A stretch of DNA of 64,000 nucleotides from positions 633,943-697,942 of the forward strand of contig CALKWN010000065.1 in assembly GCA_938004185.1 (NCBI GenBank), in the 5' to 3' direction. The DNA is from an uncultured candidate division WWE3 bacterium (GTDB lineage: Bacteria > Patescibacteriota > WWE3 > UBA101185 > UBA10185). The notes beneath the pieces were generated by a model. That model worked only from the letters and a program-made list of their open reading frames with translations. It did not search any database and had not been told where the DNA came from. Position numbers and translations under genes: made by a program. Every line of letters starts with the position of its first letter. Positions within the stretch are counted from its first letter, which is position 1. Shown piece by piece: positions 1-64,000 of this stretch.

Positions 1-118
1 GATGTTGAAACATTTATGAAACCTACAACTCCGTCTTTTTCGCTGTCCTCAACAATTTCCGAAGGGGTTTTTCCATAGCGTGTATCTTTTAAGTGGCAAT
101 GAGAATCTACGAGCATGT

Positions 119-1975
119 CTACACAATAATAGCTCTGAACTCGTCTCCGTCCAAAGTTTCTTTCTCAAGTAATTTTTCGGCAACTTTGTCCAGCTTTTCC
201 CTGTGTTCTTCAATTATTTTTTTAGCCGTTGTAAAGGCTTCATGAACTATTTTTTCTACTGCGGCGTCAATTTTTGCCGCCATTTCCTCACTTACCTTGT
301 TTCCTTCTTCTATGCCGCGGGCAAGCCAAAACTGACCTCCGCCCAAATCGTATGAAACCGGTCCTAAAGGACTCATTCCCCACTCGGCAACCATTTTTCT
401 TGCTATTCCGGTGGCTTTGTTTATGTCATCAGCAGCACCTATGGTCAGTTCGTTAAATACAGCTTCTTCAGCTGCCCTTCCGCCAAGCATGGTGGATATT
501 ATCGATAACAATCTTGTTTTTGTTTCGTTATATCTATCGCGTTCGGGAGGAAAACTGGTGTGTCCCAGCGAACTCCCGCGCGCAACAATGGAAACTCTGT
601 AAACCGGATCCATATCTTTTACAAAAGTAGAAACTAAAGCGTGACCGGCTTCGTGATACGCAGTCATTTTTCTTTCTTCTTCCGTTTGTAAAGTTTTTCG
701 CTCGGAGCCTAGTGTTACTTTCAAAGCAGCCTCCTCAATATCAGATTGCTGTATTTTAGTCTTGTTGGATCTTGCAGCTAAAATTGCAGCTTCGTTCATC
801 ATGTTTTCAATGTCTGCGCCGCTGAAACCCACGGTCTTTTTTGCTATGTGATCAATTTTCACATCCTCCTCAACCGGCTTATCTTTCATATGAAGTTTAA
901 TTATGGCTTCCCTGTCTTTTAAGTCGGGTAAAACAACAGTTATGCGCCTGTCAAATCTTCCGGGTCTTATCAGGGCCGGATCGAGCATGTCGGGTCGGTT
1001 TGTTGCAGCTAAAACAATAACGTCGGTACGGGTGTCAAAACCGTCCATTTCAATAAGTATTTGGTTTAAAGTTTGTTCTCTTTCATCATGACCTCCGCCG
1101 ATTCCCATTCCGCGCTGTCTTCCTATAGCATCTATTTCGTCTATAAATATAAGGCTGGGCTGATTAGTTCGCGCCATGTTAAAAAGGTCGCGTACTCGCG
1201 AGGATCCTACACCAACGAGCATTTCCATAAACTCACTTCCGGCTACCGAATAGAACGGAACATTCGCCTCACCTGCAATTGCCCTTGCCAATAATGTTTT
1301 TCCTACACCCGACGGACCTACCAATAAAATTCCTTTAGGAATTCGCGCCCCAAGTTTGCGGTACTTTTCAGGATTCTTAAGGAAATCAACAATTTCCATC
1401 ATTTCGGTTTTTGCTTCCTGATTACCAGCTACATTTTCGAAAGTAATCTGAGTTTTACCTTTTTGAAAAAGTCTTGCTCTGCTCTTGCCGAACGAAGCAA
1501 TATCGCTGTTAGCGGTTTTCATTTGTCTGAATATGAAATACAAAATTAAAAGAGGGAATCCGAACATTAACAAAGGTGTTATTATCTGTTCAAACGTTAT
1601 TCTGTGCTCAATTTTTATATCGCCCGCAACTTTTGTTCTATCTACGTTGTTATTAAACAATATCTGATCAAAACTTATGGAACTTTCTTTTTCAGCAGCT
1701 AATTTTGTACCGTCCTTCAACAAAACTTCTATCTTGTCTCCGGCAACTACAACATCCTGAACTTTTTCTTCATTAATAAGTCTGACCAATTCGTTTACAC
1801 CGACATTTTCAGGTTTTGGGGTAAGACTGCCGGCGCCGCCGAAAATCATAAAAAACAAAAAAAGCAAAAAAACGTAGAAAAACACATTACTCCACGGACT
1901 TTTAGGCGTGGAACTGCCCATAAAAGGGAAAGGAATATTTTGTTTTTTCTTGCTCTTACCGTTCTTATTCGCCAT
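119..1975 (-). CDS. ftsH: ATP-dependent zinc metalloprotease FtsH
   Basis: 618 aa. N-terminal TM helices, AAA Walker A '[17 protein letters not shown]', second-region-of-homology motifs, and the zinc-binding HEAGHA motif. Confidence 0.95.
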
Positions 1976-1994
1976 AAGCGTGTGAATTATAACA

Positions 1995-2996
1995 TTAAAG
2001 CAGGGGAAGTTTCATTTTTTCCCTGACCTCATCCAGGGTCTTTGCTGCCTCTTTTCTAACCTTCTTGGAACCTTCGGAAATAATCTGCATAACAGCATCG
2101 GTGTCCTTTTCATATTGCGATCTTCTCTCTCTTATAGGCTCTAAAAACTTCTCCAAAGCTACTATCAGCTTTTCTTTTACTTCCACATCCCCGACCTTAC
2201 CTGAAACATACCTTTTCTTAAGATCATCAATCTCATCTTTATCCTTGTTAAAAACATCGTGGTAGACAAAAACCGGATTTCCGTCAACCTTGCCCGGATC
2301 TGAAGGATGGAGTCTATTCGGGTCGGTATACATTTTCATTACTTTTTGTTTAACTTCGTCTTTAGTGTCACTCAAGAAAATTACATTTCCCAAGCTTTTA
2401 GTCATTTTCGTGTTACCGTCAGTTCCTACCAGTCTTGCGACTCTACCTATTAAAGCTTCGGGGATCTTAAATACTTCGCCGTAGGTGCTGTTGAATTTGT
2501 GGGCAACTTCTCTAGTAAGTTCAACATGCGGGTTTTGATCTTCTCCGACCGGCACTAAATCGGCCTTCAGACTCAAAATATCCGAGGCCATCATTAGAGG
2601 AAAGTTTAAAAAACCTAACGAATAACTGTCCCCCAATTCTTTTTCTCTTATTTCATCTTTTATTGTCGGGTTTCTTAGAGCTCTGGAAAAAGGAACGAGC
2701 ATTGAAAGCAAAAGCGCAATTTCATAAATTTCAGGTATAGTCGATTCGGCAAAAAAAGTAACTTTCTCGGGGTCGAGTCCGACAGCTAAATTATCCATTG
2801 CCACCTGCATTATTGAATCTGAAACTATATCGGGCTCTCCAACATATTTGGGGTAGGCAAGGGCGTGGGCGTCAGCCAAAATTATAAAAGTATCATAGGA
2901 ATCCTGAAGTTTCACTCTATTTTCAAGTGACCCTACATAGTGGCCCAGATGAAGGCGGCCGGTTGTATTATCCCCGGTTAAAATTCGTTTTTTCAT
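1995..2996 (-). CDS. trpS: Tryptophanyl-tRNA synthetase
   Basis: 333 aa class I aaRS. HIGH-type motif 'TGRLHLGHY' and KMSKS-type motif 'KMTKSLGN'. Size is typical of TrpRS. Confidence 0.85.
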   Translation of the reverse strand: MKKRILTGDNTTGRLHLGHYVGSLENRVKLQDSYDTFIILADAHALAYPKYVGEPDIVSDSIMQVAMDNLAVGLDPEKVTFFAESTIPEIYEIALLLSMLVPFSRALRNPTIKDEIREKELGDSYSLGFLNFPLMMASDILSLKADLVPVGEDQNPHVELTREVAHKFNSTYGEVFKIPEALIGRVARLVGTDGNTKMTKSLGNVIFLSDTKDEVKQKVMKMYTDPNRLHPSDPGKVDGNPVFVYHDVFNKDKDEIDDLKKRYVSGKVGDVEVKEKLIVALEKFLEPIRERRSQYEKDTDAVMQIISEGSKKVRKEAAKTLDEVREKMKLPLL

Positions 2997-3091
2997 AAAA
3001 AATTAATGTATAAAACTAAGAGTTACTAGGATTAATTTAGCACAAAAATATTATCTTTTCTTCAATTAAAGGGAAAAGTCGCCGAAATTTA

Positions 3092-3170
3092 TGGTGCCAA
3101 CACCAGGGATCGAACCTGGGACCTGTCGCTTATGAAACGACCGCTCTTACCGACTGAGCTATGTTGGCAC
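3092..3170 (-). tRNA. tRNA-Met (anticodon CAT)
   Basis: Read on the minus strand: GTGCCAA...GTCGT-TTCATAA-GCGAC...TTCGATC...CCA. Cloverleaf with anticodon loop TTCATAA; CCA is encoded. Confidence 0.8.
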
Positions 3171-3218
3171 GCTTCCGTAAAAGGATTATACAGTCGAATA
3201 AAAATCTCGGAAATATTT

Positions 3219-3291
3219 TGGTTGCGGGGCCTGGACTCGAACCAGGACCCCCGGATTATGAGCCCGGTGAGGTGCCATTCCTCCACCCCGC
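3219..3291 (-). tRNA. tRNA with CAT anticodon (Met/initiator or Ile-lysidine type)
   Basis: Minus strand: GCGGGGT...CCGGG-CTCATAA-TCCGG...GGTTCGAGTCC...CCA. G/C-rich anticodon stem adjacent to the loop is suggestive of an initiator; the class is not resolvable by eye. Confidence 0.65.
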
Positions 3292-3331
3292 GTTAGTACG
3301 GTTAAAAATCTAACAGATTAGGCCGACAATG

Positions 3332-3730
3332 TCAAAAAAACAGCCTGTACCAAAGATACCAGCTGGGGTCACTTTTGTCTTCAGCCGGTTCATTAACTTT
3401 TTCGTCTGCGGCTGACTCGACCTCGCCTCCCTCAATAACATACACTTTTTCACCCGGTTTTATCATGTTTAAGCTGTTGCGAGCGCTTTCTTCCACATAT
3501 TCCGACGTCTTTTTATACTCTATTCTCTTCAAAATCTCATCCCTCTCCAAAAGGAGGGCCTGTTCCTTTTCTTTAGCCTCTTCGAGCCTCCTCTTACTTC
3601 CTAAAACGTCGATTGTTGATTTTATAATATTAGCGGATGTAATAACCAGAATAATTGATAAAAACACCCTTCCCCGGTTGCCTTTTCTAAACATTAAAAA
3701 CATGGTAGTTAAATAATTGACACTTGGCAA
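3332..3730 (-). CDS. Septum formation initiator (FtsB/DivIC-like) cell division protein
   Basis: N-terminal TM segment, coiled-coil stretch 'RRLEEAKEKEQALLLERDEILKRIE', then 'ARNSLNMIKPGEKVYVI', which resembles the FtsB/DivIC C-terminal signature. The true start is probably an internal Met. Confidence 0.55.
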   Translation of the reverse strand: MPSVNYLTTMFLMFRKGNRGRVFLSIILVITSANIIKSTIDVLGSKRRLEEAKEKEQALLLERDEILKRIEYKKTSEYVEESARNSLNMIKPGEKVYVIEGGEVESAADEKVNEPAEDKSDPSWYLWYRLFF

Positions 3731-3824
3731 GGCAGGTGTTACTATACCCCATAGGATTTTACCTATTGAGGTTTTATTATTTGGTTAAAAAATTCCTCGA
3801 TACACTGCTTAAATAAAACAAACT

Positions 3825-4700
3825 ATGTTAAATCTTGAAATTGCGCATAAAAACTTTATAGAAAAATTAAGAAACGAGGGCAAGTCCGAAGCTACTGTTG
3901 TGGCTTATAGTAAGGACGTTGATCAACTATTAAATCACTTAACCGGAGTTGGTGTTAACCTGGTTAATGAGATTACACTTTCGCACCTGGAGGCTTTCAT
4001 GAAGAAGCTCGAAGACGCGGACTATACAATGAAATCCGTTTCCAGAAAAACCAATGCTACGAGAACTTTCATGAAGTATCTTCACTCCGAAGGTCATATT
4101 ACCGATAATGTTTCTCTTGGATTAAAACATCCCAAACTTGAAAGTAAGGCTCCCAGAATTCTAACTAAAATGGAATACAGAGCTTTAAGAGATGCGACAA
4201 GAAACGATCCAAGAACATACGCAATGATAGAGGTTTTGCTTCAAACAGGAGTGACAATTTCGGAACTTGCTGAAATAAAAACCGAGCACCTCACTATTTC
4301 GGGAACTACCGGAACTCTTTTTGTACCTAAAAAGAACAACAAAGAGGCTAGAACAATACCCCTAAACAAATCCGTCATCGAAGCTATAAACAGATACATG
4401 AACGAAGAAAGATCTATTGTTAAAAGCTCAGGATATTTATTCGTAACCAAAACCGGAAATCCCCTGTTAATAAGAAATATAAGGTCTACTATAGATAGAT
4501 ATTTCAAGGTCGCCGGTGTAGAAAAAGCAAAAGTTAACGATTTAAGACACACTTTTGTCGCGCACCACCTTGCTAACGGAGTAAGCATAATCTATCTTTC
4601 TAAGATTGCAGGACATAAAAGAATTTCAACTACCGAAAGATATCTTCAGTACATCGATAGAGTCGGCGAACAGGAAAAAACTGAACTGGGTATTCTTTAA
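3825..4700 (+). CDS. Tyrosine site-specific recombinase (XerC/XerD-like)
   Basis: 291 aa. C-terminal catalytic box 'HDLRHTFVAHHLANGVSI...GHKRISTTERYLQY' carries the R..H..R..Y residues; SAM-like N-terminal domain. Confidence 0.85.
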   Translation: MLNLEIAHKNFIEKLRNEGKSEATVVAYSKDVDQLLNHLTGVGVNLVNEITLSHLEAFMKKLEDADYTMKSVSRKTNATRTFMKYLHSEGHITDNVSLGLKHPKLESKAPRILTKMEYRALRDATRNDPRTYAMIEVLLQTGVTISELAEIKTEHLTISGTTGTLFVPKKNNKEARTIPLNKSVIEAINRYMNEERSIVKSSGYLFVTKTGNPLLIRNIRSTIDRYFKVAGVEKAKVNDLRHTFVAHHLANGVSIIYLSKIAGHKRISTTERYLQYIDRVGEQEKTELGIL

Positions 4701-4714
4701 GTTGTTATAATCTG

Positions 4715-6001
4715 TTGGTGGGAAGAACGGAAAAAGGTAAAAGAATTTCTAGCTTAATGGGTTTTGTAGATAACTACATAAAAAATCACGACATCAGAAA
4801 AATTGCTGTAAGCATCATCATTTTCGGGCTATCACTTCTAACTTTCATACATCTAACAATAGCGGCTTTCCAGGAAAGATCTCTGGATTTTTACGCTTTT
4901 CTTACAGGAGCAAAAATTCTTGTAGAAAACAAGCAGGAACTATACAACCCATACGTCCAGTATCAAGTACAGGAAGAGCTCTTCAAAGAGGGCTTCGCAT
5001 ATGAGAGAGCTTTTATGGCTTACATTAACCTCCCTTTAAGCGCTGTTCCATACATACCGTTCCTAATAATACCCCCTCACGTATCTGCAGAGCTGGTACA
5101 TTTGGGCACACTTTTGATATTAATTTACTGCATAACAAGACTCTACAAGTTCCACAAAATAAAACCCCTGTCAGGTGTTACTTTAGTTCTCGCTTTCTTC
5201 TACCCGCTGTATTCTTCAATACATTTGGCTCAAATAGGGACATTGATCCTCCTGGTATTAACAGAAATGTATTTAGCTTACATGAAAAGACAAACCACCA
5301 AACTATCTCTTCTGGCTTCACTACTAATACTAAAAATTCAGTATCTCCCAATAGTGGCTTTTATATATGCCATACACCCGGAAAGAAAGAAATATATCTG
5401 TATTGCGGGTCCTCTAACTCTTATTTTTCTTGCCGCCAATTATTTTATTATGGGGCCGGACCTAGTCGCTCAATACATAGCGCTACTGGAGACTTATCAA
5501 ACAGTGCCGGAAAGGTTTGGGATGGCGTACGAAAAAGGCTTAGATATTTACTCAACTCTGCAATATTTTTTCGATGTGTCGGAAAAGATGAAGTTTGTGT
5601 TACCAATTTTTTTGGGAGCACACTTAGCTATGTTTTCATTCATGCGTTCATACAAATTCGATCAAAAAAGAAAAGATCTACTATTCTACTTCATCATACT
5701 TTACAGTTTAATACTGAGCCCCCACACCATGGCTGCTGATTTTGTTTTCCTCATAATACCTATCATCGGCTTGCTTCATAAAACACGATCAAAAGTTTTT
5801 TACGCCATTACAGTATTCGTTCTTAGCCTTTTCTTTTTTTATACAGCCTATGCAACTCAATGGGCACATACAATAATGATATCCATATACGCACTACTCC
5901 TACTCTCCTCAACACTCAAAAAACCCGGAAAAATAGGGAGGTGGGTACAAAACTCAATGGTGGGTGATCCTGGGCTCGAACCAGGAACCGCTCGTGTATA
6001 A
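4715..6001 (+). CDS. Polytopic membrane protein (possible GT-C/DUF2029-like glycosyltransferase)
   Basis: 428 aa with more than 10 predicted TM helices. The last ~14 codons run into the oppositely oriented tRNA-Ile before a stop is reached. The family call is weak. Confidence 0.35.
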   Translation: MVGRTEKGKRISSLMGFVDNYIKNHDIRKIAVSIIIFGLSLLTFIHLTIAAFQERSLDFYAFLTGAKILVENKQELYNPYVQYQVQEELFKEGFAYERAFMAYINLPLSAVPYIPFLIIPPHVSAELVHLGTLLILIYCITRLYKFHKIKPLSGVTLVLAFFYPLYSSIHLAQIGTLILLVLTEMYLAYMKRQTTKLSLLASLLILKIQYLPIVAFIYAIHPERKKYICIAGPLTLIFLAANYFIMGPDLVAQYIALLETYQTVPERFGMAYEKGLDIYSTLQYFFDVSEKMKFVLPIFLGAHLAMFSFMRSYKFDQKRKDLLFYFIILYSLILSPHTMAADFVFLIIPIIGLLHKTRSKVFYAITVFVLSLFFFYTAYATQWAHTIMISIYALLLLSSTLKKPGKIGRWVQNSMVGDPGLEPGTARV

Positions 6002-6033
6002 GACGAGAGCTCTGCCAATTGAGCTAATCACCC
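5958..6033 (-). tRNA. tRNA-Ile (anticodon TAT)
   Basis: Minus strand: GGGTGAT-TA-GCTC-AATTGGC-AGAGC-T-CTCGT-CTTATAC-ACGAG...GGTTCGAGCCC...ATCACCC-A-CCA. The anticodon loop gives UAU. Confidence 0.7.
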
Positions 6034-6061
6034 AAGTAAATAATTTTTTCAAAGTTACTAA

Positions 6062-6215
6062 AATTACACCTAGTACTTCCTTTGAGCCATAGCTCGCTGC
6101 GCTCACTATAGCATCAAACGTAAGATGAATACTTCCTTTGAGCCATAGCTCGCTGCGCTCACTATAGCATCAAACGTAAGACGAGAGCTCTGCCAATTGA
6201 GCTAATCACCCAAAC
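6062..6215. repeat. Tandem ~55-bp duplication plus a 37-nt copy of the tRNA-Ile 5' half
   Basis: The unit 'tacttcctttgagccatagctcgctgcgctcactatagcatcaaacgtaag' occurs twice in tandem. The second copy continues directly into 'acgagagctctgccaattgagctaatcacccaa', which is identical to tRNA-Ile positions -2 to 35. Confidence 0.8.
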
Positions 6216-6275
6216 ATCAAACTAAAAACGACACGCCACTAAACCCGTCCTAACAACAATAAGTACACGTGTAGA

Positions 6276-6617
6276 TTATTCTATTTCATCCGCCAAGTCA
6301 ATTTCCTCTTTCAATGCCGTCTTGTCCTGAATATCCTTGTCTTTTTCAATCATTTGAAGAATTTCCTCGACAGTGTTTATTATAGCGGTCTCAAGATTAT
6401 ACTCGGTGTCATCGCTGAAATACTCTTTGCCTGAAATAACAATGTTAGCCTTAACTTCAAACATTTCGTTGGGAGCTGTGTTCAAAACAATTCGGGCAAA
6501 TTTAGATTCATCGGGAACATTGCCAAACCTCTTCGACACTCTATCAAATTTAGATCTCGCCAAAGCATCCATACTGGGAGACACGGTCATATTGTCTGAA
6601 GTAATTTGATATTTCAT
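6276..6617 (-). CDS. hpf: Ribosome hibernation promoting factor / RaiA family
   Basis: 113 aa. N-terminus 'MKYQITSDNMTVSPSMDALARSKFDRVSKRF' fits the HPF/YfiA pattern 'M.I.ItG.n.evt.al..yv..kl.kl.r'. Confidence 0.65.
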   Translation of the reverse strand: MKYQITSDNMTVSPSMDALARSKFDRVSKRFGNVPDESKFARIVLNTAPNEMFEVKANIVISGKEYFSDDTEYNLETAIINTVEEILQMIEKDKDIQDKTALKEEIDLADEIE

Positions 6618-6669
6618 AAGGTCATTTTAACACCGGTCGTTATACGGCAATACACCGCTGCCGGCGATT

Positions 6670-6897
6670 TTACTCCTTAAAATTTAGTACTTCATTAGCA
6701 CGCTCTACCATTTCCTCAATATCCTTGTCGGTAAAACCGTGAGCTTTTGCCCCGGCCTCTAAAGTGTCAAACGAACTTGCCGCACAACCCACACAATGCA
6801 AACCGTAATCAAGCAAGACCTCGATTATTTCGGGGTGCTTATAAATAATCTCGGCAATATTCGATTCTTTTGTAATGATGTCGTTACTTTTTTTCAT
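6670..6897 (-). CDS. DUF1858-type redox disulfide protein (hybrid-cluster-protein-associated family)
   Basis: 'DYGLHCVGCAASSFDTLEAGAKAHG' CxxC motif typical of DUF1858. Start chosen at the internal MKKSND. Confidence 0.5.
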   Translation of the reverse strand: MKKSNDIITKESNIAEIIYKHPEIIEVLLDYGLHCVGCAASSFDTLEAGAKAHGFTDKDIEEMVERANEVLNFKE

Positions 6898-7258
6898 AAT
6901 CTTCAATTGCTTTTTTAACTGCAATAAGAGCCAGAGTCGCACAACCGATCCTACTCGTAGTGAGATTCAAGTTTAACATACCCAGCAAATCCTCTTTAGA
7001 AAAATTTTTGGCTTCTTCCAAAGTTTTTCCGATTAAATGTTCAAGAAGAACTTCCGAAGATACAACGGTAACAAGACAAGCGCTTCCATCAAAACGGGCG
7101 TCTTTAATAACCCCGTCTTCAACTTTTAACTGAACAACAATGTCGTCACCGCACATAGGGTTTTTCTTAGAAGAAGAAACGTCGGCATCCGAAATAGAAC
7201 CCTTTCTAGCCGGGTTTTTAAAAATATCCATGATTTCTTCTTTGTAAAGGTCGTCCAT
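6884..7258 (-). CDS. sufU: Fe-S cluster assembly scaffold SufU/IscU-like
   Basis: 'FKNPARKGSI...NPMCGDDIVVQLKV...ARFDGSACLV' carries the conserved Cys/Asp ligands of the NifU N-terminal domain. Start codon abuts the sufS stop. Confidence 0.8.
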   Translation of the reverse strand: MDDLYKEEIMDIFKNPARKGSISDADVSSSKKNPMCGDDIVVQLKVEDGVIKDARFDGSACLVTVVSSEVLLEHLIGKTLEEAKNFSKEDLLGMLNLNLTTSRIGCATLALIAVKKAIEDYEKK

Positions 7259-7259
7259 G

Positions 7260-8480
7260 TTACGAAAGCATTTTGAGAGCCCTTTCAACACCCTCCGCTA
7301 ACCTGTCTATATCCGATCTTTCATTGTAGATGTAGTAAGACGCCCTCACCGTAGCCGCCAATCCCAGCTCAACATGTAAAGGCATTGCGCAATGGTGCCC
7401 CGACCTCACGGCAACACCGGATGAATTTAACACGGCCGCAATATCGTGGGCATGAACCTTTTCTGAATAAAACGAAACCAAACCCGTCCTTTCCTCTGCA
7501 TTCATCGGACCGATAATTTTTATTCCCTCGATAGAACCTAACTTTTTTAGAGTGTATTCATTCAGTTCAATTTCATGTTTTCTGACATTTTCCATTCCGA
7601 TTGAAGAAAGATAATCGATCGCTGAAGCAAGACCTACAGCACCATCGACGTTAGGAGTACCGGCTTCGAACTTTTCCGGTATTTGTGCCCACGTAGAATT
7701 TTCGTAGGATACTTCGTCAATCATTCCGCCGCCGAATTTATAGGGCGGTGTCCTTTCCATTAATTCTTTTTTCATAAATAAAACACCTATTCCCATCGGG
7801 GCCAGCATTTTATGCCCTGAAAAAGCGTAAAAATCACAACCAAGATTCTGCACATTTACGGGCAGATGAGGAACAGCCTGAGCTCCGTCAATACAAACTA
7901 AAGCTCCGACAGAATGAGCTTCTTTTGTAATTTCCCTGATATCAAGGATTGTCCCCAAAACATTGGAAGCATGTGCTATGCAAACCAACTTCACTTCGGA
8001 GGACAAATATTTTTTAAATTCCGATAGTTCGATTGTTCCCGAATTATCTGTTTTTATGTACTCTAAAACGACGCCGGTTTCTTTGGCCAAAATCTGCCAC
8101 GGAACCATGTTGCTGTGATGTTCAAAACCCGTTAAAAGTATTTTTCCGCCGTTTTTCAGAGCCTCTTTTCCGGCTGAAAATGCAACCAAGTTTATCGACT
8201 CGGTGGTTCCCGATGTAAAAATAATTTCTTCCGGAACAGACGCGTTTATAAACGAGGCAATTTTTTTTCTCGCACCTTCATACAGTTCCGAAGCTTCTTC
8301 ACTTAACGTGTGAATTCCGCGATGAACATTTGAGTTATTCTGCAAGTAATAATTTTTAACCGCATCAATAACCTGCAAAGGTTTTTGAGAAGTCGCGGCG
8401 TTATCTAAATAAACTAACGGGTTTTCGTTAATTTTTCTTTCGAGAATCGGAAAATCTTTTTTAATATCAGAAATAATCAT
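7260..8480 (-). CDS. sufS: Cysteine desulfurase SufS (class V aminotransferase)
   Basis: 406 aa. PLP-lysine region 'FYAFSGHKMLAPMGIGVLF' and active-site Cys region 'RSGHHCAMPL'. Confidence 0.9.
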   Translation of the reverse strand: MIISDIKKDFPILERKINENPLVYLDNAATSQKPLQVIDAVKNYYLQNNSNVHRGIHTLSEEASELYEGARKKIASFINASVPEEIIFTSGTTESINLVAFSAGKEALKNGGKILLTGFEHHSNMVPWQILAKETGVVLEYIKTDNSGTIELSEFKKYLSSEVKLVCIAHASNVLGTILDIREITKEAHSVGALVCIDGAQAVPHLPVNVQNLGCDFYAFSGHKMLAPMGIGVLFMKKELMERTPPYKFGGGMIDEVSYENSTWAQIPEKFEAGTPNVDGAVGLASAIDYLSSIGMENVRKHEIELNEYTLKKLGSIEGIKIIGPMNAEERTGLVSFYSEKVHAHDIAAVLNSSGVAVRSGHHCAMPLHVELGLAATVRASYYIYNERSDIDRLAEGVERALKMLS

Positions 8481-8484
8481 ACTA

Positions 8485-9072
8485 TCAGGATTTTACATCA
8501 GCCCGAACTTTTTCTCTAACATCCGGGTCTAAAATTTTGGCCACGATATTTTCAAAAAAACCTTCGGCAATTAAATTTTCGGCTTCGCTTCTTGCAAGCC
8601 CTCTGCTTGTTAAGTAAAAAGTTTCAGCCTCGCCCACTCTTCCGGTTGTCGAACCGTGCGAAGCTTTAACATCATCATTTTCTATTTCAAGTATAGGTCG
8701 GGTTGTGTTTTTGGTTTTTTCTCCCATAACCAAAGTTTTGTTATCCAAGTATGAGTTAGTCTGTGAAGCTTTTTTTCGGATGATAATTTTGCCGGTGTAA
8801 TCAGATGAGGCTTGTTCATCCAAAATAATCCGGTAGTTTGTGACGCAGGAGGTACCGGCTACTAAGTGATTAGCGGTCGTTTTTATTGTAACAGAGACGT
8901 TTTTTCCTATCCTACCCAAAACCGATAATTCGCAACTCAAACCTTCTTTTTTTAGATTTAGTTCGATGTCGGCGGAATAAGACGAACCGTCTTTTACAAT
9001 AAAAATATACTGAGTGTTTTCATCCGGCGTTAATGTAATATTCGGTTTTAGTTCGGAATAAACTGATTTCAT
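8485..9072 (-). CDS. sufD: SufD-like Fe-S assembly protein (short form)
   Basis: 195 aa. The C-terminal 'FYLTSRGLARSEAENLIAEGFF' motif is shared with SufB/SufD. Confidence 0.6.
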   Translation of the reverse strand: MKSVYSELKPNITLTPDENTQYIFIVKDGSSYSADIELNLKKEGLSCELSVLGRIGKNVSVTIKTTANHLVAGTSCVTNYRIILDEQASSDYTGKIIIRKKASQTNSYLDNKTLVMGEKTKNTTRPILEIENDDVKASHGSTTGRVGEAETFYLTSRGLARSEAENLIAEGFFENIVAKILDPDVREKVRADVKS

Positions 9073-10481
9073 TAACCTACGCTCCCTTCCATTTCAAGTT
9101 CAATCAAACGATTAAGTTCTACTGCGTACTCCATCGGAAGCTCACGAACGATCGGCTCGATAAAACCCGAAACAATAAGACCCATTGCCTCACTTTCAGA
9201 AAGACCGCGACTCATTAGGTAAAATAATTTTTCTTCGCCAACTTTGCTTACCGTAGCCTCGTGCTCAACATTTGCACCGCTCTCGTTTATTTTCATTAAC
9301 GGAAACGTATCGGTAGCTGAGTCGGAATCTAAAATTAAAGCATCACATTCAACACGGGATTTTGATTTTGGAGCCAAAGGAGTTATATCTACCAAACCGC
9401 GGTAGCTGGTTCTTCCTCCTTTTAGACTTACCGATTTTGAAATTATGTTCGACGAAGTGTTAGGCGCCGCGTGAATCATTTTTGCGCCGGCGTCCTGGTG
9501 CTGACCTTTTGAAGCATACGCAACAGACAACACTTCACCCCTAGCATTTTCTCCTACCAAATAACAAGAAGGGTATTTCATCGTGACTTTTGAACCGAGA
9601 TTCCCATCAACCCACTCCATTATGGCGTCTTTTTCAACCCGCGCCCTTTTTGTAACAAGGTTATAAACATTATCAGACCAGTTTTGTATCGTGGTATACC
9701 TAAAACGGGCTCCGGGCTTAACAATAACTTCAACCACAGCTGCGTGCAGAGAATTCGAAGAATAAACTGGGGCCGTGCACCCCTCAACATAGTGGGCAAA
9801 ACTCCCCTCATCAGCAATTATTAAAGTTCTTTCGAACTGCCCCATATTTTGAGCATTTATCCTAAAATAGGCTTGCAAAGGACGTTTTACGGTCACTCCC
9901 TTAGGAATGTAAACAAAAGAACCTCCCGACCATACGGCACTATTAAGAGCCGAAAATTTATTATCTCCGGCCGGCACTACTTTTCCGAAATATTCTCTGA
10001 AAAGGTCAGGATATTTTTTTAAAGCTTCGTCGGTTGATAAAAATATGACACCTTCTTCTTCAAGCTCATTTTTAAGTGAGGAGTATGCAACTTCCGAATC
10101 GTACTGAGCTTTTACACCGGCAAGAAATTCTCTTTCAGCCTGAGGAACTCCCAACCGATCAAATGTATTTTTAATTTCTTCAGGAACTTCCTCCCAAGTT
10201 CTCTTTTCTGTATCAGTCGGTTTAACGTAATAATAAATGTCCTGAAAATCTATTTTCGAAAGATCCGCTCCCCAATCCGGCATTTTTTTGGAGTTAAACA
10301 CCTCGAATGCTTTTAATCTAAATTTAATCATCCAGTCCGGCTCATTTTTACTTTTGGAAATTTGTTCGATAATTTTTTCCGTCAAACCTTTTTCTGCTTT
10401 CAAAAAAGATTTTTCGGGCATATTGAAACCGTACTTTGTATCGTAAGTATCCCGAATGTCCTTAATATTTTTTTTATTCAT
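9072..10481 (-). CDS. sufB: Fe-S cluster assembly protein SufB
   Basis: C-terminal '[21 protein letters not shown]'. Length and position between sufC and sufD fit. Start taken at the internal MNKKNIKD so that it abuts the sufC stop. Confidence 0.85.
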
Positions 10482-11238
10482 TAGAAGGAGAAGAAACTTT
10501 AAGTTCAGAGTCTGTGTAACCGTACTCTTCAAGATGAGATGCCACTTCCTCACCACCGGTCTTTACTATCTCTCCGTTTAGCATCACATGAACAAAATCT
10601 GGTTTGAGATATTTTAAAATTCTGGCGTAGTGCGTAATGACCAGAACAGAAGAGTTTTTATTCTTAACTAAATAATTTACCGCATTTGAGACAATTTTCA
10701 CCGCATCTATATCCAACCCGCTATCGACTTCATCGAGAATAACTATTTTGGGTTCAAGAATAAGCATTTGCAGCATTTCCATTCTCTTCTTCTCGCCTCC
10801 AGAAAAACCCTCGTTCAAAAATCGCTCTGAAAAAGACTGATCCATTTCGAGAAGCTTCATTTTTTCTTCCATAAAATCTCTAAATAATTTGGGGGACAAC
10901 GGTCTTTCGTGCGACTTGTTATAAATCATTCTTAGATAGCTATAAACTTTTACTCCCTGAATTTCGCTCGGATGTTGGAATGAAAGAAAAAGTCCTGCTT
11001 GGGCTCGCTCGGTAGGATCGAGTTTTAAAATGTCTTTGCCGTTAATTTTCGCGGATCCTTCAATTACACTGTATATGGAGTTGCCCATTAATGTTTGAGC
11101 GAGAGTACTTTTACCCGAACCGTTTTTTCCCATTAAAGCGTGAACCTCTCCGGAGTTTATACTCAGCGAAACTCCTTTTAATATTTTTTTACCCTCAATA
11201 CCTGCGGATAAATTTTTAATCTCGAGAGTGCTTATCAT
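10474..11238 (-). CDS. sufC: Fe-S cluster assembly ATPase SufC
   Basis: Walker A '[12 protein letters not shown]', ABC signature '[14 protein letters not shown]', Walker B '[10 protein letters not shown]'. Confidence 0.9.
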
Positions 11239-11516
11239 CTGGAAAATTTCACCTTGCCTAGTACACAGTCATCTTCCCTATACGGGCATTTTTTTCTTAC
11301 TGAATAAAATACTTCTTTGCCGGATTTACTATTCTCCAGTAATCCCGCAACCTTCATTTCTTTAAGGTGATAAGAAACTGTGGGCTGGGTAAGTTTTACA
11401 TGTTCCACTATTTCACCTACCGTGGATTTTCCGGTTTTTCTTAAATATTCGAATATTTTCATGCGCGATCCGACACCCAAAGTGCCGAAACACTTTACAC
11501 ATGGGGTTTCTGCCAT
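11235..11516 (-). CDS. ArsR/SmtB-family HTH regulator (SufR-like, Cys-containing)
   Basis: wHTH 'KIFEYLRKTGKSTVGEIVEHVKLTQPTVSYHLKEMKVAGLL' plus N- and C-terminal Cys pairs (CVKC...C...C). First gene of the suf operon. Confidence 0.7.
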   Translation of the reverse strand: MAETPCVKCFGTLGVGSRMKIFEYLRKTGKSTVGEIVEHVKLTQPTVSYHLKEMKVAGLLENSKSGKEVFYSVRKKCPYREDDCVLGKVKFSR

Positions 11517-11564
11517 AATTGACTCTTTCCGCTTCCGCACTATACGAACGGACGCAAATAATAG

Positions 11565-11580
11565 ATAGATATTAATCTAT
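11565..11580. promoter_or_regulatory. 6-4-6 palindrome ATAGAT-atta-ATCTAT upstream of the sufR-like gene (candidate operator)
   Basis: Perfect inverted repeat about 50 bp upstream of the regulator start codon, in the divergent intergenic region. Confidence 0.35.
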
Positions 11581-11633
11581 ATGTCAAGGGAAGTCAATTG
11601 GGGTTGGTTGTACATTTTACCAGCACCCTTTAG

Positions 11634-11672
11634 ACACTATAGGTTGACAATTCAATGGGCCACTTATATAAT
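11634..11672 (+). promoter_or_regulatory. sigma70-type promoter with conserved upstream ACACTATAGG element
   Basis: ACACTATAGG (11634-11643), then TTGACA (11644-11649), a 17-nt spacer, then TATAAT (11667-11672). About 28 bp upstream of RBS aaaggagag and a GTG start at 11700. Confidence 0.6.
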
Positions 11673-11699
11673 GCCGAAAATAAATAAAAGGAGAGAAAA

Positions 11700-12254
11700 G
11701 TGAACAAAAAATATGTTTTTACGGGGGCTGTTGCTCTGGTAACGATAATTTACTTAGCACTCGTTATTCATTACAAAAAGTACGAAAATGAGTGGTTCGG
11801 AATAAACATATTGCTAATATCGGGTTTGTTTGCCGGTATTACAATATTCATTTTCACCAAACTGCGCTGGTTTCAGCACGGTGGCCCCACATCTTACAAA
11901 ATGCTGGCAATACCGGTGGCCGGGCTGATCCTGTCGGTCTTTCTGGGACTGCATTACACGGAACAACCCGCAATTGTTGTAAGACAAAGTGATTACCAAT
12001 ACAGCTATGCGTTGTCGAGAACCGGCTATATGTTTAGCAACCTAAACATCGGGAGTGTGTCTGATTCTGACAGCAGTGTCGATATAGATTTCGACGATGC
12101 GGAAGGGGAAGCTGTCGCTTACCTGTTTCTAATCATCTTGGTCGTGGTACTGGTGGTCGGAAGTGCTTTCATACCTCACTTTTGGGTTGCCTCTTGTGCC
12201 ATACTGCTTGCGGTAATGGGAATAATGACATATAGAGAATACCTATTGGAGTAA
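11700..12254 (+). CDS. Membrane protein, unknown function
   Basis: 184 aa with 5-6 TM helices. RBS present. No recognisable motif. Confidence 0.4.
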   Translation: MNKKYVFTGAVALVTIIYLALVIHYKKYENEWFGINILLISGLFAGITIFIFTKLRWFQHGGPTSYKMLAIPVAGLILSVFLGLHYTEQPAIVVRQSDYQYSYALSRTGYMFSNLNIGSVSDSDSSVDIDFDDAEGEAVAYLFLIILVVVLVVGSAFIPHFWVASCAILLAVMGIMTYREYLLE

Positions 12255-12314
12255 TCTAGAGCCTCCTGCATACTTATCTTGATTCCGGTTAATAGCAACG
12301 GATAGAGATTTTAT

Positions 12315-12806
12315 GTGGGAGGCTTTCTTCGTTTTTATATCAAAATGTATAATTACCACGTGAAAAAATTTTATCTTAAAACAACACTGTTCTGGGGCGT
12401 CCTGCTCATAATTGCTATCCTAAACGCAGTTATAAGAGAAGCGACCTACAAGCCCTTTTTAGAACCTTATATCGGAATGTGGGCACATCAAATAAGCTCC
12501 TTTACAGCAATAGCCGCATTCTTCGTAGCGATATACGTGTTCGTTAAAAAACTGGAGCCTGTTCCTTCAGAAAGAAACTTGATTATTGCCAGTTTTATCT
12601 GGGTCGTAATGACCATAATTTTTGAAACCTCAATGAACATATTCATCCGAAAACTGACGCTTGAGCAAACACTCCAAACCTACTACTTTTGGCGGGGAGA
12701 AACTTGGATTTTGGTTCTTCTTTCACTTATTTTGTCACCCCTAATAGCATTGAAAGTGATAAACAAATCTCAGCTAATCGGTCATCACCCATCCAACCGT
12801 CAATGA
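12315..12806 (+). CDS. Membrane protein, unknown function
   Basis: 163 aa, 4 TM helices. Confidence 0.35.
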   Translation: MGGFLRFYIKMYNYHVKKFYLKTTLFWGVLLIIAILNAVIREATYKPFLEPYIGMWAHQISSFTAIAAFFVAIYVFVKKLEPVPSERNLIIASFIWVVMTIIFETSMNIFIRKLTLEQTLQTYYFWRGETWILVLLSLILSPLIALKVINKSQLIGHHPSNRQ

Positions 12807-12824
12807 CATGTTAAAATACAAAAA

Positions 12825-13718
12825 GTGAAAAAGATCAAAGCATTCTTCTACATAGCATACAAAAGCTCGGTGTCCTTTAAATATTATAAGGAAATACTTA
12901 AAACCCCTTTCGAATTCTCGATTAAATATTACGCGGTGCTGGTAATTATAGCAGCATTAATTACTTCTGCGGGAACATTTTTTATTGAGGGGCCAAAAAT
13001 AAAGGCTGTAGTAGACGACACACTTCAACAAATTGAAAATACATATCCCGAAGAGCTGGTTCTGACGGTAAAAGACGGGGGATGGGAAGTAAATCAACCC
13101 CTGCCATTAGTTATACCAATCCCTGAAACATACAAACAACGCGAAGAACAGCAAACAGAAAACGAAGAGGAAATGAAATTTGAAAACCTTATTGTTCTGG
13201 ATAAGGAAGGTGAGATCGGCGATCTCGAAGAGTATAAAACCATAATCTTAATTAATGAAAAAAATATTCTTGTAAAAGAAGCCGGGGAGCCGGGGGTATA
13301 CCCTATTAAAGATGTTCCCGATACTACGCTAGATCATTCAACATTAATAAATGCACTGGGAAATGTAAGAAAAATTGCGGGCTACTTACTTCCTTTGTTT
13401 ATAGTTTTGCCTATGTTTGCAGGTTTGATGGTTTACTACACGCTTTTCCGCGGGGCATACCTGTTGTTTGTCGGCCTTATATTATTTTTAGTGGGAAAGG
13501 CAACGAAAGTTAACACCTCTTACAGAAACTCTTTCAGGATTGCTCTGCATGCTATGACTCTTTCGGTTATTTTTGAGACCGTAGTTTGGATGCTAAACCT
13601 TCAACTTCCTATGGGCGAGTATTGGTTTATCGGAATTAATCTTATTGCTGGGTTTTTGGCTTTGTGGAGGATGGAAGAGGAGAAAAGTGTAACCGGTGTT
13701 TTGGAAGATAAAAAGTAG
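12825..13718 (+). CDS. Membrane protein, unknown function
   Basis: 297 aa. N-terminal TM, acidic soluble domain, then a C-terminal TM bundle. Confidence 0.4.
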   Translation: MKKIKAFFYIAYKSSVSFKYYKEILKTPFEFSIKYYAVLVIIAALITSAGTFFIEGPKIKAVVDDTLQQIENTYPEELVLTVKDGGWEVNQPLPLVIPIPETYKQREEQQTENEEEMKFENLIVLDKEGEIGDLEEYKTIILINEKNILVKEAGEPGVYPIKDVPDTTLDHSTLINALGNVRKIAGYLLPLFIVLPMFAGLMVYYTLFRGAYLLFVGLILFLVGKATKVNTSYRNSFRIALHAMTLSVIFETVVWMLNLQLPMGEYWFIGINLIAGFLALWRMEEEKSVTGVLEDKK

Positions 13719-13816
13719 GTAACAATACACGGACATTTTGGCGTTTTTCCTTGTGTCACCACAGCGTTAGAATGTTGAAGGACGGGGGTTGGCGTGTTAA
13801 TATTTCAATGTTTCAT

Positions 13817-13891
13817 TCCCCTGTAGCTCAAGGGTAGAGCGTCCGACTGTTAATCGGCAGGTTGGTGGTTCGAATCCACCCGGGGGAGCCA
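13817..13891 (+). tRNA. tRNA-Asn (anticodon GTT)
   Basis: TCCCCTG-TA-GCTC-AAGGGTA-GAGC-G-TCCGA-CTGTTAA-TCGGC-AGGTT-GGTGG-TTCGAAT-CCACC-CGGGGGA-G-CCA. Confidence 0.85.
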
Positions 13892-15391
13892 ATTAGACCT
13901 TATACGAACCAAATCTCGCGATACTAAAGCCTCAAACTCGGGTACGAACTCAAAACTAGTGATTATTCGCTCTTTTTCCAGGAATGCTTTTGATATGAAA
14001 AAGCGTAAAAACTGCTTTCTTTGTTGCTTATTCATTGCGTCATAAAGGTTTCCGATATGTCTCAAGCCGTTGATTATTTTCTCTATTTCGGAGTCTTTTA
14101 GGTTAGTAGATGGCTTATCCAAGTCTTTTATCTGTGCCTCCACCTGTTTTAGCTCTTCTTTTAGAGGTTTATATCTTTCCTTGAGTCTATCTATGTCCAC
14201 TAACTCGTCACCAGAAAACATCTTGTCCTCAATAACTCTCATTTTCTTGTCTAAAGCGTCTTTTCTGATTTTTAATACCTTAATCTGTGCGGGAACACCC
14301 GAGCCCTGCTCACTTTTAACCTCGTATAAAACACCTCTAAGCTCAGCAAGAGCCTCCTCAGTAAATACTGTTCCATTAAAGAAGTCTGCAATCTTATCAT
14401 CAGCTGTTTCAAGTGGAACATAAGTCCTAGAACAGCTATGGCATCGATAATAATTGCCTTTATCGTGGTATTCTCCAAACATTTGCCTGCCACACTTCAA
14501 GCAATGGGCATATCCTGACAGGAGGGTTACATATTTTCTATCTCTATGAGCACCTTTATTCTTTTTCTCAAACATAAGCAATGATTTGGCATACCAATCA
14601 AAGGATATGATTGGTTCATGTGCCGCTTTTTCATATACTACCCCATCATATAGTAGCCCTCCAGAGTAAAGTATATTTTTTAGGATATTTGTGACTGTGT
14701 TTTTGTAAACTTTTCCACCGGACTCATTCCTAAAACCCCTTTCATGTAACATTTCTGCTATCCTATGGACGGAATAATTACCTGACAACCACAGCTCATA
14801 AGCCATTACAATAAAATGCTTCCTCTCGGGGTCTGGGTATATCGGGGAATCTTTTTTATAGGAGTTTAAGTAACCAATTGGGCTTTTTCCTGGTTTTAAC
14901 CCTCTCTGAGCCAGAGAAAGCATAATCCTCTTTGTTTTCTTGCCTGTCCTTCTAGATTCAAGTTGGTTTACAGCCGCAACAATCACATCTAAAAACTCAC
15001 CTTCATCTGTATCACCATAATACCCATCTAGTGGAATCAGTTTTATTTTTCTTTTTTTAAGAAAAGCTTTAATCGCTAAATGGTCAGAGACATTTCTGGC
15101 TAATCTACTAGAATCCTGTACTAGTACAATGTCTACGGACTCAGCATGCTCATCACAATAATCAAGTAGTTCTTCCATATCAGGTCTGTCTAAATCTCTC
15201 GCACTCTTTCCGGAATCTTCAAATGTTTTGACAATAGAAATGTTATTTTGCTTTACAAAGTTTTGAAAAAGCTCGTCTTGTACATTCAAACTATGCCCAG
15301 TAAGAGCCTGCCGTGTAGTAGAAACTCTTTTATAGCATATAGCTTTTAATATTGTTCCTGTCTTTGGTTTCTGTTCTTCTAATCCGTACAT
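13850..15391 (-). mobile_element. Large serine recombinase (integrase) gene; its 3' end overlaps tRNA-Asn
   Basis: 513 aa. N-terminal resolvase catalytic domain 'ICYKRVSTTRQALTGHSL...IVLVQDSSRLARN', recombinase domain, Cys-rich zinc ribbon 'CLKCGRQ...CHSC', C-terminal coiled coil. The last ~14 codons are encoded by the complement of the tRNA. Confidence 0.85.
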
Positions 15392-15394
15392 TTT

Positions 15395-16297
15395 TTATTT
15401 TCCTATTCTTTCTTTAAGAATCCTACTTATAATACCGTTCAAGTAAGCGGGCTTATCATCTATTTTCTTACCACTAGAAATATCCTCTCGTAGCTCACCA
15501 ATCGCTTTTTCCAACACCCAAAACTGACCATCTCTTATAAGCGAGAGATACCTATCCATACACTTTTCACCTACTTCCAGAGCAATCTGATGCGATACAA
15601 ACTCTTCATGTCTGTTCGGTTTATAACTATCGGTTGAGTTTCTACACTTATACTCCGAGCTTTCTCTCCCCTTATTTCCCCCTTTATAAGACACCGATGT
15701 ATCGGTATTCTTAATCTCATGATAGTGTTCGGTATCATTATTATACCCTCTGTATTTCCTTTTGGCATCAACTAAATCATTGCTTTTTACGACACCGTTA
15801 TCGTGGTTTTTTGACCTCTGTTTTTCTTCATCAACCTCTACATTAACCTCTGATTTAGTAACGCTTTCTATAGGGGCTAGAGCCTCTTCTATAGGGTCAG
15901 TAAAATAATGTTCTATACCGATGTATTTGTCGTCAGGACTCTTAAAATCACCGAAGCGAACCTCGAAGGAACCTATCCTGCCGGAACGAGCTTCGTAGTA
16001 TATATACTTCTTTTTTTTCAGGGATAAGAGTAACTGATTAACATAATTGACTGATACTGAACTCTTTGAGCCTTCTGAACCAAAAACATCATCTCTAAGT
16101 GACTGAAGATGCACGGATGCTATGCCGTATGGGTTACATTGCAACCTTGCATGGCAATAGAGAAGATATTCCTTCCTAGATAAAATACCGTTTTTGTAAT
16201 CACTAGCTATCTTTCGTGGAAAGGGTATCCAATTAGAGGGCATTAAGTTTTTTGTATCCTTATTTTTTTCGTTCATATAGTGACTTATCAAATACAC
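15395..16297 (-). CDS. Hypothetical protein (island cargo; possible winged-helix/replication-associated)
   Basis: 300 aa. Directly upstream of and co-oriented with the recombinase. Low-complexity Lys/Asn-rich middle. No firm motif. Confidence 0.4.
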   Translation of the reverse strand: MYLISHYMNEKNKDTKNLMPSNWIPFPRKIASDYKNGILSRKEYLLYCHARLQCNPYGIASVHLQSLRDDVFGSEGSKSSVSVNYVNQLLLSLKKKKYIYYEARSGRIGSFEVRFGDFKSPDDKYIGIEHYFTDPIEEALAPIESVTKSEVNVEVDEEKQRSKNHDNGVVKSNDLVDAKRKYRGYNNDTEHYHEIKNTDTSVSYKGGNKGRESSEYKCRNSTDSYKPNRHEEFVSHQIALEVGEKCMDRYLSLIRDGQFWVLEKAIGELREDISSGKKIDDKPAYLNGIISRILKERIGK

Positions 16298-16413
16298 CTT
16301 CTTTTTGAAGACTAATCAAAAAGTTAGATAATTGTTTCAAATAAAAAGCCATAGCGTTTTCATCAACTATATGGGGCTTAATATTCAACTGTGTAATTAA
16401 ACTTTTTTTCATT

Positions 16414-16447
16414 TTGAAATAAAAAACCGCCTTCGGGGAAAGGCGGT
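16414..16447 (-). terminator. Rho-independent terminator (minus strand) downstream of the 16590-17552 gene
   Basis: 8-bp stem accgcctt/aaggcggt with loop cgggga, followed on the minus strand by TTTTTTATTT. Confidence 0.5.
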
Positions 16448-16589
16448 TAAATCCTTTGGTGTAAATATGAGAATAGAACTCATACCCCCGAACACCTTTG
16501 AAGTATTGGCTTCTACCGTTAACTTACAACAAAGGTATAGAAGGCAAAATATACATCAGCAGTAAACCCGGATGTCGTATAAATAAGGG

Positions 16590-17552
16590 CTATTTTCTCT
16601 TTTTGTTAGATGGGATGTCTTTTGCAAACCTTGTAAAACGCAACTTGGCTTGAGAAAAGTCCGAAGAGCCGGGACCTACAGAGGAGTACGGCTCGAATGC
16701 ATTTGGATATTTATTGATTATCTCAAATGCTTCTTTGTGGCTCATATTTTTATATTCTGTAAGATAGTAAGAATAGGCGTCTCGTAGAAGGTTTGAGCGT
16801 CTATCATATAAAGTTTTTCTATGCCCGGAAAGTGATTTTTGAAGCTTTTTTAATTCTTCTCGAAACTCTTTCGTCTTTAATATATCGATATTTGTATCGC
16901 CAAATATTTTAAGCTCGATGTATTGGTTTTTCTCACCCATAGAAATATAAATCCTGCGTTTCTTAAGTGCGTCTATTGCTTTATTAAACTTTAGTAAGTC
17001 GGGTGCCAAATCTTCGTCTAAATACTCAGACTCAATATTCTCAGCAGTGCCTAGAGGCATAACACTGTTTATATCGGGATAATCGTCGTATAAGGTGATG
17101 CTTTTAATCCGGCGTGTATACCTAGAATCTAAATGATAATCACGCAACAATGTCTCAAGAAACTCATCAGATAAATAGTTCTTCTCAAACTTTTGCAGTT
17201 TAATGTACTCCTCTTTAATACTCATAAAGTTTGCGGTTGCCGACTTTTCCAAACGGATAATATTTCCAAAAGTGTCAATATCATAAGAACTACCTTCCGG
17301 CATATCCTCATTAAAACCATCTTTATTGTTGAATTCTAAAACATGAGACAAAAGTTTCTTAGAATAGCCTTCCTTATAAAGTTCTTTTAAGAGACTACCT
17401 GCATTTATATTGTGAGCTTTTCTAATTCCATCCACATCTTTCCTAAAATCCTTGTTAATCGTAATTGCAAAAAGCAGCAATACATCCGTGTTACTTTGTA
17501 ACTTCCATTGTACAAATAATTCCCTATCTCTAGGGTTAGCCAATACTTCCAT
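16590..17552 (-). CDS. Hypothetical protein (island cargo)
   Basis: 320 aa with clean codon usage and no recognisable motif. Confidence 0.4.
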   Translation of the reverse strand: MEVLANPRDRELFVQWKLQSNTDVLLLFAITINKDFRKDVDGIRKAHNINAGSLLKELYKEGYSKKLLSHVLEFNNKDGFNEDMPEGSSYDIDTFGNIIRLEKSATANFMSIKEEYIKLQKFEKNYLSDEFLETLLRDYHLDSRYTRRIKSITLYDDYPDINSVMPLGTAENIESEYLDEDLAPDLLKFNKAIDALKKRRIYISMGEKNQYIELKIFGDTNIDILKTKEFREELKKLQKSLSGHRKTLYDRRSNLLRDAYSYYLTEYKNMSHKEAFEIINKYPNAFEPYSSVGPGSSDFSQAKLRFTRFAKDIPSNKKRK

Positions 17553-17761
17553 AACTACATTTTACAACTTATATAGTAACGGGTGAGGGTACGGGGAGCT
17601 CCTATTTGACCCTGCCCCTTAGTTTGTAATTAAGCTACACCCATACATTCCAGGAAGAAACTTGTCGATAATAGGATACATAGTACTAATTGGGCTTAAT
17701 CTATTCATATTTATACAAAATATATGGCTCAAAATAGGGTATTAAGTTATAATCCAATAGT

Positions 17762-17848
17762 AAAACCTAGCCGCGAACTAGTTAATGGTTAAAAACCTTG
17801 AGTCCAAGAAGGGGCTACCTTTCTGAAGGACTCAAGCTTCGCGGCTAG
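17762..17848. repeat. Long nested inverted repeat (12-bp outer plus 9-bp inner arms)
   Basis: cctagccgcgaa...cttgagtcc...ggactcaag...ttcgcggctagg. It lies ~25 bp upstream of the ORF starting at 17874. Confidence 0.5.
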
Positions 17849-17873
17849 GAACTAAAGAAGGTAGTCCCTTTTT

Positions 17874-18269
17874 ATGTTCTTATATAAAAACCAAAACGAA
17901 TCGTATAGAAAAGGTGCAAGGGTAGTAGAAGTAGTCTATTGGGTTGCTACATTAATTGTTTTCGCAAGTTTGTTTAACGAAGAATATAGTACTACTGATA
18001 AAGTAGTGGGTGGAATGGGAGCAGTGGTTCTATTTTTGACTATATACATGAGGCACTCGTTGAATAAACTTGAAACTATTTGTATAGAGTACGAAACTAG
18101 ATATAAACACATTGCAGAAAGTTTAAGAAAACTAGATATAAAAAATAAAATCTTAGCTTCAACTAGTAAGGAAGAAAAGGAAAAATATTCAATTGAGATA
18201 AAAACCATCTTGGAAACGATAGACGATAAAAATAATATCGGAGACTGGAGTTTTTATAAACATGCGTAA
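17874..18269 (+). CDS. Small membrane protein, unknown function
   Basis: 131 aa, 2 TM helices. Confidence 0.35.
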   Translation: MFLYKNQNESYRKGARVVEVVYWVATLIVFASLFNEEYSTTDKVVGGMGAVVLFLTIYMRHSLNKLETICIEYETRYKHIAESLRKLDIKNKILASTSKEEKEKYSIEIKTILETIDDKNNIGDWSFYKHA

Positions 18270-18705
18270 TAAACTACTTGTATTAATAGCGTGCGTGTTT
18301 TTGTTGTCAATTGGGGCATGTCTGTACATACAAAATGAATCCGAATCCCAAAAAGAGAATAACAATACTTTAACTAACACAATTGACGAAGAAGAATCAT
18401 ATGTAAATGCGATGAAGAATATTTTTCAAGAATATAGTAAAGGCAGTACAAAAAGTATAACTTCCACAGCTTTGGAGGGGTTGGGAAACGAAAACTCAGG
18501 CATACAATCACGACCGAAAGAATATTACACTAACACTTTTGAAGTGCTGAACATCAAAAATGGTTTGGCAGGTGGAAAAGAGATGAACATAGTATTTGAA
18601 AAGCATCCCAAAGAAATATTTTGGGTTTGGATTTATAAACTTGCAGACGGAACTTACCAAATAAAAGGTTTTCAATTAAATACCCTAACTGACAATAATA
18701 AATAG
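18262..18705 (+). CDS. Putative lipoprotein/secreted protein
   Basis: 147 aa. Signal peptide with a lipobox-like 'LSIGAC'. Confidence 0.4.
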   Translation: MRNKLLVLIACVFLLSIGACLYIQNESESQKENNNTLTNTIDEEESYVNAMKNIFQEYSKGSTKSITSTALEGLGNENSGIQSRPKEYYTNTFEVLNIKNGLAGGKEMNIVFEKHPKEIFWVWIYKLADGTYQIKGFQLNTLTDNNK

Positions 18706-19485
18706 TTGTTTTCACGCAAAGTATTAAATCAATGCTATCATTTTTATATGACAGTCCTTTATGAAGAAGTGCAACTACTAAGCTTTATTTCAAACGAAAA
18801 ACTGTTTCATGCTGTAGAAAAAATAATTACGAAAGCAAAAAAGTCTAAGCGTGAAGACAAGGACATTTATAAAAATGCTATTGACCCGTTTTCTGCACTT
18901 TTTGATGCTTCTTTAGCTGGGATTTCATTGAAAGACTGGTTAGAAGTAGAAAGAACAAGACAAGTTCAAAAATCTTTACAGAACACCATCGGGGAGTTTC
19001 ATGAAGAAATAATTGGCTCAATGCCTGGTTGGGAAAGACTGTTAGTGGGACATATCATTGATGTTGTTAATCCTGAGAAAAAGATTATTGCGGAACTAAA
19101 AAACAAATGGAATACCACTAAAGGTTCCGACAAAGTAGTTTTATACAATAGCTTAAGCATGGAATTAAAATCCGAACAATACAGTGGTTATACTGGGTAC
19201 TATGTAGAAGTAATCCCTGAGAAAGGTAAAACTTACGACAAACCTTTCATGCCTTCTGACCATACTAAACACATACGAAAACCTGAGAATCAAAGAATAC
19301 GAATTATAGATGGAAAAAGCTTCTACGCCTTAGCTTCTGGAGACCCGCTCGCACTACAAAAACTATATAAGATATTGCCCAGAGTAATTGCAGAAATAGA
19401 AAATAGTCCAAGCATTGCAGATTACAGCTCAGAAGAACTGTTTCATATACTGTTTGGTAAGGCATATTCTCCAGACTACAGGTAA
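18706..19485 (+). CDS. Putative Type II restriction endonuclease (PD-(D/E)XK-like) of an R-M pair
   Basis: Immediately upstream of and co-oriented with the C5-MTase. Candidate catalytic block 'GHIIDVVNPEKKIIAELKNK' fits a D...E.K arrangement. TTG start at 18706, or ATG at 18748. Confidence 0.45.
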   Translation: MFSRKVLNQCYHFYMTVLYEEVQLLSFISNEKLFHAVEKIITKAKKSKREDKDIYKNAIDPFSALFDASLAGISLKDWLEVERTRQVQKSLQNTIGEFHEEIIGSMPGWERLLVGHIIDVVNPEKKIIAELKNKWNTTKGSDKVVLYNSLSMELKSEQYSGYTGYYVEVIPEKGKTYDKPFMPSDHTKHIRKPENQRIRIIDGKSFYALASGDPLALQKLYKILPRVIAEIENSPSIADYSSEELFHILFGKAYSPDYR

Positions 19486-19495
19486 CCCTTGCATA

Positions 19496-20791
19496 ATGCA
19501 TTGGTTACTGATAACATATTTAAATATGCCTAATGACCTCTTTACTGTTACAGAAACAGCAGAAAAAATCGGTGTTTCAGCAGATACAATAAGACGCTGG
19601 GAAAAAATGGGTCTGATTAAATCAACACGCTCTGAGCAGAACTACAGACTTTTCAGTTTGTCCGAAGTTGAGAGAGTAAAACAGAAACAAGAAGGCACTC
19701 ACAGTCCAATTGGATTTAAAATCCTAAAGAACAATAAAAAGCACCCCTTTACAACAATCGAACTTTTCACAGGAGCCGGTGGAACTGCATTAGGTTTAGA
19801 AAATGCAGGATTCACAAATACTCTAATGGTCGAGATTGATAAGAACGCAGTCCAAACACTTAGAGTCAACAGACCGAAGTGGAATGTTATTCAAGATGAC
19901 ATAAAAAATGTATCGTTTATTGGAAAAGAAGTAGATGTGGTGGAGGGTGGTTTCCCCTGTCAATCTTTCAGCTTTGCTGGGAAAAAAATGGGATTTGAAG
20001 ACACACGAGGTACCTTGTTTTTTGAGTTTGCAAGATGTGTTAAAGAAACACGCCCGAAAGTAGCGGTTGGAGAGAATGTTAGAGGATTACTAAAACACGA
20101 TGACGGAAAAACTTTAAAAGTTATGGTCGATGTACTATCTGAACTCGGATACAAAGTGGCGTATAAAATATTAAGGGCACAATACCTGGATGTACCACAG
20201 AAAAGGGAAAGATTGATTATAATCGGTGTAAGAAATGACCTTGATATACCTATCCTGTTTCCTAAAGAAAAGGACTATTTTATTTCCATACAAGAAGCTT
20301 TAAAGGATGTTCCGGCATCGGAGGGTCAAAAATATCCTGAAAAGAAACGAAAGGTATTAGAACTAGTGCCTCCTGGGGGATACTGGAGAGACCTGCCTCT
20401 GGATATACAAAAAGACTACATGGGAGCCAGTTTTTATATGGGTGGGGGTAAAACAGGAATGGCTAGAAGACTGTCCTGGAATGAACCAAGTTTAACATTA
20501 ACCTGTGCCCCTGCTCAAAAACAAACCGAAAGGTGTCACCCAGAGGAAACAAGACCACTTTCCTATCGCGAATATGCCAGAATACAGACTTTTCCTGATG
20601 AATGGGATTTTGCTGGCTCATTAGCTTCAAAATACAAACAAATAGGAAACGCTGTTCCCGTAAATCTCGGTTATCACATAGGTAAAGCACTAATAGCAAT
20701 GCTTGAAAAAGACCCGAACCGAGAAGACTTTGTTGAGGTTAAGGAACCAGCTACAAGTAAAAACTTAAACATGCCGCTTTTCCCTAATTAA
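19496..20791 (+). CDS. DNA (cytosine-5)-methyltransferase with N-terminal MerR-type HTH
   Basis: Motif I 'FTGAGGTALGLENAGF', motif IV 'GGFPCQSFSFAGK', motif VI 'ENVRGLL'. N-terminal 'LFTVTETAEKIGVSADTIRRWEKMGLI' is a MerR-like HTH. Start at 19496 or 19526. Confidence 0.85.
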   Translation: MHWLLITYLNMPNDLFTVTETAEKIGVSADTIRRWEKMGLIKSTRSEQNYRLFSLSEVERVKQKQEGTHSPIGFKILKNNKKHPFTTIELFTGAGGTALGLENAGFTNTLMVEIDKNAVQTLRVNRPKWNVIQDDIKNVSFIGKEVDVVEGGFPCQSFSFAGKKMGFEDTRGTLFFEFARCVKETRPKVAVGENVRGLLKHDDGKTLKVMVDVLSELGYKVAYKILRAQYLDVPQKRERLIIIGVRNDLDIPILFPKEKDYFISIQEALKDVPASEGQKYPEKKRKVLELVPPGGYWRDLPLDIQKDYMGASFYMGGGKTGMARRLSWNEPSLTLTCAPAQKQTERCHPEETRPLSYREYARIQTFPDEWDFAGSLASKYKQIGNAVPVNLGYHIGKALIAMLEKDPNREDFVEVKEPATSKNLNMPLFPN

Positions 20792-20820
20792 AGTATGTAT
20801 AATATTAGTAGGTATAGAAA

Positions 20821-21432
20821 ATGAAAACACCATATATTTTTGACTATAAAAAAGCAACACAAGCAATAAACTACTTAGCTAATAAATATCCGTCAGGAAC
20901 AGTAGGCAAAATGAAGGTTATAAAACTGATATGGGCTGCCGATAGATATCATTTGAGAAAATATGGTAGACCAATAATTGGCGACGACTATGTTGCCATG
21001 CAATATGGTCCTGTCGGGTCATCAACCAAAGACATAGCCGGTAAAAATAGCTTCCTTGATGAAAAAGAAAAAAGATACGCGAACTATTATTTAGATGGAC
21101 CGATTGGTAATAATATTAAGTCACTAAGAAAGCCCGATTTGGATGTGTTTTCGGAAACAGACTTAGAAGCTTTAGACTTTTCTTATACAAACTTTGGTAA
21201 TAAAACACCGACTGAACTAGTAGACATTTCTCATCAATATCCGGAATGGAAAAAGTTTAAAGTCTATTTCGACTCAAAGGCTACAACTCGAGAACCTATG
21301 TCATACATGGACTTTTTTAAAGACCCGGAAACAACTCAAAAAAACGATGTTTTCAAAGAAGAAGATGAACTTGTAAAACTTAGTGAATCAATCTTTACCG
21401 AAAATAATACTTCTGCCCAGCAATGGACTTAA
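20821..21432 (+). CDS. Panacea-domain (DUF4065, SocA-like) antitoxin-type protein
   Basis: 'MKVIKLIWAADRYHLRKYGRPIIGDDYVAMQYGPVGSSTKDI' fits the DUF4065/Panacea core pattern (K-L-hK-L-hY-AD-HL-YG-P-G-Y-A-GPV). Confidence 0.7.
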   Translation: MKTPYIFDYKKATQAINYLANKYPSGTVGKMKVIKLIWAADRYHLRKYGRPIIGDDYVAMQYGPVGSSTKDIAGKNSFLDEKEKRYANYYLDGPIGNNIKSLRKPDLDVFSETDLEALDFSYTNFGNKTPTELVDISHQYPEWKKFKVYFDSKATTREPMSYMDFFKDPETTQKNDVFKEEDELVKLSESIFTENNTSAQQWT

Positions 21433-21436
21433 GTTG

Positions 21437-21892
21437 ATGGGTACAAGAGGTTTTACTGTGAAAATCCCCAAACAGATAGCAATAACCGTATCTCTCGAAC
21501 AAGGTACCGTGTATCTCTTTTCTGAAGAAAGTTTCGATACAACTACACCTCATTTCTTCATTATCTTAAACAAAAACCCTGTCGAAGACCCCTTTTTAAT
21601 AATGACCTGTGCTACTTCTCAAGTTGAAAAAAGGTATGAGTGGGTCAAGAAAAATGGCTTGGATTTAGAAACTATCGTTCCTATAGATGAAAGTAGCTAT
21701 AAGTTTCTGAACAGAGAAACTGTTGTCGATTGCAACCAATTACTTCAAAGGACAAAGGAAGTCTTAATGGACAAGTACGACAGTGGAAACCTAAAACTCA
21801 AAGGTAAAGTAACTCAAAAAGACCTTAATCGGATTATTAATGGGGTAAGAAAAAGTAAACTTGTAAGCAAGTCCCACAAAAACCTACTTTAA
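21437..21892 (+). CDS. Unknown protein translationally coupled to the Panacea-domain gene (candidate toxin partner)
   Basis: ATG lies 4 nt after the upstream stop. 151 aa with no recognisable domain. Confidence 0.35.
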   Translation: MGTRGFTVKIPKQIAITVSLEQGTVYLFSEESFDTTTPHFFIILNKNPVEDPFLIMTCATSQVEKRYEWVKKNGLDLETIVPIDESSYKFLNRETVVDCNQLLQRTKEVLMDKYDSGNLKLKGKVTQKDLNRIINGVRKSKLVSKSHKNLL

Positions 21893-22054
21893 GAAAAAAC
21901 TCTTTAAAGTAAAACGGGCAATAAACTTTACACATAAGCGACTACAGAGAGGGAAAAGGTCATTGACACTCTCCATCATTGAGTGCTATAAGTTTGGGCA
22001 CAAGTGAAAAAAAACAAACACTCACTGGCACAGTGAGTCCAGCCCAACACACAG

Positions 22055-22086
22055 ACCGCCAGTTTTAAATGAGGCGGTATTTTTGT
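22055..22086 (+). terminator. Candidate rho-independent terminator
   Basis: accgcc(22055-22060)...ggcggt(22073-22078) followed by atttttg. The loop is rather large (12 nt). Confidence 0.35.
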
Positions 22087-22214
22087 AACTGCAGGCACAT
22101 GAACAACTGAAGATTGAAAGGATACGCTGGTAGGTAGCATCTCCTCAAGACGACAGAACTTTACAGCACCAGGTTCGTTCGTACTTTTACGAACCTTTGA
22201 GAGGAGGTGTTTTT

Positions 22215-22343
22215 ATGTTTAATCAAAAGGGTAAAAAAAGTAATCCCGCCACCGAAATAGTAGAGGGATTCTTTTTTGACGAAGCGATAGGTCTATTTTT
22301 ACCCAATAGACTGTTGAAACTACTTGTGAGACCGACAGCATAA
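22215..22343 (+). CDS. Small ORF (42 aa) with strong RBS, unknown function
   Basis: gaggagg sits 8 nt upstream of the ATG. Product: MFNQKGKKSNPATEIVEGFFFDEAIGLFLPNRLLKLLVRPTA. Preceded by a 7-bp hairpin gttcgta/tacgaac. Confidence 0.3.
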   Translation: MFNQKGKKSNPATEIVEGFFFDEAIGLFLPNRLLKLLVRPTA

Positions 22344-22629
22344 CATCTGGTAAGTAACACAGCAAGCCAGCGTATCCTTACAGTCTTTAATAAATAATAT
22401 CACTAAATAAAACCGGACAAAACAAAAACATATGCTTTCTACCTAACTAGACTAAGACAGGTATCAAACTTCGTATAAAAGCAACTATAGGGAGCCAATA
22501 CTTTATATATTTACAAAGTACCCCCTAAACTTGCTACAAGACCCCATACATGCTATTACTACCTCAAATACAAGAAAAAACCATCCGGATTCGGTTCTTT
22601 CTTATAATTCCAAGCGAAGGAGGTACAAA

Positions 22630-22779
22630 ATGTTCTTAGCACCCGAGGATTACAACGTGATGCCGGCGGAGATGCGTGAAGGAAACTCGACATGCCCTCA
22701 GGGTTCGCAATGCATGTGCCAATGTCCCTGCAATTGTCGAAACACTACTGAGGTAAACCCTTCCACACAGGTTCGGTAA
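22630..22779 (+). CDS. Cys-rich RiPP precursor-like peptide (SCIFF/ranthipeptide-like, six Cys)
   Basis: GGAGG RBS 8 nt upstream. 49 aa: MFLAPEDYNVMPAEMREGNSTCPQGSQCMCQCPCNCRNTTEVNPSTQVR. About 100 bp upstream of the rSAM-SPASM gene. Confidence 0.55.
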   Translation: MFLAPEDYNVMPAEMREGNSTCPQGSQCMCQCPCNCRNTTEVNPSTQVR

Positions 22780-22882
22780 GCATTACGGGGAGAGGACTAC
22801 GATAATAAACCGGATAAATTATTCGTAGTTCTCTCTTTTGCACTTTAACTTTCTAATACCCAATACTAATTTGGAGGTCACC

Positions 22883-24217
22883 ATGAACTTAGCATTATCT
22901 TCCTATACACACCTGCTAAAAGTAGACGAAGCAACGTATGCTCTTTTAAACGCTTTGTGGCTTCGTGTAGTCTTTCTGCAGGAACCGTACGTGTCCGTTA
23001 TGCAAGAATCTTTGAAACACGGGCAATTACCACAAGCAACACCCAACGATATTGAAGAGAAAACGTGGGAACTCTTCAAAGATTTACTTAAAAAAGAAAT
23101 GTTTCTGGACCCGGTTGAGGACATTATTCACCTACAAAAAGTGCGTGAAGAAATGGAACAAGAACACATTTCCATAATGTATTTGATACTTTCAAATAAT
23201 TGCAACTTGCGCTGCGAATATTGCTATCTACATGAATTGCTTACACCAAAAGTCCAAAATGCACCGATGTATATGAGCGTTGAAACAATGAACAAAGCAA
23301 TTGATTATTTTGCTGACTTGGTTAACGGAGTCATTGCTCACCCCCAAATTGTACTTTATGGAGGCGAACCTACGCTTAATCCAAACATGGAATACCTAAT
23401 AAAACTGGTCTATGAAAAAATCCTGGGGGTCAATATATCTCTCGTAACAAATGGGACACTCATAACAAAGGACTTAGCAGAAATTCTTGCTAAATATCAC
23501 ATAAATGTAGGTGTCTCCATTGACGGGCCACAGAAAATACACGATACAAATCGCAAGTTCCACAATGGGCGCGGCTCTTTTGAAGAAGCCCTTAAGGGTT
23601 ACAAAACCCTGTTGGAAAAAGGCGCTCTGGCGGGGATATCCTGCACAATTACAATGCAAAACGCACCGACTCTGGTGGATACAATGCACTGGCTATTGGA
23701 TGAACAGGGAGTCCTAGGCATAGATTTCAATTTGTTAATCGATGAAGAATCCTCGGAATACCCGGAAATAGCCACCAAAGGACTCATGGAATGCTATGAG
23801 CTGGCAAAACAACGCGGTTTGCCACTGGAACGTGTGCTAAGAAGAGTACAACCATTCTCTGAGGGACGATTGAACTTACACGACTGCGGCGGCACAGGAA
23901 ACCAAATCGTAATAACCACAGATGGTAGAGTGGGAATTTGTCAGGGGTTCCTAAATTCGGGCGATTTTTTCTTTCCCTTGGAAGAAATTAAGGACCCGAA
24001 TACACACCCACTTTGGGCTGAATGGCGGAAACGCTCACCAATTAACATTGATGGGTGCCATTCTTGTCCTGCCTTTGGTATTTGCGGTGGCGGATGTTTC
24101 TACGGTCCTTACACCCGACACGGCTCCATAATGAAACTAGATCCGGTACATTGTACGCACGTGCTAGCAACGCTGGATGTTATTCTCAAAGATTTATGGA
24201 AAAAGCAGAGAGGATAA
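22883..24217 (+). CDS. Radical SAM enzyme with C-terminal SPASM domain (RiPP maturase-like)
   Basis: rSAM cluster motif 'CNLRCEYCY' (CxxxCxxC). SPASM signature 'CHSCPAFGICGGGC' (Cx2Cx5Cx3C), plus extra Cys 'HDCGGTGN...GICQGF'. ~90 aa N-terminal extension could be a precursor-recognition (RRE) domain. Confidence 0.85.
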   Translation: MNLALSSYTHLLKVDEATYALLNALWLRVVFLQEPYVSVMQESLKHGQLPQATPNDIEEKTWELFKDLLKKEMFLDPVEDIIHLQKVREEMEQEHISIMYLILSNNCNLRCEYCYLHELLTPKVQNAPMYMSVETMNKAIDYFADLVNGVIAHPQIVLYGGEPTLNPNMEYLIKLVYEKILGVNISLVTNGTLITKDLAEILAKYHINVGVSIDGPQKIHDTNRKFHNGRGSFEEALKGYKTLLEKGALAGISCTITMQNAPTLVDTMHWLLDEQGVLGIDFNLLIDEESSEYPEIATKGLMECYELAKQRGLPLERVLRRVQPFSEGRLNLHDCGGTGNQIVITTDGRVGICQGFLNSGDFFFPLEEIKDPNTHPLWAEWRKRSPINIDGCHSCPAFGICGGGCFYGPYTRHGSIMKLDPVHCTHVLATLDVILKDLWKKQRG

Positions 24218-24270
24218 CTAAAAAGAATTGTACTGCTCTACATACCCCACGGGGCAGTACAATTCTCACA

Positions 24271-25008
24271 CTAACTATCCTTAGAACTCTCTTTAAACCA
24301 TTTAATTCCATTGCTCAAATATTCATTGAAGGTTTCTCTATTTATAAAAAGGTCTTTTAATAAATCTTTTGCTTTTTGTAAGTGTGGATAATTATACAGA
24401 TAAGAATCATAGCCTCTGAGGTGTCTGGGCCATAATTCGTTTAATGTGGTATCTAGTCCCAAGATTGCGTTCGAGGTTATTTCATTCAGTCCCCAATAAT
24501 AAAAGTTTTCGTCTTTTTCTGCCTCTTCTCCAAACCTTTCATACAAAATAGACCATATGTGCGATATTAATATTTCATGTGCTGTAATACGAGCATGTTC
24601 CCCAGTAGGAACAAAAAGACCTCTTAAAACCTTATCTTCTCCAAAACTACTAACGCCCGTATTAAAAGGACTTAAGACAACAAAGAACTTATCATGGAAC
24701 CAATTGTGCGAAGTTATCTCTGGAACCCTTTTAGAAAAAATGGTGTGTATTCCTGACCAGGTATGTGCATAACCTTTAAGTGCTTGTTTAAATTCTTGCT
24801 CCAGTGGTTGATATCTTTTTGAAACATAATTTTCGGCATACTGTTGAACCATGGAGTAATCGGCTTCACCGGCAAGAGTATTAGCCACTTCCACTTCTAT
24901 ACCCATGCTTTTAGCGCGCGTTTCTCTTTCATTTGGGGCGCAATAAAACAACATAGACCAAGTTATTCCGGCATCATATTTCGAATCTTTAATAAACTCT
25001 ACCTGCAT
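24271..25008 (-). CDS. Hypothetical protein convergent with the rSAM gene
   Basis: 245 aa. 'AHEILISH' is HEx4H, not a canonical HExxH. No confident family. Confidence 0.35.
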   Translation of the reverse strand: MQVEFIKDSKYDAGITWSMLFYCAPNERETRAKSMGIEVEVANTLAGEADYSMVQQYAENYVSKRYQPLEQEFKQALKGYAHTWSGIHTIFSKRVPEITSHNWFHDKFFVVLSPFNTGVSSFGEDKVLRGLFVPTGEHARITAHEILISHIWSILYERFGEEAEKDENFYYWGLNEITSNAILGLDTTLNELWPRHLRGYDSYLYNYPHLQKAKDLLKDLFINRETFNEYLSNGIKWFKESSKDS

Positions 25009-25155
25009 AATGTTATTTTATCACTCAAACCCAGTAATAAACTGGATTGCAAATATTAACGAAATGGTACTAGATATCGTTTTTTTTTTATAAAGAAGTA
25101 TCACCGAACAAAAAGGTTATATTTCTAATAAAGTTCTGAATGGGGAGCCACACAT

Positions 25156-25194
25156 ACACTATAGGTTGACAAAATGGGGTGGGAGGGGTAGAAT
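25156..25194 (+). promoter_or_regulatory. sigma70-type promoter with conserved upstream ACACTATAGG element
   Basis: ACACTATAGG (25156-25165), then TTGACA (25166-25171), a 17-nt spacer, then TAGAAT (25189-25194). RBS aaggag and an ATG at 25258 follow. Confidence 0.6.
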
Positions 25195-25257
25195 TATCCC
25201 TTAGTCAAGCAACCGCGTAAATTTCTATGCGGATTAATCCAAAATAAGGAGATTGAA

Positions 25258-25824
25258 ATGACCGTTTTGTTTGGTTCCGTTAAGTTCTATAGCGAAAAGG
25301 GGTTTGGCTTTATCAGCCTTGATAAACCCCAAGATTTATTTTTCCATATCAAAAACTACTCAAAACCCGTTGCAACTGAGCGTGGTGTAGTTTTTGAACG
25401 CGTATATAAAAACTCTGTTCGTTACCCTCAGCCGGGGGATTCCGTAGCATTTGAAATGACTATGGGGAACAGGGGTTTTGTCGCAAACCCTTGGTGTTAT
25501 ACCGAGGATTACCATAAAGCTTTGGAAATCTTCGAAAAATGGCCGCAACCACAACGGTACAGAGTCGTTACGGTCCACGATCAGATCCACATAAGTGGGT
25601 TTGTTGGCGAACCTCACGTAACGTGGGGCGGTGAAAAAGGAGGTACGTTTGAGGAACTCTGTAGAACGTATCCCCGGGATCGTTATGACAAATTACAGTA
25701 TTTTGGTCATGACGACTTCAATGCAACACACTACATCCAGCAATTAAAGGATGGAAAGTGGGTTAACATCGAAGACCCGAGACCGTATGTGGAAGATCGG
25801 TATAGATCCAGACGTCGCTGGTAA
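25258..25824 (+). CDS. Protein with N-terminal cold-shock-like (CSD/OB) domain
   Basis: 'GSVKFYSEKGFGFIS' resembles the CspA RNP1-like region. The C-terminal ~120 aa are of unknown function. Confidence 0.5.
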   Translation: MTVLFGSVKFYSEKGFGFISLDKPQDLFFHIKNYSKPVATERGVVFERVYKNSVRYPQPGDSVAFEMTMGNRGFVANPWCYTEDYHKALEIFEKWPQPQRYRVVTVHDQIHISGFVGEPHVTWGGEKGGTFEELCRTYPRDRYDKLQYFGHDDFNATHYIQQLKDGKWVNIEDPRPYVEDRYRSRRRW

Positions 25825-25843
25825 ATGGTAAAGGGGGGAAAGC

Positions 25844-26020
25844 ATGAAAGCGGTAATAATTATGGCAATAGCCATAGTGTTAGACGCCGTGCTGGTTGTT
25901 GTGTACACAACTGCGTACATAAACAGCCCTGAGAACGGGAATAATCTTTTGCTAGCAATTTTCTGGTTTGCGCTTTATATAGGTAACGTAGTGCGCATAT
26001 ACCACTACAAAAACAGATAA
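25844..26020 (+). CDS. Small (58 aa) two-TM membrane peptide
   Basis: RBS aaagggggga. Product: MKAVIIMAIAIVLDAVLVVVYTTAYINSPENGNNLLLAIFWFALYIGNVVRIYHYKNR. Below the ORF-track size cutoff. Confidence 0.3.
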   Translation: MKAVIIMAIAIVLDAVLVVVYTTAYINSPENGNNLLLAIFWFALYIGNVVRIYHYKNR

Positions 26021-26186
26021 ACCTAACAACCCGCCGCCGTAAGGAAGTGTGCAAACACAACCCCAAGGCGGCTTTTTCTTTTCTAAAACTCATACATTAA
26101 CAACCGCTCACAAAAACTTAAAATCCTGTTGTCGCTGTTAATAAAAAATAAAGCCCATCATCGCAGTCATAGTCTATAATTTTCAC

Positions 26187-26735
26187 ATGAACAAAATATT
26201 CATAATAGGTCTGGCCGGCTCCGGTAAAACCTTCCTGGCAAACAAACTAAAAAACAGACTTAACTACCCTACCTATACGACCGATTGGATACTATATGAA
26301 AAGGACACCGACCTTAAAAGAATAAAACTTTCCGAAAAAGAGTACCTGAAGAATATCGACAAAATCCTAGCTCAAAATAAATGGATTGTAGAAGGCGTGC
26401 ATTACTTTGAAAAAATTGCGCTCGATGCTGATTTAATACTTTTTCTCGACACACCTATTTACAAAAATATTTTGGGAATAATCAGGAGGTATTTAACCGA
26501 TAAGGAATATAGAAAAACTTATAAACTTCGTGATTCTCTAGCCCTGATACATAAAACTGTCGCCGGCTACTATTCAACTCCTAAAGAAGAGCTTTTATAC
26601 TATCCGAAATACAAAGGTAGAAAAAAGTACCAAAAAGTTTTGGAAAAACACAGGGGTAAGGTTAAGGTTGTGAGAAATATACAAACCTATCTGAAAAGTC
26701 CGGATCCCCCCCCCATCCTAGTAAATAATACTTGA
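26187..26735 (+). CDS. P-loop NTPase (adenylate-kinase/FlaR topology-modulation-like)
   Basis: Walker A 'IIGLAGSGKTFLANKL' at the N-terminus. About 180 aa. Confidence 0.5.
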   Translation: MNKIFIIGLAGSGKTFLANKLKNRLNYPTYTTDWILYEKDTDLKRIKLSEKEYLKNIDKILAQNKWIVEGVHYFEKIALDADLILFLDTPIYKNILGIIRRYLTDKEYRKTYKLRDSLALIHKTVAGYYSTPKEELLYYPKYKGRKKYQKVLEKHRGKVKVVRNIQTYLKSPDPPPILVNNT

Positions 26736-26769
26736 CAAAATGTAAAGTAGTTATTACATTGTAATAGAT

Positions 26770-27192
26770 ATGGATAGAAAAAAATATAAGCAAATGAGGG
26801 TTTTTATAGCCTTTTTCGTGGGATTGATTGTTTCTATAGCTTCCACAAGAGGGAGCTATCTTTTGGCGGTAGCCGGAGTAGTTACCGGAATGGTCTTCAT
26901 GGCTCTGGTTCGTTCTAAAGTAAAAATCCCGACAGACGAAAGAGAATTAGCTATTCAAGAAAAGGCGGCCAGAATGGCCTACGCAATATTTGCCCCGACT
27001 CTGGGTATAGCATCTTTCTTACTACTTCTCCCTTCAAAAGGGGGAATTTCTGTTTTCAGCAAAGGCGAGTGGCTATACATTGAATCTTTAGGAATGGTTT
27101 TTGCATACCTCGCACTTTTTTTAATTATCATCTACGCCATCTCGTATCATTTTTTTAACAAAAAGCTCGGGGGCGGTGGTAATGAAAAATAA
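26770..27192 (+). CDS. Membrane protein (DUF2178-like) paired with an XRE regulator
   Basis: 140 aa, 4 TM helices. Overlaps the downstream HTH gene by 17 nt. Confidence 0.4.
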   Translation: MDRKKYKQMRVFIAFFVGLIVSIASTRGSYLLAVAGVVTGMVFMALVRSKVKIPTDERELAIQEKAARMAYAIFAPTLGIASFLLLLPSKGGISVFSKGEWLYIESLGMVFAYLALFLIIIYAISYHFFNKKLGGGGNEK

Positions 27193-27388
27193 ACTAAAGG
27201 TCTACCGGGCAATGCATAATCTAACTCAGGAGCAACTTGCGGATAAAATTAATGTGAGCAGACAAACCGTCATTGCTATTGAAAATGATAAATACCTCCC
27301 AACCCTAGGCCTTGCATTTAAAATCGCAAATTTATTTAAAGTTAAAATTGAGGATATTTTTTCATATGAAGAAAATAATGAAAATTAG
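27176..27388 (+). CDS. XRE-family HTH transcriptional regulator (YozG-like)
   Basis: 'LTQEQLADKINVSRQTVIAIENDKYLPTLGLAFKIANLF' is a classic Cro/C1-type HTH. Confidence 0.8.
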   Translation: MVMKNKLKVYRAMHNLTQEQLADKINVSRQTVIAIENDKYLPTLGLAFKIANLFKVKIEDIFSYEENNEN

Positions 27389-27785
27389 AAACTCCCGGGA
27401 AAAGGTTTTTTACATAATCGCGATAGGCATAAGCATAACCTTTCTATTCTTATTTATAGGTTCTGTGTGGATCGGGTACGAAGCTAAAAATATTTGTCAG
27501 AACGCCAAGTGGCAATATAGCGGAGATTGTGTGGAAGCACTGATTACTCAACTAGACGACCAACATCAGGGCTACAGAACAAGAAATCATGCTATTTGGG
27601 CACTCGGTCAATTCGGAGATTCACGCGCTCTGCCGATTCTTGAAAAATACTACACAGGAGTTATTCCCGACAGAGAACCTTTAGATGAAACAATAAGCCA
27701 GTATGAGTTGGAAAAAGCTATTAAACTGGTTGAGGGTGGAACTAATATTACATCGTGGCTTTGGCGCAGTGAGTTGTCTGAATAA
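27366..27785 (+). CDS. Membrane-anchored HEAT/PBS-lyase repeat protein
   Basis: N-terminal TM helix. 'NHAIWALGQFGDSRALPILEKYY' is a HEAT_2-type repeat. Confidence 0.45.
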   Translation: MKKIMKIRNSREKVFYIIAIGISITFLFLFIGSVWIGYEAKNICQNAKWQYSGDCVEALITQLDDQHQGYRTRNHAIWALGQFGDSRALPILEKYYTGVIPDREPLDETISQYELEKAIKLVEGGTNITSWLWRSELSE

Positions 27786-27835
27786 TTTTCTGATACAATG
27801 AATTTAGTAAGGTCGCCGTTAGTCGCGAACCGTTT

Positions 27836-28303
27836 ATGAGCAAATTACTACTCGTAATTCTTGTTTTAGGTGCCAGCGCACTAATTTTCTATATTGTCGC
27901 GGGGAATTCCAGCATTTTACCTCCCGAAGCAGAAATTGATGAAAATATTGATTACGAAATGGTAAAGGAGGGTTTACAAGAACAGGGTAGAAGAACCGTT
28001 TATGGAAGCTGTAATGACATCCCCAATTCAAGCAATTGCATAGATTATGTAGGATCAATGTGGAAGGACAACAACTCTGCAGAGTTAAATTGCGGCGAAG
28101 ACAGAAATTTTTCTACCAACGCTTGCCCTTACTCACAACTCGGGGGTTGCCAGGCTAACGGCGGAACTGTAATGGAGATAATCGCCTGGGTTTACGAAGA
28201 GGGGCCCGGACAGTACACCGAGGAAGTAGTAGCTGACGCCGCAAAAGCTTGCAATAGTATTCCAAACGGAAAGTGGGTAACTCCGGAGAGTTTTTTGGAG
28301 TGA
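27836..28303 (+). CDS. Secreted Cys-containing protein, unknown function
   Basis: Signal peptide 'LLLVILVLGASALIFYIVAG' and 6 Cys. Confidence 0.35.
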   Translation: MSKLLLVILVLGASALIFYIVAGNSSILPPEAEIDENIDYEMVKEGLQEQGRRTVYGSCNDIPNSSNCIDYVGSMWKDNNSAELNCGEDRNFSTNACPYSQLGGCQANGGTVMEIIAWVYEEGPGQYTEEVVADAAKACNSIPNGKWVTPESFLE

Positions 28304-28447
28304 TAAACCCCTGTTTTTACTTCAAGTACCCCGACCTTTACAAAGTAACATGTGTTTGCTACAATAGCCATTGCTGCAATATCAAGTGTTGTAGTAAATA
28401 AATAAAAACCAAAAATAAAAACTGAATAGAAACGAAAGGAGATATAA

Positions 28448-29230
28448 ATGGAAGGCCAGAATTTGGTATCCAGACCTTGCGACTGGTGCAGTCGTGGTGG
28501 TGTTGTGGGGGATGGTAATGGGTGGTTCCGGGACAGTGACGTAGACTTCAGCAGTCGAGGTTACAGCGGAATTCCTGTATGCGGTGGTTGTGGAGGTCTT
28601 GGGGTGCAGTACGACACACCTGACTTCGCGCAAAGAACCAAACGCATAATGGAATTACGTTTCGAGTTTCATCCAACGGATGCCCTACCCGATCCACCTG
28701 AAATACTGCTATACCTAACGCTTAAAAAACTCATAAAAGAAGTGAGGGATCTTGTGGAAAAATATCCGACAGAGAACAAAAGCTGTTATGCACAAGTAAT
28801 TTCGGACGGCAGGCTTGATAAGGTTCTTGAGCTACTAAAAGTAGAAGTGGACGCCATGATAGATACTTTGGAAAATGACGAGCCTCCTCCCGAAGCTGTA
28901 GAAATGCTTCCTGCTTTGAAAGCCGTTTACAGCGGTGAGGTGGACAAGGGACTGGAATACATGTTGAAAATTTTGGAAAATAATCCGAACGATTCATTGT
29001 ATGTCCACGATTACGGTATTCTACTTTTACGGTTTAAGCGGGATGCGGAGGGCGCCTTAGCTCAATTTATCAAAGCAACAGAGCTAGAGCCGAAAAAAAC
29101 CGATCATTTCTTTGATGTTATTAGGCTTTTGAGCTCTCTAGGCAGAAACGCCGAAGCGGAAGAATACCTGGAAAAAGCTAAAACTGCCCCTGATTATAAA
29201 GATGTTGTGACCGAAATGATCGGAGAATAA
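28448..29230 (+). CDS. Protein with N-terminal Cys4 zinc-ribbon-like region and C-terminal TPR-like repeats
   Basis: 'CDWCSRGG...GIPVCGGCGG', then helical repeat region 'ALAQFIKATELEPKKTDHFFDVIRLLSSLGRNAEAEEYLEKA'. Confidence 0.4.
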   Translation: MEGQNLVSRPCDWCSRGGVVGDGNGWFRDSDVDFSSRGYSGIPVCGGCGGLGVQYDTPDFAQRTKRIMELRFEFHPTDALPDPPEILLYLTLKKLIKEVRDLVEKYPTENKSCYAQVISDGRLDKVLELLKVEVDAMIDTLENDEPPPEAVEMLPALKAVYSGEVDKGLEYMLKILENNPNDSLYVHDYGILLLRFKRDAEGALAQFIKATELEPKKTDHFFDVIRLLSSLGRNAEAEEYLEKAKTAPDYKDVVTEMIGE

Positions 29231-29406
29231 ATCGATCAGAATTAAGCAATTGCGGCTGCCTATTTACATACAAAGTAATAGCAGCCGCACTATTTTCGCC
29301 AAAAACCGTATCTTTAATACTAGTCGAAACTTTATCCTGTAGCTTTGCGCAGGAATACCTAACGTTGTATAATCACCAAAACTCAAACAATAGAAGGAGA
29401 TGAAAA

Positions 29407-29742
29407 ATGCAAGACTTAAAAAAGTACTGGTCAATTACTGTTATTGTGTTGGTAGCCGTAGCGGCTACAACGATCGCCGGATGGGTCAGTGTCGTAAAGC
29501 CCGAGCTGTATCTCAAAGAAAGTATCGGATCTGCTTTTTGGTATTTACCGGGTTGGATCCTTATTATCATGTGGGCTATAAATGGGACAAAAAAGCTTAA
29601 CCGACCTCTGGTTGCACTAAGTGCGGTGGTAGCGTATGCGCTTAGTATTCTGTTGCTTTTTGCTCCGGCTCTGCCTCCATCCTTTTACTGGTACTATCCG
29701 ATCGGCATTTGGTTTTTTGTTGTGTCAGTATTTTTTAGCTAG
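29407..29742 (+). CDS. Small membrane protein
   Basis: 111 aa, 4 TM helices. Confidence 0.35.
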   Translation: MQDLKKYWSITVIVLVAVAATTIAGWVSVVKPELYLKESIGSAFWYLPGWILIIMWAINGTKKLNRPLVALSAVVAYALSILLLFAPALPPSFYWYYPIGIWFFVVSVFFS

Positions 29743-30061
29743 CAGAACAAGAACCGTTTAATGCCCTATTTTATTGCCTGTTCCAACTAAAAATTTTGGG
29801 AAAGGACAGGTCCAGCAACGCCTTAAGATATTAACAAACTTAAGGCGTTTTTTCTTTTGTGCCGCTTTTAAGAAATTTTTTAGAAAACATACCTTCCCAC
29901 TATACGAGATCAACAAACCTGCTGTAATATATGTTTATGTCATTAATAGTAATAGAGATAAAAAAATTCATTCAGAAGTATCCTTTTGCAGTTGCTGTTA
30001 TAGCAATAGGAATTATTGTTTTGATAGCTTTTAACTAATCCCAAACCACCCCTTATCGGTC

Positions 30062-30100
30062 ACACTATAGGTTGACGGATGGGGGATTTTGTTGTAAAAT
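30062..30100 (+). promoter_or_regulatory. sigma70-type promoter with conserved upstream ACACTATAGG element
   Basis: ACACTATAGG (30062-30071), then TTGACG (30072-30077), a 17-nt spacer, then TAAAAT (30095-30100). RBS agaggagg and an ATG at 30143 follow. Confidence 0.6.
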
Positions 30101-30142
30101 TCACGGGTCGCTAAAATCAAGAGATAAATAGAGGAGGTACTA

Positions 30143-30664
30143 ATGAAGGCAAAAATGATTTTTTTGTCTGTTTTTGTCGTTTTGGCCATTTTGGCCGCGG
30201 GTGTGAACAATGTTTCCGCTTCCTCGGGGTACGGAAACAACGAATGTCCAGATGGGTCAAAGGAAGGACATTTTTGTGCTTTGTCGGTCGGCAATCCTGA
30301 AGACGGGAAACCAGCTGCAGAGTGGGCCAACCCAAGCTGTGCGGTTTTAAAGATGTTCGAAGATGAAAAAGGGTGGGAACTAAGGTTTACGGAGAATTGC
30401 TCTGCTCAGCCCCCGACCCCAATTCCAACGGAACAACCAAAACCCACAGAGCAACCTAAACCAACACAACCTGCGGAAGAAACTGATGTAAATCAACCAT
30501 TAGTCGTCACAAATACGACTCAATCATGCAATGATGAATGTATCTGCATTGAGTACGGACCGAGCACCCAAGAATTCATCGAAAGAATGGTAGACAAAAT
30601 ATCAGATCTTCTTCGAGATCTAGTAAAAATGATCGTCGACGCAATAATCGCGATCAACACATAG
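30143..30664 (+). CDS. Secreted protein with Pro/Thr/Gln-rich linker, unknown function
   Basis: Signal peptide 'MIFLSVFVVLAILAAGVNNVSA'. Repeats 'PTEQPKPTEQPKPTQP'. 8 Cys. Confidence 0.4.
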   Translation: MKAKMIFLSVFVVLAILAAGVNNVSASSGYGNNECPDGSKEGHFCALSVGNPEDGKPAAEWANPSCAVLKMFEDEKGWELRFTENCSAQPPTPIPTEQPKPTEQPKPTQPAEETDVNQPLVVTNTTQSCNDECICIEYGPSTQEFIERMVDKISDLLRDLVKMIVDAIIAINT

Positions 30665-30867
30665 CGACAAACAAAAAAGGCAGCTGCAAAAGAGATAAAG
30701 TTAAAAACTTTACTCCCAAAGCAAGCTGCCTTCTTCTTTTATAACCTAGCCTTTCGATAAAATACGAACATTACCCCATCACGAAATGCACCCTTCAAAT
30801 TTTACCCGACCAAATAAGTGTCCTATAATAAACTCAACCAAATTTTAAATCCAAGGAGGTGTTTTAA

Positions 30868-31539
30868 ATGTCCAAATTTATTTCAGTAATTGCTATAGCT
30901 GCCTTAGTAACAACAACCGGCGCGGTTCTTGCCCAGGGTGGGTCCAGTCAGGGAACACAGCAACAAAACAGAGTGCAAGACCCTACAACCCACGAGGATG
31001 GCACAGGAGGTACGGGTAATCAATATCAAAACGCTATACAAAATCAGGGCGAAACCCCTCAAATCAGAGCTAAGGAACAGGAAGGTCTTTTAGACGGCCA
31101 AGCCGGGCCTCAAGGATCGGCGGCAAGACAACAGATGAACATGGCCGGTCAGAAAATCGATGAGATTATAAATGCTCCCGGATTTCAGGGAGAAATCGGC
31201 GAACAAATAAAAGGCGTTGCGAAAGCCCAGAAACAGGCACAAAACGGAGCCTTGTTGGAGATAAACAAACTAGAATACAGAAACGAAATTGTTAAAAAAA
31301 TACTTGGCCCGGATTTCATGGCAATAGATAGCCTGAAACAGCACATGGAACAGAACAGACAAAGAATACAGGTTTTGCAGGAGTTGGCGAACAAAGTACA
31401 GAATCAAGCCGACCAAACAATGCTTCAGGAAGCTATACAGGCAATAGTAAACCAGAACACGGCACTCCAGGAACAGATACAAACGGAAGAAAGCACTGTT
31501 AGCATTTTCGGCTGGCTAATGAAGTTCTTGTCTAAATAG
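30868..31539 (+). CDS. Secreted Gln-rich coiled-coil protein
   Basis: Signal peptide, then Q/N-rich and heptad-like regions. Confidence 0.4.
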   Translation: MSKFISVIAIAALVTTTGAVLAQGGSSQGTQQQNRVQDPTTHEDGTGGTGNQYQNAIQNQGETPQIRAKEQEGLLDGQAGPQGSAARQQMNMAGQKIDEIINAPGFQGEIGEQIKGVAKAQKQAQNGALLEINKLEYRNEIVKKILGPDFMAIDSLKQHMEQNRQRIQVLQELANKVQNQADQTMLQEAIQAIVNQNTALQEQIQTEESTVSIFGWLMKFLSK

Positions 31540-31722
31540 ATAAAATACAAACAACATTTTAGATTTAACCTCTAAGATGTTGTTTTTTTGTGTCAAAAAC
31601 CTAGTTTTTATAATCACAAACCCCTACCATCACTTTCAGATAAAAGACTTATAGTTTACCCAGAATCGTTATCGTGCTACAATCCACAAACACAAAAAAC
31701 TACTAATAAAAGGAGAGCAGAC

Positions 31723-32109
31723 ATGGAATTTTTAACTGCATTTGCGTACGTTATGGTTGGTGTAGTGGCAGGTTTTGCCTTGGGACACCTATGGACTAAA
31801 TATTACTGCTGTAAGCCGCATATGGAATACTCCGAATTTAAGGAAATTTTCAGAAACAGCAAAAGTTCCACTGCCGTAGTCACAAGCCTGTCAAAAATGT
31901 TTGCGGGAGAAATTCCGTACCCGCGTTGGAACGATATCTTAAGAGTGTACGGACACACTAAAGAAGAAGACATCTACCCGATTGAGTTTTTGGCACTCTG
32001 GGTGTTTGCCGAAAAATATAAAAAAGAAAAATATATTTTACGGAAATATCCTAACTGCAAAGAAACGGCAGAAAAAATCAAAAGGGGTGAAACTATAAAT
32101 AAAACTTAG
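31723..32109 (+). CDS. Membrane-anchored small protein
   Basis: Start taken at MEFLTAFAYVMVGVVAGFALG (TM helix), which is more plausible than the upstream ORF-track start. Confidence 0.3.
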   Translation: MEFLTAFAYVMVGVVAGFALGHLWTKYYCCKPHMEYSEFKEIFRNSKSSTAVVTSLSKMFAGEIPYPRWNDILRVYGHTKEEDIYPIEFLALWVFAEKYKKEKYILRKYPNCKETAEKIKRGETINKT

Positions 32110-32271
32110 TTTCTCTCCAAAAACCGCACCTGTGAATTTACAAAAAAATCACGGGTGCTTTTTTTATTCCCCGGTGATATATTAACCCCAATACCCAAGA
32201 TTCCAATCAAGGAGCGAGAAAATATTTCTTAAACAAAACTTAATAGCCCTTTGACAAATAAAAAGGAGGAG

Positions 32272-33288
32272 ATGATGGCCGGAAAACACTCTCTGAGGTT
32301 GAGCAAAAGCTCTGTCGGAATGTATCTTCAGTGCCCTAAAAGTTATTGGTTTTCTAAAAAACTGACCTCGAAAACCGATTATCCAAGGCTTATGGGAACT
32401 GAAATACATAAATTTATTGCCAAAATGCACTCGTCCAATAAAAACCCTCTCTATTTCAAAAGCATAAACAGTGCGAGAAAGGCATGGTTTTGGACATGGC
32501 GTACGGCGTTGGAAGAAAACAACGAAAAAATGGTGAGCAGATCTAAGGAAATGGACGATGACTACGGCAAAGCCGGATGGTTCTGTGTCTACAACTACTG
32601 GAGACAAAACTTAAACAAACCGACTCCCTTTATGGTAGAAAAAAGGTATGAGCACCCACTTTTCCCTAGAGTCAACTTCGTGGGAATATTTGACCAGATA
32701 AGAAAAATGGACATCGAAAAAATTGCCGAAATACGACCCGAAATCGTTAAAGACGGTAAACTTGAAGAAGGATACGCACCGGTGGTTATAGTCGACTGTA
32801 AAACCGGAAAAGGTTCATATGACCCGAGACGGTATAACCCTGAAATAACCCCTATACAGCTGGCGGCCCATCAATTCGAGCTTCACGAAGATCTACAAGT
32901 TACGGCGTATTACTGGCTCTATTACCAAATCCATAAAAAAATACCGGTAGCTTTCTACTGGTATCACCTAAGAGACGGTAAGGCGTTCATGACGTATAGA
33001 ACCAAAAAAGATTTCAACACTTTTCTTGAAATAATGAACCATGTTGTTGACGGAATAAAAGCTGAGTCTTATCCGAAACATCCGGGAAATCACTGCAAAA
33101 GGTGTGACTATTTTAAGGAGTGTGCAGAACTACGTGAAGATCGACCGCTCATGGCCGTTGAACCTACAGACGGAATAGATACTGGCGGGAAAAACCATTT
33201 CTGGCCAAAAATTCAGGTATCGGGACCGGAGCAATTGCGTTTCAATTTTCGCCCTCCCCGAACACCGAGAAAGCTTACAAAGAAGTGA
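32272..33288 (+). CDS. PD-(D/E)XK nuclease of the RecB/Cas4 type with Cys cluster
   Basis: 'IVDCKTGK' resembles the RecB-family (V/I)D(Y)KTG motif. One N-terminal Cys ('LQCPKSY') and three C-terminal Cys ('HCKRCDYFKEC') fit a Cas4/AddB-like 4Fe-4S arrangement. RBS aggagga. No CRISPR array nearby. Confidence 0.6.
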   Translation: MMAGKHSLRLSKSSVGMYLQCPKSYWFSKKLTSKTDYPRLMGTEIHKFIAKMHSSNKNPLYFKSINSARKAWFWTWRTALEENNEKMVSRSKEMDDDYGKAGWFCVYNYWRQNLNKPTPFMVEKRYEHPLFPRVNFVGIFDQIRKMDIEKIAEIRPEIVKDGKLEEGYAPVVIVDCKTGKGSYDPRRYNPEITPIQLAAHQFELHEDLQVTAYYWLYYQIHKKIPVAFYWYHLRDGKAFMTYRTKKDFNTFLEIMNHVVDGIKAESYPKHPGNHCKRCDYFKECAELREDRPLMAVEPTDGIDTGGKNHFWPKIQVSGPEQLRFNFRPPRTPRKLTKK

Positions 33289-33388
33289 GTACTAAAAAAA
33301 GGCACCTAAGTTTTTTATAAACAAGGGTGCCCTTTCCTTTTTGTTATAATGCGCGTATAAATAGTTTTTTCAGAGGAGGTGATTTCTT

Positions 33389-33691
33389 GTGAAAGGATTT
33401 CTGGATTTCGTAAGAGAACAGGGTGTTGTGGGATTAGCGGTAGGTTTTATTTTGGGAGGAGCGGTTTCAAAATTAGTAGCTTCGTTGGTAAGTGACATTG
33501 TCAGCCCCTTACTGGCACTGGCTCTAAAAAATATTGAAAACCTGCAGGGAGCTTATCTGCAAATAGGACATGCAAAACTTATGTGGGGCAACTTCCTGAA
33601 CGTACTTATCGATTTTATTGTTGTAGCTTTAGTTGTATATGTCGGGGTAAAAGTTCTTAAACTTGACCGTCTTGACAAGAAAAAGTCTTAG
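33389..33691 (+). CDS. mscL: Large-conductance mechanosensitive channel MscL
   Basis: 'KGFLDFVREQGVVGLAVGFILGGAVSKLVASLVSDIVSPL' is the canonical MscL TM1 region. 100 aa with two TM helices. Confidence 0.85.
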   Translation: MKGFLDFVREQGVVGLAVGFILGGAVSKLVASLVSDIVSPLLALALKNIENLQGAYLQIGHAKLMWGNFLNVLIDFIVVALVVYVGVKVLKLDRLDKKKS

Positions 33692-33695
33692 AGGC

Positions 33696-34658
33696 TTAAC
33701 CTCTATTTGCAGCTAAAAACTCGATAGCCAAAAAACAAACGTAAATTACTAAAAGTATTATGCCTTCTTTTCTTGAAATTGTGTTTTTGGATCGGGCAAA
33801 AAAGTAAAAACATATGAGGGCGATGAGTATGAAAACCAAGCTTTGAATAAAATTATTTTCAACAACCACTTTTCCGCCGTTCATAAAAACCAGACCTCCG
33901 AACAGCAGCGTATTCGCCGAAGCTGAACCTATGTAATCACCGAAGGCAACATCTTTTTTGTGCTTCTTTATACCCCGAACAGCAAGTAGTAATTCCGGAA
34001 GATTGGTACCTAAAGATAAAACTACGATACTGATCAAAAACGGGGAGATACTTAGCAGCCCCGAAAAATACAAAGTCTCCTTAACAATATATTCGCTTCC
34101 GATAAAAACCAACACCAAACCGCCCAATATTTTAAGCAAATTTATAATATGTACCCTACCGTCGTTTTGTAGCGACGCCTGCAGAGACTCGATTTTTTCC
34201 ACTATATTCTGTTTTCTCTGAACCATGTAAAGGGTCGAAATATAAAGTAGGATCATTAAAATCGCTTCAAAAGTTCCTACTCTTTTATCGGCTACTAAAA
34301 GCGCGGGAGCAATCGTTACGATCATTGTGGCAAGCAAACTCCTGCTATCCATGCTATGACTTAGATTTATTCCGTTCCCGAAAACAGCCAACAAAGGAAT
34401 TATCAATAAAAACATTACTACAACGCCGCCCAATAAATTTCCTACAAAAATCTGGGGGTCGCCTTCAACAACAGAGGTAATACCCACAGCAAGCTCAGGA
34501 ATGGAGGTAAGAAGGCCCAAAACAAAGAAAGACAAAGCAAAAGTGGATATTTTGAGCATTTTCGACGCTTTTTCAACTGCAGATATGATAAGACCGGCGC
34601 CTGACCATAAAATGAAAAACATAAAAACATAAATTAAAACACGGAGCAGAATGTTCAT
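33696..34658 (-). CDS. Ca2+/Na+ antiporter (CaCA family, YrbG-like)
   Basis: Two alpha-repeat motifs, 'SIPELAVGITS' and 'GTNLPELLLAVRGIKK'. About 10 TM helices. Confidence 0.75.
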   Translation of the reverse strand: MNILLRVLIYVFMFFILWSGAGLIISAVEKASKMLKISTFALSFFVLGLLTSIPELAVGITSVVEGDPQIFVGNLLGGVVVMFLLIIPLLAVFGNGINLSHSMDSRSLLATMIVTIAPALLVADKRVGTFEAILMILLYISTLYMVQRKQNIVEKIESLQASLQNDGRVHIINLLKILGGLVLVFIGSEYIVKETLYFSGLLSISPFLISIVVLSLGTNLPELLLAVRGIKKHKKDVAFGDYIGSASANTLLFGGLVFMNGGKVVVENNFIQSLVFILIALICFYFFARSKNTISRKEGIILLVIYVCFLAIEFLAANRG

Positions 34659-34744
34659 TAGTTAATTATCAGGAAAAAATGAGAATATTCAACCGTCGTA
34701 ATCATTTTTCCCCGTCACAACAACTTTAGCAACCAGCCCTAAAA

Positions 34745-35293
34745 CTAAATAACAAGATTTCTTAGCAAAAAACCACCGTAAGCAAACATAAAAGCTCCTA
34801 TCGCATTGGCTACTAGAGCTGTCCAGATATATTTCCATACAGGAACTTTATACATTCCCGCAATAATGCTTACTGCCTTGCCACCGTATCCCGGGATAAA
34901 TCGACCTAAAATCAAAAAAATCCAGGATCTTACTGGAAATTTCTTTTTAATAACGGGCACGGTAAATGTCTCGCCCTCGGTACCTGAGACGTCTCTTACC
35001 TTTAATCCGACATAATACTCTATCAAAGCGGCGATAGTATTTCCTACTGACGCTATTAGAGTTCCTGCTAAAACACCGTAAACTAAACCATTAACGAGGG
35101 TAAGAGAATCTGTGTTTACCGGGGTAACGCTAAGTAAAGCGTACAAAACCAAACTAACAATGGGTCCGAAAACTCCTGCGGATATTAAAAAGGCTTCGAG
35201 ATCATCAAAATATTTTAAAGCAAAATAAACTACAACTCCCGTAATAAGAATACCGATAATACTCCAAAAAGCGGTTTTTCTGCGTTCGTTCAT
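34745..35293 (-). CDS. DedA/TVP38-family membrane protein
   Basis: 182 aa, 4-5 TM helices, 'GRFIPGYGGKAVSIIAGMYKV'-type region. The call is moderate. Confidence 0.45.
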   Translation of the reverse strand: MNERRKTAFWSIIGILITGVVVYFALKYFDDLEAFLISAGVFGPIVSLVLYALLSVTPVNTDSLTLVNGLVYGVLAGTLIASVGNTIAALIEYYVGLKVRDVSGTEGETFTVPVIKKKFPVRSWIFLILGRFIPGYGGKAVSIIAGMYKVPVWKYIWTALVANAIGAFMFAYGGFLLRNLVI

Positions 35294-35361
35294 ATACCAA
35301 ATTATACTTCAAAGAAACACACCAAAGAACGGGTAAAAATTCTGCTATACTCTGCATAAGT

Positions 35362-36972
35362 ATGGGAACAAAAACCAAGATTGTGCTTTTTCTTATATTA
35401 ATAACTTTTCTGGGACTTTTTTTTCGTCTTTGGAATATTAATTTTGGTCTTCCTCATAGCTTTTACGCCGACGAACCCGAAATTGCCGAACTCGCCATTA
35501 AATATACTTACGAAATAAAAAATATTGTTTCCGAAGGAAATTACTACAAACTTATTCCGATTTCGTATGTATACGGAACTTTTCCCTCTTACCTTTTTAC
35601 GATTTTCACAATGGGGTTCAGCAAAATTTCAAATGTTATAGGAGATCCTGCTACAAAGTACGGCTTGTATGTGGCTATGAGGGTATTTAACGCAATTTTA
35701 AGTTTTTTAATAGTGCCGACTGTTTCTTATATTTTTTACAAACTCACCAAAAAAACAAAGCTTTCTCTTGTTGTTTATTTTCTTCTTGCACTGAATTGGA
35801 AACTTATTGTGCACGCTCACTACATCAATGCCGACATAATTTTAACGCTCCTACTTTCGTTGTCTTTTTTAACCACACTTCTCTATCTCGAAAAGCAAAA
35901 AGAAGATACCCTGCTGACATTAATTACGGGGGCTTTGCTTGGCCTAGCCATAGGCACTAAAATCACCGCACTTATATCTCTGCCTCTCTTCCTTTGGATT
36001 TTTTATAGTAAAGGTCGGTTGATGAATGTGCTCGGCCTTTTCTTCGTCGCGCTAACCGCCTTCGCCCTCTCAAATCCGTTTTCGCTGATTTTTGCAGGAG
36101 ATTTTACCTTCAGAATTTACGAAATGATTTTTAAAGAAGCGGGGCTTGTATTCGACTCCGTCGACACAGGTGTATGGAAATATTTAAAAGCCGTTTTGGA
36201 CATGATCACACCGGCGCTAGCAGTATTCGCAATCGCCGGAGTAATGGCTCAACATATGGAAAGAGACAAAACCCATTCGTCGCGTTTTAAACTTTTTCTT
36301 TTTTTGAACATAATTTTTTACATTTTGTTCTTTTCCCTTCAATCAAGAAGAGTCGATAGGTGGATTCTTCCGGTTCTTCCTATTATTATTTGTTTTTCAG
36401 CTTGGGGATTCGAAAAAACCCGCCCGAAAAAATGGTTAAGACGATTTGTGTTTGCAATAATTTTTATTACTTATATTTATTACCCTGCGCTACTGCTCAC
36501 TCAATTTCAAAGATGGACTCCGAAGTCCGCCGCTTATTTATGGGCCAAAGAAAACATACCCGAAACCACATCGACTTTGGTATACACAGAAGAAGGGCTT
36601 GACCCCATGAATAAACTTTCCGGAGCAAAGGTTTATCAGTACGAAGTTTACTCATCAAAGGGCGCCGAACTTTTCTACCCGAAAGATCCGGGATATTACG
36701 ATTACATTGTTATTTCATCGCGACCAATGGAAAACCACAAAAGACCGGAAGTCAAAAATACCTACCCGGAATATTACGAAAGGTGGTCTTACTTTCTCAA
36801 AGAATTGAACAACCGTGAAAAATTTGAAAAGATACAAGAATTTGAATTATCAAAACCAAATCTCATACCTTTATCTGATGTGACGATTTACAAAAGTAAG
36901 ACTAAAAAAGATTTACCGGTCGGTAGACCTGTTCCGTATTTACAGGTAATCTCTGAGTCTCTTACTCCTTGA
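35362..36972 (+). CDS. GT-C fold glycosyltransferase (ArnT/PMT-like, family 39/83)
   Basis: 536 aa with more than 10 TM helices. Acidic 'YADEPE' in the first extracytoplasmic loop, as in ArnT/PMT enzymes. C-terminal soluble domain. Confidence 0.5.
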
Positions 36973-38202
36973 GGGATGTCTGAGTTTTCTTAAAGCTTTT
37001 GCCTCTATTTGTCTGATTCTTTCTCGAGTAACTCCGAATTCTTTTCCGACCTCCTCAAGTGTGCGGGTTCGGCCGTCTTTTAATCCGAACCTTAGTTCAA
37101 GCACTTTTCTTTCACGTGGATTTAAGGATTGCAACACTTCGTCTATGTGCCCTTTTAGCAACTCGCGGGAAGCGGCCTCAAAAGGGGACAAAGTAGTTTC
37201 ATCTTCGATAAATTCCTTGAGTCTCGTGTCTTCTTCTTTACCGACGGGGGTCTCAAGCGATGTAACATCCTGGGCGATTTTTACGATGTCGTGTGCTTTG
37301 TCGGGCTCTATTCCCATAACCTTGGCTACTTCTTCGGGGGTGGGCGTCCTTTCAAATTTTTGTTCAAGTTCACGTTCGATCTTTTTGTACTTGTGAATGG
37401 TCTCAACCATGTGAACCGGCACCCTTATTGTTTTTGCCTGATCGGCGATAGCACGTGTTATGGCCTGCCTTATCCACCAGGTAGCGTAAGTGGAAAATTT
37501 GAAACCTCTTCTCCAATCGAACTTTTCCACCGCCTTCATAAGGCCCATATTTCCTTCCTGAATAAGGTCGAGAAATTGTAGCCCCCTACCCATGTGTTTT
37601 TTTGCGATTGAAACAACAAGTCGGGTGTTTGCTTTGATAAGCATTTCGTGAGCCCTGTTACCTTCCCGATCGGTTACGTCGTGAGAAAGCTTTTCTACTT
37701 CTTTCAATTCCTTATCTTTAAGTCCCATTTCTCTGGCTATTTCCTTCGGGGTCGGTTTTTTACCGTTAAGTTTTTGCAACTCTTTCACGGTTTTTTTGTA
37801 TCTTATTACTTCGGCTTTTTTAGCTAAATCAACTTCTTCGGCAGATGTAAGTAGGCTGTAATTTCCGATCTCCCTTAAATACATTCTTACCGGGTCGGAG
37901 CTGACAGTTTTATCAAGTTTAATTTGTGAAAGGTCGATGTCCTCAAATTTACTTATTTTCTCAGCTTCTTTTTCTGAGGCAACATCAAATACGTCCACAC
38001 CTGAATCAACGAGTTTTTCGTAGAGAAAATCAAGAGTCTCAAGCTCTTCTTCGGCTTGGGGAAATAATTCCAAAATATTGTCCAAGGTCAGAAAACCTTG
38101 CTTTTTACCTTTAGTTACAAGTTTGGAAATGACAGCATCAGTTAAACCGCCCTTTCCTTTTTTATTTTTAGTATTTTCGGTCTCTTTAGATTTTTTTGCC
38201 AT
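36940..38202 (-). CDS. rpoD: RNA polymerase sigma factor RpoD (sigma70)
   Basis: Region 2 '[56 protein letters not shown]'. Region 4 '[30 protein letters not shown]'. Confidence 0.95.
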
Positions 38203-38233
38203 GTTATTAGATTATATACGGAAAATTAATACT

Positions 38234-40000
38234 TTAGAGAAAAGATTTTTTGAGTTTCTCAACTTTTTTTGTAAGTTTTAAAACCAGATCCCCATCTTTC
38301 TCCATTTCTGCGATCTTTATCTTCTCTGTAAGATCTTTAACCGCCCTTTTTGCGGAGTCTTTTTTGATTCTTTTAAATAAGCTTTCCAGCTCTCTTTCGA
38401 GCTGTTGAGTCGAATCAACCTCAATAATACCGTCAAAGTCCCAAATATAAAGTTCCGAGATATTGTCATGATAGGCTTCATCTGCCCTTTTTATGACTTG
38501 TTTGATGTTGAAAGATTTTTTGTCTTCTTTTAAATAGTCGACGAGCGACTTGAATATGTTAACCACTATGGGGTTTATAAAATCTTCAACGTCCATTTTA
38601 TACGCGTATTCTCGCATTGTGTCAATATCGGCCTTAAGTAAAAGGGCTATAAAGTAACCTTCCGGGTTGTCTCGTGAAAGTAACGGCAGCTTTTCGCTGT
38701 CTTCCTTGTAATTTTCATAAGAACCGGAGGGAACGCCGTTTTTAAACATCTCTATAACGGTTTCTTCCGAAAGATCCAGCTCGGTGGCTAATAATTTGGC
38801 GTAATGGTCAACTATAACAGGGTTTTTAATTTTTGAAAAAAGATCAGCAAGCGTCTCCAAAATAAGTTTCTTGCCCATTGCCGTATCTTTATTATTGGCT
38901 TTTATAGTGGTTGAAATGTAAAAGTCGTACACATCGACGGCGTCCTTTATTGCTTTTTTTGCCTTTTCAGGCTCTTTTTGAAGGATTTCGTCCAAATCTT
39001 TGTACGGGGAGGGTATCAGGGCAACTTTTATGTTAAAACCAAGCTTTTCAGCTATCTCTACCGCCCTGTATACTGCCGTAACACCGGCCGAATCGCTGTC
39101 CAAACAAAAGGTCAGGTCATTGGTGTAACGCTGCAGGATCTTGAACTGGGACTCTGCTAAAGCTGTTCCGGACGAAGCAATAACATTTTTTATACCGTGC
39201 TGGTATGCGCTTAAAACGTCCATCTGACCTTCAACAATGACTGCCCCCTGCTTTTTAATATCAATTTTGGCATTTACGAGATTGAATAAAAAAACGCTTT
39301 TATGAAAAACGGCGGTTTCTGCTGTATTTAGATACTTAGGCTCACGGTCAAATAAAGTTCTTCCGTTAAACCCCAAAATATTCCCATCGATTCCCTTGAA
39401 GGGAAAAACTACTCTTCCGCGGAATTTATCTATATAACCGCTACCCTTACTTCTTTCGTTAATAACACCGGCATCAAGCATTTCGTTTTCATGAATCCCC
39501 TGTTTTTTAAGAAATTTGTAAAGAGAGTCCCAGGTATCGGGAGCGTAACCTACCTGAAAAAAATCTATTGTGTCGTTTGTTAACTTCCTCTTTTGAGTAA
39601 GATACTCCATAGCCGGTTTTCCTTGAGGATGCTTGGTCAAAACGTAATGGTAGTATTTTGCTGAAAGGTTGTTAATTCTTTGAAGTTCTTTTCTTTTTGC
39701 CGATTCCGGATCGTAATCCTTCTTTTCTAGCACTACACCGGCCCTAGCTGCAAGCTGTTCTAAAGCTGCCGAAAACTCTACTCCCTCGATTTTTTCTACA
39801 AATTTAAAAATGTCTCCGGCTTCACCACAACCGAAACACTTAAATATTTGGAGCTCGGGAGAAACCATAAATGATGGGGTGTTTTCCGAATGGAAAGGAC
39901 ACACACCTTTGTAATTGCGTCCGGCTTTTTTTATCGTTACATATGAACCTACAAGGTCGACAATATCGATTTTTTGCTTGATTTCCGAAATCGTATCCAT
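38234..40000 (-). CDS. dnaG: DNA primase DnaG
   Basis: Zinc-binding 'CPFHSENTPSF...CFGCG', TOPRIM 'VIVEGQMDVLS', and position immediately upstream of rpoD. Confidence 0.9.
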   Translation of the reverse strand: MDTISEIKQKIDIVDLVGSYVTIKKAGRNYKGVCPFHSENTPSFMVSPELQIFKCFGCGEAGDIFKFVEKIEGVEFSAALEQLAARAGVVLEKKDYDPESAKRKELQRINNLSAKYYHYVLTKHPQGKPAMEYLTQKRKLTNDTIDFFQVGYAPDTWDSLYKFLKKQGIHENEMLDAGVINERSKGSGYIDKFRGRVVFPFKGIDGNILGFNGRTLFDREPKYLNTAETAVFHKSVFLFNLVNAKIDIKKQGAVIVEGQMDVLSAYQHGIKNVIASSGTALAESQFKILQRYTNDLTFCLDSDSAGVTAVYRAVEIAEKLGFNIKVALIPSPYKDLDEILQKEPEKAKKAIKDAVDVYDFYISTTIKANNKDTAMGKKLILETLADLFSKIKNPVIVDHYAKLLATELDLSEETVIEMFKNGVPSGSYENYKEDSEKLPLLSRDNPEGYFIALLLKADIDTMREYAYKMDVEDFINPIVVNIFKSLVDYLKEDKKSFNIKQVIKRADEAYHDNISELYIWDFDGIIEVDSTQQLERELESLFKRIKKDSAKRAVKDLTEKIKIAEMEKDGDLVLKLTKKVEKLKKSFL

Positions 40001-40075
40001 TGCTCTTTGTATAGCATACAGCAGATTAAATCACAAATAAAACCCAAAACGTGGGGGATCTGATGGAAATTTCTG

Positions 40076-40096
40076 GCGGAGGGAGAGGGGTTCGGT
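40076..40096. repeat. 21-nt copy of the tRNA-Ser(GGA) 3' end
   Basis: 'tggcggagggagaggggttcg' is identical to 40242-40262, the 3' terminus of the tRNA including CCA. It lies 166 bp away in direct orientation. Confidence 0.75.
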
Positions 40097-40203
40097 CACA
40101 TGTCTTTCGTTTGTAGCTCACCATGTTCGCAACATAAGAAAGCATTCGACCCCGCCTCAGTCGCCTTCGGCTCCTTCCGGCATTCTCACCCCACAACCAC
40201 ATC

Positions 40204-40240
40204 AAAAAAATACCCGGCAATAAATGCCGGTACTTTTTTG
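40204..40240. terminator. Bidirectional rho-independent terminator hairpin
   Basis: aaaaaaa-tacccggca-ataaa-tgccgggta-cttttttg. A 6-8-bp GC stem flanked by an A-run and a T-run. Sits directly 3' of tRNA-Ser on the minus strand. Confidence 0.5.
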
Positions 40241-40241
40241 A

Positions 40242-40331
40242 TGGCGGAGGGAGAGGGGTTCGAACCCTCGTGCCGCTTTCGCGACGCGTCGCTTTCCAGG
40301 CGAGCCGATTAGACCACTCTCGCATCCCTCC
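40242..40331 (-). tRNA. tRNA-Ser (anticodon GGA)
   Basis: Minus strand: GGAGGGA...TCGC-CTGGAAA-GCGA, long variable arm CGCGTCGCGAAAGCGGCACG, GAGGG-TTCGAAC-CCCTC, TCCCTCC-G-CCA. Confidence 0.8.
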
Positions 40332-40397
40332 ATAGCCGCAAGCAGTTATGATTTTAACATAAACACGAACTGTCCTAACCAAATTAGAAAGGCGGTT

Positions 40398-41477
40398 TTA
40401 AAGATACTTGTCGAGTTTTTTATTCCTAAGCTCGTTTTGAATATCTTTAATTTTGTCGGTTTTATCTTTGGGAACTATAAGCAAAGTATCGGCAGTATCA
40501 ACAACAACCATATCTTTTAAACCGAACACGGCAATAAGCTTTTCCGGATTATCGCTTTTTATTAGAGAACTCTTCGAATCCATGGCGATAACATTACCTT
40601 CTTTGTAAACCTGATCTTTGCGGGCAAAATATTCATAAAGTGAGTTCCATGTTCCTATGTCAACCCAATTGTAGTTAAGCTGGAGTATTAACGAATCCTT
40701 AAACAAGTGTCTGGTTACAATTTCGGTGGCCCCTGCCTCCATGTTTTGATATATAGCACCTATTCCATCAAAACTATTCGTCTCGCTCAAAACTTTTTTT
40801 ATTTCCATTAGTGCTGAGTACCAATCGGGTTTATATTTCTCGTAGGACTCGAGTAGCATGTTAGGGTACCAGCAATTATGGTTACTGTGTTTTACAACAT
40901 TAAAGTTTTCTATAAGTTCTTTTGTCTCGACGTAGTTTGAGCGGCGATCAACAAATTCTCTGGCCTCGTACACATCAACGCTTCCGTATGAACGAATTTT
41001 TTTACCGAGCTTAAGATAGTCAACCCCAAGATCGGGGTAAGTTACGGCAATTCCTCCGGAAATAAATTTTTTGTGTTCTTTTACCAGCTTTTCTGCTGTT
41101 TCTATTAACAACAGATAGTTATTTTCCGGAATTCTCACACAATCGGACTGAACTATCATAAACGGCTCACCAGGATATTTTATATCAGTAAAAACAACGG
41201 CAAGCCCGTCGGCGGGACCTCTGTTTTTAGCTGAATCAGGCTCAATGATGTAATTTTCTTCGGGTATCTCGGGAACCTGTTCCCGGGCAATTTCTAAGTA
41301 ACGCTCTTTAGTTGAAATAAGTATGTCTTCGGCACGGTACTTTCTTAAAAGAATTTTGATGTTGTAAGAAAAAAGGGATTCTCCGTTTAAAATTTTCTGA
41401 AATTGCTTGGGATTATTTTCTCTACTATATGGCCATAGTTTTGTGCCCTGGCCACCGGCACTGACAATAAATTTCAT
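40398..41477 (-). CDS. Sugar-phosphate nucleotidyltransferase (mannose-1-phosphate guanylyltransferase-like)
   Basis: N-terminal 'FIVSAGGQGTKLWPYSRENNPKQF' matches the NTP-transferase G-rich loop (xxAGGxGTRLWPLSR). Confidence 0.65.
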   Translation of the reverse strand: MKFIVSAGGQGTKLWPYSRENNPKQFQKILNGESLFSYNIKILLRKYRAEDILISTKERYLEIAREQVPEIPEENYIIEPDSAKNRGPADGLAVVFTDIKYPGEPFMIVQSDCVRIPENNYLLLIETAEKLVKEHKKFISGGIAVTYPDLGVDYLKLGKKIRSYGSVDVYEAREFVDRRSNYVETKELIENFNVVKHSNHNCWYPNMLLESYEKYKPDWYSALMEIKKVLSETNSFDGIGAIYQNMEAGATEIVTRHLFKDSLILQLNYNWVDIGTWNSLYEYFARKDQVYKEGNVIAMDSKSSLIKSDNPEKLIAVFGLKDMVVVDTADTLLIVPKDKTDKIKDIQNELRNKKLDKYL

Positions 41478-41504
41478 AATTCATTATACCAAGTCGCTTT
41501 AAAA

Positions 41505-42233
41505 CTATTCTCGGTTCATTGCCTTCTTTCTCAAACTCTGGGGCATTAATTCGATAGCATACCTCAAAGAAGTTCTAGGCATTTTCTTTTTGTTTTTCAA
41601 AACATATTTCAATACTTCGTCTCTGTGCTGACGGCTTTCTTCTTTAAGAAGCCAGCCGTAACCTTTTTGAACCATGTCTTCCTTGTCTTCCAATAAAATA
41701 TCCGAAATTTCAAAAGCGTCCTTAAGATACTTTCCTTTTTTGGCGGGAACTATAAGGCTGACCGCGGCCGCTCTTCTTAGCCATAAGTTTCTACTTTTAG
41801 CCCACGTTTTTAATCCTGCAATGTGTTTGGGAAATTTTTCTATAAATGCGCCGACGGCGTGGTTGCAAAAAGTGTCACACTCAGCCCAATTGTCTATATA
41901 CTTATCTATCCAACGCTCAAAAACTTTAAAATCCGCCTCTTCGTAAGTCGCGAACCAATAAGCCCAATTAGCCGCCACCCAAGACTCCTCACAATAACCA
42001 GATTTAAAAAGCTCCTCACAAACTTCATATATTTGTTTTTTGCTAAGGTTTCGAGAATCAGAAAAACCGACCTTCCCAACCTTTAAAACATCCGCAGACC
42101 TCACCCCGTGGCGTAAGACAGGGTTTTTAAAAAATCGTTGAAAACTTTTTTTAGACTCCGGCGTAGAAAATTTTTTAAGTTCTTTTCTAATGGAAAGGAC
42201 GGTTTCAGTAACATCATTTTTTTCTGAGGTCAT
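41505..42233 (-). CDS. DNA alkylation repair enzyme family protein (AlkD/AlkC-like HEAT repeats)
   Basis: 'SRNLWLRRAAAVSLIVPAKKGKYLKDAFEISDILLEDKEDMVQKGYGWLLKE' matches the conserved C-terminal core of the PF08713-type family. Confidence 0.65.
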   Translation of the reverse strand: MTSEKNDVTETVLSIRKELKKFSTPESKKSFQRFFKNPVLRHGVRSADVLKVGKVGFSDSRNLSKKQIYEVCEELFKSGYCEESWVAANWAYWFATYEEADFKVFERWIDKYIDNWAECDTFCNHAVGAFIEKFPKHIAGLKTWAKSRNLWLRRAAAVSLIVPAKKGKYLKDAFEISDILLEDKEDMVQKGYGWLLKEESRQHRDEVLKYVLKNKKKMPRTSLRYAIELMPQSLRKKAMNRE

Positions 42234-42275
42234 AAAAGGATTTTACTCCCGATATACCCGGGGACAAAATATGTA

Positions 42276-42960
42276 TAATGGGGTCATGAGCGCATTCTCT
42301 ATAAAGATTATTGCTCTGCTTACAATGGTTCTGGACCACACGGGAATTTTTCTGTTTCCTAATGTTTTTTGGCTGAGATCGGTCGGGCGCCTATCCTTCC
42401 CTCTTTTTGCCTGGCTTATTTCAAACGGCGCAAAACATACTAAAAACTTTAATGCTTATATTAGAAGGTTGTTTATTTTCGGCTTAGTATCCCAGATACC
42501 GTTTTTACTGGCCAACAGAACCGTGCAACCCGATTTTTCCGATCTGAATATAATGTTCACCCTGCTTACCGGACTTCTGGCTATAAAGGTATGGATTTCG
42601 GCCCTGGGAAAATCCAAAAAATATTTTTTAATCTTTTTGTTGGTGGCGGTTTCACACATAACAAAGATGGACTACGGGCCTGCAGGCGTCCTTTCAATTT
42701 TATTCTTTTATATTTTCTCGGAAAGCTCGTGGAAAATGTTACTATCTCAAGTCGTTGCATTTACATTGGTTTTTCCGTTGCAAGTGAGTTTGCGGGAAGG
42801 TCAAATTAATTTCTTTAATTTATTTCAAAGCCTGGCGCTTTTCTCGTTAATATTTATAGGACAGTATAATTTTAAACCTGGACCGAGAGTTAAGTATCTT
42901 TTTTACATTTTCTATCCCGTGCATTTTATTGTTTTTTATGTTTTGAGAATGCTTTATTAA
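42276..42960 (+). CDS. TraX-family membrane protein
   Basis: 'IKIIALLTMVLDHTGIFLF...VGRLSFPLFAWLISNGAKHTKNFNAYIRRLFIFGLVSQIPFLLAN' fits the TraX signature (DH..., GR.afP.Fa...G..hT.n). 7-8 TM helices. Confidence 0.6.
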
Positions 42961-43353
42961 AGAGTAGGGGGTTTGGGCGAATTTAATTTATTTCCCGGGT
43001 TTGTTTCCAATTAAAACCAGCAAAAGCACAATAACAGCAAAAAGTCCAAACCCGACATAAAAAAGAAGAAGTGAGTCATTCATAATGATATTCTCTCAAA
43101 TTTTAATGAAATCCACCACGACGATAGGGTCATTAAAATACCCAGTAAAATCAATGGTGCTTCGGGAGTACTTACCAAGGGAGCCAGTACTAAAGTACTT
43201 AGTAAGATCTGCCCCGCATTATCAAAAATGTTAGAGAACCTTTTCAACTGAGGTTTTGTAAATAAATCCACACCACTATAGTAGAGGGATTTTTACAGAG
43301 GGAAAGACGTTTGAGTCTAATAAAAATAGATATTTAACCGTACTACTTTTCAC

Positions 43354-43444
43354 TGGCGGAGGGAGTGGGATTCGAACCCACGTGTGAGTTGCCCCACGCT
43401 TGGTTTTCGAGACCAGCCCGGTATGACCGCTTCGGTATCCCTCC
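43354..43444 (-). tRNA. tRNA-Ser (anticodon CGA)
   Basis: Minus strand: GGAGGGA...TGGT-CTCGAAA-ACCA, long variable arm, TGGG-TTCGAAT-CCCA, CTCCCTCC-G-CCA. Confidence 0.8.
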
Positions 43445-43496
43445 GAGTCGAGTAAAGTATACAACATTGGTATTATAATGGCATCCGCTCATAAAT

Positions 43497-43805
43497 ATGG
43501 AAAAAGGCAATTTTAAAGAAAACGTACTCTGTGAGGTTAGAAAAATCCCAAAAGGCTTCGTAGCAAGTTATGGTCGCATTGCTTTACTGGCGGGAAACCC
43601 CCGTGGAGCCAGAGAAGTTGGGTGGATTCTTAGTAGAAATGGAAACGACGGAATTACTCCGTGGTGGAGAGTCATAAATTCGAAGGGGTACGTAAGTATC
43701 AAAAACCCCGAAATTGCGGCCTCAGAACAAAAACAATTGTTGGAAATAGAAGAAGTGGGGGTGTCTGAAGATTTTTCATTGAAAGAGCCTATTCCTTGGT
43801 ACTAG
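43497..43805 (+). CDS. Alkyltransferase-like (ATL) protein - MGMT DNA-binding domain lacking the catalytic Cys
   Basis: 'YGRIALLAGNPRGAREVGWILSRNG...ITPWWRVINSKGYVS'. The MGMT helix-turn-helix and Asn hinge are conserved, but the PCHR active site reads PWWR (Cys replaced by Trp), as in ATL proteins. Confidence 0.65.
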   Translation: MEKGNFKENVLCEVRKIPKGFVASYGRIALLAGNPRGAREVGWILSRNGNDGITPWWRVINSKGYVSIKNPEIAASEQKQLLEIEEVGVSEDFSLKEPIPWY

Positions 43806-43814
43806 ACGCTTACC

Positions 43815-43834
43815 TTGGTGGACCGTAGCGGAAT
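43815..43834. repeat. 20-nt copy of the tRNA-Ala 3' end (plus 1 nt of flank)
   Basis: 'ttggtggaccgtagcggaat' is identical to 43968-43987. It lies 153 bp from the tRNA in direct orientation. Confidence 0.75.
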
Positions 43835-43968
43835 AAGAGCTTGCTCGTTCGTTACACTCACTGCGCTTCCTCATACATCCGTCTGCGACGGATGAAGAAC
43901 CACAAAGTAGTTTGACGCGTTAGATCACACAAACAATCGGCTGCTGCCTTTGGCAACATCCGCTTGTT

Positions 43969-44044
43969 TGGTGGACCGTAGCGGAATCGAACCGCTGATC
44001 TCCGCAATGCGAATGCGGCGCTCTACCAACTGAGCTAACGGCCC
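43969..44044 (-). tRNA. tRNA-Ala (anticodon CGC)
   Basis: Minus strand: GGGCCGT (G3:U70 pair present)...CCGCA-TTCGCAT-TGCGG...GCGG-TTCGATT-CCGC-ACGGTCC-A-CCA. Confidence 0.85.
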
Positions 44045-44076
44045 CCAAAAAACATTATACCTACAGCTTACTTTAA

Positions 44077-44108
44077 CCGAAATTCACTGGCGCACCCGGA
44101 GGGACTCG
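44077..44108. repeat. 32-nt copy of the tRNA-Arg 3' end plus 11 nt of 3' flank
   Basis: 'ccgaaattcactggcgcacccggagggactcg' is identical to 44223-44254. It lies 146 bp away in direct orientation. The intervening segment is unusually GC-rich. Confidence 0.75.
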
Positions 44109-44233
44109 CCTTCCGGTTCGCAACTGCTGTTGCGACCTGCAGGCCGGGCTCGGCGCCGTCGCGCCTGCGCCATTCGAGTCTTCAAGTACACAAAGTAAAT
44201 TTCGTAAGTACCTTCGGCACTTCCGAAATTCAC

Positions 44234-44311
44234 TGGCGCACCCGGAGGGACTCGAACCCCCGACTTCAGCGTCCGCAACGCTGCGTTCTATCCTCTGAAC
44301 TACGGGTGCAC
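44234..44311 (-). tRNA. tRNA-Arg (anticodon GCG)
   Basis: Minus strand: GTGCACC...CAGCG-TTGCGGA-CGCTG...GGGGG-TTCGAGT-CCCTC-CGGGTGCG-CCA. Confidence 0.75.
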
Positions 44312-44360
44312 GGAACAACGGGCACACCGAAATACAAACATGAAAGTACCGGCAGGGTGA

Positions 44361-44942
44361 TTATATATTAAATTTGCCTTTTACGTCCTCGAATATCTTG
44401 TCCAGAAAAGACATGGGTTCCACAGACAAGAAGTCTAGATGCTTATTTAAAGCCTGAATTATTCTGTCCCTATCTTCCGGTTTGTAACTGAAAAAAAGTC
44501 GGCCGGGAAGGTAATTGTGCGTATCTACGACAAGGATCTCACCGCCGGCGACCTGCTTAAAAAAGAATCTTCTTAAGGCGTGCCAATAATACATGGTTTC
44601 GCCATATTTAATACCGTGATTTGAAACCTGAATGTGAACAGAGTGCTCAGGCAATCTGTTTAAAGAAATTACAAAAAATATCAAACTTCCCACTACTAAT
44701 ATAAGCCAGAACTCCTCCATAACAATTAACAAAAGTGCAATAAATATCGCGATAATAATAAAGGTTCTGGAAAATCTTTTGTTTAAATCCCTGATCTCAG
44801 CTTTAACTATAGAATCCCATTCCAAATACATTTCCTTCGGTCCTAAAGTTTGCGGATCGAATTCCTCGGTTCTCTGACCTTCCGAAGGCTTTTGATTAGA
44901 CAAGCCGAATATTCCAAGTATTTTTGATAATGACGGTTGCAT
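44361..44942 (-). CDS. Membrane protein, unknown function
   Basis: 193 aa. Central pair of TM helices. Confidence 0.35.
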   Translation of the reverse strand: MQPSLSKILGIFGLSNQKPSEGQRTEEFDPQTLGPKEMYLEWDSIVKAEIRDLNKRFSRTFIIIAIFIALLLIVMEEFWLILVVGSLIFFVISLNRLPEHSVHIQVSNHGIKYGETMYYWHALRRFFFKQVAGGEILVVDTHNYLPGRLFFSYKPEDRDRIIQALNKHLDFLSVEPMSFLDKIFEDVKGKFNI

Positions 44943-45020
44943 GTTTTAATAATAGTTTTTTTGGGCGGGTTTAGCAACGTTGTATGAAATACGCGCTACA
45001 TTTTGCACGAGGATTGTATT

Positions 45021-45107
45021 TGGCGGAGGGTACAGGATTCGAACCTGTGGCCGGTATTAGCCGGCACGGCTTAGCAAGCCGCTGCATTACCGCTCTGCCA
45101 ACCCTCC
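45021..45107 (-). tRNA. tRNA-Ser (anticodon GCT)
   Basis: Minus strand: GGAGGGT-T-GGCAGAGCGGTAATGC...GCGGC-TTGCTAA-GCCGT, long variable arm, CAGG-TTCGAAT-CCTG, TACCCTCC-G-CCA. Confidence 0.8.
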
Positions 45108-45124
45108 GCGGCTAATGTATTATA

Positions 45125-45829
45125 TCAGAACAACGGTGCACGAATCTTTAAACGTTTGCTTAAAGCGAAACACTGCACATTATCAACCCCCGCTTCGTAC
45201 AAAGCTCTCGAGCACTCGAGAAATGTGGCGCCCGTAGTGCATATATCGTCAACTAACAATATTTTTTTGTTTTCCAGCGATGACTTGTTATTAACACCAA
45301 AAGCCCCTGCCAAATTACTTCTTCGATCAATCCTTCCTTTTGAGTGCTGAGCCTCCGTACTCCTTGTTCTGACAAGAATATCCTTTCTCAAATTTAGGTT
45401 CATTACGCGCGATATTTCTTCCGCGACCATGTTGGCCTGATTGAAACCGCGTGTTTGAAGTTTTTTGGGACTGGATGGAACGGGTAAGCACAAATCCACC
45501 CCGAACTTGCCCCACAATTCAAGACAAATTATTGCGGCTTCAGTACATAATTTTTTGAGGCTCATAAATTGTTTTGCCCCATATTTTGAGAATTTAATAC
45601 AATCACGTACTTTGTCGGCATAGGAATAAATACAAATGGTTCGAGATGGGATTTCATGGTTTTGACAAAAATTGTGAGTACAGCCGTTTTCAGACGGCTT
45701 GTCACAAACTATACAATACTGGTTTTCTAGTAAAGAACATTCGGCGAGACATGTTTCACAAAATATATCGCCTATTTTTCCACAAAAAAGACATTTTGGG
45801 GGGAATAAGTATTTTAAAATGTTTTCCAT
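45125..45829 (-). CDS. comFC: ComF-family protein (double zinc ribbon plus phosphoribosyltransferase domain)
   Basis: N-terminal 'CLFCGKIGDIFCETCLAEC...CIVCDKPS' and C-terminal PRTase motif 'KILLVDDICTTGATF'. Confidence 0.75.
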   Translation of the reverse strand: MENILKYLFPPKCLFCGKIGDIFCETCLAECSLLENQYCIVCDKPSENGCTHNFCQNHEIPSRTICIYSYADKVRDCIKFSKYGAKQFMSLKKLCTEAAIICLELWGKFGVDLCLPVPSSPKKLQTRGFNQANMVAEEISRVMNLNLRKDILVRTRSTEAQHSKGRIDRRSNLAGAFGVNNKSSLENKKILLVDDICTTGATFLECSRALYEAGVDNVQCFALSKRLKIRAPLF

Positions 45830-45984
45830 ATGTTATCCACAATCCTGTTTTAATCGTTACTACAACAATATTAAATAAGTAGCCCTATAGTTTTAGATAA
45901 ACGGTGCCCTGTAGTAATAGTAGGGTTTGGCGTATTTTTGTATAGAGTCGGTTTTCTAGGGAAATTAGGAATATTAAAATTTCA

Positions 45985-46370
45985 TGGTGGAGATGGGGGG
46001 AATCGAACCCCCGTCTTGAGAACTTTTCATACAGCGTCTACAAGCATATTCAAACTTTTCTTAAGTAAGGCGGGTGTTTGAAATACCCTTAAACCTTACT
46101 GCAGGCGAAGTTGTTCGGATTTTTCATCCCCGGCGTATTCGCATCGCCAATACAAACATGCCTCATCCCGGATTTATTAGACCCCGAAAACCCTCCCGGG
46201 CAAAGATATCGGAATCCGCAGCGTTAATAAATTAAGCTGCTACGGCGGCCATTGCTGGTACGCCTACAAATGCGTCTTTATCGGCATTTATTGTTTTGCT
46301 AAATTTGAGGGTTCAGCTCCCCTGCCTGCAACTGCATAAATTAGGACTCAATCAAATCCTGGGCATCCCC
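45985..46370 (-). ncRNA. ssrA: tmRNA (ssrA)
   Basis: Minus strand. 5' end GGGGATGCCCAGGATTTGATTGAG. tRNA-like 3' end GGGGG-TTCGATT-CCCCC-CATCTCC-A-CCA with a G3:U70 Ala identity pair. Internal tag-like reading frame ending ...GCC GCC GTA GCA GCT TAA (inferred tag ~ADKDAFVGVPAMAAVAA). smpB lies immediately downstream. Confidence 0.75.
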
Positions 46371-46441
46371 TTTTTAAAGTACGGGGCTATTTTACCATAT
46401 AAAAAGCGTATTTAAAACTGTGGTTAAAGGAAAAACGGACG

Positions 46442-46915
46442 CTATCGGGACATAATTTCTTTTGATTCACGCTCGAGATCGCGCTGGATTTGTCTGTCTT
46501 TTGCCACAACTTTCTTTTCCCATTCTTTCTTACCTTTTGCAACGGCAAATTCCAGTTTAATGTTTCCGTTTTTTAGCACCAGCGCCAATGGGACGGCAGT
46601 TTTTCCCTTCTCGGAAATGGCCCTTGAGACTTCAGCTATCTCATTTTTGTTCAGTAAAAGCGCTCTACTCCTCTTTTCGTCAGCTTCGGAAATGTCGCGT
46701 GACTGCTTGGAATACCTACCGATATATAAATTTTCGACAAAAAGCCGGCCGTCCTGTCCATTTATATAAGATCCTTCAAAACTCACTTTTCCTTCTCTTA
46801 TGGCTTTAACTTCGTAACCTCTCAAGACCAATCCCGCAGTGTAGGTTTCGAGAACCGAAAAGTTGTGCAGAGCCTTCTTATTTTTTGCTATTACATATAA
46901 TCCCATCAAACTCAT
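46442..46915 (-). CDS. smpB: SsrA-binding protein SmpB
   Basis: 'IAKNKKALHNFSVLETYTAGLVLRGYEVKAIREGKVSFEGSYI' is the canonical SmpB core. 157 aa. Confidence 0.9.
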   Translation of the reverse strand: MSLMGLYVIAKNKKALHNFSVLETYTAGLVLRGYEVKAIREGKVSFEGSYINGQDGRLFVENLYIGRYSKQSRDISEADEKRSRALLLNKNEIAEVSRAISEKGKTAVPLALVLKNGNIKLEFAVAKGKKEWEKKVVAKDRQIQRDLERESKEIMSR

Positions 46916-46950
46916 TTTATCAGGTTAATGATATAATTTAAGCGAAAGTT

Positions 46951-49900
46951 ATGAGACAAAATCGATTAGTAAAATGCGCTGTTTTTTCATTTTTTATGGT
47001 TGTTGCCGGTGCGTTTTTTGTGCCGGGCAGAGTTTTTGCTGAAGAGTATGTAGACCCCATGTCAATATTTGAACCCGGTACTACCTGTTTAAAACCCGAA
47101 GATCCGAGACTTGCAGTAATCTGCGGCGTTGTTAGAAGTGCGACACCAAGAGACGCGGATGTGTATGAAGGTACTGCAACTAATCCTAATCCCCCGCTTA
47201 AAGGGGTTTCGGTATATATCTACGAATGCTACCCGGATTCCCCGACTTGTAAAAAGAACGGGGCCCTTGCGAATTCTTTTTCATCAACATTTACGGACGA
47301 AAACGGCTATTACACAATAACGATGCGTAAGGTGGGAAACAATCTTGTTAGATATTTGGCTTTTGTATGCGGGGGTAAGCTTGGCGGGTTGTTTAAAGTA
47401 CCTTCGTATGCCAGTTTTAATTTGAACGTTCCGGTTAATTGCCCCGATGTTTCTAATTATTCTGCGCCGGCGGCTTCGTGGGATCCGGTGAATTACTCTA
47501 CCCTAAGCTGTGATATTACAAGAACTGACCCCGACAATTTGGATCTTGAACCTTCTTATGAGGGGAAATTCGGAACGGAGTATCAACCGGTAAACGAATA
47601 TAATTTTTGGCTGGAGATTGACGGGGCGGATGGGAGGTATAAGAAGTACTTAGATTGGTTAGGTCTGTACGATCTACTCAATAAACCAACAACTGTTCCG
47701 ACAAAAGGCGCCTTCTACCACGAAGATTGCTTTAGAGTTTATAACGGAAATCTGGACTACGAAAATTTGTGTTATTTCCCAAAAGAAGAAAATTTGGACG
47801 GCTATGAAAAAAGGTTATACAACGACCCCGCTCTCACAACAGCAAACTTTCTCCCCAATATCCCAATAAAAAATTCGCTACTTTTTTTCAAAGATCTGAC
47901 TGCTAGACAAGATGTAGTAAACTACGCCCAGAACCCAACAGCTACCGCCCAATTACTACACACAATATTTAGTAACTGTAAGGGAAATGTGTATTTAAGA
48001 AATAGCGGAGGCAGTATAAAAGATGTACTCCCCGAATGCGATGATCTAAAAGCATGTAATTCCGGTATTTCAGAGACCTCTCTTAACTACAGAAACAGGC
48101 AATACAGCGCCGGGCCCGCGAAGAACCTGGCAAATCCGGCTATCCTACAAGATGAAACAGCATACACACTGGACGATAGTATAAAAAATACTTACGTATG
48201 CCAAAGAATGGGCACTCAATATAAAATTGGGGACATACAACCACCCTGGAGTTACTGCAAAGTCGGTGAATCCAACTGCCCTTATAAACTAGACAAATTA
48301 TACTGGAACCCGGAATTTGCTTACTTCTTCGGTGAAAAAGGAACTTCAACTAAGGTCGGGTATGGTTTTGAGGGAAGCAATGATAGTTTTTGGCCACCTG
48401 CCTCCGGAACTAACGAAGTTGTATGGAAACAAAACGAAGAGCGTGCTGGGGTCCCTATAAAAGGCGGCACCTATTACTCTGACAACAATTATGGGTATTC
48501 ACGAAACAATGGACTTACTCCGATGATGGCTGGGATAGCAACAACAGAATTGAGCGGATCGGCCTATAACTTAACTTATGTTTTGCAAAGGCCTTTCGAG
48601 ACTAACGAGGATAAATTGATATACGAACAGGGTATTGTAAAGATTGAGGATGCCGGTTCAAACCTAGCGTCCTTTTGCGAAAATTCAAATGTTAACGACC
48701 ACTATAATGTGTTTCCACCCAACGTTGCTGATGCAGCTTATGTAAATACTGATTTTAAAGGTAATGCTGATCATTATTTTGAGTTTGCAGATTCTACAAA
48801 AAATAAGGGGGAACTTACCCCCACTTCAACCATATTCTATACAACAGCGTCAAAAAACCGCGAGATAGCATTAAAATCACTGGATATCGGCATTTTAGAT
48901 AGAGTTGGAAGAGATGTTTTTGACAGCTATCTAACAGCCACATACGGTGGCGGAAAATATGGTGTTTGGGACTTAATTGCAGACCTCATATTCGATCTTT
49001 TTTCTCTAGGAGGCCACGAACACAAATCTTATTTCGACAGAGATGAAGACCATTATAATCTGTCTGTCGCATCGGCTACTTTAAGAGACGATTTAAAATC
49101 TACCTTCTCACTAAGCGAAGAAAACTTTGAACAATTCTTCTTTCTCCCCGACATATCTGACGGAACATTGTTTTACGATGAATGGGGAAAGTGGTTCGAC
49201 GACTGTTATCAAAGAAATGAGGTAGACGTCGGAAAAAAATGCTACAACGATTTCGGCGTCACTAACGTACCAACCGCAATAACAAGAACCTGCCGCGTAG
49301 AACTATGTGAACTTGTAACCCTGAGCAAAAGCATCACATGCGAAGTCGTGAACGGTGTTGTTGTAAGAAATGATGGCGGTGAAAAAATGTCCACTGAACC
49401 GTGTGCTACAACAGGCATAACAGCCGACGCATCGCTTCTTAAAAACGCCATGTACTACTGCGCCACCGAAAAAAAGGATTGTTACGACGGATCTTGGGAT
49501 AAAGATTGCCTGGATTTACGTCTTGATGATGTATTAGAGTGTCCCGATATATCAGAAGATGTTTATTTTCCTGGAGATTACGTAACAGAACCTATTTATA
49601 TGGGCGGTATGTGGCTAACGGTAAATAAAGGCATTTGTTCCGTAAAAACGGGCTCTCCTGTATATTGGTATGATTTCCCTATAGATGCCTACGATAAATC
49701 TTGTGAGGTAACCGTAAGCGCCTCCAAAACAAAACCCGGCTGCAATATGCAGGACGCGGGACCTTATCTCTGCGCCGGAAGCACGCACAAAGACGCCAAC
49801 TTCAAAGCCACTCAAGAAACATTCAGAATAAACACTACCGACGTTCCGCTCGATAGCACAAAAACGGTAAACAACGAGATATGGAAAAAAATGGCTCACC

Positions 49901-50820
49901 CATTCAGCAGTAAAACCTATGACTCCCTGGCATTTCAATCCGCAAACACTTCGGTAAGTTTAGATACAAATACTAATGTAGCAAGAAATAAAAATAAGGA
50001 CACCGTCGCTTTCGGCGGCGCCTCCCCCGAATATAAAATGATATCAGCCCACCCCCTATACACCAACTACTACGACGGAGGGGAGGAGATTTTCTATCAC
50101 TGCATAAACAGCGATGGTTTAAGTAATTACTCAGGAGACTGGAACTGCCCGTTACTGGAAGTGCCCGATCCCGAAATAATAGATTTATTCGACGATAGCG
50201 TAACAAATAATCTAAAGTCGGCCTGTCAGTTAAATACTTCTGCCAGCTGCATTAGCAGTTACGATACTTCAGGTGTAATGGGGGCATTCAACCCGACATT
50301 TATAAGAGTGCTGGACATGGCAGCCAGTGAGTACGATGTGCCTGCGGCATTAATACTCGCCTATCTTGCTGTAATACATAAACCGGAAATGGCTTTGTAT
50401 CAAAATCTGTTTTCTCTTTCCGGAGATCAGGCGTTATTTGATGCAAGTGCTCCGTGGTATGGAAGGGTGCCCAGATGTGATGACACAAATATCGCTGCTA
50501 TCGGACCGTATGACTGGATTGCGCAGTGGTTCCCCAAAGAAGAGATAGGTCCGGCTTTGGACGAACTTTCTGACGGTAGAAGTGAAACCGCTTCGAGATG
50601 TAATTTCTTGGATGCTACCTATGCTGCCGCGTATTCATTAAGATCTGTGGGCACTACATGTGAGAGTTATACGTGGGACATTGCGAAAATTTCACTACTC
50701 AACCTAACACTAGGATTCTACAGAACCGAAGATTACAACCCTGACAGCAACCCGGATACCACAACAACAGGAGACTACGTTGTACAAAGAGGGTCTGTGG
50801 TTTGGAATAGCTGTAGATAA
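46951..50820 (+). CDS. Giant secreted Cys-rich protein (1289 aa), unknown function
   Basis: Signal peptide 'MRQNRLVKCAVFSFFMVVAGAFFVPGRVFA'. More than 40 Cys. No catalytic motif seen. Confidence 0.5.
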   Translation: MRQNRLVKCAVFSFFMVVAGAFFVPGRVFAEEYVDPMSIFEPGTTCLKPEDPRLAVICGVVRSATPRDADVYEGTATNPNPPLKGVSVYIYECYPDSPTCKKNGALANSFSSTFTDENGYYTITMRKVGNNLVRYLAFVCGGKLGGLFKVPSYASFNLNVPVNCPDVSNYSAPAASWDPVNYSTLSCDITRTDPDNLDLEPSYEGKFGTEYQPVNEYNFWLEIDGADGRYKKYLDWLGLYDLLNKPTTVPTKGAFYHEDCFRVYNGNLDYENLCYFPKEENLDGYEKRLYNDPALTTANFLPNIPIKNSLLFFKDLTARQDVVNYAQNPTATAQLLHTIFSNCKGNVYLRNSGGSIKDVLPECDDLKACNSGISETSLNYRNRQYSAGPAKNLANPAILQDETAYTLDDSIKNTYVCQRMGTQYKIGDIQPPWSYCKVGESNCPYKLDKLYWNPEFAYFFGEKGTSTKVGYGFEGSNDSFWPPASGTNEVVWKQNEERAGVPIKGGTYYSDNNYGYSRNNGLTPMMAGIATTELSGSAYNLTYVLQRPFETNEDKLIYEQGIVKIEDAGSNLASFCENSNVNDHYNVFPPNVADAAYVNTDFKGNADHYFEFADSTKNKGELTPTSTIFYTTASKNREIALKSLDIGILDRVGRDVFDSYLTATYGGGKYGVWDLIADLIFDLFSLGGHEHKSYFDRDEDHYNLSVASATLRDDLKSTFSLSEENFEQFFFLPDISDGTLFYDEWGKWFDDCYQRNEVDVGKKCYNDFGVTNVPTAITRTCRVELCELVTLSKSITCEVVNGVVVRNDGGEKMSTEPCATTGITADASLLKNAMYYCATEKKDCYDGSWDKDCLDLRLDDVLECPDISEDVYFPGDYVTEPIYMGGMWLTVNKGICSVKTGSPVYWYDFPIDAYDKSCEVTVSASKTKPGCNMQDAGPYLCAGSTHKDANFKATQETFRINTTDVPLDSTKTVNNEIWKKMAHPFSSKTYDSLAFQSANTSVSLDTNTNVARNKNKDTVAFGGASPEYKMISAHPLYTNYYDGGEEIFYHCINSDGLSNYSGDWNCPLLEVPDPEIIDLFDDSVTNNLKSACQLNTSASCISSYDTSGVMGAFNPTFIRVLDMAASEYDVPAALILAYLAVIHKPEMALYQNLFSLSGDQALFDASAPWYGRVPRCDDTNIAAIGPYDWIAQWFPKEEIGPALDELSDGRSETASRCNFLDATYAAAYSLRSVGTTCESYTWDIAKISLLNLTLGFYRTEDYNPDSNPDTTTTGDYVVQRGSVVWNSCR

Positions 50821-50896
50821 CACGGGGTCAAACACAAACTTCCAAGGATACAAACAGTGTGGAAATGTATCGGCAAATTATATCAATGCGGTAATC

Positions 50897-52234
50897 CTAT
50901 CTCTTCTTCTGACCGCCGCCCATAAACTCATCGATTCTTTTTTCCATACCGATACCCAAGCCAAAGCAGTAAAGAACGATAAATACCGGAAGTGCTGAGC
51001 CGAATAACGCCCCTGCGCCGCCTGTTTCAGTAGCATATGCTGTAGCAACCGAGTAAGCGATAATTGTTCCCAGAGGCAATATTATTCCCATCGCAAATAA
51101 TGTAAGGACATATTTACCCATTCTCAAAAACCAGGCTTTAAGTTTATCGTCATTACCCGGAACTGCTCCGAGAGCAAATTCTAAAGGAGCGGTTAAGATC
51201 GAGAATATTATCTTCATGTAAATTACAATTGCTTTGAAGTTAAATATTATTCCTGCGATAAGGAAAATTATGATTATTACCAATATAGCGAGAAGGAAAA
51301 TAGGACCCGTTCCGGCTAACACCAAAAACGGGATCATTAGCGTCCATATCCTTAAAGCAGTGCTAACACTTGTCGGATCAGCACTAGAACCATCTACAGT
51401 ATTAAATACATCTGTAAATAGTGTTCCCGCTAAAGCCCAATTACTCTTAAACAACGTCCAGCCTAAACTTCCTAAAGTCGCTCCGATCGGATAGCTAAAT
51501 GTTATTAATACAATAGCGATGACTATTCTGGGCAAAGCATATTGAACGCTTACAACCAATTGCGAATTTATCTTTCTTCTCAAAATAATAATTATTCCGG
51601 TATAAAGCATTATTATTGCCATTAAAGCGTAGGCAAGATTTCTGAAAACTTTCCATGTGTCTAAAATTGCATTAATAAGGGAATGGCCGTAATCAACGGG
51701 AGCAGCAAAAGTTTTATTTACAACCGGTATTCTTGACATTGTGTCGTTGAAGTAAACAGCTAAGTTTGCCGGTAAAGGCTCACGGGTTGTAAACTCACCT
51801 GTTAAATAAGCCGCTCCAAGTAAAGTACCTGAAGCGCGACTTTGAGAATGTCGAACTAACCAGTTATTACTACTTGCGACAGTAGCATTATCGCCAATAA
51901 TTTGAGCGCACACATCGTCAGATGTTCCGGAACAGCTGTAAAAATTGTCTGTAGCATCATTCGATGGCAAATTGACCTTGCTGGAAATATAAGTTCCGCA
52001 GTTCACGGTCTCGGTAAGACCGTAACCTGTGGTGGTACTATATGCCGAAGTCGCAACAGATGTAACAAAATCTTTAGTAGTTAAAGGTATTCCCAAAACA
52101 TCGCTTAAAAGGTTTTTATCAAACATCCTCTTCTCTACCTCACACATATCGGCAGCAAAAGATTTTGAAGGAATTAAAAATAAAACAAGAGCAAAAACCG
52201 ATAGAGAAAATATAGTTTTGATTGTCTTTTTCAT
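50897..52234 (-). CDS. VirB6/TrbL-like polytopic membrane protein with N-terminal extracellular domain
   Basis: Signal peptide, ~200-aa Cys-containing ectodomain, then 6-7 TM helices. The arrangement and the neighbouring pilin genes suggest a T4SS-type channel protein. Confidence 0.45.
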   Translation of the reverse strand: MKKTIKTIFSLSVFALVLFLIPSKSFAADMCEVEKRMFDKNLLSDVLGIPLTTKDFVTSVATSAYSTTTGYGLTETVNCGTYISSKVNLPSNDATDNFYSCSGTSDDVCAQIIGDNATVASSNNWLVRHSQSRASGTLLGAAYLTGEFTTREPLPANLAVYFNDTMSRIPVVNKTFAAPVDYGHSLINAILDTWKVFRNLAYALMAIIMLYTGIIIILRRKINSQLVVSVQYALPRIVIAIVLITFSYPIGATLGSLGWTLFKSNWALAGTLFTDVFNTVDGSSADPTSVSTALRIWTLMIPFLVLAGTGPIFLLAILVIIIIFLIAGIIFNFKAIVIYMKIIFSILTAPLEFALGAVPGNDDKLKAWFLRMGKYVLTLFAMGIILPLGTIIAYSVATAYATETGGAGALFGSALPVFIVLYCFGLGIGMEKRIDEFMGGGQKKR

Positions 52235-52291
52235 GTAAGCCTTTAAATAAATGATTTCCTTTTTGGCACCTAAATTATAGAATACTATTAT

Positions 52292-55200
52292 ATGGTAGAC
52301 AATCCCCTATTTCCAGGGTACAAGCCAAGACGAGAAGGTGATTCAACAAACCCGCTTTATCCGGGATATTCGGAAGGTCAGAGACCTTACAGACCGCCGA
52401 GAGGAACTCCCCTAGGAAGTTTTGAATATAATGCCGATTATTGGCTAAAACAAATAGACCAAATGTCTTTTGATTTCGGAAACATTCCTAAATGGTTTTG
52501 GGAAAGATATGAAAATGACTTTAGAGATAATCTTAAAGCTGTATATAGCCCCGAAGCCGTTCCTATTGAACAGCTAGATGACTACGATCAGGATGTTTTT
52601 CCGGGTGTATCTAACGTAAGTCTTACTCTAGACCCCATCGAATGGAAAGACCCCAAAAAAGTGTTAGAATCCACCGCCAAAAGCTGGATAAGGGCGGGCA
52701 CCGGTCTGCGCTTTAAAAAAGAGGGCTGGGGATTGGAAGCTTGGCCGGTCGACCTTACAGACTATGACACTAATGTTAGAACTTCGATGTGGAAGGTTGC
52801 TTTCGGACTGCAAGATCCGGCGTCTGATCTGGGAAATGCCGGAGCCGAGGCTGTTGTATCAGCAACCAGAGCCAGAGCAGGAGAAGACACCGGAGGAGAT
52901 AGAATTTTTAGATTCACTGAAGCCGATTATATCGTGGGTCCTTTAAAAGGCTACGAATCTATGGCAAAAAAAGCCGTGGAAGCTCAGAGATATATAAAGG
53001 GTGGGCCTAAACGAGACACAAAACATGATGATTTCGCCGGAGCGATGGTCTCCTCAATAAACGAAGAGTTGAACGGAAAGTACGAATTTGTCTTAGACAA
53101 GGTCTCCGGATACAAGCCTGTATACAAAAAGGATCCTACAACCAACAAAATAACAACGGAAATTGAAACAGACGATAAAGGCTACGAAAAGTATCGAAAT
53201 CCACAGACCGAAAAAGAAGCGTACAAAAAAGCAGTTCTTGTTGATGACGGTAAGGGCCAAGGTGGGAAAGTTGAAAAAGAAATATTTGTAGAATACAGAA
53301 CAAGAACGGGTGTTTTTGAGGAACTTTTTGAAAACAAAGATCAAGCAGAAGCTTACAGAAACGCCGCATTAATATTCAAAGAAAAGGAGGATCTGGCCTC
53401 GGATATGGCCCATCCTACTATATCGGGAGCTATATCGGGCCCGTTTGGTATTACATCTGCATTAATGCAGAGAAAGCTGGGGAACAAAAACAAAGAAGCT
53501 ACGATGGAAGGTATAGACGTACCCGGGGGCACTAAAACACGCCTGGAAACAAGAATCGATCTACTAAAAGGAAATATAAACGACAGAGTAAAACCGGGTG
53601 GAAAAATTGACAAGATCGTTAAAAACATAAGAGATATAGATCCTGTTTCTGCGGATGCTGTGCAAAAATATGCAGATCAATATAAAAGCTACCTAACTAA
53701 AGTTAAAGAAGCCTTAGATGCCTATGATGGAAACGACACCGCTCTCCTAAACAAACTAAGCAACATCACTGTAAAAGGAAAGTCTCTCACCGGAGGAACT
53801 CTAGGTAACCCCAGCATCCACCGAGAATTCCTAAGGCAAATCGAAAGCGACATACTAATACCCGGAAAAATCACCAGAGTAGATAAAAAATTCCAGATAG
53901 GAACTTACCTAAAAGATCTTGAACAACGGGCGATGTCCGGAACCAACAAAGCCGGTGAAAAAATTGAACAAATATTCGAGAGAGAAAACCAAGAATACAA
54001 AGGCTTTTTTGCAAATCAGGCCCGAATCGTAGGAGCAAGATTAGAAGTAGATAGAGGCTCTTACGCCATCGAGGAATTCTATGATGCTGTAACACAGGGT
54101 AAGTTCTTAGAAAGATACGTATGGAATAGACTTTCGAAAAAAATGATCGGTTACACTCCCGGAGAACTGGTAAAAAAGGGTCTGGGTAGTGTGGGATACT
54201 TCGGTCTAAACATTGATGACGACGCTATTTCAGACAAACTGAAAAATAATGGTCTGTTCAACAGCATCTTCCGACATAAATTTCAGGTACAAATAGATAA
54301 TAGCGAGGGCGTCTTTGATAAATTTAAAGGTGTCAGTGTAATAAAAACCAAGTTCCTAGGAAGCAAGGATCTGGCAGCTGTAGGAACACTCGGCGGAATC
54401 TTAAGCAATGTAAAACATCTTGAAAACGACGATCTCCTTAAACTAATAACGGGCGATGCAAGACTTGTTGATAGCAAAGGTATAAACAAAGATATTGCGT
54501 GGGTCTTGGGTGCTAGTAAAGGAAAAATCGGAGATAACCAAATAGAAAATTTTTGGGACAAAGTACCCGGATTTTGGAAAAAAGACGAACACCATCTAAG
54601 AAATGTCCAAGAACAAATAGATAACTTTAGAAACTGGCTTATCCTAAACGGCAAAGAGCTCGGAATAACAATAACGGATTTTAAAAACATGAGTGACCCG
54701 GACAGAAAAAAGGTACTCGCACTATTCAACGCACTAAACAAAGAAAACCAATTCTACGGATCACTAAAAATCACAAAAGAATTCTCCGGCGCACTTCAAC
54801 GCATAGGAGTCGGTCTAAATAAACTTCAAGACAAAATTTTCGGCTTCGCCCTATTCCAAAAAACTATAAAGCCTCTTCTGCAAATGAAAAATATTGTTGC
54901 AGAAAAAATATCCGAACTTGTCTCAAAATTTTTAACAGAAATTGCAAAAAAAGGAATTCACGGTTTAACGGGAGGGGCTTCGGTTGTCCTTGACTATTTA
55001 CTAGAAAAAGTTTTGAAACCGGCAATCAGATTTGTAGTAAGAAAAGTCGTAGAATTCGGCCAAAACTTTGTAGGTGCTATCGCGCAGGGAAACATAAGTA
55101 AAGCCATGGAGCAGGCTGACAAAGAGCTGGTGGCGGTCACAAAATTTGCGATGTACGTGATTGGTGTTCCGTTAATAGTTATTTACATTCTTGTTTACGG

Positions 55201-56257
55201 GTTGTTCGGCACTGTTTTGAGTTCTATTTCTCCGGTCGATCCTACAAAAGACAATAGCGGCTATGGGGGCTACCCTGCATACGCGGGATTTCCGCAAGGC
55301 GAAAACAATCTAATAAAAATTGAAAAGGACGTGATAGTAAATGGTGTTACAAATCCGACGGAAAGCATTCCGAATGACCAACTGCCTGTTACAGTAACTT
55401 ACGTTCTAAGGATAACCACAAAAGTGGATCTGGCCATGCCTGTAAATTACACGGATATTGTGAGCCGTATATATAGCGACAACGGCAACACAGCGAGTGC
55501 CACAATAAAAACCTGGACAGACAGCAACCCAGACAGCTATGTAGCCGGCCAAACTACTGAAATTACACTCGACCTTGGAACAATAAATTATAAAGACTCA
55601 TTAATAAAAAATGAATTTACAGTTACTACTCCGGCGTACGAATCTTACACGGAAGATACTGTAAGATTTGTTAGATATTTCAGGATAGGACAACCACCTT
55701 CTAACATTGATTGTTTCGAAATTACCGGACCGAGTCTAACTACTGCCCTCGAAAATGTAACTTTGGATGCTTTGCTCGAGATTGAGCCTAAAACAGGAAT
55801 GTTTCTTAGTAAGTTATGCTCCGGACATACGTGGGAAATTGAATACAACAACAGCATAGACTACTGCGGTTGGGCAGGTACACCCGGCAAGGTTGTGTTT
55901 GGAAGTGGTTGCTCTGCCGCGTATTATTTAAAAGAGGGTGTAATGCCTTACCTGCTTGCACACGAACTGGCTCATAAATACAGGGGTCTTTACAATACCG
56001 CTGAGGCCATTGATGCCAGCATCGCGGGGTTGGATGGGAGAACTCTTCCGACATACGACTTAAATTGTGGGGCCACAGATAACTCACTTTCGGAGGATTT
56101 CTCTGAGACTGTGGGTAATACTGTCAGAATAAACGTGTTCGGGCACTGTGCTTCTTTGATTGTTAGTATGTACCCCGATGCTGCAACTAGATACGAAGAC
56201 TTCTGGACCGATTTTTCCGAGCATCGTAATTATGTACAGGAGGTTACATTTAACTAA
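52292..56257 (+). CDS. Giant protein (1321 aa) with TM helices near residue ~950 and C-terminal HExxH-containing domain
   Basis: N-terminal short repeats 'NPLFPGYKPRREG / NPLYPGYSEGQRP'. TM pair 'KFAMYVIGVPLIVIYILVYGLFGTV'. C-terminal 'LLAHELAHKYRG' is a candidate zincin motif. Confidence 0.45.
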   Translation: MVDNPLFPGYKPRREGDSTNPLYPGYSEGQRPYRPPRGTPLGSFEYNADYWLKQIDQMSFDFGNIPKWFWERYENDFRDNLKAVYSPEAVPIEQLDDYDQDVFPGVSNVSLTLDPIEWKDPKKVLESTAKSWIRAGTGLRFKKEGWGLEAWPVDLTDYDTNVRTSMWKVAFGLQDPASDLGNAGAEAVVSATRARAGEDTGGDRIFRFTEADYIVGPLKGYESMAKKAVEAQRYIKGGPKRDTKHDDFAGAMVSSINEELNGKYEFVLDKVSGYKPVYKKDPTTNKITTEIETDDKGYEKYRNPQTEKEAYKKAVLVDDGKGQGGKVEKEIFVEYRTRTGVFEELFENKDQAEAYRNAALIFKEKEDLASDMAHPTISGAISGPFGITSALMQRKLGNKNKEATMEGIDVPGGTKTRLETRIDLLKGNINDRVKPGGKIDKIVKNIRDIDPVSADAVQKYADQYKSYLTKVKEALDAYDGNDTALLNKLSNITVKGKSLTGGTLGNPSIHREFLRQIESDILIPGKITRVDKKFQIGTYLKDLEQRAMSGTNKAGEKIEQIFERENQEYKGFFANQARIVGARLEVDRGSYAIEEFYDAVTQGKFLERYVWNRLSKKMIGYTPGELVKKGLGSVGYFGLNIDDDAISDKLKNNGLFNSIFRHKFQVQIDNSEGVFDKFKGVSVIKTKFLGSKDLAAVGTLGGILSNVKHLENDDLLKLITGDARLVDSKGINKDIAWVLGASKGKIGDNQIENFWDKVPGFWKKDEHHLRNVQEQIDNFRNWLILNGKELGITITDFKNMSDPDRKKVLALFNALNKENQFYGSLKITKEFSGALQRIGVGLNKLQDKIFGFALFQKTIKPLLQMKNIVAEKISELVSKFLTEIAKKGIHGLTGGASVVLDYLLEKVLKPAIRFVVRKVVEFGQNFVGAIAQGNISKAMEQADKELVAVTKFAMYVIGVPLIVIYILVYGLFGTVLSSISPVDPTKDNSGYGGYPAYAGFPQGENNLIKIEKDVIVNGVTNPTESIPNDQLPVTVTYVLRITTKVDLAMPVNYTDIVSRIYSDNGNTASATIKTWTDSNPDSYVAGQTTEITLDLGTINYKDSLIKNEFTVTTPAYESYTEDTVRFVRYFRIGQPPSNIDCFEITGPSLTTALENVTLDALLEIEPKTGMFLSKLCSGHTWEIEYNNSIDYCGWAGTPGKVVFGSGCSAAYYLKEGVMPYLLAHELAHKYRGLYNTAEAIDASIAGLDGRTLPTYDLNCGATDNSLSEDFSETVGNTVRINVFGHCASLIVSMYPDAATRYEDFWTDFSEHRNYVQEVTFN

Positions 56258-56267
56258 AATCTAAACT

Positions 56268-56879
56268 ATGAAAATTGCAAACTTAAACAACATAAAAAAA
56301 TACTGGCCGTTGTTGGTAGCCATTATGATTTTTCTATTTATTTACCAAGCTGCTGTTAATAGACAAAAAGGCTCTCCTACAGAAGAAACTGCGCAGTACA
56401 CGTACATATCAAAACACTCTCAGTTAGCAGAGCACTTTTTGAATGAAGCCGTAGACTACAATCTCTCTGACATAGAAAATCAAAACCCTAATTTAAAAGA
56501 AACTGAAAGGACAACAAACCTATCGGGTTATATTTCTACTACCTACAGAGACGAAAAAGAAACCCCCGTAAGAATATTTTCCGATAGAAACGGAAAGGTT
56601 GTTGCTACAATGAGACCGGTCATCTCCGATTTTGAAAGAAACGTCACGCTACTGAAGAATCGCCTGGATCTGAGCGACGAACCCTCTGCCATAATGTACC
56701 CGTCCAAAACAAGCATCGCGGTTGTACACGTTTACCTGAAAGACGGAATAGCAATATTTTTTGAGGAAGAGTTCGGCAACGTAGAGTATATTATTACTTT
56801 CGGTGAAATGAACTTGAACGAGTTTAAAGCGGTTTTTCAACCTGAGTTGCAGGATGAGAGGAATCCTTTGGCGTACTGA
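56268..56879 (+). CDS. Membrane-anchored protein, unknown function
   Basis: 203 aa with N-terminal TM helix. Confidence 0.35.
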   Translation: MKIANLNNIKKYWPLLVAIMIFLFIYQAAVNRQKGSPTEETAQYTYISKHSQLAEHFLNEAVDYNLSDIENQNPNLKETERTTNLSGYISTTYRDEKETPVRIFSDRNGKVVATMRPVISDFERNVTLLKNRLDLSDEPSAIMYPSKTSIAVVHVYLKDGIAIFFEEEFGNVEYIITFGEMNLNEFKAVFQPELQDERNPLAY

Positions 56880-56911
56880 CAGAGTGTTTAAATAGGCGGG
56901 ACTACGCAGTT

Positions 56912-57355
56912 CTAAGGCTTGGGGGGATTTACTATATCACCAACAAGCTCTTCAATTCCGCCAAAAATATTTCCGAAAATGTCATCAAACCCTATCTTTA
57001 TTCCGAACCAACCTGCAGCTATAGTAAATAATCCGAAAAAAGCCACGACTACCAGAGCACCAAACAAGGCGTAAGTCCAAGTACTTTTTGCCGAATCTAG
57101 GGCACGCGGATCTCCTGTTGCTGTAGAGGCCTTCCACGCACCATATCCGAGAACGGCTACAAAAGCTATACCTACAAGAAAAACCGTCCAATTCATTATC
57201 CTTATAAGAATGGTTTTCATATCACCCAACGAGGGGTTATCCATATCAATATCCGATGCGTAGGATACTACCGAAAAAACTATTAATATAATAAAAGGCG
57301 ATAAAAAGCCTGAAATTTTCTTGAATTTTTGCGTAATTTTAAAAAATTTGTTCAT
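56912..57355 (-). CDS. TrbC/VirB2-like pilin-domain protein (paralog 1)
   Basis: Two TM helices flanking 'TATGDPRALDSAKSTWTYALFGA'. Shares a (S/T)xGD..A...A....A..G core with the three downstream paralogs. Confidence 0.45.
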   Translation of the reverse strand: MNKFFKITQKFKKISGFLSPFIILIVFSVVSYASDIDMDNPSLGDMKTILIRIMNWTVFLVGIAFVAVLGYGAWKASTATGDPRALDSAKSTWTYALFGALVVVAFFGLFTIAAGWFGIKIGFDDIFGNIFGGIEELVGDIVNPPKP

Positions 57356-57361
57356 AAGCTA

Positions 57362-57697
57362 TTAATAAACGTCCTTAACATCCAGCATTGTGAACAGGAC
57401 TGCCTTCACTCCCCAAGCTATAGCACTGACAAGCATGGCTACAAGCGACCAAAATAACGCCCTTTGGGCTCTTTGGACCGCTTTGGGATCACCCCCACTC
57501 GTTAAATATAGAACAAAGGAATAAGCAAAACCAATGGTTGATAAACCCGCGCCTATTATTAAAAACACATTAGCAAAAACTATGGCCAATTCTGCTAAAC
57601 CTTTACCAGGCATAACTCCGGTAGCCACATCCGTACCTCCCACAACATCTTTTAAATAATCAAACGGATTCAATTTCGATTCTCCATGTAAAAACAA
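57362..57697 (-). CDS. TrbC/VirB2-like pilin-domain protein (paralog 2)
   Basis: 'TSGGDPKAVQRAQRALFWSLVAMLVSAIAWG' lies between two hydrophobic helices. 111 aa. Confidence 0.45.
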   Translation of the reverse strand: MFLHGESKLNPFDYLKDVVGGTDVATGVMPGKGLAELAIVFANVFLIIGAGLSTIGFAYSFVLYLTSGGDPKAVQRAQRALFWSLVAMLVSAIAWGVKAVLFTMLDVKDVY

Positions 57698-57754
57698 CAG
57701 GGGCCCGGGCCTACCGGGCCCACTTAACTACTAACTAAAGCGGTGGCCCCAAGG

Positions 57755-58087
57755 TTAATAATCCTCAGCGATATTTTGTCCGCCAAGAAGTGTAAGGATT
57801 ATTGTCCTCAAACCGTAAACGATAAGTAAGCCAACACCACCGATAACTGCATAAGTAAGAGTTTTCTGTGCAGAGTCAACAGCGTTCTTATCACCCTGTG
57901 AAGTTACATATTTAACAAATCCAAGAGCTAACATTACAACAACTACTGCAACACCTACAACAATGATCACGTTTGTGATGACAGTTACTAACTCGTTAAC
58001 GCTAGTCACTGCAATTCCTGACAACGGGTCAGAACTCACAGTTTGAGTTGCGTACACTTTACTCTCAAGAATAGATAATAAGTTCAT
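57755..58087 (-). CDS. TrbC/VirB2-like pilin-domain protein (paralog 3)
   Basis: 'TSQGDKNAVDSAQKTLTYAVIGGVGLLIVYG' lies between two hydrophobic helices. 110 aa. Confidence 0.5.
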   Translation of the reverse strand: MNLLSILESKVYATQTVSSDPLSGIAVTSVNELVTVITNVIIVVGVAVVVVMLALGFVKYVTSQGDKNAVDSAQKTLTYAVIGGVGLLIVYGLRTIILTLLGGQNIAEDY

Positions 58088-58127
58088 AATTAATATTTAG
58101 CTTCTACACCTCCCTCGAAAAAACCTT

Positions 58128-59213
58128 CTACAATCCTGAGTCAACCCCCAGGATACTGTTAATTATAGCTCGAAGTATAAATACTGACAACAGAATGAAG
58201 AGAGAACCAAGTATTGCCGCCGTAAACTGCTCTTTGCCTTCTTTTGCTCTGCCCGGGTCTCCCTCGCTAACCATAAGTAGATACCCGGAGTAAATTATGC
58301 CCATTATCCCGACAAATATTCCTGCGTAAAAGAGTATTTTGAAAACGGGGGATAGTAATCCTGCTATGTCATTTATTATGGGACCGTCGTATTGCATTAT
58401 TTCGAAGATTGATTCTGGCGAGCTACCTGCTACACAATAAGTAGTGCTGATATCGCACCCACCCTCAATACAGTAAAGGGACCCTGTTGCGGTAACACAA
58501 CAGTGATCGCCCAAAGTACCGCAATTTGCATCGGTTGGGTCGTCCCCACAAACTGTACCATAACAGTCAAGGCCTCCGAAACAAGTGTCTGTGCTAGTAC
58601 CACAACACCTCTCGCCAATATCATCACAACACGCCTGATAACCATCTAAATGCATACTAACACGGTTGTATGTGCACCAAGTCTCATCACCCTCATGCTC
58701 TGGTTGGCACACACCTCCATCGCAAATCATTGCCCCATACAAGGAACTGTCTTCGCAAACATCTCCTGGACAACAAGTCTCGCCAGGATCGTTACAATCA
58801 TTGGTGTCCTCAGTACAAACCTTACCGTAGAGTGTGGTGGTACAAACAAGGGGTGCTACACACTGGGTATTACCGCAACAAGAATCTCCGACACTATCAC
58901 AATCCTCACATACCCAAGTACTGGTATTACACATAAGAGTGCCGTCGCAGGTGCAACCACTTTTATATTGACTGGGAGTAGCATCAGAACACACCGACGT
59001 GGTTGTTCCCGATGGCGGCGTTGGTATCACAACATAACATGACTCCCCATCCCCACCACACGAAGCACCGGAGGAACATGTGGTAGCAAAGCTTTTTTGC
59101 CCCAAAACGATACCAAACAGGATTATCAAACTAAACACAAAATAACGGTGCAGAGACACTGAGTGTAATTTAAAAAGCAATGCTTTAATCTTTAAATAAA
59201 CTGGGTTTGCCAT
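58128..59213 (-). CDS. Secreted Cys-rich protein fused to a C-terminal TrbC/VirB2-like pilin domain
   Basis: Signal/TM helix. ~250-aa domain with about 50 Cys in (C..C..G.C) spacing. C-terminal 'SEGDPGRAKEGKEQFTAAILGS' flanked by TM helices is homologous to the three small pilin paralogs. Confidence 0.45.
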   Translation of the reverse strand: MANPVYLKIKALLFKLHSVSLHRYFVFSLIILFGIVLGQKSFATTCSSGASCGGDGESCYVVIPTPPSGTTTSVCSDATPSQYKSGCTCDGTLMCNTSTWVCEDCDSVGDSCCGNTQCVAPLVCTTTLYGKVCTEDTNDCNDPGETCCPGDVCEDSSLYGAMICDGGVCQPEHEGDETWCTYNRVSMHLDGYQACCDDIGERCCGTSTDTCFGGLDCYGTVCGDDPTDANCGTLGDHCCVTATGSLYCIEGGCDISTTYCVAGSSPESIFEIMQYDGPIINDIAGLLSPVFKILFYAGIFVGIMGIIYSGYLLMVSEGDPGRAKEGKEQFTAAILGSLFILLSVFILRAIINSILGVDSGL

Positions 59214-59289
59214 GGGTACACTTAAAATCTACCAGCTGGTTTAAAAAAAATCCATAGGGAAACAAGATACTGATATAATAAACATAGTT

Positions 59290-61125
59290 ATGTTTTATCC
59301 GAAACCTGCACCCATAAAACACACGATAAAAGCAGCTAGAATACTAGTTGTGGGGTTACTCGTACTTCAAATTGGATTTATTAATATTCCCACACTCGCC
59401 GACGACCCCTGCAAAAACATCCAAGACCTAGACGACAGAGCCGAATGCTACGAAAAACAAATCGATAAAAAAGAAGACGAATACGAATCCACGAGCAGCA
59501 AGCTCGAACAAATCCGAAACACAAAAAATCAAATCAGCCAAAAAATATCCGACCTCTTAGGACAAATAAATGTGACCCAAGCTGAAATAAACGAACTGCA
59601 AGCGGAAATAACAAAAGTAAAAACCCAGCTCGATGAAATAAATTCAATACTCGCAGACCGCAAAGGAACCCTTTCCGAAAAAATCAATCTAAGAAATAAA
59701 GTTCTTCGTACTTACTCGAAAAGACACTTACTAAATGACATCGAAACCTTTCTCATTTCAAAAAATTCTGCGGGATTAAGCGGGTTTCAATTCGCAACAA
59801 TGTCTCAGGCATTTAACACTGCCGTTACCGACGAAACCGTAAAAATAATCTCCGGCTTAAACTCCGAAATAGAAAGTTATGAAAAAGACAAAGCAGAGGG
59901 GGAAAAATTAAAAGGCGAACTCGAAGATACACAAAAAGAATTTCTAGCCGCAAAAGCTGAGTTGGATGCCAGAAAAAACACCGCACAAAGTGAGTTCAAC
60001 GAAGCAGCAGAAAAAGAAACAGGCTATCAAAATAAACTCTCCAACTTGCAAAAGGAAATTTCAGAGCTTTCTTCAAAACAACAAAGTATTTTAAAACAAA
60101 AGTACGGAGATGAGTACGGATCTGTAGGTGATTACGAGCCGCCGGAAGCCAAAACTCCCGATCCTCCGTTTAAACCCGCCTTTGCAGCTTTTAGTTACGG
60201 CGCCTACACACACTACAACGGAATGAGTCAGTACGGCGCGAAAGCCCGAGCCGAATCAGGTCAGGATTACAAAGAAATTCTCAAATTCTACTACAAAGTG
60301 GGGGTCAAAGAAGAAGATGATTTTCCGGATAAAATAAAGGTTGATGGTTATGGTGAACTTGACTTTCAATATTACCTTTACGGCCTTGCTGAAATGCCTA
60401 CAAACTGGCCTTTAGACGCATTAAAAGCCCAAGCTATAGCTGGCCGAACATATGCGTACAGATCAAATAAACCTATCTGCACTACGCAAGCGTGCCAAGT
60501 ATTCAGTAAAAGCAAAGCAGACAAAGTAAAAAACGGAGAATACCCTAATTGGAAAAAGGCGGTTGACGATACGAAAGATAAAATATTAGATAACCCGACA
60601 ACATCCCAATACTCATCCACAACAGGAGGATATATAAACAACGTCGGCTGGGATACTTACGGAACGTGGCCGGGCAAAGCTTACGAGAAAAAAGGAGAAT
60701 CTCCGTGGTTTTACAAAGCCTGGTACACAAAAAGCTATAACAGTACTGACACCTGTGGCCATAACCATCCCTGGCTAACCGAAAAAGAAATGGCCGACAT
60801 ACTAAATGCCTACATAGTCTGGGATAGAGGGACAGACAGCGAAAGGGACCATATTTCACCCGTAACCACAAGTTGCTGGGGCGGTGACCCTTATTCCTTG
60901 GATGAGATGGCTGAAAAAGCCGAAAAATACGGCGATAAATATACAAAAGTAACATCCGTCGACGTGGAAATCAGCAACGGGGGTTACACTTCAAAAGTAA
61001 TTCTCGGAACCAACAAAGGCACCGTAACCTTAAGCGGAGAAACATTTAAAACCGTGTTCAATCTTCGAGCCCCGTCTTACATAGCAATAAGAAGCCGACT
61101 TTTCGATCTTGAAAAACGGGATTAA
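59290..61125 (+). CDS. Coiled-coil protein with C-terminal SpoIID/LytB-like domain (cell-wall hydrolase/amidase enhancer-like)
   Basis: N-terminal TM helix, then long coiled coil. C-terminal 'LDALKAQAIAGRTYAYRS...CTTQACQVF' resembles the SpoIID/LytB domain signature. Confidence 0.5.
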   Translation: MFYPKPAPIKHTIKAARILVVGLLVLQIGFINIPTLADDPCKNIQDLDDRAECYEKQIDKKEDEYESTSSKLEQIRNTKNQISQKISDLLGQINVTQAEINELQAEITKVKTQLDEINSILADRKGTLSEKINLRNKVLRTYSKRHLLNDIETFLISKNSAGLSGFQFATMSQAFNTAVTDETVKIISGLNSEIESYEKDKAEGEKLKGELEDTQKEFLAAKAELDARKNTAQSEFNEAAEKETGYQNKLSNLQKEISELSSKQQSILKQKYGDEYGSVGDYEPPEAKTPDPPFKPAFAAFSYGAYTHYNGMSQYGAKARAESGQDYKEILKFYYKVGVKEEDDFPDKIKVDGYGELDFQYYLYGLAEMPTNWPLDALKAQAIAGRTYAYRSNKPICTTQACQVFSKSKADKVKNGEYPNWKKAVDDTKDKILDNPTTSQYSSTTGGYINNVGWDTYGTWPGKAYEKKGESPWFYKAWYTKSYNSTDTCGHNHPWLTEKEMADILNAYIVWDRGTDSERDHISPVTTSCWGGDPYSLDEMAEKAEKYGDKYTKVTSVDVEISNGGYTSKVILGTNKGTVTLSGETFKTVFNLRAPSYIAIRSRLFDLEKRD

Positions 61126-61152
61126 GCACCGACGTAATGATATAATTACGAC

Positions 61153-61713
61153 ATGCTCGGATCTCTGCAGGAAAACCCTAAACACACCTCATACGAAGGG
61201 CGCGATGAAGACGAAAGGATAAAGTACGTAATCAGAAAATCCACACTTACTGCCGTCCCTTGGATAATCGCCTCGATAATGCTTTTTATAATTCCGATGT
61301 TTGTAGGTTATGTTATTTCCCTATTTCCCGAAAATACGCCTGTAATATTTGACAGCGGGTCAGTGCTCATAATTACCGTTCTTTGGTACCTTTTTTCTTT
61401 CGGTTTTTTCTTCCAAAACCTGCTGAGCTGGTTTTTTAATGTTCTGGTAATTACAAATAAAAAAATTGTTGATGTAGATTTTGTAGGATTTCTTTACAAA
61501 AATATTTCCGAAACCACCCTCGATAAAGTCGAAGACGTTACTTCAAATGTTTCGGGGCCGCTGGGAGTTACTTTTAACATCGGTGCCCTTTACATACAAA
61601 CAGCAGCAGAAAAAAGGGAGTTTGAGTTTCATGGAATAGAAGACCCTTCAAAAGTGAGAGATGTTTTAGCGGACCTTGTAGAAAATATAAAAAAACATGC
61701 GCACCACAACTGA
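61153..61713 (+). CDS. Membrane protein with bacterial PH (bPH_2/YdbT-like) domain
   Basis: Two TM helices followed by a ~100-aa domain, 'KKIVDVDFVGFLYKNISETTLDKVEDVTSNVSGPLGVTFNIGALYIQTA', consistent with bPH_2 topology. Confidence 0.4.
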   Translation: MLGSLQENPKHTSYEGRDEDERIKYVIRKSTLTAVPWIIASIMLFIIPMFVGYVISLFPENTPVIFDSGSVLIITVLWYLFSFGFFFQNLLSWFFNVLVITNKKIVDVDFVGFLYKNISETTLDKVEDVTSNVSGPLGVTFNIGALYIQTAAEKREFEFHGIEDPSKVRDVLADLVENIKKHAHHN

Positions 61714-61954
61714 TAATTTGGAAAATTTAATAGCTCCGGAAATGGTAACCACAATAACTGATTTTGTTGTGCTAATCATGGTGGGAGGATACGCTTTGTT
61801 TTCATTCCTTTTAATGAGACAGATTAAGCTTATGAACAGAAGTTTAGCTACACCTATGGCGTCGCTGTACACTTTTATAGGGCGTCTTCACTTCGCTGTT
61901 TCATTGATATTGCTTTTAGCCGCATTGATAAATTTGTCCTAAGAAAGGGCCGGT

Positions 61955-63808
61955 ATGAAAAAGAAATTAACTGCTAAAACACAAGAGATAAATCCCCCGC
62001 TAAAACAGTTCTCCACTTCTTTTTCAAAGTGTCTCACTATAGAACCTGAATCGAAAGATCTTCAGTTAAAAAAGGGTGTTATTTACGCGGTCTATGAAAT
62101 ATCGGGAAATGCAAATTTTGACACCTCACTTGCTGACAGAGCTTTAAGAGACATGCTCCATAACAGTTATTTCCAATCGGAAAACATATCGCCCATTCAA
62201 TCTTTGGAAAAAGCTATTGTCGAGTCAAAAGAAAAAATTTTACAGCTTTCAAACGACGCGTTGAGCGCCGAACCCGCAAACGTACAACTTAATATTTCTG
62301 CCGGCGTCCTATGGGGAAATGTTTTTTACGCCGTAACAGTAGGAGAATCTGATAGCTACCTCATGCGTGAGGGAGCGGTTAAACCCATTGAATCCGTAAG
62401 CGAAGGTACTTTCGCGGCAGCTTCAGGTATTGTTCGAGATGAAGATGTTGTCATTCTCTGTACAAGACAATTCAGCAAAAACTACCCTCCACAAAAACTT
62501 CTCTCAACCAGAATAGGTGAGCAGGATTTAAAAGAAAATGAAGCCTGTATTCTTTTAAAATTTATCACCGACACATCTTTTGCCGAAGAAGAAACAGTTG
62601 ACTTCGGTTTGGAAAAACAGGCAAGCCGTACGAGAAAAAGAGAAAAAGTTGAAAAAATTATTTTAGGCGCAAGAAAAGGTCTGGAAAAGACCTCACCGAT
62701 TTTTAATAAGATAAAATGTCTTTTTGCAAACAAAAAACGACCGTCGGCTCCCCAACAGGACATTTCAGGATTAAACAGAGTGGCAAGGGGAAAAATACAA
62801 GCGGAAACAAAAAACTACGATGGAAAAACTTTTCAAAAAATAGCCGGAAAAATCGTGTATATACTTCCTATACTTGGGGTGGTTTTAGCAGTTACGCTGG
62901 CGATTCAATTAGCTGGAAAAAAAGAATCGACGGAGCAATCGCCTGAGCAAAATAATTCCGACCAGCTTGCGGTAGAACAAACAGAAAGTGAACCGATTCA
63001 AGTTGATATGGCCGAAATAACAAAAGACGACGAAGAATTTAAAGTAAAAAGAGTAAGCCCCGAAGTTTTCTACGATATAAAAATTACCGATCAAAGTGCC
63101 GAACCCTCGGAACTGGTAATAATTTCCGACTTTCTTATTGCCGCGGATTCTTCAACGGGAACAATATTCAAATCAGACGCCGACACCGCAAAATTCGTTG
63201 CAGAATCCACAAAATATCCGGGCCTTAAATCATTAATAAATCAAAACGGCCGTCTTGGATTCCTGCAAAACGGGCAGTACATTTCTTACTCTCTAACTGA
63301 TACTACTGACGCAGAATCTTTTGAGTTGGCGGGCGTTGAAATAATTAATACTTACTCCGATTATCTCTACGGAATAACCGGAGATAAACTAAACAGATAC
63401 ACAAAATCAGGCGATGTTTACGAAGAAACGTTGTGGGGGCAAAGTGCGGAATTTCAAAACTCAAAATCCTTGACCGTGGCGTATAGCATATATTTAATCA
63501 CTGCTAACGGAGAACTCACAAAACACACCAGCGGAAATAAAAATTCATTTTCGATAAAAGGACTAAACAAAGATCTTACCGGAGCAACAAAAGTAATTAC
63601 CGATATAGATTTTGACAACATATACGTTCTCGATCCCGTAAATCAGCGTATTGTTGTAATTGATACGGACGGAAACCTTGTAACACAGTACACTCACGAA
63701 CCTCAAACCTCGTGGGATTCCATTAGGGATATGAGTATAAGTTCCGATGAAAGCAAAATTTACCTTTTGAACGGCAGCAAGGTTTTACTTATAAACAACG
63801 AGATTTAA
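61955..63808 (+). CDS. Membrane protein with N-terminal PP2C-like (possibly degenerate) domain and large C-terminal extracytoplasmic domain
   Basis: 'VTVGESDSYLMREG' resembles the PP2C 'NvGDSRaYL.R.G' motif. Single TM 'IVYILPILGVVLAVTLAIQLAG'. The C-terminal ~300 aa are of unknown function. Confidence 0.35.
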   Translation: MKKKLTAKTQEINPPLKQFSTSFSKCLTIEPESKDLQLKKGVIYAVYEISGNANFDTSLADRALRDMLHNSYFQSENISPIQSLEKAIVESKEKILQLSNDALSAEPANVQLNISAGVLWGNVFYAVTVGESDSYLMREGAVKPIESVSEGTFAAASGIVRDEDVVILCTRQFSKNYPPQKLLSTRIGEQDLKENEACILLKFITDTSFAEEETVDFGLEKQASRTRKREKVEKIILGARKGLEKTSPIFNKIKCLFANKKRPSAPQQDISGLNRVARGKIQAETKNYDGKTFQKIAGKIVYILPILGVVLAVTLAIQLAGKKESTEQSPEQNNSDQLAVEQTESEPIQVDMAEITKDDEEFKVKRVSPEVFYDIKITDQSAEPSELVIISDFLIAADSSTGTIFKSDADTAKFVAESTKYPGLKSLINQNGRLGFLQNGQYISYSLTDTTDAESFELAGVEIINTYSDYLYGITGDKLNRYTKSGDVYEETLWGQSAEFQNSKSLTVAYSIYLITANGELTKHTSGNKNSFSIKGLNKDLTGATKVITDIDFDNIYVLDPVNQRIVVIDTDGNLVTQYTHEPQTSWDSIRDMSISSDESKIYLLNGSKVLLINNEI

Positions 63809-64000
63809 GACTATAGGATTTAGACGGTTTAGCTGATTTCTCAAAAAAGAGGCCATTGACCTTAATGGTCCTAGTAAGTAAAATACCACTGCTTAAGTAG
63901 GATGATAAACAACGAGAAGTATATTCTGGAAAACCTACGAAAGACCCTCTGCTACAAATGCGGGACGAGTTTAGAGAGAGCCGAAATCGTGCCCATTTCA

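Follow-up and report, generated by a model that had tools for sequence, protein, structure and literature searches.

The tRNA-Ile(UAU) gene of this WWE3 (Katanobacteria) bacterium lies downstream of an exact copy of its own 5′ part, with a short, geneless insert between the two. We read the locus, at an even balance of confidence, as a composite leader of the tRNA gene that goes back to an old event in which DNA entered the anticodon loop after position 34/35. In equal measure, we take the arrangement to be the trace of a small insertion by which the displaced 5′ part of tRNA-Ile was restored, inherited vertically thereafter. On this reading, three parts were inserted: an imperfect hairpin of ~39 nt, an A/T-rich spacer resembling a leader, and fresh tRNA positions 1–35. 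Because the insert carried new positions 1–35, the gene was regenerated downstream, leaving the original 5′ half stranded upstream and dead. The resulting topology is that of the att duplications of tRNA-targeting elements, in miniature and in the rare reversed (5′) orientation.

Anatomy of the tRNA-Ile(UAU) locus

On the minus strand of the window (the whole 64,000-nt stretch of DNA analyzed), a 37-nt half-copy (6213–6177) is followed by a 141-nt insert and then by the intact tRNA-Ile(UAU) (6033–5958). This is the order given by the first-pass annotation, which had put the insert at ~142 bp. The intact gene encodes CCA and was identified as a functional tRNA-Ile by ARAGORN (anticodon TAT) and Rfam (RF00005, 65.4 bits); its sequence is about 99–100% identical across WWE3 loci. 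A direct-repeat search matched the half-copy exactly (37 nt, 100%) to a segment of the functional gene (5999–6035, minus strand) comprising tRNA positions 1–35 and 2 upstream bases. The displaced, nonfunctional copy (6177–6213, minus strand) accordingly spans tRNA positions −2 to 35. The two copies, spaced by 141 nt (6036–6176), are identical up to A35 inside the anticodon and then differ, and there are no other copies of tRNA-Ile segments within 1.5 kb of the locus.

Much of the insert is a tandem duplication, which had been described as a 51–55-bp unit and proves to have a perfect 56-bp period (6074–6181, minus strand; 1.9 copies, 100% match, TRF) that doubles the hairpin. Its 47-nt core occurs as exact copies at 6074–6120 and 6130–6176, whereas shuffled sequences are expected to contain none, and the last five nucleotides of the half-copy (TCTTA) are part of the duplicated unit. 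The copies are identical and arranged head-to-tail with no spacer, as in a slipped-strand tandem duplication. The remainder of the insert, directly upstream of the functional tRNA, is an A/T-rich spacer (6036–6073, minus strand; TTTTAGTAAC-TTTGAAAAA-ATTTAC). By alignment, the spacer is leader-like and poorly conserved. It resembles both the leaders that precede tRNA-Ile genes lacking an insert and the right-hand ends of the B-type bodies described below, and it has no match to the sigma-70 consensus. Searches of the insert for a sigma-70 promoter or an intrinsic terminator found neither, and hexamers picked by eye were inconsistent between lineages. In a full-length parent or an attP, the corresponding junction would read spacer|GGGTGATT...GTCTTA|CGTTTGA.

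Locus alignments place a native leader (6214–6275, minus strand) between the half-copy and the stop codon of an HPF/RaiA-like gene (6276–6617, minus strand; Pfam PF02482, NCBIfam yfiA below cutoff). Synteny shows that this gene is the upstream neighbor of tRNA-Ile(UAU) in almost all related loci examined. On the other side, an ORF for a GT87-family membrane protein (4715–6001, plus strand; ORF and domain search) runs antisense through tRNA-Ile for its last 44 nt, just as the first-pass annotation had stated. Its TAA stop codon is the complement of U33-U34-A35, and the same overlap is found in L161, L168, L172, and L178.

Beyond this ORF lies an Xer-like recombinase gene (3825–4700), outside the repeats, which is 86% identical to its orthologue in L007 and scores below the XerC/D equivalog cutoffs. 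It is a conserved, housekeeping-type gene. In L007, xer is 58 nt from tRNA-Ile. Given that distance, a dif site for the adjacent recombinase was considered; it was rejected because other lineages have several hairpins per locus, differing in sequence, and because there are two tandem hairpin copies here and no GC-skew switch at this position.

The half-copy and tandem structure are not an assembly artifact. The DNA comes from a metagenome, and misassembly classically shows itself in perfect repeats, so that strain variants might have been collapsed into a false tandem or partial duplication, but this is extremely improbable. An independent assembly of a strain diverged by 2% overall (L161, GCA_046128295.1) has the identical arrangement, tandem duplication included, and the six SNPs that distinguish the two strains in this neighborhood all fall in the native leader (positions 6216–6256). 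The half-copy is likewise present in a curated complete genome (L007, CP006914) and in about 10 other assemblies. Logan short-read contigs (six runs, k=31) also break where the repeats predict, since a de Bruijn graph must branch there: four stop exactly 30 nt after entering the 37-nt repeat, a fifth stops at 30 nt within the 56-nt unit, and the last does so a little sooner, at 26 nt.

Filled, empty, and decayed sites in relatives

A single-unit version of the locus occurs in five other WWE3 lineages (L007, the complete RAAC2_WWE3_1 genome, and L008, L013, L021, and L028). In these, a 35-nt half-copy is followed by a ~39-nt imperfect hairpin, an A/T-rich spacer, and tRNA-Ile, and the insert is 88 nt in length as compared with 141 nt here. 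The 56-bp duplication is absent from these lineages, which have one unit each, and is shared with strain L161. By this sequence comparison, the tandem copy is a secondary duplication limited to this lineage. Slippage doubled the hairpin here through a 56-bp duplication, which is now fixed in at least two strains.

As the first-pass annotation had proposed, relatives were compared for presence of the insert, and both states were seen: the arrangement is neither identical in all relatives nor simply the promoter region of the tRNA. Six lineages are occupied, while L005 and L168 have a clean empty site, in which the native leader meets the intact tRNA exactly where the half-copy starts elsewhere. 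Such occupied and empty sites are as expected for an integrase-type att duplication. L004 has a deletion between AGCTCAA and GGCTCAA, and L017 (= L172) has a decayed insert, so that the insert is missing or destroyed in 4 of 10 sampled WWE3-like lineages. In HPF coding sequence, the empty L005 is nearest to the filled L028 (90%), and the decayed L017 is nearest to the filled L021 (84%). That the empty and decayed lineages are nearest to filled ones indicates that the insert is ancestral and that the empty states are losses. On these alignments, the insert is old and vertically inherited across WWE3. Loss can be precise, through recombination between the two 35-nt repeats, or can occur by deletion between microhomologies.

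These events raise the alternative of a neutral segmental duplication, in which slippage during replication, or else illegitimate recombination, acted on a locus that is structured and highly transcribed, with neither an element nor a function involved. The perfect 56-bp slip duplication here is of this kind, as is a 233-nt duplication in L027, and the deletions between microhomologies (L004) and between repeats (L005) attest to a recombination-prone locus. However, the insert does not duplicate what lies upstream of the half-copy, and a single homologous body is found at different tRNAs, each time with a fragment of that very tRNA. The hairpin, moreover, is conserved well above its neutral flanks. 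We consider this explanation improbable, and it is disfavored.

Structure and conservation of the hairpin

The two hairpin copies are identical and lie on the minus strand. Copy 1 (6137–6174, core 6142–6168), delimited by motif scans and the minimum free energy (MFE) structure of its L013 homologue, reads UUUGA-U-GCUAUAG-U-GA-GC-GCA-GC-GA-G-CUAUGGC-UCAAA; copy 2 (6081–6118, core 6086–6112) was located by repeat and motif searches. On the plus strand, each 56-bp unit contains CTCACTATAG, which corresponds to the hairpin's 3′ arm as it appears on the opposite strand and is not a T7-type promoter. A T7-type promoter was considered for it and rejected, as only positions −9 to +1 (a 10-nt core) match out of the full consensus from −17 to +6. 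Allowing up to two mismatches, GCGCTCACTATAG is matched in the two units and nowhere else, a total of two that is also attained by 11 of 100 shuffles. A small ORF within the insert was also rejected, there being by eye no conserved start or frame across lineages.

The insert is unevenly conserved among the six occupied WWE3 lineages. The 45-nt hairpin region has a mean pairwise identity of 91%, with differences mostly in the triloop, as compared with 63% for the native leader, 63% for the spacer, 52% for the downstream sequence, and 78% for the HPF coding sequence. The half-copy is 100% identical, a figure that in part reflects ascertainment, since most of its bases were fixed in the search patterns. 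Point-mutated half-copies are seen in no lineage; the copy is either perfect or lost to deletion. The strong constraint on the hairpin means that the insert is more than a decaying remnant.

The hairpin is also strand-specific. Changes in its stem from U-A to U·G and from G-C to G·U preserve pairing only on the tRNA-sense strand, and the basal stem is UUUUU/AAAAA in L029 and GUCAAC/GUUGAC in B-type bodies, in place of UUUGA/UCAAA. Near tRNA-Ile, a GA-hairpin motif occurs 23 times in the sense orientation versus 0 in the antisense, at a density of 1.05/kb versus 0.09/kb elsewhere in the same loci. A looser form of the motif is enriched in the window only beside tRNAs (6 observed vs 0.82 expected). 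A genome-wide hairpin repeat was rejected, as the strict motif is not enriched across the window (14 vs 9 in shuffles). A count of covariation in 13 hairpins gave 93.6% paired and 25 double changes; it is not independent evidence because most of the sequences came from a scan requiring pairing. Taken together, the conservation, strand bias, and G·U-compatible changes suggest a putative role at the RNA level. The half-copy and hairpin may now be under selection, probably within an HPF-tRNA precursor RNA, for its processing, stability, or folding.

A tentative possibility is that this role is the whole explanation, that is, the half-copy and hairpin would be a functional cis-acting RNA, selected as part of the precursor or of the HPF 3′ UTR, with the origin of the sequence incidental. 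One possible role would be that of a decoy 5′ strand, which competes for the 3′ half of the tRNA and gates RNase P processing; another would be that of a protein-binding or stabilizing hairpin. In favor are the identities given above, the half-copy that is never point-mutated, the strand bias, and the wobble-compatible stem changes. In the predicted MFE structure, the half-copy is base-paired to the tRNA's 3′ half, and in B-type bodies and L029 the AAGACG that follows the hairpin is complementary to the CGUCUU at the fragment end. There is also a concerted change: the [15–34] fragment of L014 has G28, as does its own tRNA, whereas L006 has A28 in both, and the flanking bodies have diverged. 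Against this explanation, the insert is dispensable, as seen from the 4 of 10 lineages noted above, and older copies in nested arrays decay (e.g., GGGTGACTAGCCC in L014). When folded, single units have unremarkable z-scores (−1.4 to −1.9). The insert matches no known RNA family: Rfam, applied at the gathering threshold to the window and 15 loci and at E≤10 to 5900–6300, found only tRNA, tmRNA, and distant group I introns.

Recurrence at other tRNA genes and comparison with known systems

The design seen at tRNA-Ile, a fragment broken in a loop, a hairpin, and an intact gene on the other side, recurs with breakpoints in the D-loop, anticodon loop, and T-loop of several tRNAs and in several lineages of Patescibacteria. 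Within the window, 4 of 9 tRNA genes have such a self-fragment. The three besides tRNA-Ile, all on the minus strand and found by self-repeat searches near tRNAs, are duplications of the 3′ end broken in the T-loop, with spacings of 146–168 bp overall. At tRNA-Ser(GGA) (40074–40262), a 21-nt repeat of positions 56–76 (40242–40262 and 40074–40094) flanks 147 nt consisting of a terminator and a structured element. At tRNA-Arg(GCG) (44077–44254), a 32-nt repeat (positions 56–76 and 11 nt of trailer) has a spacing of 146 nt, and at tRNA-Ala(CGC) (43815–43987), a 20-nt repeat (positions 58–76 and 1 nt) has a spacing of 153 nt. The tRNA-Ala of L179 has no such insert. The tRNA-Ser body is homologous to the body downstream of the L029 tRNA-Ile (72% over 88 nt, E=2e-10), so that one body family occurs at tRNA-Ser here and at tRNA-Ile elsewhere, each then followed by a fragment of its own tRNA. 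A tRNA-like fold of the 3′-type body and fragment was considered and rejected as not conserved, with pairing found for Ser and absent for Ile.

Four other Patescibacteria loci (L006, L010, L014, and L027) have nested arrays of tRNA-Ile 5′ fragments, of the form [1-13]A[15-34]B[1-13]A([1-34]B)tRNA, with L010 equivalent to L006 and one additional unit. The distance from the junction to the intact tRNA is 97–233 nt in every locus. Because the design recurs, a small tRNA-targeting module, rather than chance duplication, may have made the insertion. The nested arrays are no proof of repeated insertion, since they may have grown by unequal crossing-over from very few founders.

The first-pass annotation had suggested a remnant of an integrase element or a miniature element, and this is borne out in part. 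The repeat is indeed made of a tRNA segment with one end in the anticodon loop, and a tiny insert lies between its copies; the att-like anatomy and the occupied and empty sites agree with such an origin, and the duplication of the 5′ half, which had been flagged as odd, is real and corresponds to the rare reversed orientation (PMC6563490). On the other hand, an integrase was not found, and the insert is old and constrained. No ORF, integrase, or transposase lies between the 37-nt repeats at this locus, and a search of about 30 loci found nothing between such repeats that was an integrase, a mobility gene, or a full-length element. Viral contigs gave no match to the exact unit or the general junction and phage records none by blastn, although CPR mobile elements are poorly represented in both. 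All metagenome matches to the unit or junction were the same small inserts, and two looser patterns for the 3′-type body gave only chance matches in coding DNA. The hairpin unit, for which a search for further copies had been proposed, has none elsewhere in the 64-kb window even with up to three mismatches, and is therefore unlike a multicopy mobile repeat. These results, the location of the housekeeping-type Xer-like gene outside the repeats, and the strong conservation of the dead half-copy, which a relic would not predict, weigh against the reading of the locus as an insertion footprint.

An intron-bearing copy of the gene offers another possible origin, in which an ancestral group I intron at 34/35 was partly replaced by an intronless copy, with exon 1 and a P1-like 5′ end of the intron staying upstream of the intact gene. 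The breakpoint at 34/35–35/36 coincides with the site of group I introns in bacterial tRNAs. The tRNA-Asn(GUU) of sister genomes has a group I intron at 35/36 with the same order of exon end, hairpin, and guide complementary to the exon end, and the pairing in B-type and L029 bodies is likewise between the exon end and the segment after the hairpin. However, the bodies share nothing beyond 7–9-mers with WWE3 group I introns, and RF00028 has no match at E≤10 in 5900–6300 while scoring 90–97 bits on real introns in L005, L013, and L028. The expected splice-site U·G pair is missing, the tRNA after the insert is uninterrupted, and the cases in the D-loop (position 13) and T-loop (positions 56–58) are left unexplained. 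We regard this origin as quite unlikely.

The recurrence of the insertion footprint at other tRNA genes and in related genomes may point to undescribed small tRNA-associated elements. In its general form, which is doubtful at present, the proposal is that Patescibacteria harbor an undescribed class of miniature hairpin-bearing elements of about 80–150 nt. Their targets would be tRNA gene loops (D-loop position 13, anticodon 34/35, and T-loop 56–58), and their insertion would duplicate the sequence from loop to gene end, so that the tRNA stays intact. The chimeric modules of tRNA fragment and hairpin left in this way would be retained, possibly as functional RNAs originating in tRNA halves or fragments. 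The mechanism of insertion could be new, for example, one with recognition of the folded gene or transcript and long, variable target duplications.

Partial copies of tRNA genes are usually interpreted as what large integrated elements leave behind, and they serve to delimit genomic islands. Here, a scar of this type encloses only about 90–170 nt, in a rare 5′ orientation, with a strand-specific hairpin always adjoining, and is conserved across a candidate phylum. If miniature tRNA-targeting elements are responsible, they would add a new type of mobile or recombinogenic DNA to the streamlined genomes that ultrasmall bacteria have; if a selected RNA is, it would be a genome-encoded, tRNA-half-like molecule in bacteria. 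In practical terms, these fragments can lead both tRNA annotation and the prediction of islands astray, and short-read assemblies break systematically at the loci that have them.

In layout, the locus resembles the att duplications of tyrosine integrases. These share with the tRNA-Ile locus a direct repeat of a tRNA segment, intact and truncated copies, an inserted side that brings the missing gene part along with leader-like sequence, and precise loss through the repeats. One boundary lies in the anticodon loop, with the 37-nt repeat ending after A35, and the 3′-type repeats at Ser, Arg, and Ala start at 56–58. Element integration is a common source of partial tRNA genes (bioRxiv 10.1101/2022.07.05.498093), and recombination that involves the 5′ part of such a gene has been documented, although it is infrequent (PMC6563490). 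Unlike the usual att duplications, the 5′ part (positions 1–35) rather than the 3′ part is duplicated, and the insert is geneless, measures just 88 nt (141 nt here), and is in part under purifying selection.

The locus also resembles CIME- and MITE-like derivatives and REP sequences in being tiny, noncoding, and dominated by an imperfect hairpin, with related bodies at several tRNA genes. It differs in that the WWE3 unit is single-copy in 64 kb and lacks both terminal inverted repeats and a short target duplication of fixed size. What is duplicated is a flank of 13–48 nt that always extends from the tRNA loop to the gene end. Many of the hairpin tips are GCGAAGC, GCGCAGC (in this window), GCGGAGC, or GCGTAAGC, similar to the extraordinarily stable mini-hairpins d(GCGAAGC), d(GCGNAGC), and d(GCGNNAGC) (PMC13037366). 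Several WWE3 lineages have non-GNA triloops (ATC, AAT, and AAC) instead, and the likeness is putative as regards DNA versus RNA.

The similarity to group I introns, in position and in the order of exon end, hairpin, and complementary segment, does not extend to a catalytic core. The split tRNA genes of Nanoarchaeota likewise have a stand-alone 5′ half that ends at the anticodon and is followed by structured sequence, but in WWE3 a complete gene lies 88–141 nt downstream and no 3′-half gene is present nearby (within 1.5 kb). To our knowledge, a splicing endonuclease is not to be expected in bacteria. Lastly, the pattern of repeat, insert, and repeat, the duplicated segment of 13–48 nt, and the array-like nesting in L006 and L010 recall Cas1-type spacer or casposon integration, from which the locus differs in that its inserts of about 80–150 nt are mutually homologous and no cas genes were seen. 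Unlike in Cas1-type integration, the outer boundary of the duplication coincides with a gene end, a pattern more in keeping with selection for an intact tRNA than with a molecular ruler.

Structure of the tRNA-Ile(UAU) locus

The window comes from the chromosome of a WWE3 (Katanobacteria, Patescibacteria) bacterium. Its intact tRNA-Ile gene (5958–6033, minus strand) lies among genes for FtsH, TrpRS, two tRNA-Met, an Xer-like recombinase, GT87, HPF, DUF1858, NifU, and SufSDB. The UAU anticodon carried by this tRNA-Ile is rare in bacteria; AUA appears to be read by such a tRNA in this organism and at all related loci. Both in WWE3 and in several further lineages of Patescibacteria, the gene is located directly 3' of one for an HPF/RaiA-like protein.

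On the minus strand, the HPF/RaiA-like stop codon (6276) is followed by a 62-nt native leader and then by a 37-nt stretch identical to tRNA-Ile positions −2 to 35 (the half-copy, 6213–6177); next come a 141-nt insert and the intact tRNA-Ile. The match between half-copy and gene stops past A35, within the anticodon. The insert contains most of a perfect 56-bp tandem duplication (1.9 copies, 6181–6074), whose unit begins with the final 5 nt of the half-copy, and then a 38-nt A/T-rich spacer. At this locus, a tRNA gene has been partly duplicated, with a small insert between the copies. The first-pass annotation had described this order of half-copy, insert, tandem unit, and intact gene; both the repeats and the tandem duplication were found again, and the description is right in every respect. 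The 47-nt core of the duplicated unit, for which a search for further copies had been proposed, is restricted to this locus within the 64-kb window.

The same annotation had a divergent membrane-protein CDS reading 44 nt into the tRNA, and a GT87 membrane-protein ORF on the opposite strand indeed ends there (overlap 5958–6001). The ORF stops at a TAA complementary to U33-U34-A35, and the codons for its last residues, GDPGLEPGTARV, lie antisense to the T-arm. Several lineages keep this overlap (loci L161, L168, L172, and L178), and the complete RAAC2_WWE3_1 genome (L007) has no GT87 gene at all.

A separately assembled strain (L161, GCA_046128295.1) has the same structure, including the tandem duplication, and is 2% diverged from the window over 4.7 kb. 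In six further sequencing runs, Logan contigs (k=31) end at the branch points that the repeats impose on a de Bruijn graph: four reach exactly 30 nt into the 37-nt repeat, one reaches 30 nt into the 56-nt unit, and the last stops a little sooner, after 26 nt of the repeat. The identical structure in L161 and these break points rule out an assembly artefact as the source of the repeats. The feature is real and not ordinary noise.

Divergence from L161 between 4600 and 6216 is mosaic, with some blocks ~10% different and one ~1.6-kb block without a single difference. At its upstream edge, the last SNP (6216) is 3 nt from the half-copy start, and the pattern suggests that the block is a recombination tract ending at tRNA-derived sequence. 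In a further related contig (L012, CAZTDP010000001; minus strand, ~6680–6790), the tRNA-Ile leader occurs twice, around a run of N starting 15 nt into the tRNA 5' copy; the run may mark a scaffold gap or else masked sequence at a repeat of this kind.

Inheritance and constraint of the insert

Relatives were collected by searching one genome per species for the tRNA-Ile 5' half (16 loci) and metagenomes for the half-copy without the remainder of the anticodon (13 more loci), with further loci added through protein-guided look-ups. Five other WWE3 lineages (L007, L008, L013, L021, and L028) share this design, each with one unit: native leader, 35-nt half-copy, CGTTTGAYGCTATAGTGAGC-NNN-GCGAGCTATRGYTCAAAGGAAR, ~40-nt spacer, and tRNA-Ile. 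The repeat copies are 118–124 nt apart in these lineages versus 178 nt in the window, which indicates that the second unit is a secondary duplication in this lineage only. Two loci, L005 and L168, are clean empty sites, in which the native leader abuts the intact tRNA-Ile exactly where the half-copy starts elsewhere. In L004, the distal half-copy and hairpin are deleted between AGCTCAA (D-arm) and GGCTCAA (unit), and the insert of L017 (the same as L172) has decayed further. The comparison with relatives proposed in the first-pass annotation found the insert present, absent, and degraded. In HPF coding sequence, the closest relative of the empty L005 is the filled L028 (90%), and that of the decayed L017 is the filled L021 (84%); this kinship indicates that the insert is ancestral to these lineages and that the empty and degraded states are losses. 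The L005 state would be the expected product of recombination between the two 35-nt repeats. The insert is old and vertically inherited and is now and then lost via its own repeats; in this lineage, a 56-bp slip has enlarged it.

Among the six filled lineages, mean pairwise identity computed segment by segment is about 100% for tRNA-Ile, 91% for the hairpin region (first 45 nt of the insert), 78% for the HPF coding sequence, 63% for both the native leader and the spacer, and 52% for downstream DNA. The half-copy stands at 100%, a value partly ascertained by search patterns that required 29 of its 35 bases. No point-mutated half-copy occurs among the lineages found; the copy is perfect or gone by deletion. 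Differences in the hairpin region fall mostly in the 3-nt loop of the predicted fold, UUUGA-Y-GCUAUAG-U-GA-GC-NNN-GC-GA-G-CUAURGY-UCAAA. CGTTTGAY and TCAAAGG are also conserved, as the fold explains. Stem changes are restricted to U-A to U·G and G-C to G·U, which keep pairing on the tRNA-sense strand alone. The hairpin is constrained, and apparently the half-copy is too. The 3' arm of the stem reads CTCACTATAG on the plus strand; it was rejected as a T7 promoter, as it matches only the −9 to +1 part and is found nowhere else.

Recurrence at tRNA-Ile and other tRNA genes

In other Patescibacteria (L002, L006, L010/L025, L014, L027, and L029), the tRNA-Ile(UAU) leader, again 3' of an HPF gene, carries nested fragments of its own tRNA. 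Fragments 1–13, 15–34, and 1–34 alternate with two families of hairpin-bearing bodies, A and B, for example as [1-13]-A body-[15-34]-B body-[1-13]-A body-([1-34]-B body)-tRNA. The array of L010 (2330–2980) equals that of its close relative L006 (~2870–3390, minus strand) plus exactly one unit (B body plus [1-34]), and a repeat of this kind in L027 measures 233 nt. B bodies and the short L029 body share the WWE3 design of a 34/35 junction, an immediate hairpin, and CAARGRRAG, and have an A/T-rich ...AAAAAGATTTACTT... right end like the leaders of insert-free genes. These loci were retrieved via the tRNA junction, not the hairpin, and their stem sequences vary by type (UUUUU/AAAAA in L029, GUCAAC/GUUGAC in B). 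The old [15-34] fragment of L014 has a lineage-specific G28, as does its own tRNA-Ile, and both have A28 in L006. This sharing, despite diverged surrounding bodies, points to homogenisation or selection for identity. Copies farther upstream decay (e.g., GGGTGACTAGCCC in L014).

Three more window tRNAs, all on the minus strand, carry the mirror image: the intact gene, a 126–147-nt structured body, and an exact repeat of the gene's own 3' end from the T-loop. These are tRNA-Ser(GGA) (40074–40262; 21-nt repeat, spacing 168 nt), tRNA-Arg(GCG) (44077–44254; 32-nt repeat including 11 nt of trailer, spacing 146 nt), and tRNA-Ala(CGC) (43815–43987; 20-nt repeat, spacing 153 nt). With tRNA-Ile, four of the nine window tRNA genes are partially self-duplicated. 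The tRNA-Ser body has homologues downstream of tRNA-Ile in L029 (72% over 88 nt, E=2e-10), L002, L006, L010, and L014, so one body family is associated with different tRNAs; its members each end ...GTGACCG, followed by a fragment of their own tRNA. A related species (L179) has a 3'-type element at tRNA-Ser (7128–7332) and none at tRNA-Ala. Another locus, L181 (4821–6082), encodes a ManC identical to that of L179 (359 aa), yet has 1.2 kb of unrelated DNA after tRNA-Ser(GGA), with no second tRNA fragment in view in that stretch. The tRNA-Ser(GGA) 3' end is a variable hotspot. The combination of a tRNA fragment with its break in a loop, a hairpin directly next to it, and the intact gene beyond recurs at three kinds of loop and at several tRNAs.

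Hairpin tips share a core of GA–2 bp–tri/tetraloop–2 bp–GA, and many are GCGAAGC or GCGNAGC. This GA-hairpin motif is 12-fold denser at −650 to +376 of tRNA-Ile than in the rest of the same loci, with 23 occurrences on the tRNA-sense strand and 0 on the other. In the window, six GA-hairpins adjoin tRNAs versus 0.82 expected. From the conservation, strand bias, and wobble-compatible changes, we argue that half-copy and hairpin may now function at the RNA level, as part of the HPF-tRNA transcript. Four of ten lineages manage without them, and any such function would thus be dispensable.

Origin and relation to known systems

The likeliest founding event is insertion of a small module that would have regenerated the displaced part of the tRNA-Ile gene. 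The half-copy had initially been likened to the direct repeat left by anticodon-loop-targeting integrases. The topology fits, but no recombinase between the repeats, full-length parent, or attP was found in related loci, viral contigs, phage records, or metagenomes. A 291-amino acid Xer-like tyrosine recombinase is encoded outside the repeats (window 3825–4700, plus strand; L007 4270–5145, minus strand), 1.26 kb from tRNA-Ile in the window and 58 nt in L007. The protein is 86% identical between the two and scores below the XerC/XerD equivalog cutoffs; its gene resembles a housekeeping gene. The idea that the hairpin is a dif-like site for this recombinase was considered and found no support.

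Descent of the half-copy and hairpin from a group I intron is an attractive alternative, as the breakpoint position fits and sister genomes have a tRNA-Asn(GUU) split by such an intron between 35 and 36 (Rfam 90–97 bits; L028 ~960–1340, L005 161–443, and L013 49–394, minus strands). However, neither sequence nor covariance models support an intron remnant at tRNA-Ile, and the D-loop and T-loop cases are left unexplained by it. The window tRNA-Asn (13817–13891) is intronless. In L005 and L013, the stretch just 5' of the intron core reads by eye like a putative inserted HNH-type endonuclease ORF.

Partial duplication of a tRNA around an insert is a kind already known, of which the window locus is a variant. 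The locus is also one case of a recurrent Patescibacteria pattern for which the searchable literature appears to offer no description. On a bolder and, in our view, rather unlikely reading, the pattern would represent a class of miniature tRNA-loop-targeting elements, or a class of RNAs that join a tRNA fragment to a hairpin and are kept by selection. The att duplication has the same topology, but the tRNA-Ile locus is in reversed orientation and has no recombinase between its repeats. Such reversed recombination, involving the 5' part of a tRNA, is documented and infrequent (PMC6563490), and partial tRNA genes from element integration are a general phenomenon (bioRxiv 10.1101/2022.07.05.498093). 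The tips of many hairpins near tRNA-Ile resemble known stable mini-hairpins (PMC13037366).

Follow-up and report, generated by a model that had tools for sequence, protein, structure and literature searches.

The 64,000-nt window, by which we mean the whole stretch of DNA analysed, comes from an uncultivated WWE3-type bacterium and carries three exact copies of the 15-mer ACACTATAGGTTGAC, beginning at 11634, 25156 and 30062 and all on the + strand, and no fourth copy was found in the window even when 2 mismatches were allowed. Shuffled sequences gave an expectation of 0.10 copies, and 0/100 shuffles reached three. After every copy come a single base, a 17-nt spacer, a TAnAAT hexamer, then a ribosome-binding site and finally a start codon, and all three sites show the features of a sigma-70-type promoter, namely near-consensus -35 and -10 hexamers, a 17-nt spacer and an intergenic position facing a gene with a ribosome-binding site (Table 1). 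The first-pass annotation had described three identical 10-mers, here called the box, abutting a -35 hexamer with a good -10 element 17 nt further on, and the coordinates bear this out; it had also placed the start codon 25-45 bp downstream, which holds for sites 1 and 3 (27 and 42 nt from the -10 element), but not for site 2, because the distance there is 63 nt.

The downstream genes answer to the earlier description of them: a membrane protein, a CSD-domain protein and a secreted protein (Table 1). The site 1 gene opens a strain-variable series of small genes, the last of which is a DUF1189 gene (12825-13718), and its promoter is identical in the strain contigs L269 and L326. At site 2, the 5'UTR has a 25-nt stretch in common with that of a CPBP protease gene in L167/L076, which is unrelated but likewise stands behind a box promoter, and the upstream block ATAAAGTTCTGAATGGGGAGCCA is found again ahead of box promoters in L110 and L091/L145. 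At site 3, GTCACACTATAGGTTGAC is a palindrome at 16/18 positions, the -35 hexamer included.

Table 1. Coordinates of the box promoters and associated features in the window
Feature	Position	Strand	Description
Box, site 1	11634-11643	+	ACACTATAGG; core CTATAG 11637-11642; predicted position -45 to -36
Core sigma-70-type promoter, site 1	11644-11672	+	-35 TTGACA 11644-11649; 17-nt spacer; -10 TATAAT 11667-11672
Predicted transcription start, site 1	~11679		AAGGAGAG, then GTG at 11700
Gene, site 1	11700-12254	+	184-aa membrane protein without Pfam family
tRNA-Asn	13817-13891	+	Ends GGGGGAGCCA; reference for the upstream block; serine-recombinase island follows
Box-like 8-mer at island edge	22484-22498	+	ACTATAGGGAGCCAA; joined to tRNA-Asn-end-like GGGAGCCA; right-hand edge of integrase island
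Block upstream of site 2	25128-25150	+	ATAAAGTTCTGAATGGGGAGCCA; resembles tRNA-Asn 3' end (GGTTCGAATCCACCCGGGGGAGCCA)
Box, site 2	25156-25165	+	ACACTATAGG
Core promoter, site 2	25166-25194	+	TTGACA 25166-25171; 17 nt; TAGAAT 25189-25194
Predicted transcription start, site 2	~25201		AAGGAGA, then ATG at 25258
5'UTR hairpin, site 2	25211-25250	+	AACCGCG...GCGG, then AATCCAAAATAAGGAGA
Gene, site 2	25258-25824	+	188-aa protein with cold-shock (CSD) domain, E 2.7e-8
Box, site 3	30062-30071	+	ACACTATAGG
Core promoter, site 3	30072-30100	+	TTGACG 30072-30077; 17 nt; TAAAAT 30095-30100
Predicted transcription start, site 3	~30107		GAGGAGG, then ATG at 30143
Gene, site 3	30143-30664	+	173-aa secreted-type protein, signal-peptide-like N-terminus, without Pfam or PHROG family

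Partial versions of the 10-mer elsewhere in the window had been proposed as related elements, and this part of the annotation did not hold up. The CTCACTATAG copies lie at 6102 and 6158 and not at 6098 and 6153, CACTATAG has an additional copy at 62035, within an ORF, and the matches at 6102, 6158, 43274 and 62035 are all without promoter context; leaving out the three main sites and counting a 56-bp tandem duplicate once, there are 3 independent partial 8-mers vs. 1.07 expected, which is not significant. The match at 22484 has no intact -35/-10 pair after it and is probably a scar or a decayed copy, its sequence resembling an island-junction scar more than a partial promoter because the GGGAGCCA block matches the tRNA-Asn 3' end.

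Conservation and definition of the box

A scan for the 15-mer in one genome per species (185,579 species) gave matches that include nine loci from WWE3 genomes, besides Woykebacteria and unclassified Patescibacteria. A TAnnnT hexamer at 16-18-nt spacing accompanies 16/16 CPR instances, a number that includes the window's own three sites, vs. 13/79 in other phyla (Fisher p = 1e-10). All 16 CPR copies keep the box, TTGAC and TAnAAT amid randomised spacers, sixth -35 bases and flanks, and given that these spacers and flanks are unrelated, the instances are not recent copies. The same 15-mer is retained in species of 34-44% G+C, and the orthologous CSD promoters of two other species (57% and 54% identical) read CCTATAGT then TTGACT and CCTATAGT then TTGACA, with the box retained and the remaining promoter sequence different. 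We regard selection on the box across species as established by these sequence comparisons. Metagenome and viral scans gave no added support, box matches there being no commoner than control 7-mers (42 vs. 36 and 14).

Local duplication, which the first-pass annotation had set against its own proposal, does not account for the three sites: the same architecture recurs across WWE3/Patescibacteria with unrelated spacers and flanks. We also hold it very improbable that the box is functionless and its 10-mer conserved only through the spread of one promoter cassette, a "mobile promoter" multiplied by duplication, recombination or gene conversion. A promoter with its 5'UTR is indeed duplicated around an extra gene in L269/L326, and blocks flanking the core promoter, both upstream and downstream, are common to unrelated genes of different genomes, but mere spread agrees poorly with a box kept in every CPR copy among randomised surroundings, found also inverted and at other spacings, and preserved in orthologous promoters that have otherwise diverged.

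What is conserved is not the whole 10-mer first described but the 7-8-mer (A)CTATAGG with its CTATAG core; the part of the identity that lies in the ACA prefix could be an artefact, since the loci were fetched with the exact 15-mer. Among 36 promoter-like sites of CPR-derived loci not selected by motif, CTRYAG stands 0-4 nt from the -35 hexamer in 15 (7/16 in CPR loci and 8/20 in the window taken together with loci retrieved by way of homologous proteins), and in non-CPR loci in 0/34 (p = 1e-5). The box occurs in either orientation, as ACTATAGG or CCTATAGT, and at about -45 to -36, leaving 1-3 nt between it and the -35 hexamer downstream; in L180 and L207 divergent -35 hexamers lie back to back with one box in common. 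The CTATAG core is palindromic, its centre being 4-6 nt upstream of the hexamer, that is, at a predicted -39.5 to -41.5. The box is tied to the -35 element and is either present or absent, intermediates being almost nil: other -35-containing sites have at least two mismatches to it, with CCATAG in L003 as the single exception.

Target genes, tRNA genes and islands

Only small accessory genes, for the most part ORFans, have the box. Its targets are ORFan membrane or secreted genes, 18/20 of them without a Pfam family, and in L091 at least six box promoters within 8 kb, all on one strand, each stand before small ORFans. No box was found at the tRNA, tmRNA, rpoD, ftsH and suf promoters, which are mostly -10-only, and none in the core genes that border the window over 20 kb.

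This distribution bears on whether RNA polymerase itself reads the box, a possibility that we consider rather unlikely. The box would then be this lineage's counterpart of the proximal UP subsite, recognised by the alpha C-terminal domain or by some other module attached to the polymerase beside sigma region 4, and would simply raise promoter strength to a very high level. The place of the box agrees with this reading, -45 to -36 being the established position of the proximal UP subsite (reviewed in PMC12641261). A flexibly tethered domain would also fit the 1-3 nt spacing and the use of both orientations, and a consensus -35 always accompanies the box. The E. coli cspA promoter has an UP element at the corresponding place, to which the box retained by the CSD orthologues may be compared. 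However, the presence of the box is all-or-none instead of graded, it contains no tract of A/T, RpoD (36940-38202) ends with region 4 and is not extended at its C-terminus, and the absence from housekeeping promoters and the 20 kb of core genes speaks against reading by the polymerase, because it is at such genes that an element of intrinsic strength would be expected to stand out.

Box promoters come directly after tRNA genes in L145 (tRNA-Asn, 5 nt), L198 (tRNA-His, 8 nt) and L079 (tRNA-Lys, 53 nt), and G(A/G)GGAGCCA, matching the tRNA-Asn 3' end, precedes many of them, including window site 2, and is found also at the 22484 junction. The sites of the window surround a serine-recombinase island located at tRNA-Asn, a gene whose islands differ from strain to strain. 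All this, together with the L091 cluster, would suit a box that forms with the -35 hexamer the operator of a regulator from mobile elements or islands integrating at tRNA genes, the promoters then being of the element-edge or moron type and outside the host network. We think this unlikely, given that the 15-mer is retained over such a range of G+C, though mobile-element repressor operators usually diverge fast, that in every strain examined site 1 adjoins the suf operon and is thus found to the chromosomal side of the tRNA-Asn gene, that no phage hallmark genes were found among the neighbours of box promoters, and that no regulator gene is consistently linked to them; the window's own regulators, of Xre type (27182-27388) and ArsR type (11235-11540) besides a MerR-methylase fusion, have no link to the box. 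At the strain level, a single indel is documented, a 198-aa gene between two promoter copies (window vs. L269/L326), and this extra gene has an unchanged genomic context in 15 contigs.

A putative docking site beside the -35 element

The interpretation that we favour, with moderate confidence, is that the three sites represent a distinct WWE3-group (Patescibacteria/CPR) promoter class, in which a near-consensus sigma-70-type core (TTGACN, 17 nt, TAnAAT) would be combined with the discrete 7-8-bp box (A)CTATAGG as the putative docking site of a lineage protein. The box recurs in relatives, always before small lineage-specific genes, and is therefore probably the docking site of a transcription protein, and the comparative data support the earlier suggestion of a lineage-specific promoter-proximal element or a regulator's putative binding site. 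Its reader would be a sequence-specific DNA-binding protein conserved in the lineage, likely a small dimer since the palindromic core is short. It would be placed immediately upstream of sigma region 4, the position taken by class II activators and by the proximal alpha-CTD, and would turn these promoters, otherwise of consensus type, on and off or strengthen them as a single regulon. It could equally be a repressor, because consensus -35 and -10 elements need no activator. Against a docking protein, 8 bp is short for a typical bacterial regulator site, and against a rigid contact with sigma region 4, such a contact would not easily tolerate the 2-bp variation in spacing and the indifference to orientation. 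As a side effect, the identical 30-65-bp promoter cassettes may serve as recombination substrates for the gain and loss of ORFan genes between strains.

To our knowledge, next to nothing has been learnt of how transcription is controlled in the candidate phyla radiation (CPR), whose members cannot be grown alone and have very few recognisable regulators. A sharply defined cis-element that crosses species would make a regulon of small ORFan proteins, membrane-bound or secreted, accessible to computation, and this is the class suspected of mediating the epibiotic lifestyle. It would also provide a bait sequence for fishing the binding protein and, for the genetics now emerging in Patescibacteria, strong native promoters that are ready to use. 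Its tie to strain-variable cassettes and tRNA-associated islands bears, in addition, on how tiny genomes acquire genes.

Comparison with known systems

Class II activator sites, such as those of CRP or FNR at -41.5 and of lambda cI at -42, resemble the box as discrete sites with a palindromic core abutting the -35 hexamer, with a closely similar predicted centre, and as marking some promoters but not others, in the manner of a regulon. They differ in extending over 14-22 bp, vs. a 6-8-bp box core, and in that activator-dependent promoters are usually weak, whereas box promoters have consensus -35 and -10 elements. UP elements are A/T-rich tracts at -60 to -38, with the proximal consensus AAAAAARNR, and are strongest at stable RNA promoters; the proximal subsite shares with the box its location (-46 to -38), its tolerance of small shifts and its occurrence at strong promoters including that of a cold-shock gene, but the box is all-or-none and missing at tRNA, tmRNA and other housekeeping promoters. 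Moreover, the box reads ACACTATAGG or CCTATAGT, with no conserved A/T tract in the 40 nt upstream. The NrdR box, a 16-bp palindrome (acaCwAtATaTwGtgt) found in tandem upstream of nrd genes, was also considered and rejected: its left half ACACTATA matches, but 0/3 sites come within 3 mismatches of the full box, and the downstream genes are not nrd.

The first-pass annotation had found a resemblance to T7 and SP6 promoters curious. The core CACTATAGG has a run of 9 nt in common with the T7 core, and site 1 also matches GACACTATAG of SP6; this amounts to 9-10 identical bases of a ~23-bp consensus (-17 to +6). A promoter of a single-subunit RNA polymerase is nevertheless close to refuted, considering that there is no similarity to the -17 to -8 specificity region, that the three upstream flanks differ from one another and from T7/SP6, that some box copies are inverted with respect to their gene, that the box invariably comes with a sigma-70 -35/-10 pair spaced by 17 nt, and that no RNA_pol (PF00940) match was found in the large window ORFs and the called genes of the 20-kb flanks. 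We read the resemblance as coincidence.

The operator and the "stoperators" of the cluster A mycobacteriophage L5 are asymmetric sites of the gp71 repressor, similar to the box in being short, in including or abutting the -35 hexamer and in their many intergenic repeats in accessory regions. Stoperators, however, are mostly not promoters and keep one fixed orientation, whereas the box copies all make full promoters and come in both orientations, with a sequence conserved across host species.

The PeSL are mobile regulatory cassettes of T4-type phages (PMC2839356, PMC4122927), likewise consisting of highly similar strong sigma-70-type promoters repeated before ORFans in variable regions, with gene gain or loss in close strains bounded by two cassette copies, of which we have one indel here. 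In contrast to PeSL, the box promoters belong to a bacterial (CPR) chromosome, and no consistent stem-loop terminator of the PeSL type was found with them (folding z-scores of -0.03, -1.42, +0.40 and -1.50), their hairpins being local and non-shared. It is possible, although we consider it improbable, that the WWE3 group has a dedicated "cassette promoter" system, in which a lineage factor, perhaps attached to RNA polymerase (related genomes do encode alpha-CTD-like proteins that stand alone, as in L267), would read CTATAGG beside the -35 element. The near-identical cassettes, many of them adjoining att-like scars of tRNA ends, would at the same time be the substrates on which recombination shuffles the genes. 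If true, exchangeable genes for ORFan surface proteins would have a promoter class to themselves, and the phage PeSL would have a counterpart on a chromosome, with a trans-acting reader of its own.

The promoter module and its lineage

The window contains exactly three copies of the 15-mer ACACTATAGGTTGAC, a 10-mer joined to TTGAC, all of them on the plus strand and against 0.10 expected, and no further match was found there with up to two mismatches allowed. Each copy is followed by one base, a 17-nt spacer, a −10 hexamer, and then a ribosome-binding site and start codon, and the position of −45 to −36 given to the 10-mer in the first-pass annotation agrees with this layout, taking the −10 at −12 to −7. 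The likeness of its core to T7- and SP6-type promoters, also pointed out there, would make these sites promoters of a single-subunit polymerase, a reading that we consider effectively excluded. ATGGG(G) lies a few bases past the −35 in all three spacers, which are otherwise unrelated, and is absent from most relatives; Rfam gave no match to known RNA motifs in 24900-30300 at E ≤ 1. The partial copies that had been reported at other intergenic spots fared less well, since the other CACTATAG occurrences, counted as independent events, are not above chance, and the CTCACTATAG copies fall within a repeat that resembles a scar left by integration or duplication beside a tRNA.

Positions of the promoter copies and other features (window coordinates unless another contig is named)
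Feature	Position	Description
Site 1	11634	−10 TATAAT; ribosome-binding site and start codon 27 nt past −10; spacer 11650-11666; 184-aa membrane protein
Site 2	25156	−10 TAGAAT; 63 nt; spacer 25172-25188; 188-aa protein with cold-shock domain (CSD)
Site 3	30062	−10 TAAAAT; 42 nt; spacer 30078-30094; 173-aa secreted-type protein
Other CACTATAG copies	6104, 6160, 43274, 62035	no promoter context
Repeat with CTCACTATAG copies	6066-6213	56-bp unit twice, then 35-nt duplicate (6179-6213) of tRNA-Ile part (6001-6033)
ArsR-type regulator	11235-11540	
Palindrome ATAGATAGATATTAATCTATAT	11560-11600	overlaps −10/−35 of divergent suf promoter region
tRNA-Asn island	13850-22500	large serine recombinase; Eco47II-type endonuclease and MerR-fused C5 methylase; SocA/Panacea antitoxin-domain protein
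tRNA-like block ATAAAGTTCTGAATGGGGAGCCA	25128-25150	upstream of site 2
Three large ORFs	46951-50820, 52292-56257, 61955-63808	1289, 1321 and 617 aa; no Pfam family at E ≤ 0.001
Insertion in tRNA-Asn	L326 9093-9650	558 bp, at window 13850/13851; 91-aa ORF
Leaders of CSD orthologues	L262 140-397; L263 3250-3484; L267 9700-10000	~240-265 nt
SAM riboswitch	L263 1438-1542	RF00162, 54.8 bits
Free-standing alpha C-terminal domain protein	L267 1308-1718	136 aa; PF03118 at C-terminus

The window is a bacterial chromosome of ~40% G+C (with tmRNA, nine tRNAs, FtsH, the suf operon, and dnaG-rpoD) whose SufB shares 73% identity with the one in L080, a MAG named candidate division WWE3; the same proteins recur on two contigs, one of 649 kb from a metagenome (ERZ724101 NODE_1) and one of 842 kb at NCBI. 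By sequence similarity, we assign the window to the WWE3 group of the Patescibacteria (CPR). The 15-mer was sought in one genome from each of 185,579 species. Of the 93 loci obtained, nine are in WWE3 genomes, among them that of RAAC2_WWE3_1, a complete chromosome, and others are in Woykebacteria and unclassified Patescibacteria. All 16 non-redundant CPR instances, the window's own three sites included, continue with TAnnnT after 16-18 nt and with a ribosome-binding site behind it, compared with only 13 of the 79 matches in other phyla (p = 1e-10). Neither the spacer, nor the sixth −35 base, nor either flank is conserved in the CPR set, so recent copying does not account for the identical 15-mers; local duplication, an explanation foreseen in the first-pass annotation, is contradicted by this recurrence across the lineage with unconserved surroundings. 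Matches in Prevotellaceae RUG210 and a Bryobacterales MAG sit in two unrelated families of repeats, one per MAG, in which the flanks of the 15-mer are conserved and promoter architecture is lacking (L006, L044, L046, and L086; L038, L058, and L062).

Shape of the box and the genes behind it

Evidence free of ascertainment bias comes from promoters chosen without the motif, namely other consensus-type sites (TTGACN, 16-18 nt, TAnWWT). CTRYAG precedes the −35 by 0-4 nt in 7 of 16 such promoters of the same CPR loci and lies 0-4 nt from it in 8/20 from the window and from loci fetched via protein homologues, versus none of 34 in 592 kb of non-CPR loci (p = 1e-5). Given these copies, the conserved unit is (A)CTATAGG, here called the box, which abuts the −35 when forward and lies 1-3 nt from it when inverted, as CCTATAG(T/C); in two metagenomic loci, one box is common to back-to-back −35 hexamers. 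Boxless sites, except one CCATAG, have at least two mismatches to it, so that its presence is all-or-none. Scans of metagenomes and of viral contigs with CTATAGGTTGAC-N18-TANAAT gave no support for the box: viral contigs had 42 matches versus 36 and 14 for the control 7-mers CATATGG and CTTAAGG, with no real excess, and thus these sets, the metagenomic one as far as listed, are mostly chance coincidences at ordinary promoters, and the slight upstream preferences derived from them are to be disregarded.

The CSD gene of site 2 has orthologues of 57%, 54%, and 48% identity. No box showed up in the first 180 nt upstream of such orthologues, and two of them have, 240-265 nt upstream and behind long leaders, promoters in which CCTATAGT directly precedes TTGACT or TTGACA, each 17 nt from TATAAT; the remaining promoter and leader sequence is unrelated to that of the window, where the leader is short and different. 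The last 180 nt of the orthologue leaders hold common conserved blocks, e.g., GTTTCAAGGAAGG ... CTTCCTTGAGACC, and the leaders of L262 and L263 gave no Rfam match at E ≤ 0.1. L263, a CPR-like contig of 33% G+C, separately carries a SAM riboswitch.

No Pfam family was found for 18 of the 20 genes behind CPR box promoters, the exceptions being a CPBP-type protease and a zinc-ribbon protein, and in the WWE3 MAG L091 a stretch of 8 kb carries six or more box promoters, all on one strand and each heading a small ORFan. The window promoters of tRNAs, tmRNA, rpoD, ftsH, the suf operon, and most other genes have no box; they show a good TATAAT-like −10 and no recognisable −35, and this genome has few consensus −35 hexamers. 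The 10 kb past each window edge, with genes for aminoacyl-tRNA synthetases, ribosomal protein L25, and the cell wall, are free of box promoters. The data show the box to be a discrete element under selection that goes with a consensus −35 and marks a subset of the accessory genes. The ArsR-type regulator encoded next to the divergent suf promoter region probably uses the palindrome there as its operator.

What may read the box

Transcription from sites 1, 2, and 3 is predicted to start near 11679, 25201, and 30107. The centre of the box lies at −39.5 to −41.5 relative to the predicted start, a place used by class II activators and by the proximal alpha C-terminal domain, both in contact with sigma region 4. 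The best explanation, to which we give about an even chance from sequence evidence, is that a dedicated trans-acting protein, activator or repressor, would read the box, because it is all-or-none and missing from housekeeping promoters. These same features argue against alpha itself reading it as an intrinsic strength element, which would fit the position and which we hold to be unlikely. A tblastn search of 1.9 Mb with an approximate E. coli RpoA query found no rpoA match. L267, an 819-kb CPR-like genome of 52% G+C, encodes a free-standing alpha C-terminal domain protein, which has no homologue in the window. Two candidates were rejected: a sigma factor with a C-terminal extension reaching the box, given that RpoD stops 11 residues past region 4, and the NrdR box, whose left half fits while the full 16-mer is more than three mismatches off at every site.

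Cassettes, tRNA ends, and known systems

Two strain contigs, L269 and L326, align with window 6184-13850 at 97% identity and have an extra 198-aa gene, missing from the window, that separates the suf regulator from the 184-aa gene. It is flanked on both sides by ACACTATAGGTTGACA...TATAATGCC...GGAG, and the window corresponds to the left flank of copy 1 and then copy 2 from its box on. A second extra gene in these strains has its own inverted-box promoter (CCCTATAGcatTTGACC). The 198-aa gene was found in the same place in all 15 contigs and in no other context, and it is therefore a presence/absence polymorphism and not demonstrated mobility. Non-core cassette parts are common to unrelated genes of different genomes, such as an 18-nt upstream block in the window cassette and L110 and a 25-nt 5'UTR stretch in the window and L167, there ahead of a CPBP gene. 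The box might be thought to do no more than hitch-hike on such a spreading cassette, but spacers are randomised and inverted copies exist, which makes this very improbable.

The block ahead of site 2 is similar to the 3' end found in the window tRNA-Asn, GGTTCGAATCCACCCGGGGGAGCCA; several WWE3 promoters have G(A/G)GGAGCCA 5-9 nt upstream of the box; and box promoters follow genuine tRNA genes at 5 nt (tRNA-Asn, L145), 8 nt (tRNA-His, L198), and 53 nt (tRNA-Lys, L079). The partial copy reported at a putative island junction (22484) kept its location, at the far edge of the tRNA-Asn island, and is better described as ACTATAGG fused to GAGCCA on the plus strand. This suggests that many box promoters may adjoin att-type scars of elements integrating at tRNA genes. 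A regulator borne by mobile elements would accord with such scars, but the box sequence is identical across species of 34-44% G+C, and we find this reading quite doubtful. In L326, tRNA-Asn is interrupted precisely at its anticodon loop, and ARAGORN detects no tRNA at this spot; the added segment is possibly a tRNA intron, possibly an insertion; a different island (Peptidase_M78 and HTH_3) lies downstream.

Such cassette behaviour has been described for PeSL cassettes, the mobile promoter/stem-loop cassettes of T4-type phages (PMC2839356), from which ours differ in that the stem-loop component was not found, folding having given no significant PeSL-like structure. Our literature search for a CPR/WWE3 promoter motif or a CPR promoter-proximal element returned nothing relevant. 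The box is a promoter-proximal regulatory box of a kind already known, this particular element being one for which we found no description in the literature, and it has an unusually sharp phyletic range and goes with ORFan gene cassettes.

What the first reader, a model, noticed from the sequence alone, without database searches (positions are those of the whole stretch)
13817..25165. Putative ~11-kb integrated element at tRNA-Asn carrying a serine recombinase, an R-M pair, a Panacea antitoxin module and the RiPP locus
A 513-aa large serine recombinase gene (13850-15391, minus strand) ends inside tRNA-Asn: its last ~14 codons are the complement of the tRNA 3' half. An integrase gene abutting and overlapping a tRNA 3' end is the classic layout of a tRNA-inserted island.

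To the right lie genes with the flavour of mobile cargo:
- two hypotheticals co-oriented with the recombinase;
- small membrane/lipoprotein genes;
- a putative PD-(D/E)XK restriction endonuclease plus a C5-MTase;
- a DUF4065/Panacea gene plus a coupled unknown gene;
- the rSAM RiPP locus.

Two short matches to the tRNA-Asn 3' terminus (cccgGGGGAGCCAatta, 13878-13895) occur downstream. 'gGGAGCCAATa' lies at 22490-22500, just upstream of the RiPP locus. 'GGGGAGCCA' lies at 25142-25150, immediately before the conserved host-type promoter at 25156. A specific 9-mer is expected about 0.5 times by chance in 64 kb on both strands, so two hits at plausible module boundaries are suggestive. They could mark attR-like junctions of one island (13.9-25.1 kb) or of two tandem elements (13.9-22.5 kb and 22.5-25.1 kb).

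By eye the 15-22 kb segment is more AT-rich than the flanking housekeeping DNA.

Large serine recombinases do not usually target tRNAs, so the exact mechanism is uncertain.
Basis: partly seen in the sequence, partly recalled or inferred. Interest (0 to 1): 0.7.

Follow-up and report, generated by a model that had tools for sequence, protein, structure and literature searches.

The report
Serine-integrase island array at tRNA-Asn
An 8.6-kb mobile element driven by a large serine recombinase has inserted into the 3' end of the tRNA-Asn gene of a Patescibacteria (CPR) bacterium, next to an older integrase-less peptide-biosynthesis (RiPP) cassette left by an earlier insertion; serine integrases are rarely seen at tRNA genes.

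Summary

**Layout**
- tRNA-Asn lies at 13817-13891. The 513-aa large serine recombinase (LSR) gene, 13850-15391 on the minus strand, overlaps it by 42 nt.
- E1 (about 13892-22499, 8.6 kb) is a bona fide integrative element.

**Evidence for E1**
- A related metagenome locus has tRNA-Asn, an orthologous recombinase element and an attR. Its right flank is identical to the sequence directly after tRNA-Asn in two empty-site contigs.
- The window's 22468-22497 site matches that attR with 2 mismatches in 30 nt.
- The common core is GGGGAGCCA, the tRNA 3' end. The reconstructed attP is about 50 bp with inverted arms TTCGTATAA/TTATACGAA.
- All seven distinct contexts examined lie at or downstream of a tRNA-Asn, each with different cargo.
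- E1's 4-kb core is 89% nt identical to a copy in a host whose suf genes are only 64-71% identical.
- E1 has 36.5% GC against 40-41% for the host.

**The RiPP module**
- The RiPP module (22500-25150) is outside E1.
- It ends in a second, diverged family attR at 25123-25150.
- In another genome it sits directly at tRNA-Asn with no recombinase.

No excision data exist. How the element transfers between cells is unknown. I rate it a new variant of a known kind.

The parts
13817..13891 (+). tRNA-Asn(GTT), the integration target. It is intact after insertion. Its last about 6-9 nt are now supplied by, or shared with, the element.
   Evidence: ARAGORN and Rfam at 67 bits. The same tRNA carries family elements in L006, L007, L009, L010 and L020.
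13866..13915 (+). attL. It consists of the B arm (tRNA T-arm and acceptor stem), the common core GGGGAGCCA (13883-13891; identity with attR1 extends over GGGAGCCAAT, 13884-13893) and the P' arm containing TTATACGAA (13900-13908). The P' arm also encodes the conserved recombinase C-terminus ...DLVRIRSNWLP.
13850..15391 (-). Large serine recombinase (integrase), 513 aa. The catalytic Ser24 sits in YKRVSTTRQ. The last 13 codons and the stop are the complement of the tRNA.
   Evidence: Pfam PF00239 at 3.2e-28, PF07508 at 1.3e-08, and PF13408 at 22 bits (below its cutoff). PHROG 95 integrase at 9e-81. Tight clade of 10 clusters at 52-100% identity.
15395..16297 (-). Conserved element core gene of 293-300 aa. 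It has a winged-helix N-domain, a disordered linker and a helical C-domain. Its role is unknown; it could be a regulator, an RDF or a replication factor.
   Evidence: Only 8 homologues in 5.8e9 proteins. In every context examined it lies directly upstream of the family recombinase.
16590..17552 (-). Second conserved element core gene, 320 aa, a family-restricted ORFan.
   Evidence: 9 cluster representatives in 1.84e9 proteins. Present in L006, L007, L020 and L021. No Pfam, PHROG or PADLOC hit.
17874..18705 (+). Two small cargo genes. One encodes a 131-aa membrane-like protein. The other encodes a 147-aa protein with a lipoprotein-type signal.
   Evidence: ORFs. The 147-aa protein has a 33% identical homologue in the L006 element. 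Its only PHROG matches are weak and cover the N-terminal region only.
18706..20791 (+). Type II restriction-modification cargo: an Eco47II-family REase (18706/18748-19485) and a C5 cytosine MTase with an N-terminal MerR-type HTH (19415/19496-20791).
   Evidence: Pfam. PADLOC REase_II at 9.6e-58 and MTase_II at 3.5e-128.
20821..21892 (+). Panacea (SocA-like) antitoxin-domain gene (20821-21432) plus a coupled 151/169-aa ORF with no detectable family, which is a putative toxin partner.
   Evidence: PF13274 at 2e-22 and phrog_1281. The partner has no hits.
22457..22499 (+). attR1, the true right end of the recombinase-bearing element E1. It consists of the P arm acaggtatcaaaCTTCGTATAAAagcaactata plus the core GGGAGCCAAT.
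   Evidence: 86% identity over 44 nt to the L006 attR, whose junction is proven by the empty sites L003 and L004. The L006 attR 30-mer hits only here, with 2 mismatches and a chance expectation of 0.00. The L020 attR is near-identical.
22500..25122 (.). E2, an integrase-less RiPP cassette. It holds a Cys-rich 49-aa precursor (22630-22779, +), an rSAM maturase (22883-24217, +) and a conserved 245-aa partner (24271-25008, -). Its GC is host-like (40.1%).
   Evidence: The homologous cassette lies directly at tRNA-Asn in L014 with no recombinase.
25123..25150 (+). attR2, a second and diverged family attR: TTCTAATAAAGTTCTGAAT plus the core GGGGAGCCA. It marks the distal end of the array.
   Evidence: 17 of 21 P-arm positions match the L009 attR. 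It aligns with L014 attRa and attRb. The L009 attR 28-mer hits only here, with 3 mismatches and a chance expectation of 0.00.
25151..25824 (+). Host flank (B' side): a sigma-70-like TTGACA-N17-TAGAAT sequence, read by eye, followed by a 188-aa cold-shock-domain gene (25258-25824).
   Evidence: Sequence. PF00313. Composition returns to host values here.

Best explanation
The region is a tandem array of two site-specifically integrated units at the 3' end of tRNA-Asn in a Patescibacteria (Yanofskybacteria-like) genome.

**Unit E1 (about 13892-22499, 8.6 kb)**
- E1 is an intact integrative element. Its large serine recombinase recombines a roughly 50-bp attP with the tRNA-Asn 3' end.
- The attP has arms CTTCGTATAAA...TTATACGAAC, and its dyad is centred on the GGGA of the core.
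- Strand exchange occurs inside the shared core GGGGAGCCA, which is the 3' strand of the acceptor stem plus the discriminator base and CCA. The most likely crossover dinucleotide is GG or GA. The tRNA is therefore regenerated.
- attP lies across the 3' end of the recombinase gene. Integration therefore swaps the enzyme's last 13 codons. The integrated form ends ...NWLPRVDSNHQPAD, and the predicted excised form ends ...NWLPIVAFIRSLIPVLV.
- E1 carries a conserved 4-kb core (recombinase plus two family-specific ORFans) and exchangeable cargo. Here the cargo is an Eco47II-type R-M system and a Panacea toxin-antitoxin-like pair.

**Unit E2 (22500-25150)**
- E2 is an integrase-less RiPP cassette. 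It is bounded distally by an older, diverged attR of the same family.
- It is most likely the right-end remnant of an earlier integration.
- E1 later inserted at the tRNA-proximal junction.

**Shown and inferred**
- Shown: the element ends, the core, the empty and occupied sites, the family-wide target, horizontal spread and the tandem architecture.
- Inferred: the exact crossover dinucleotide, present-day activity, the order of events, the excision factor, and the means of cell-to-cell transfer.
For: 1. **Empty and occupied sites.**
   - L006 has tRNA-Asn, then a recombinase 76.7% identical in protein, then 10.4 kb of element, then ...ACTTCGTATAAACGCAACTATGGGGAGCCA|TAATAGATTTTCAGGTTCAG...
   - L003 and L004 have tRNA-Asn ...GGGGAGCCA|TAATAGATTTTCAGGTTCAG... 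with no element.
2. **The window's attR1.** It is homologous to the L006 attR and is unique in the window.
3. **Family-wide target.**
   - In L006/L010-13, L007/L008, L009 and L020/L021 the recombinase 3' end abuts tRNA-Asn beside the DUF1189 and suf genes. In L023 the element lies 9.3 kb downstream of tRNA-Asn, behind another block.
   - Each has unrelated cargo and a conserved P arm plus core at the far end.
   - 9 of 10 clade proteins end in the tRNA-encoded tail.
4. **attP symmetry.** All four reconstructed attPs place the best dyad on the same base of the core; in L007 it ties with two other positions.
5. **Horizontal transfer.** Window 13815-17895 is 89% nt identical to L020. The flanking suf genes are 64-71% identical, and the tRNA sequences differ.
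6. **Composition.** GC is 36.5% against 40-41%, and the tetranucleotide z score is up to 2.9.
7. **E2.**
   - attR2 matches the L009, L014a and L014b P arms.
   - L014 reads tRNA-Asn core, RiPP cassette, attR, small cassette, attR, with no recombinase.
   - L007 shows a second, unrelated LSR (24% identity) in tandem at the same core.
8. **Active-site motifs.** The catalytic motif YxRVSxxxQ and the Cys pairs of the zinc ribbon are invariant across the clade.
Against: - No empty site was recovered for the window's own strain. All 7 contigs carrying the identical recombinase have the same layout.
- No excised circle or attP junction was found. The pattern and protein scans of IMG/VR that looked for it were negative.
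- The left edge of E2 has no convincing P' arm, so E2 may not be mobilisable at all.
- Canonical serine integrases do not recombine attP with attL or attR. Tandem insertion therefore needs a tolerance for variable B' arms that is inferred, not shown.
- The Zn-ribbon Pfam hit is below the gathering cutoff.
- No recombination directionality factor, replication gene or transfer gene could be identified.
Confidence: 0.85

Rival explanations
1. The whole 13.9-25.15 kb block is one composite element. It moves as a unit by recombination between attL and the distal attR2. The 22.49-kb site is an internal relic from accretion, followed by cis-mobilisation.
For: - attR2 keeps a perfect 9-bp core and a recognisable P arm.
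- Accretion followed by cis-mobilisation of integrase-less units (CIMEs) is documented for tyrosine-recombinase elements (PMC5704250).
- The L006 element contains an internal degenerate P arm about 0.9 kb before its functional attR. This suggests that family elements do capture such modules.
Against: - The 22.49-kb P arm is the cognate type. It is near-identical to the attRs of L020 and L006, whose recombinases are the closest relatives.
- The attR2 P arm matches E1's own arm at only about 10 of 21 positions by hand comparison. It belongs to the L009/L014 subtype.
- E2 has host-like GC.
- E2 exists at tRNA-Asn without any recombinase in L014.
Confidence: 0.1
2. The block is a fixed, no longer mobile relic. 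The recombinase is inactive or domesticated. The short repeats mark ancient events only.
For: - No excision products or strain-level polymorphism were recovered for this genome.
- No RDF was identified.
- CPR genomes are streamlined and often retain decayed elements (inference).
Against: - The ORF is full length, with all catalytic and zinc-ribbon residues conserved.
- The core module is 89% nt identical to L020 across hosts whose housekeeping genes are only 64-71% identical.
- attL and attR1 arms are intact and match those of active-looking relatives.
- An empty/occupied polymorphism exists in the L006 lineage, with flanks identical over the stretch compared.
Confidence: 0.12
3. E1 is a small prophage or phage satellite rather than a plasmid-like or mobilisable island.
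For: - Its integrase matches PHROG 95.
- A 32%-identical LSR (P0012) sits at tRNA-His in a prophage-like element that carries a Terminase_2 gene.
- Satellites of 7-15 kb with defence cargo are common (general knowledge).
Against: - No capsid, terminase, portal, primase or packaging gene is detectable in E1 or in any family member.
- No family member was found in 2.9 million IMG/VR contigs.
- The two conserved core genes are ORFans.
Confidence: 0.15

Closest known systems
Serine-integrase prophages and islands with a short common core (Bxb1, phiRv1, A118, phiC31, SCCmec/Ccr)
   Same: - The domain architecture is the same: resolvase, recombinase and zinc-ribbon domains.
- The attP is short (about 50 bp) with imperfect inverted arms and lies next to or within the int gene.
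- There is no long direct repeat.
- A core of a few bp is shared by attP and attB. That Bxb1 has about 8 bp and phiRv1 about 12 bp rests on my own knowledge.
   Different: - The target is the 3' end of a tRNA gene, and the target is regenerated. Known serine integrases typically insert within, and usually disrupt, protein-coding genes (PMC5704250, PMC10083194).
- The host is a CPR bacterium.
- attP overlaps the integrase's own stop region, so the C-terminal tail changes on integration.
tRNA-targeting genomic islands, IMEs and prophages with tyrosine integrases (Islander/TIGER-type IGEs)
   Same: - The int gene abuts the tRNA 3' end.
- The tRNA is restored by element sequence.
- The core is duplicated at both ends.
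- Tandem arrays form at the same tRNA.
- Cargo includes defence genes.
   Different: - The recombinase family is unrelated: serine, not tyrosine.
- The duplicated core is only 9-10 bp, rather than the longer tRNA-derived identity block typical of tyrosine systems (my own knowledge).
- PMC7192596 found t(m)RNA use by S-Ints in only 14 of 297 cases and called it previously unreported and in need of proof.
CIMEs and tandem accretion (ICESt1/ICESt3 model; PMC5704250)
   Same: - An integrase-less unit flanked by att-type sites lies in tandem with an integrase-bearing element at the same target.
- Several such relic sites occur in series, in L014 and L006.
   Different: - The known cases use tyrosine recombinases.
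- Here the relic keeps a clear attR-type arm, but no convincing P' arm was found at its proximal end.
- Mobilisation is untested.

Membership tests
Large serine recombinase (serine integrase) | N-terminal resolvase catalytic domain with a serine nucleophile in the Y-x-R-V-S-x-x-x-Q motif | tested here: met
   PF00239 at 3.2e-28 over residues 17-164. Y20, R22, V23, S24 and Q28 are invariant in the 10-member clade.
Large serine recombinase (serine integrase) | C-terminal recombinase domain plus a zinc-ribbon domain (with embedded coiled coil) | tested here: inconclusive
   PF07508 at 1.3e-08 passes. PF13408 scores 22.2 bits, below its 25.3 cutoff. The four Cys residues C297, C300, C317 and C320 are invariant. 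The coiled coil was not explicitly tested.
Large serine recombinase (serine integrase) | Short attP and attB with inverted half-sites around a central crossover, and hybrid attL and attR after integration | tested here: met
   The reconstructed attPs of four elements place the best dyad on the same core base; in L007 this dyad ties with two other positions. The arms are TTCGTATAA and TTATACGAA. attL, attR and attB are resolved by L006 against L003/L004.
Large serine recombinase (serine integrase) | Catalysis of unidirectional attP x attB recombination, with RDF-dependent excision | not testable with these tools
   This needs a recombination assay. No RDF candidate could be assigned.
tRNA-inserted integrative genomic island | Integrase gene at the island end abutting an intact tRNA 3' end | tested here: met
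   The same layout is seen in the family loci L006/L010-13, L007/L008, L009 and L020/L021. In L023 the element instead lies 9.3 kb distal to tRNA-Asn.
tRNA-inserted integrative genomic island | Sporadic presence, with a precise empty site in relatives | tested here: met
   L003 and L004 (empty) against L006 (occupied) have flanks identical over the stretch compared. L005 is unoccupied. L014 lacks E1. No empty site was found for the window strain itself.
tRNA-inserted integrative genomic island | Compositional deviation and evidence of horizontal transfer | tested here: met
   GC is 36.5% against 40-41%, with a tetranucleotide z score up to 2.9. The core module is 89% nt identical to L020, against 64-71% for host genes.
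tRNA-inserted integrative genomic island | Observed excision (circular attP form and restored attB) | not testable with these tools
   No read data are available. IMG/VR scans for attP or P' junctions were negative.
CIME / tandem accretion array | Integrase-less unit bounded by att-type sites of the same system, adjacent to an integrase-bearing element | tested here: met
   E2 lies between the attR1 core and attR2. It contains no recombinase. The arrangement is the same in L014.
CIME / tandem accretion array | Both att sites of the integrase-less unit functional, so that it can be cis- or trans-mobilised | tested here: inconclusive
   The proximal side shows no convincing P' arm on hand alignment with the sequences. 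The distal P arm is diverged from E1's own. Mobilisation is untested.
Prophage / phage satellite | Capsid, terminase, portal or other virion or packaging genes, or presence in viral contigs | tested here: not met
   PHROGs hits cover only the integrase, the Panacea protein (a family of unknown function) and a weak signal-peptide match. No IMG/VR relatives were found.
ICE / IME | Relaxase, oriT, coupling protein or T4SS genes | tested here: not met
   No such Pfam domains occur in E1 or in the gene tables of family loci. Divergent and unrecognised versions cannot be excluded.
Type II restriction-modification system (cargo) | Adjacent REase and cognate-type MTase | tested here: met
   PF09553 Eco47II at 2.6e-55 and PF00145 at 5.5e-83. 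PADLOC REase_II and MTase_II. Specificity was not tested.
PanA (Panacea) toxin-antitoxin pair (cargo) | Panacea-domain antitoxin with an adjacent toxin gene | tested here: inconclusive
   The Panacea domain is clear (PF13274 at 2e-22). The overlapping 151/169-aa partner has no recognisable family.

The most novel reading that the evidence does not exclude
In Patescibacteria the tRNA-Asn 3' end may act as an LSR-driven accretion platform.

- At least two unrelated LSR lineages use the same GGGGAGCCA core.
- Integrase-less cassettes, each ending in a P arm plus core, accumulate in series. Examples are the RiPP, DUF6326 and small-ORF modules in the window, L014 and L006.
- These cassettes may be shuffled or carried along by resident integrases, in an integron-like fashion.
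- In addition, attP lies inside the integrase's own 3' end. The enzyme therefore has different C-terminal tails in the integrated and excised states. This could act as an integration-dependent switch of integrase stability or directionality. It would be analogous to the integration-dependent immunity of some mycobacteriophages.
Probability: 0.15. Interest if true: 0.75.

Novelty: new variant of a known kind. Interest (0 to 1): 0.6.

Why it matters
Serine integrases are prized genome-engineering tools. They are thought to avoid tRNA genes. The only large survey that saw such cases (14 of 297) called them unproven (PMC7192596).

Here a whole LSR clade has base-resolved attB, attP, attL and attR sites in tRNA-Asn. 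There are natural empty and occupied sites, and clear horizontal spread between divergent hosts.

This matters for three reasons:
- It gives a directly testable attP/attB pair for a tRNA-targeting serine integrase.
- It defines one of the first precisely delimited integrative element families in CPR bacteria, which are uncultured and genetically intractable. The attB is a conserved tRNA, so the integrase is a candidate tool for them.
- It shows that defence cargo (R-M, Panacea) and a RiPP cassette are exchanged at this hotspot.

Tried and rejected
- **Long repeat of the tRNA 3' half.** A 29-mer search allowing up to 3 mismatches and a generic direct-repeat search found none. This is expected for a serine integrase.
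- **GTDB species representatives.** The search with the flanking DUF1189 protein gave one relative at 39% identity (L002). It keeps the synteny of suf genes, DUF1189 gene and tRNA-Asn. It is too distant to show an empty site.
- **Exact look-up of the DUF1189 protein.** It is not on record.
- **IMG/VR scans.** The P arm plus core pattern gave one chance hit inside an unrelated ORF (L016). The core plus P' pattern and the recombinase protein gave nothing. There is therefore no evidence for a viral or excised form.
- **Rfam over 13-26 kb.** Only the tRNA was found. No ncRNA was detected in the 21.9-22.5 kb non-coding stretch.
- **Function of the 300-aa core protein.**
  - There were no Pfam or PDB sequence hits.
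  - The AF2 model is modest (pLDDT 59).
  - Foldseek gave only generic winged-helix matches, with a best E of 0.027.
  - The afdb50 library was unavailable.
  - I considered a DnaD-like replication organiser, but it is not supported beyond the wHTH fold.
- **Function of the 320-aa core protein.** It is an ORFan.
- **Relic recombinase 3' end or P' arm at the left edge of the RiPP cassette.** Hand alignment and translation were unconvincing, so I make no claim.
- **Other GGGAGCCA sites.** Those at 20422 (inside the MTase gene) and 43179 have no P-arm similarity. I treat them as chance.
- **P0011.** This LSR (34% identical) is not next to a tRNA.

Full report
**1. Checking the observation**

ARAGORN and Rfam place an intact tRNA-Asn(GTT) at 13817-13891 on the plus strand. 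The 513-aa ORF at 13850-15391 on the minus strand carries three domains. These are Resolvase (3.2e-28), Recombinase (1.3e-08) and a sub-threshold Zn_ribbon_recom domain. It also matches the PHROG 95 integrase family at 9e-81. Its last 13 codons and its stop codon are the complement of the tRNA 3' part...NWLPRVDSNHQPAD*.

The cargo annotations hold up:
- An Eco47II-family REase.
- A C5 MTase with an N-terminal MerR-type HTH.
- A Panacea-domain protein with a coupled ORF of no detectable family.
- An rSAM enzyme downstream.

GGGGAGCCA occurs only at 13883-13891 and 25142-25150, against 0.17 expected by chance. GGGAGCCAAT at 22490-22499 repeats 13884-13893.

The segment is compositionally distinct. 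GC is 36.5% for 13892-22499, against 40.0% and 40.8% for the flanks. The tetranucleotide distance peaks at 15-19.5 kb with z of 2.3-2.9. No longer repeat of the tRNA exists.

**2. Organism**

The identical recombinase lies on a 649-kb metagenome contig, ERZ724101 NODE_1. The nearest named relatives are Candidatus Yanofskybacteria and other Patescibacteria MAGs. The block formed by the suf operon, the DUF1189 gene and tRNA-Asn is syntenic even in a relative whose DUF1189 protein is only 39% identical.

**3. The decisive comparison**

A metagenome scan with the 3' 47 nt of the tRNA returned four loci.
- L006 has the DUF1189 gene, then tRNA-Asn, then an orthologous recombinase (76.7% identical in protein). 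Homologues of the 300-aa (52%) and 320-aa (32%) proteins follow, then unrelated cargo.
- L006 ends at ...ACTTCGTATAAACGCAACTATGGGGAGCCA|TAATAGATTTTCAGGTTCAGAATATCCC...
- L003 and L004 read tRNA-Asn ...GGGGAGCCA|TAATAGATTTTCAGGTTCAGAATATCCC..., with no element.

This is a base-resolved occupied and empty pair. The element runs from the tRNA 3' end to a site made of a conserved arm plus the 9-bp core GGGGAGCCA.

The window's 22468-22497 sequence, ACTTCGTATAAAAGCAACTATAGGGAGCCA, is the homologue of that attR. It matches at 86% over 44 nt. The L006 30-mer hits the window only there, with a chance expectation of 0.00. The recombinase-bearing element E1 therefore spans about 13892-22499, or 8.6 kb.

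**4. Anatomy of the sites**

Joining the left side of attR1 to the right side of attL reconstructs the attP:

...acaggtatcaaaCTTCGTATAAaagcaactataGGGAGCCAATtagaccTTATACGAAccaaatc...

This is about 50 bp with 9-bp inverted arms. In all four reconstructed attPs (window, L006, L007, L009) the best dyad falls on the same base, the third G of GGGAGCCA; in L007 it ties with two other positions. The crossover dinucleotide is therefore probably GG or GA; this is an inference.

The core corresponds to the 3' strand of the acceptor stem, the discriminator base and the encoded CCA. Integration therefore regenerates the tRNA.

attP spans the recombinase stop region, so the predicted excised form ends ...NWLPIVAFIRSLIPVLV* rather than ...NWLPRVDSNHQPAD*. 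The P' arm also encodes the conserved C-terminal motif DLVRIxSNWLP. Nine of ten clade members end in the tRNA-encoded tail.

**5. A family with one target and exchangeable cargo**

The recombinase belongs to a tight clade of ten clusters at 52-100% identity. The next hit is only 34% identical. In L006/L010-13, L007/L008, L009 and L020/L021 the gene abuts tRNA-Asn. Each of these elements ends in a P arm plus core. L023 is the exception and is described in section 7.

| Locus | Cargo |
|---|---|
| L007 | ArsR-like regulator, thioredoxin-like protein, ArsP |
| L009 | PIN domain, 2-hydroxyacid dehydrogenase |
| L010 | DUF2726 |
| L020 | SDH-type protease |
| Window | R-M system and Panacea pair |

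The conserved parts are the left 4 kb and the roughly 45-nt right end. The left 4 kb holds the recombinase, a 293-300-aa protein and a protein of about 320 aa.

The two accessory proteins are family-restricted ORFans. The 300-aa protein has 8 homologues in 5.8e9 proteins. The 320-aa protein has 9 cluster representatives in 1.84e9. The 300-aa protein models as a winged-helix N-domain, a disordered linker and a helical C-domain. Foldseek gives only generic wHTH matches.

**6. Horizontal transfer**

Window 13815-17895 is 89% nt identical to the L020 element. The adjacent suf genes are 64-71% identical, and the two tRNA-Asn sequences differ outside GGTTCGAATCCAC.C.GGGGGAGCCA.

**7. The RiPP module is a separate, integrase-less unit**

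The site at 25123-25150, TTCTAATAAAGTTCTGAATGGGGAGCCA, matches the P arm of the L009 attR at 17 of 21 positions, plus the core. It aligns with two further sites in L014. The L009 28-mer hits the window only there, with a chance expectation of 0.00.

L014 starts in a tRNA-Asn 3' end and runs directly into the homologous cassette. That cassette holds the precursor region, an rSAM 59% identical to the window's, and a 248-aa partner. Then comes an attR-type site, a 0.75-kb module (a 58-aa ORF and a DUF6326 gene) and a second attR-type site. There is no recombinase.

E2 has host-like GC of 40.1%.

The window is therefore a tandem array, in this order:
1. tRNA-Asn.
2. E1, which carries the integrase.
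3. attR1.
4. The RiPP cassette.
5. attR2, which is diverged.
6. The host promoter and the cold-shock-domain gene.

Three other loci show that tandem and relic arrangements recur:
- L007 carries a second LSR of a different lineage (24% identity). Its 3' end spans the same core at the first element's attR.
- L006 has an internal degenerate P arm.
- L023 has a family element 9.3 kb distal to tRNA-Asn, behind another block. Its recombinase tail is correspondingly different.

**8. What it is not**

No virion, packaging, relaxase or T4SS genes are detectable. No relatives occur in IMG/VR. No Rfam family other than tRNA is present. The mode of intercellular transfer is unknown.

A more distant LSR, P0012 at 32% identity, overlaps tRNA-His in a prophage-like element. 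This hints that tRNA targeting may be broader in this part of the LSR tree.

**9. Comparison with what is known**

- **tRNA targeting.** tRNA 3' ends are the classic target of tyrosine integrases. IMEs with serine recombinases insert within, and disrupt, protein genes (PMC5704250).
- **TIGER/Islander survey.** It found t(m)RNA use by 44.5% of Y-Ints but only 14 of 297 S-Ints. [quoted passage not shown]
- **LSR att-site discovery study.** It does not mention tRNA targets (PMC10083194).
- **Accretion.** Accretion and CIMEs are described for tyrosine systems (PMC5704250).
- **CPR literature.** My literature searches found no description of this family in CPR bacteria.

**10. Verdict**

Its interpretation is supported in the "two tandem elements" form.

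The mechanism is a conventional one, LSR-mediated attP x attB recombination, used in an unusual setting. The target is a tRNA 3' end that is restored on integration. attP lies inside the integrase's own 3' end. The host is a CPR bacterium. Integrase-less cassettes accrete at the same site. I rate it a new variant of a known kind.

Activity, directionality control and the transfer route remain inferred.

Noticed in passing
L007:1734-3347 (+) and the core at about L007:3297-3304: A second large serine recombinase of 537 aa, only 24% identical to the window's, lies immediately beyond the first element's attR. Its 3' end spans the same GGGGAGCCA core. Two unrelated LSR lineages therefore appear to use the same tRNA-Asn-derived core in tandem.
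   Followed up: partly
L018:6001-7497 / tRNA-His 7486-7561; L019 likewise: A 32%-identical LSR (P0012) overlaps the 3' end of tRNA-His. The element looks prophage-like, with Terminase_2, HTH, ADP-ribosylglycohydrolase and Macro domains. tRNA targeting may extend beyond the tRNA-Asn clade.
   Followed up: partly
L014:2652-2679 and 3399-3426: Two attR-type sites (P arm plus GGGGAGCCA) lie in series downstream of the RiPP cassette. They bracket a 0.75-kb module holding a 58-aa ORF and a DUF6326 gene. No recombinase is on the contig, so the arrangement is cassette-array-like.
   Followed up: partly
L006:10129-10170 (= L010 about 2023): An internal P-arm relic, caggtatcaaacTTCGCATAAAATTCTGTATG, is followed by a degenerate core CGGGTGGCT. 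It lies about 0.9 kb before the functional attR, which suggests a captured module inside that element.
   Followed up: no
L023 (Ga0268387_1109506): tRNA-Asn 11992-12066, core at about 2709-2716: A family element (recombinase P0004, 68% identical) sits 9.3 kb distal to tRNA-Asn, behind an unrelated block that holds N6/N4 MTase, Mrr, DUF3800 and SDR genes. Its recombinase has a different, longer C-terminal tail because the ORF reads into non-tRNA DNA.
   Followed up: partly
window 19415/19496-20791: The C5 cytosine methyltransferase carries an N-terminal MerR-type HTH (PF00376/PF13411). This may be a built-in controller of the Eco47II-type R-M system.
   Followed up: no
window 21893-22456: About 560 nt at the right end of E1 has no convincing gene and no Rfam hit. 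Only a 42-aa ORF (22215-22343) and a 54-aa ORF are called. Only the last about 45 nt are conserved in related elements.
   Followed up: partly
window 57001-59500: This is the only other stretch of the window with a tetranucleotide deviation above z = 1.5 (z = 2.2; GC 42.6%). It was not examined.
   Followed up: no
L009:18696-21260: The SufB homologue of this relative is 854 aa and carries intein-splicing and LAGLIDADG domains, so the suf operon next to the hotspot contains an intein.
   Followed up: no
window 5958-6033 and 45985-46370: The window holds a tRNA-Ile with anticodon TAT, which is also present in the relatives L002 and L007. It also holds a tmRNA with the tag ADKDAFVGVPAMAAVAA.
   Followed up: no
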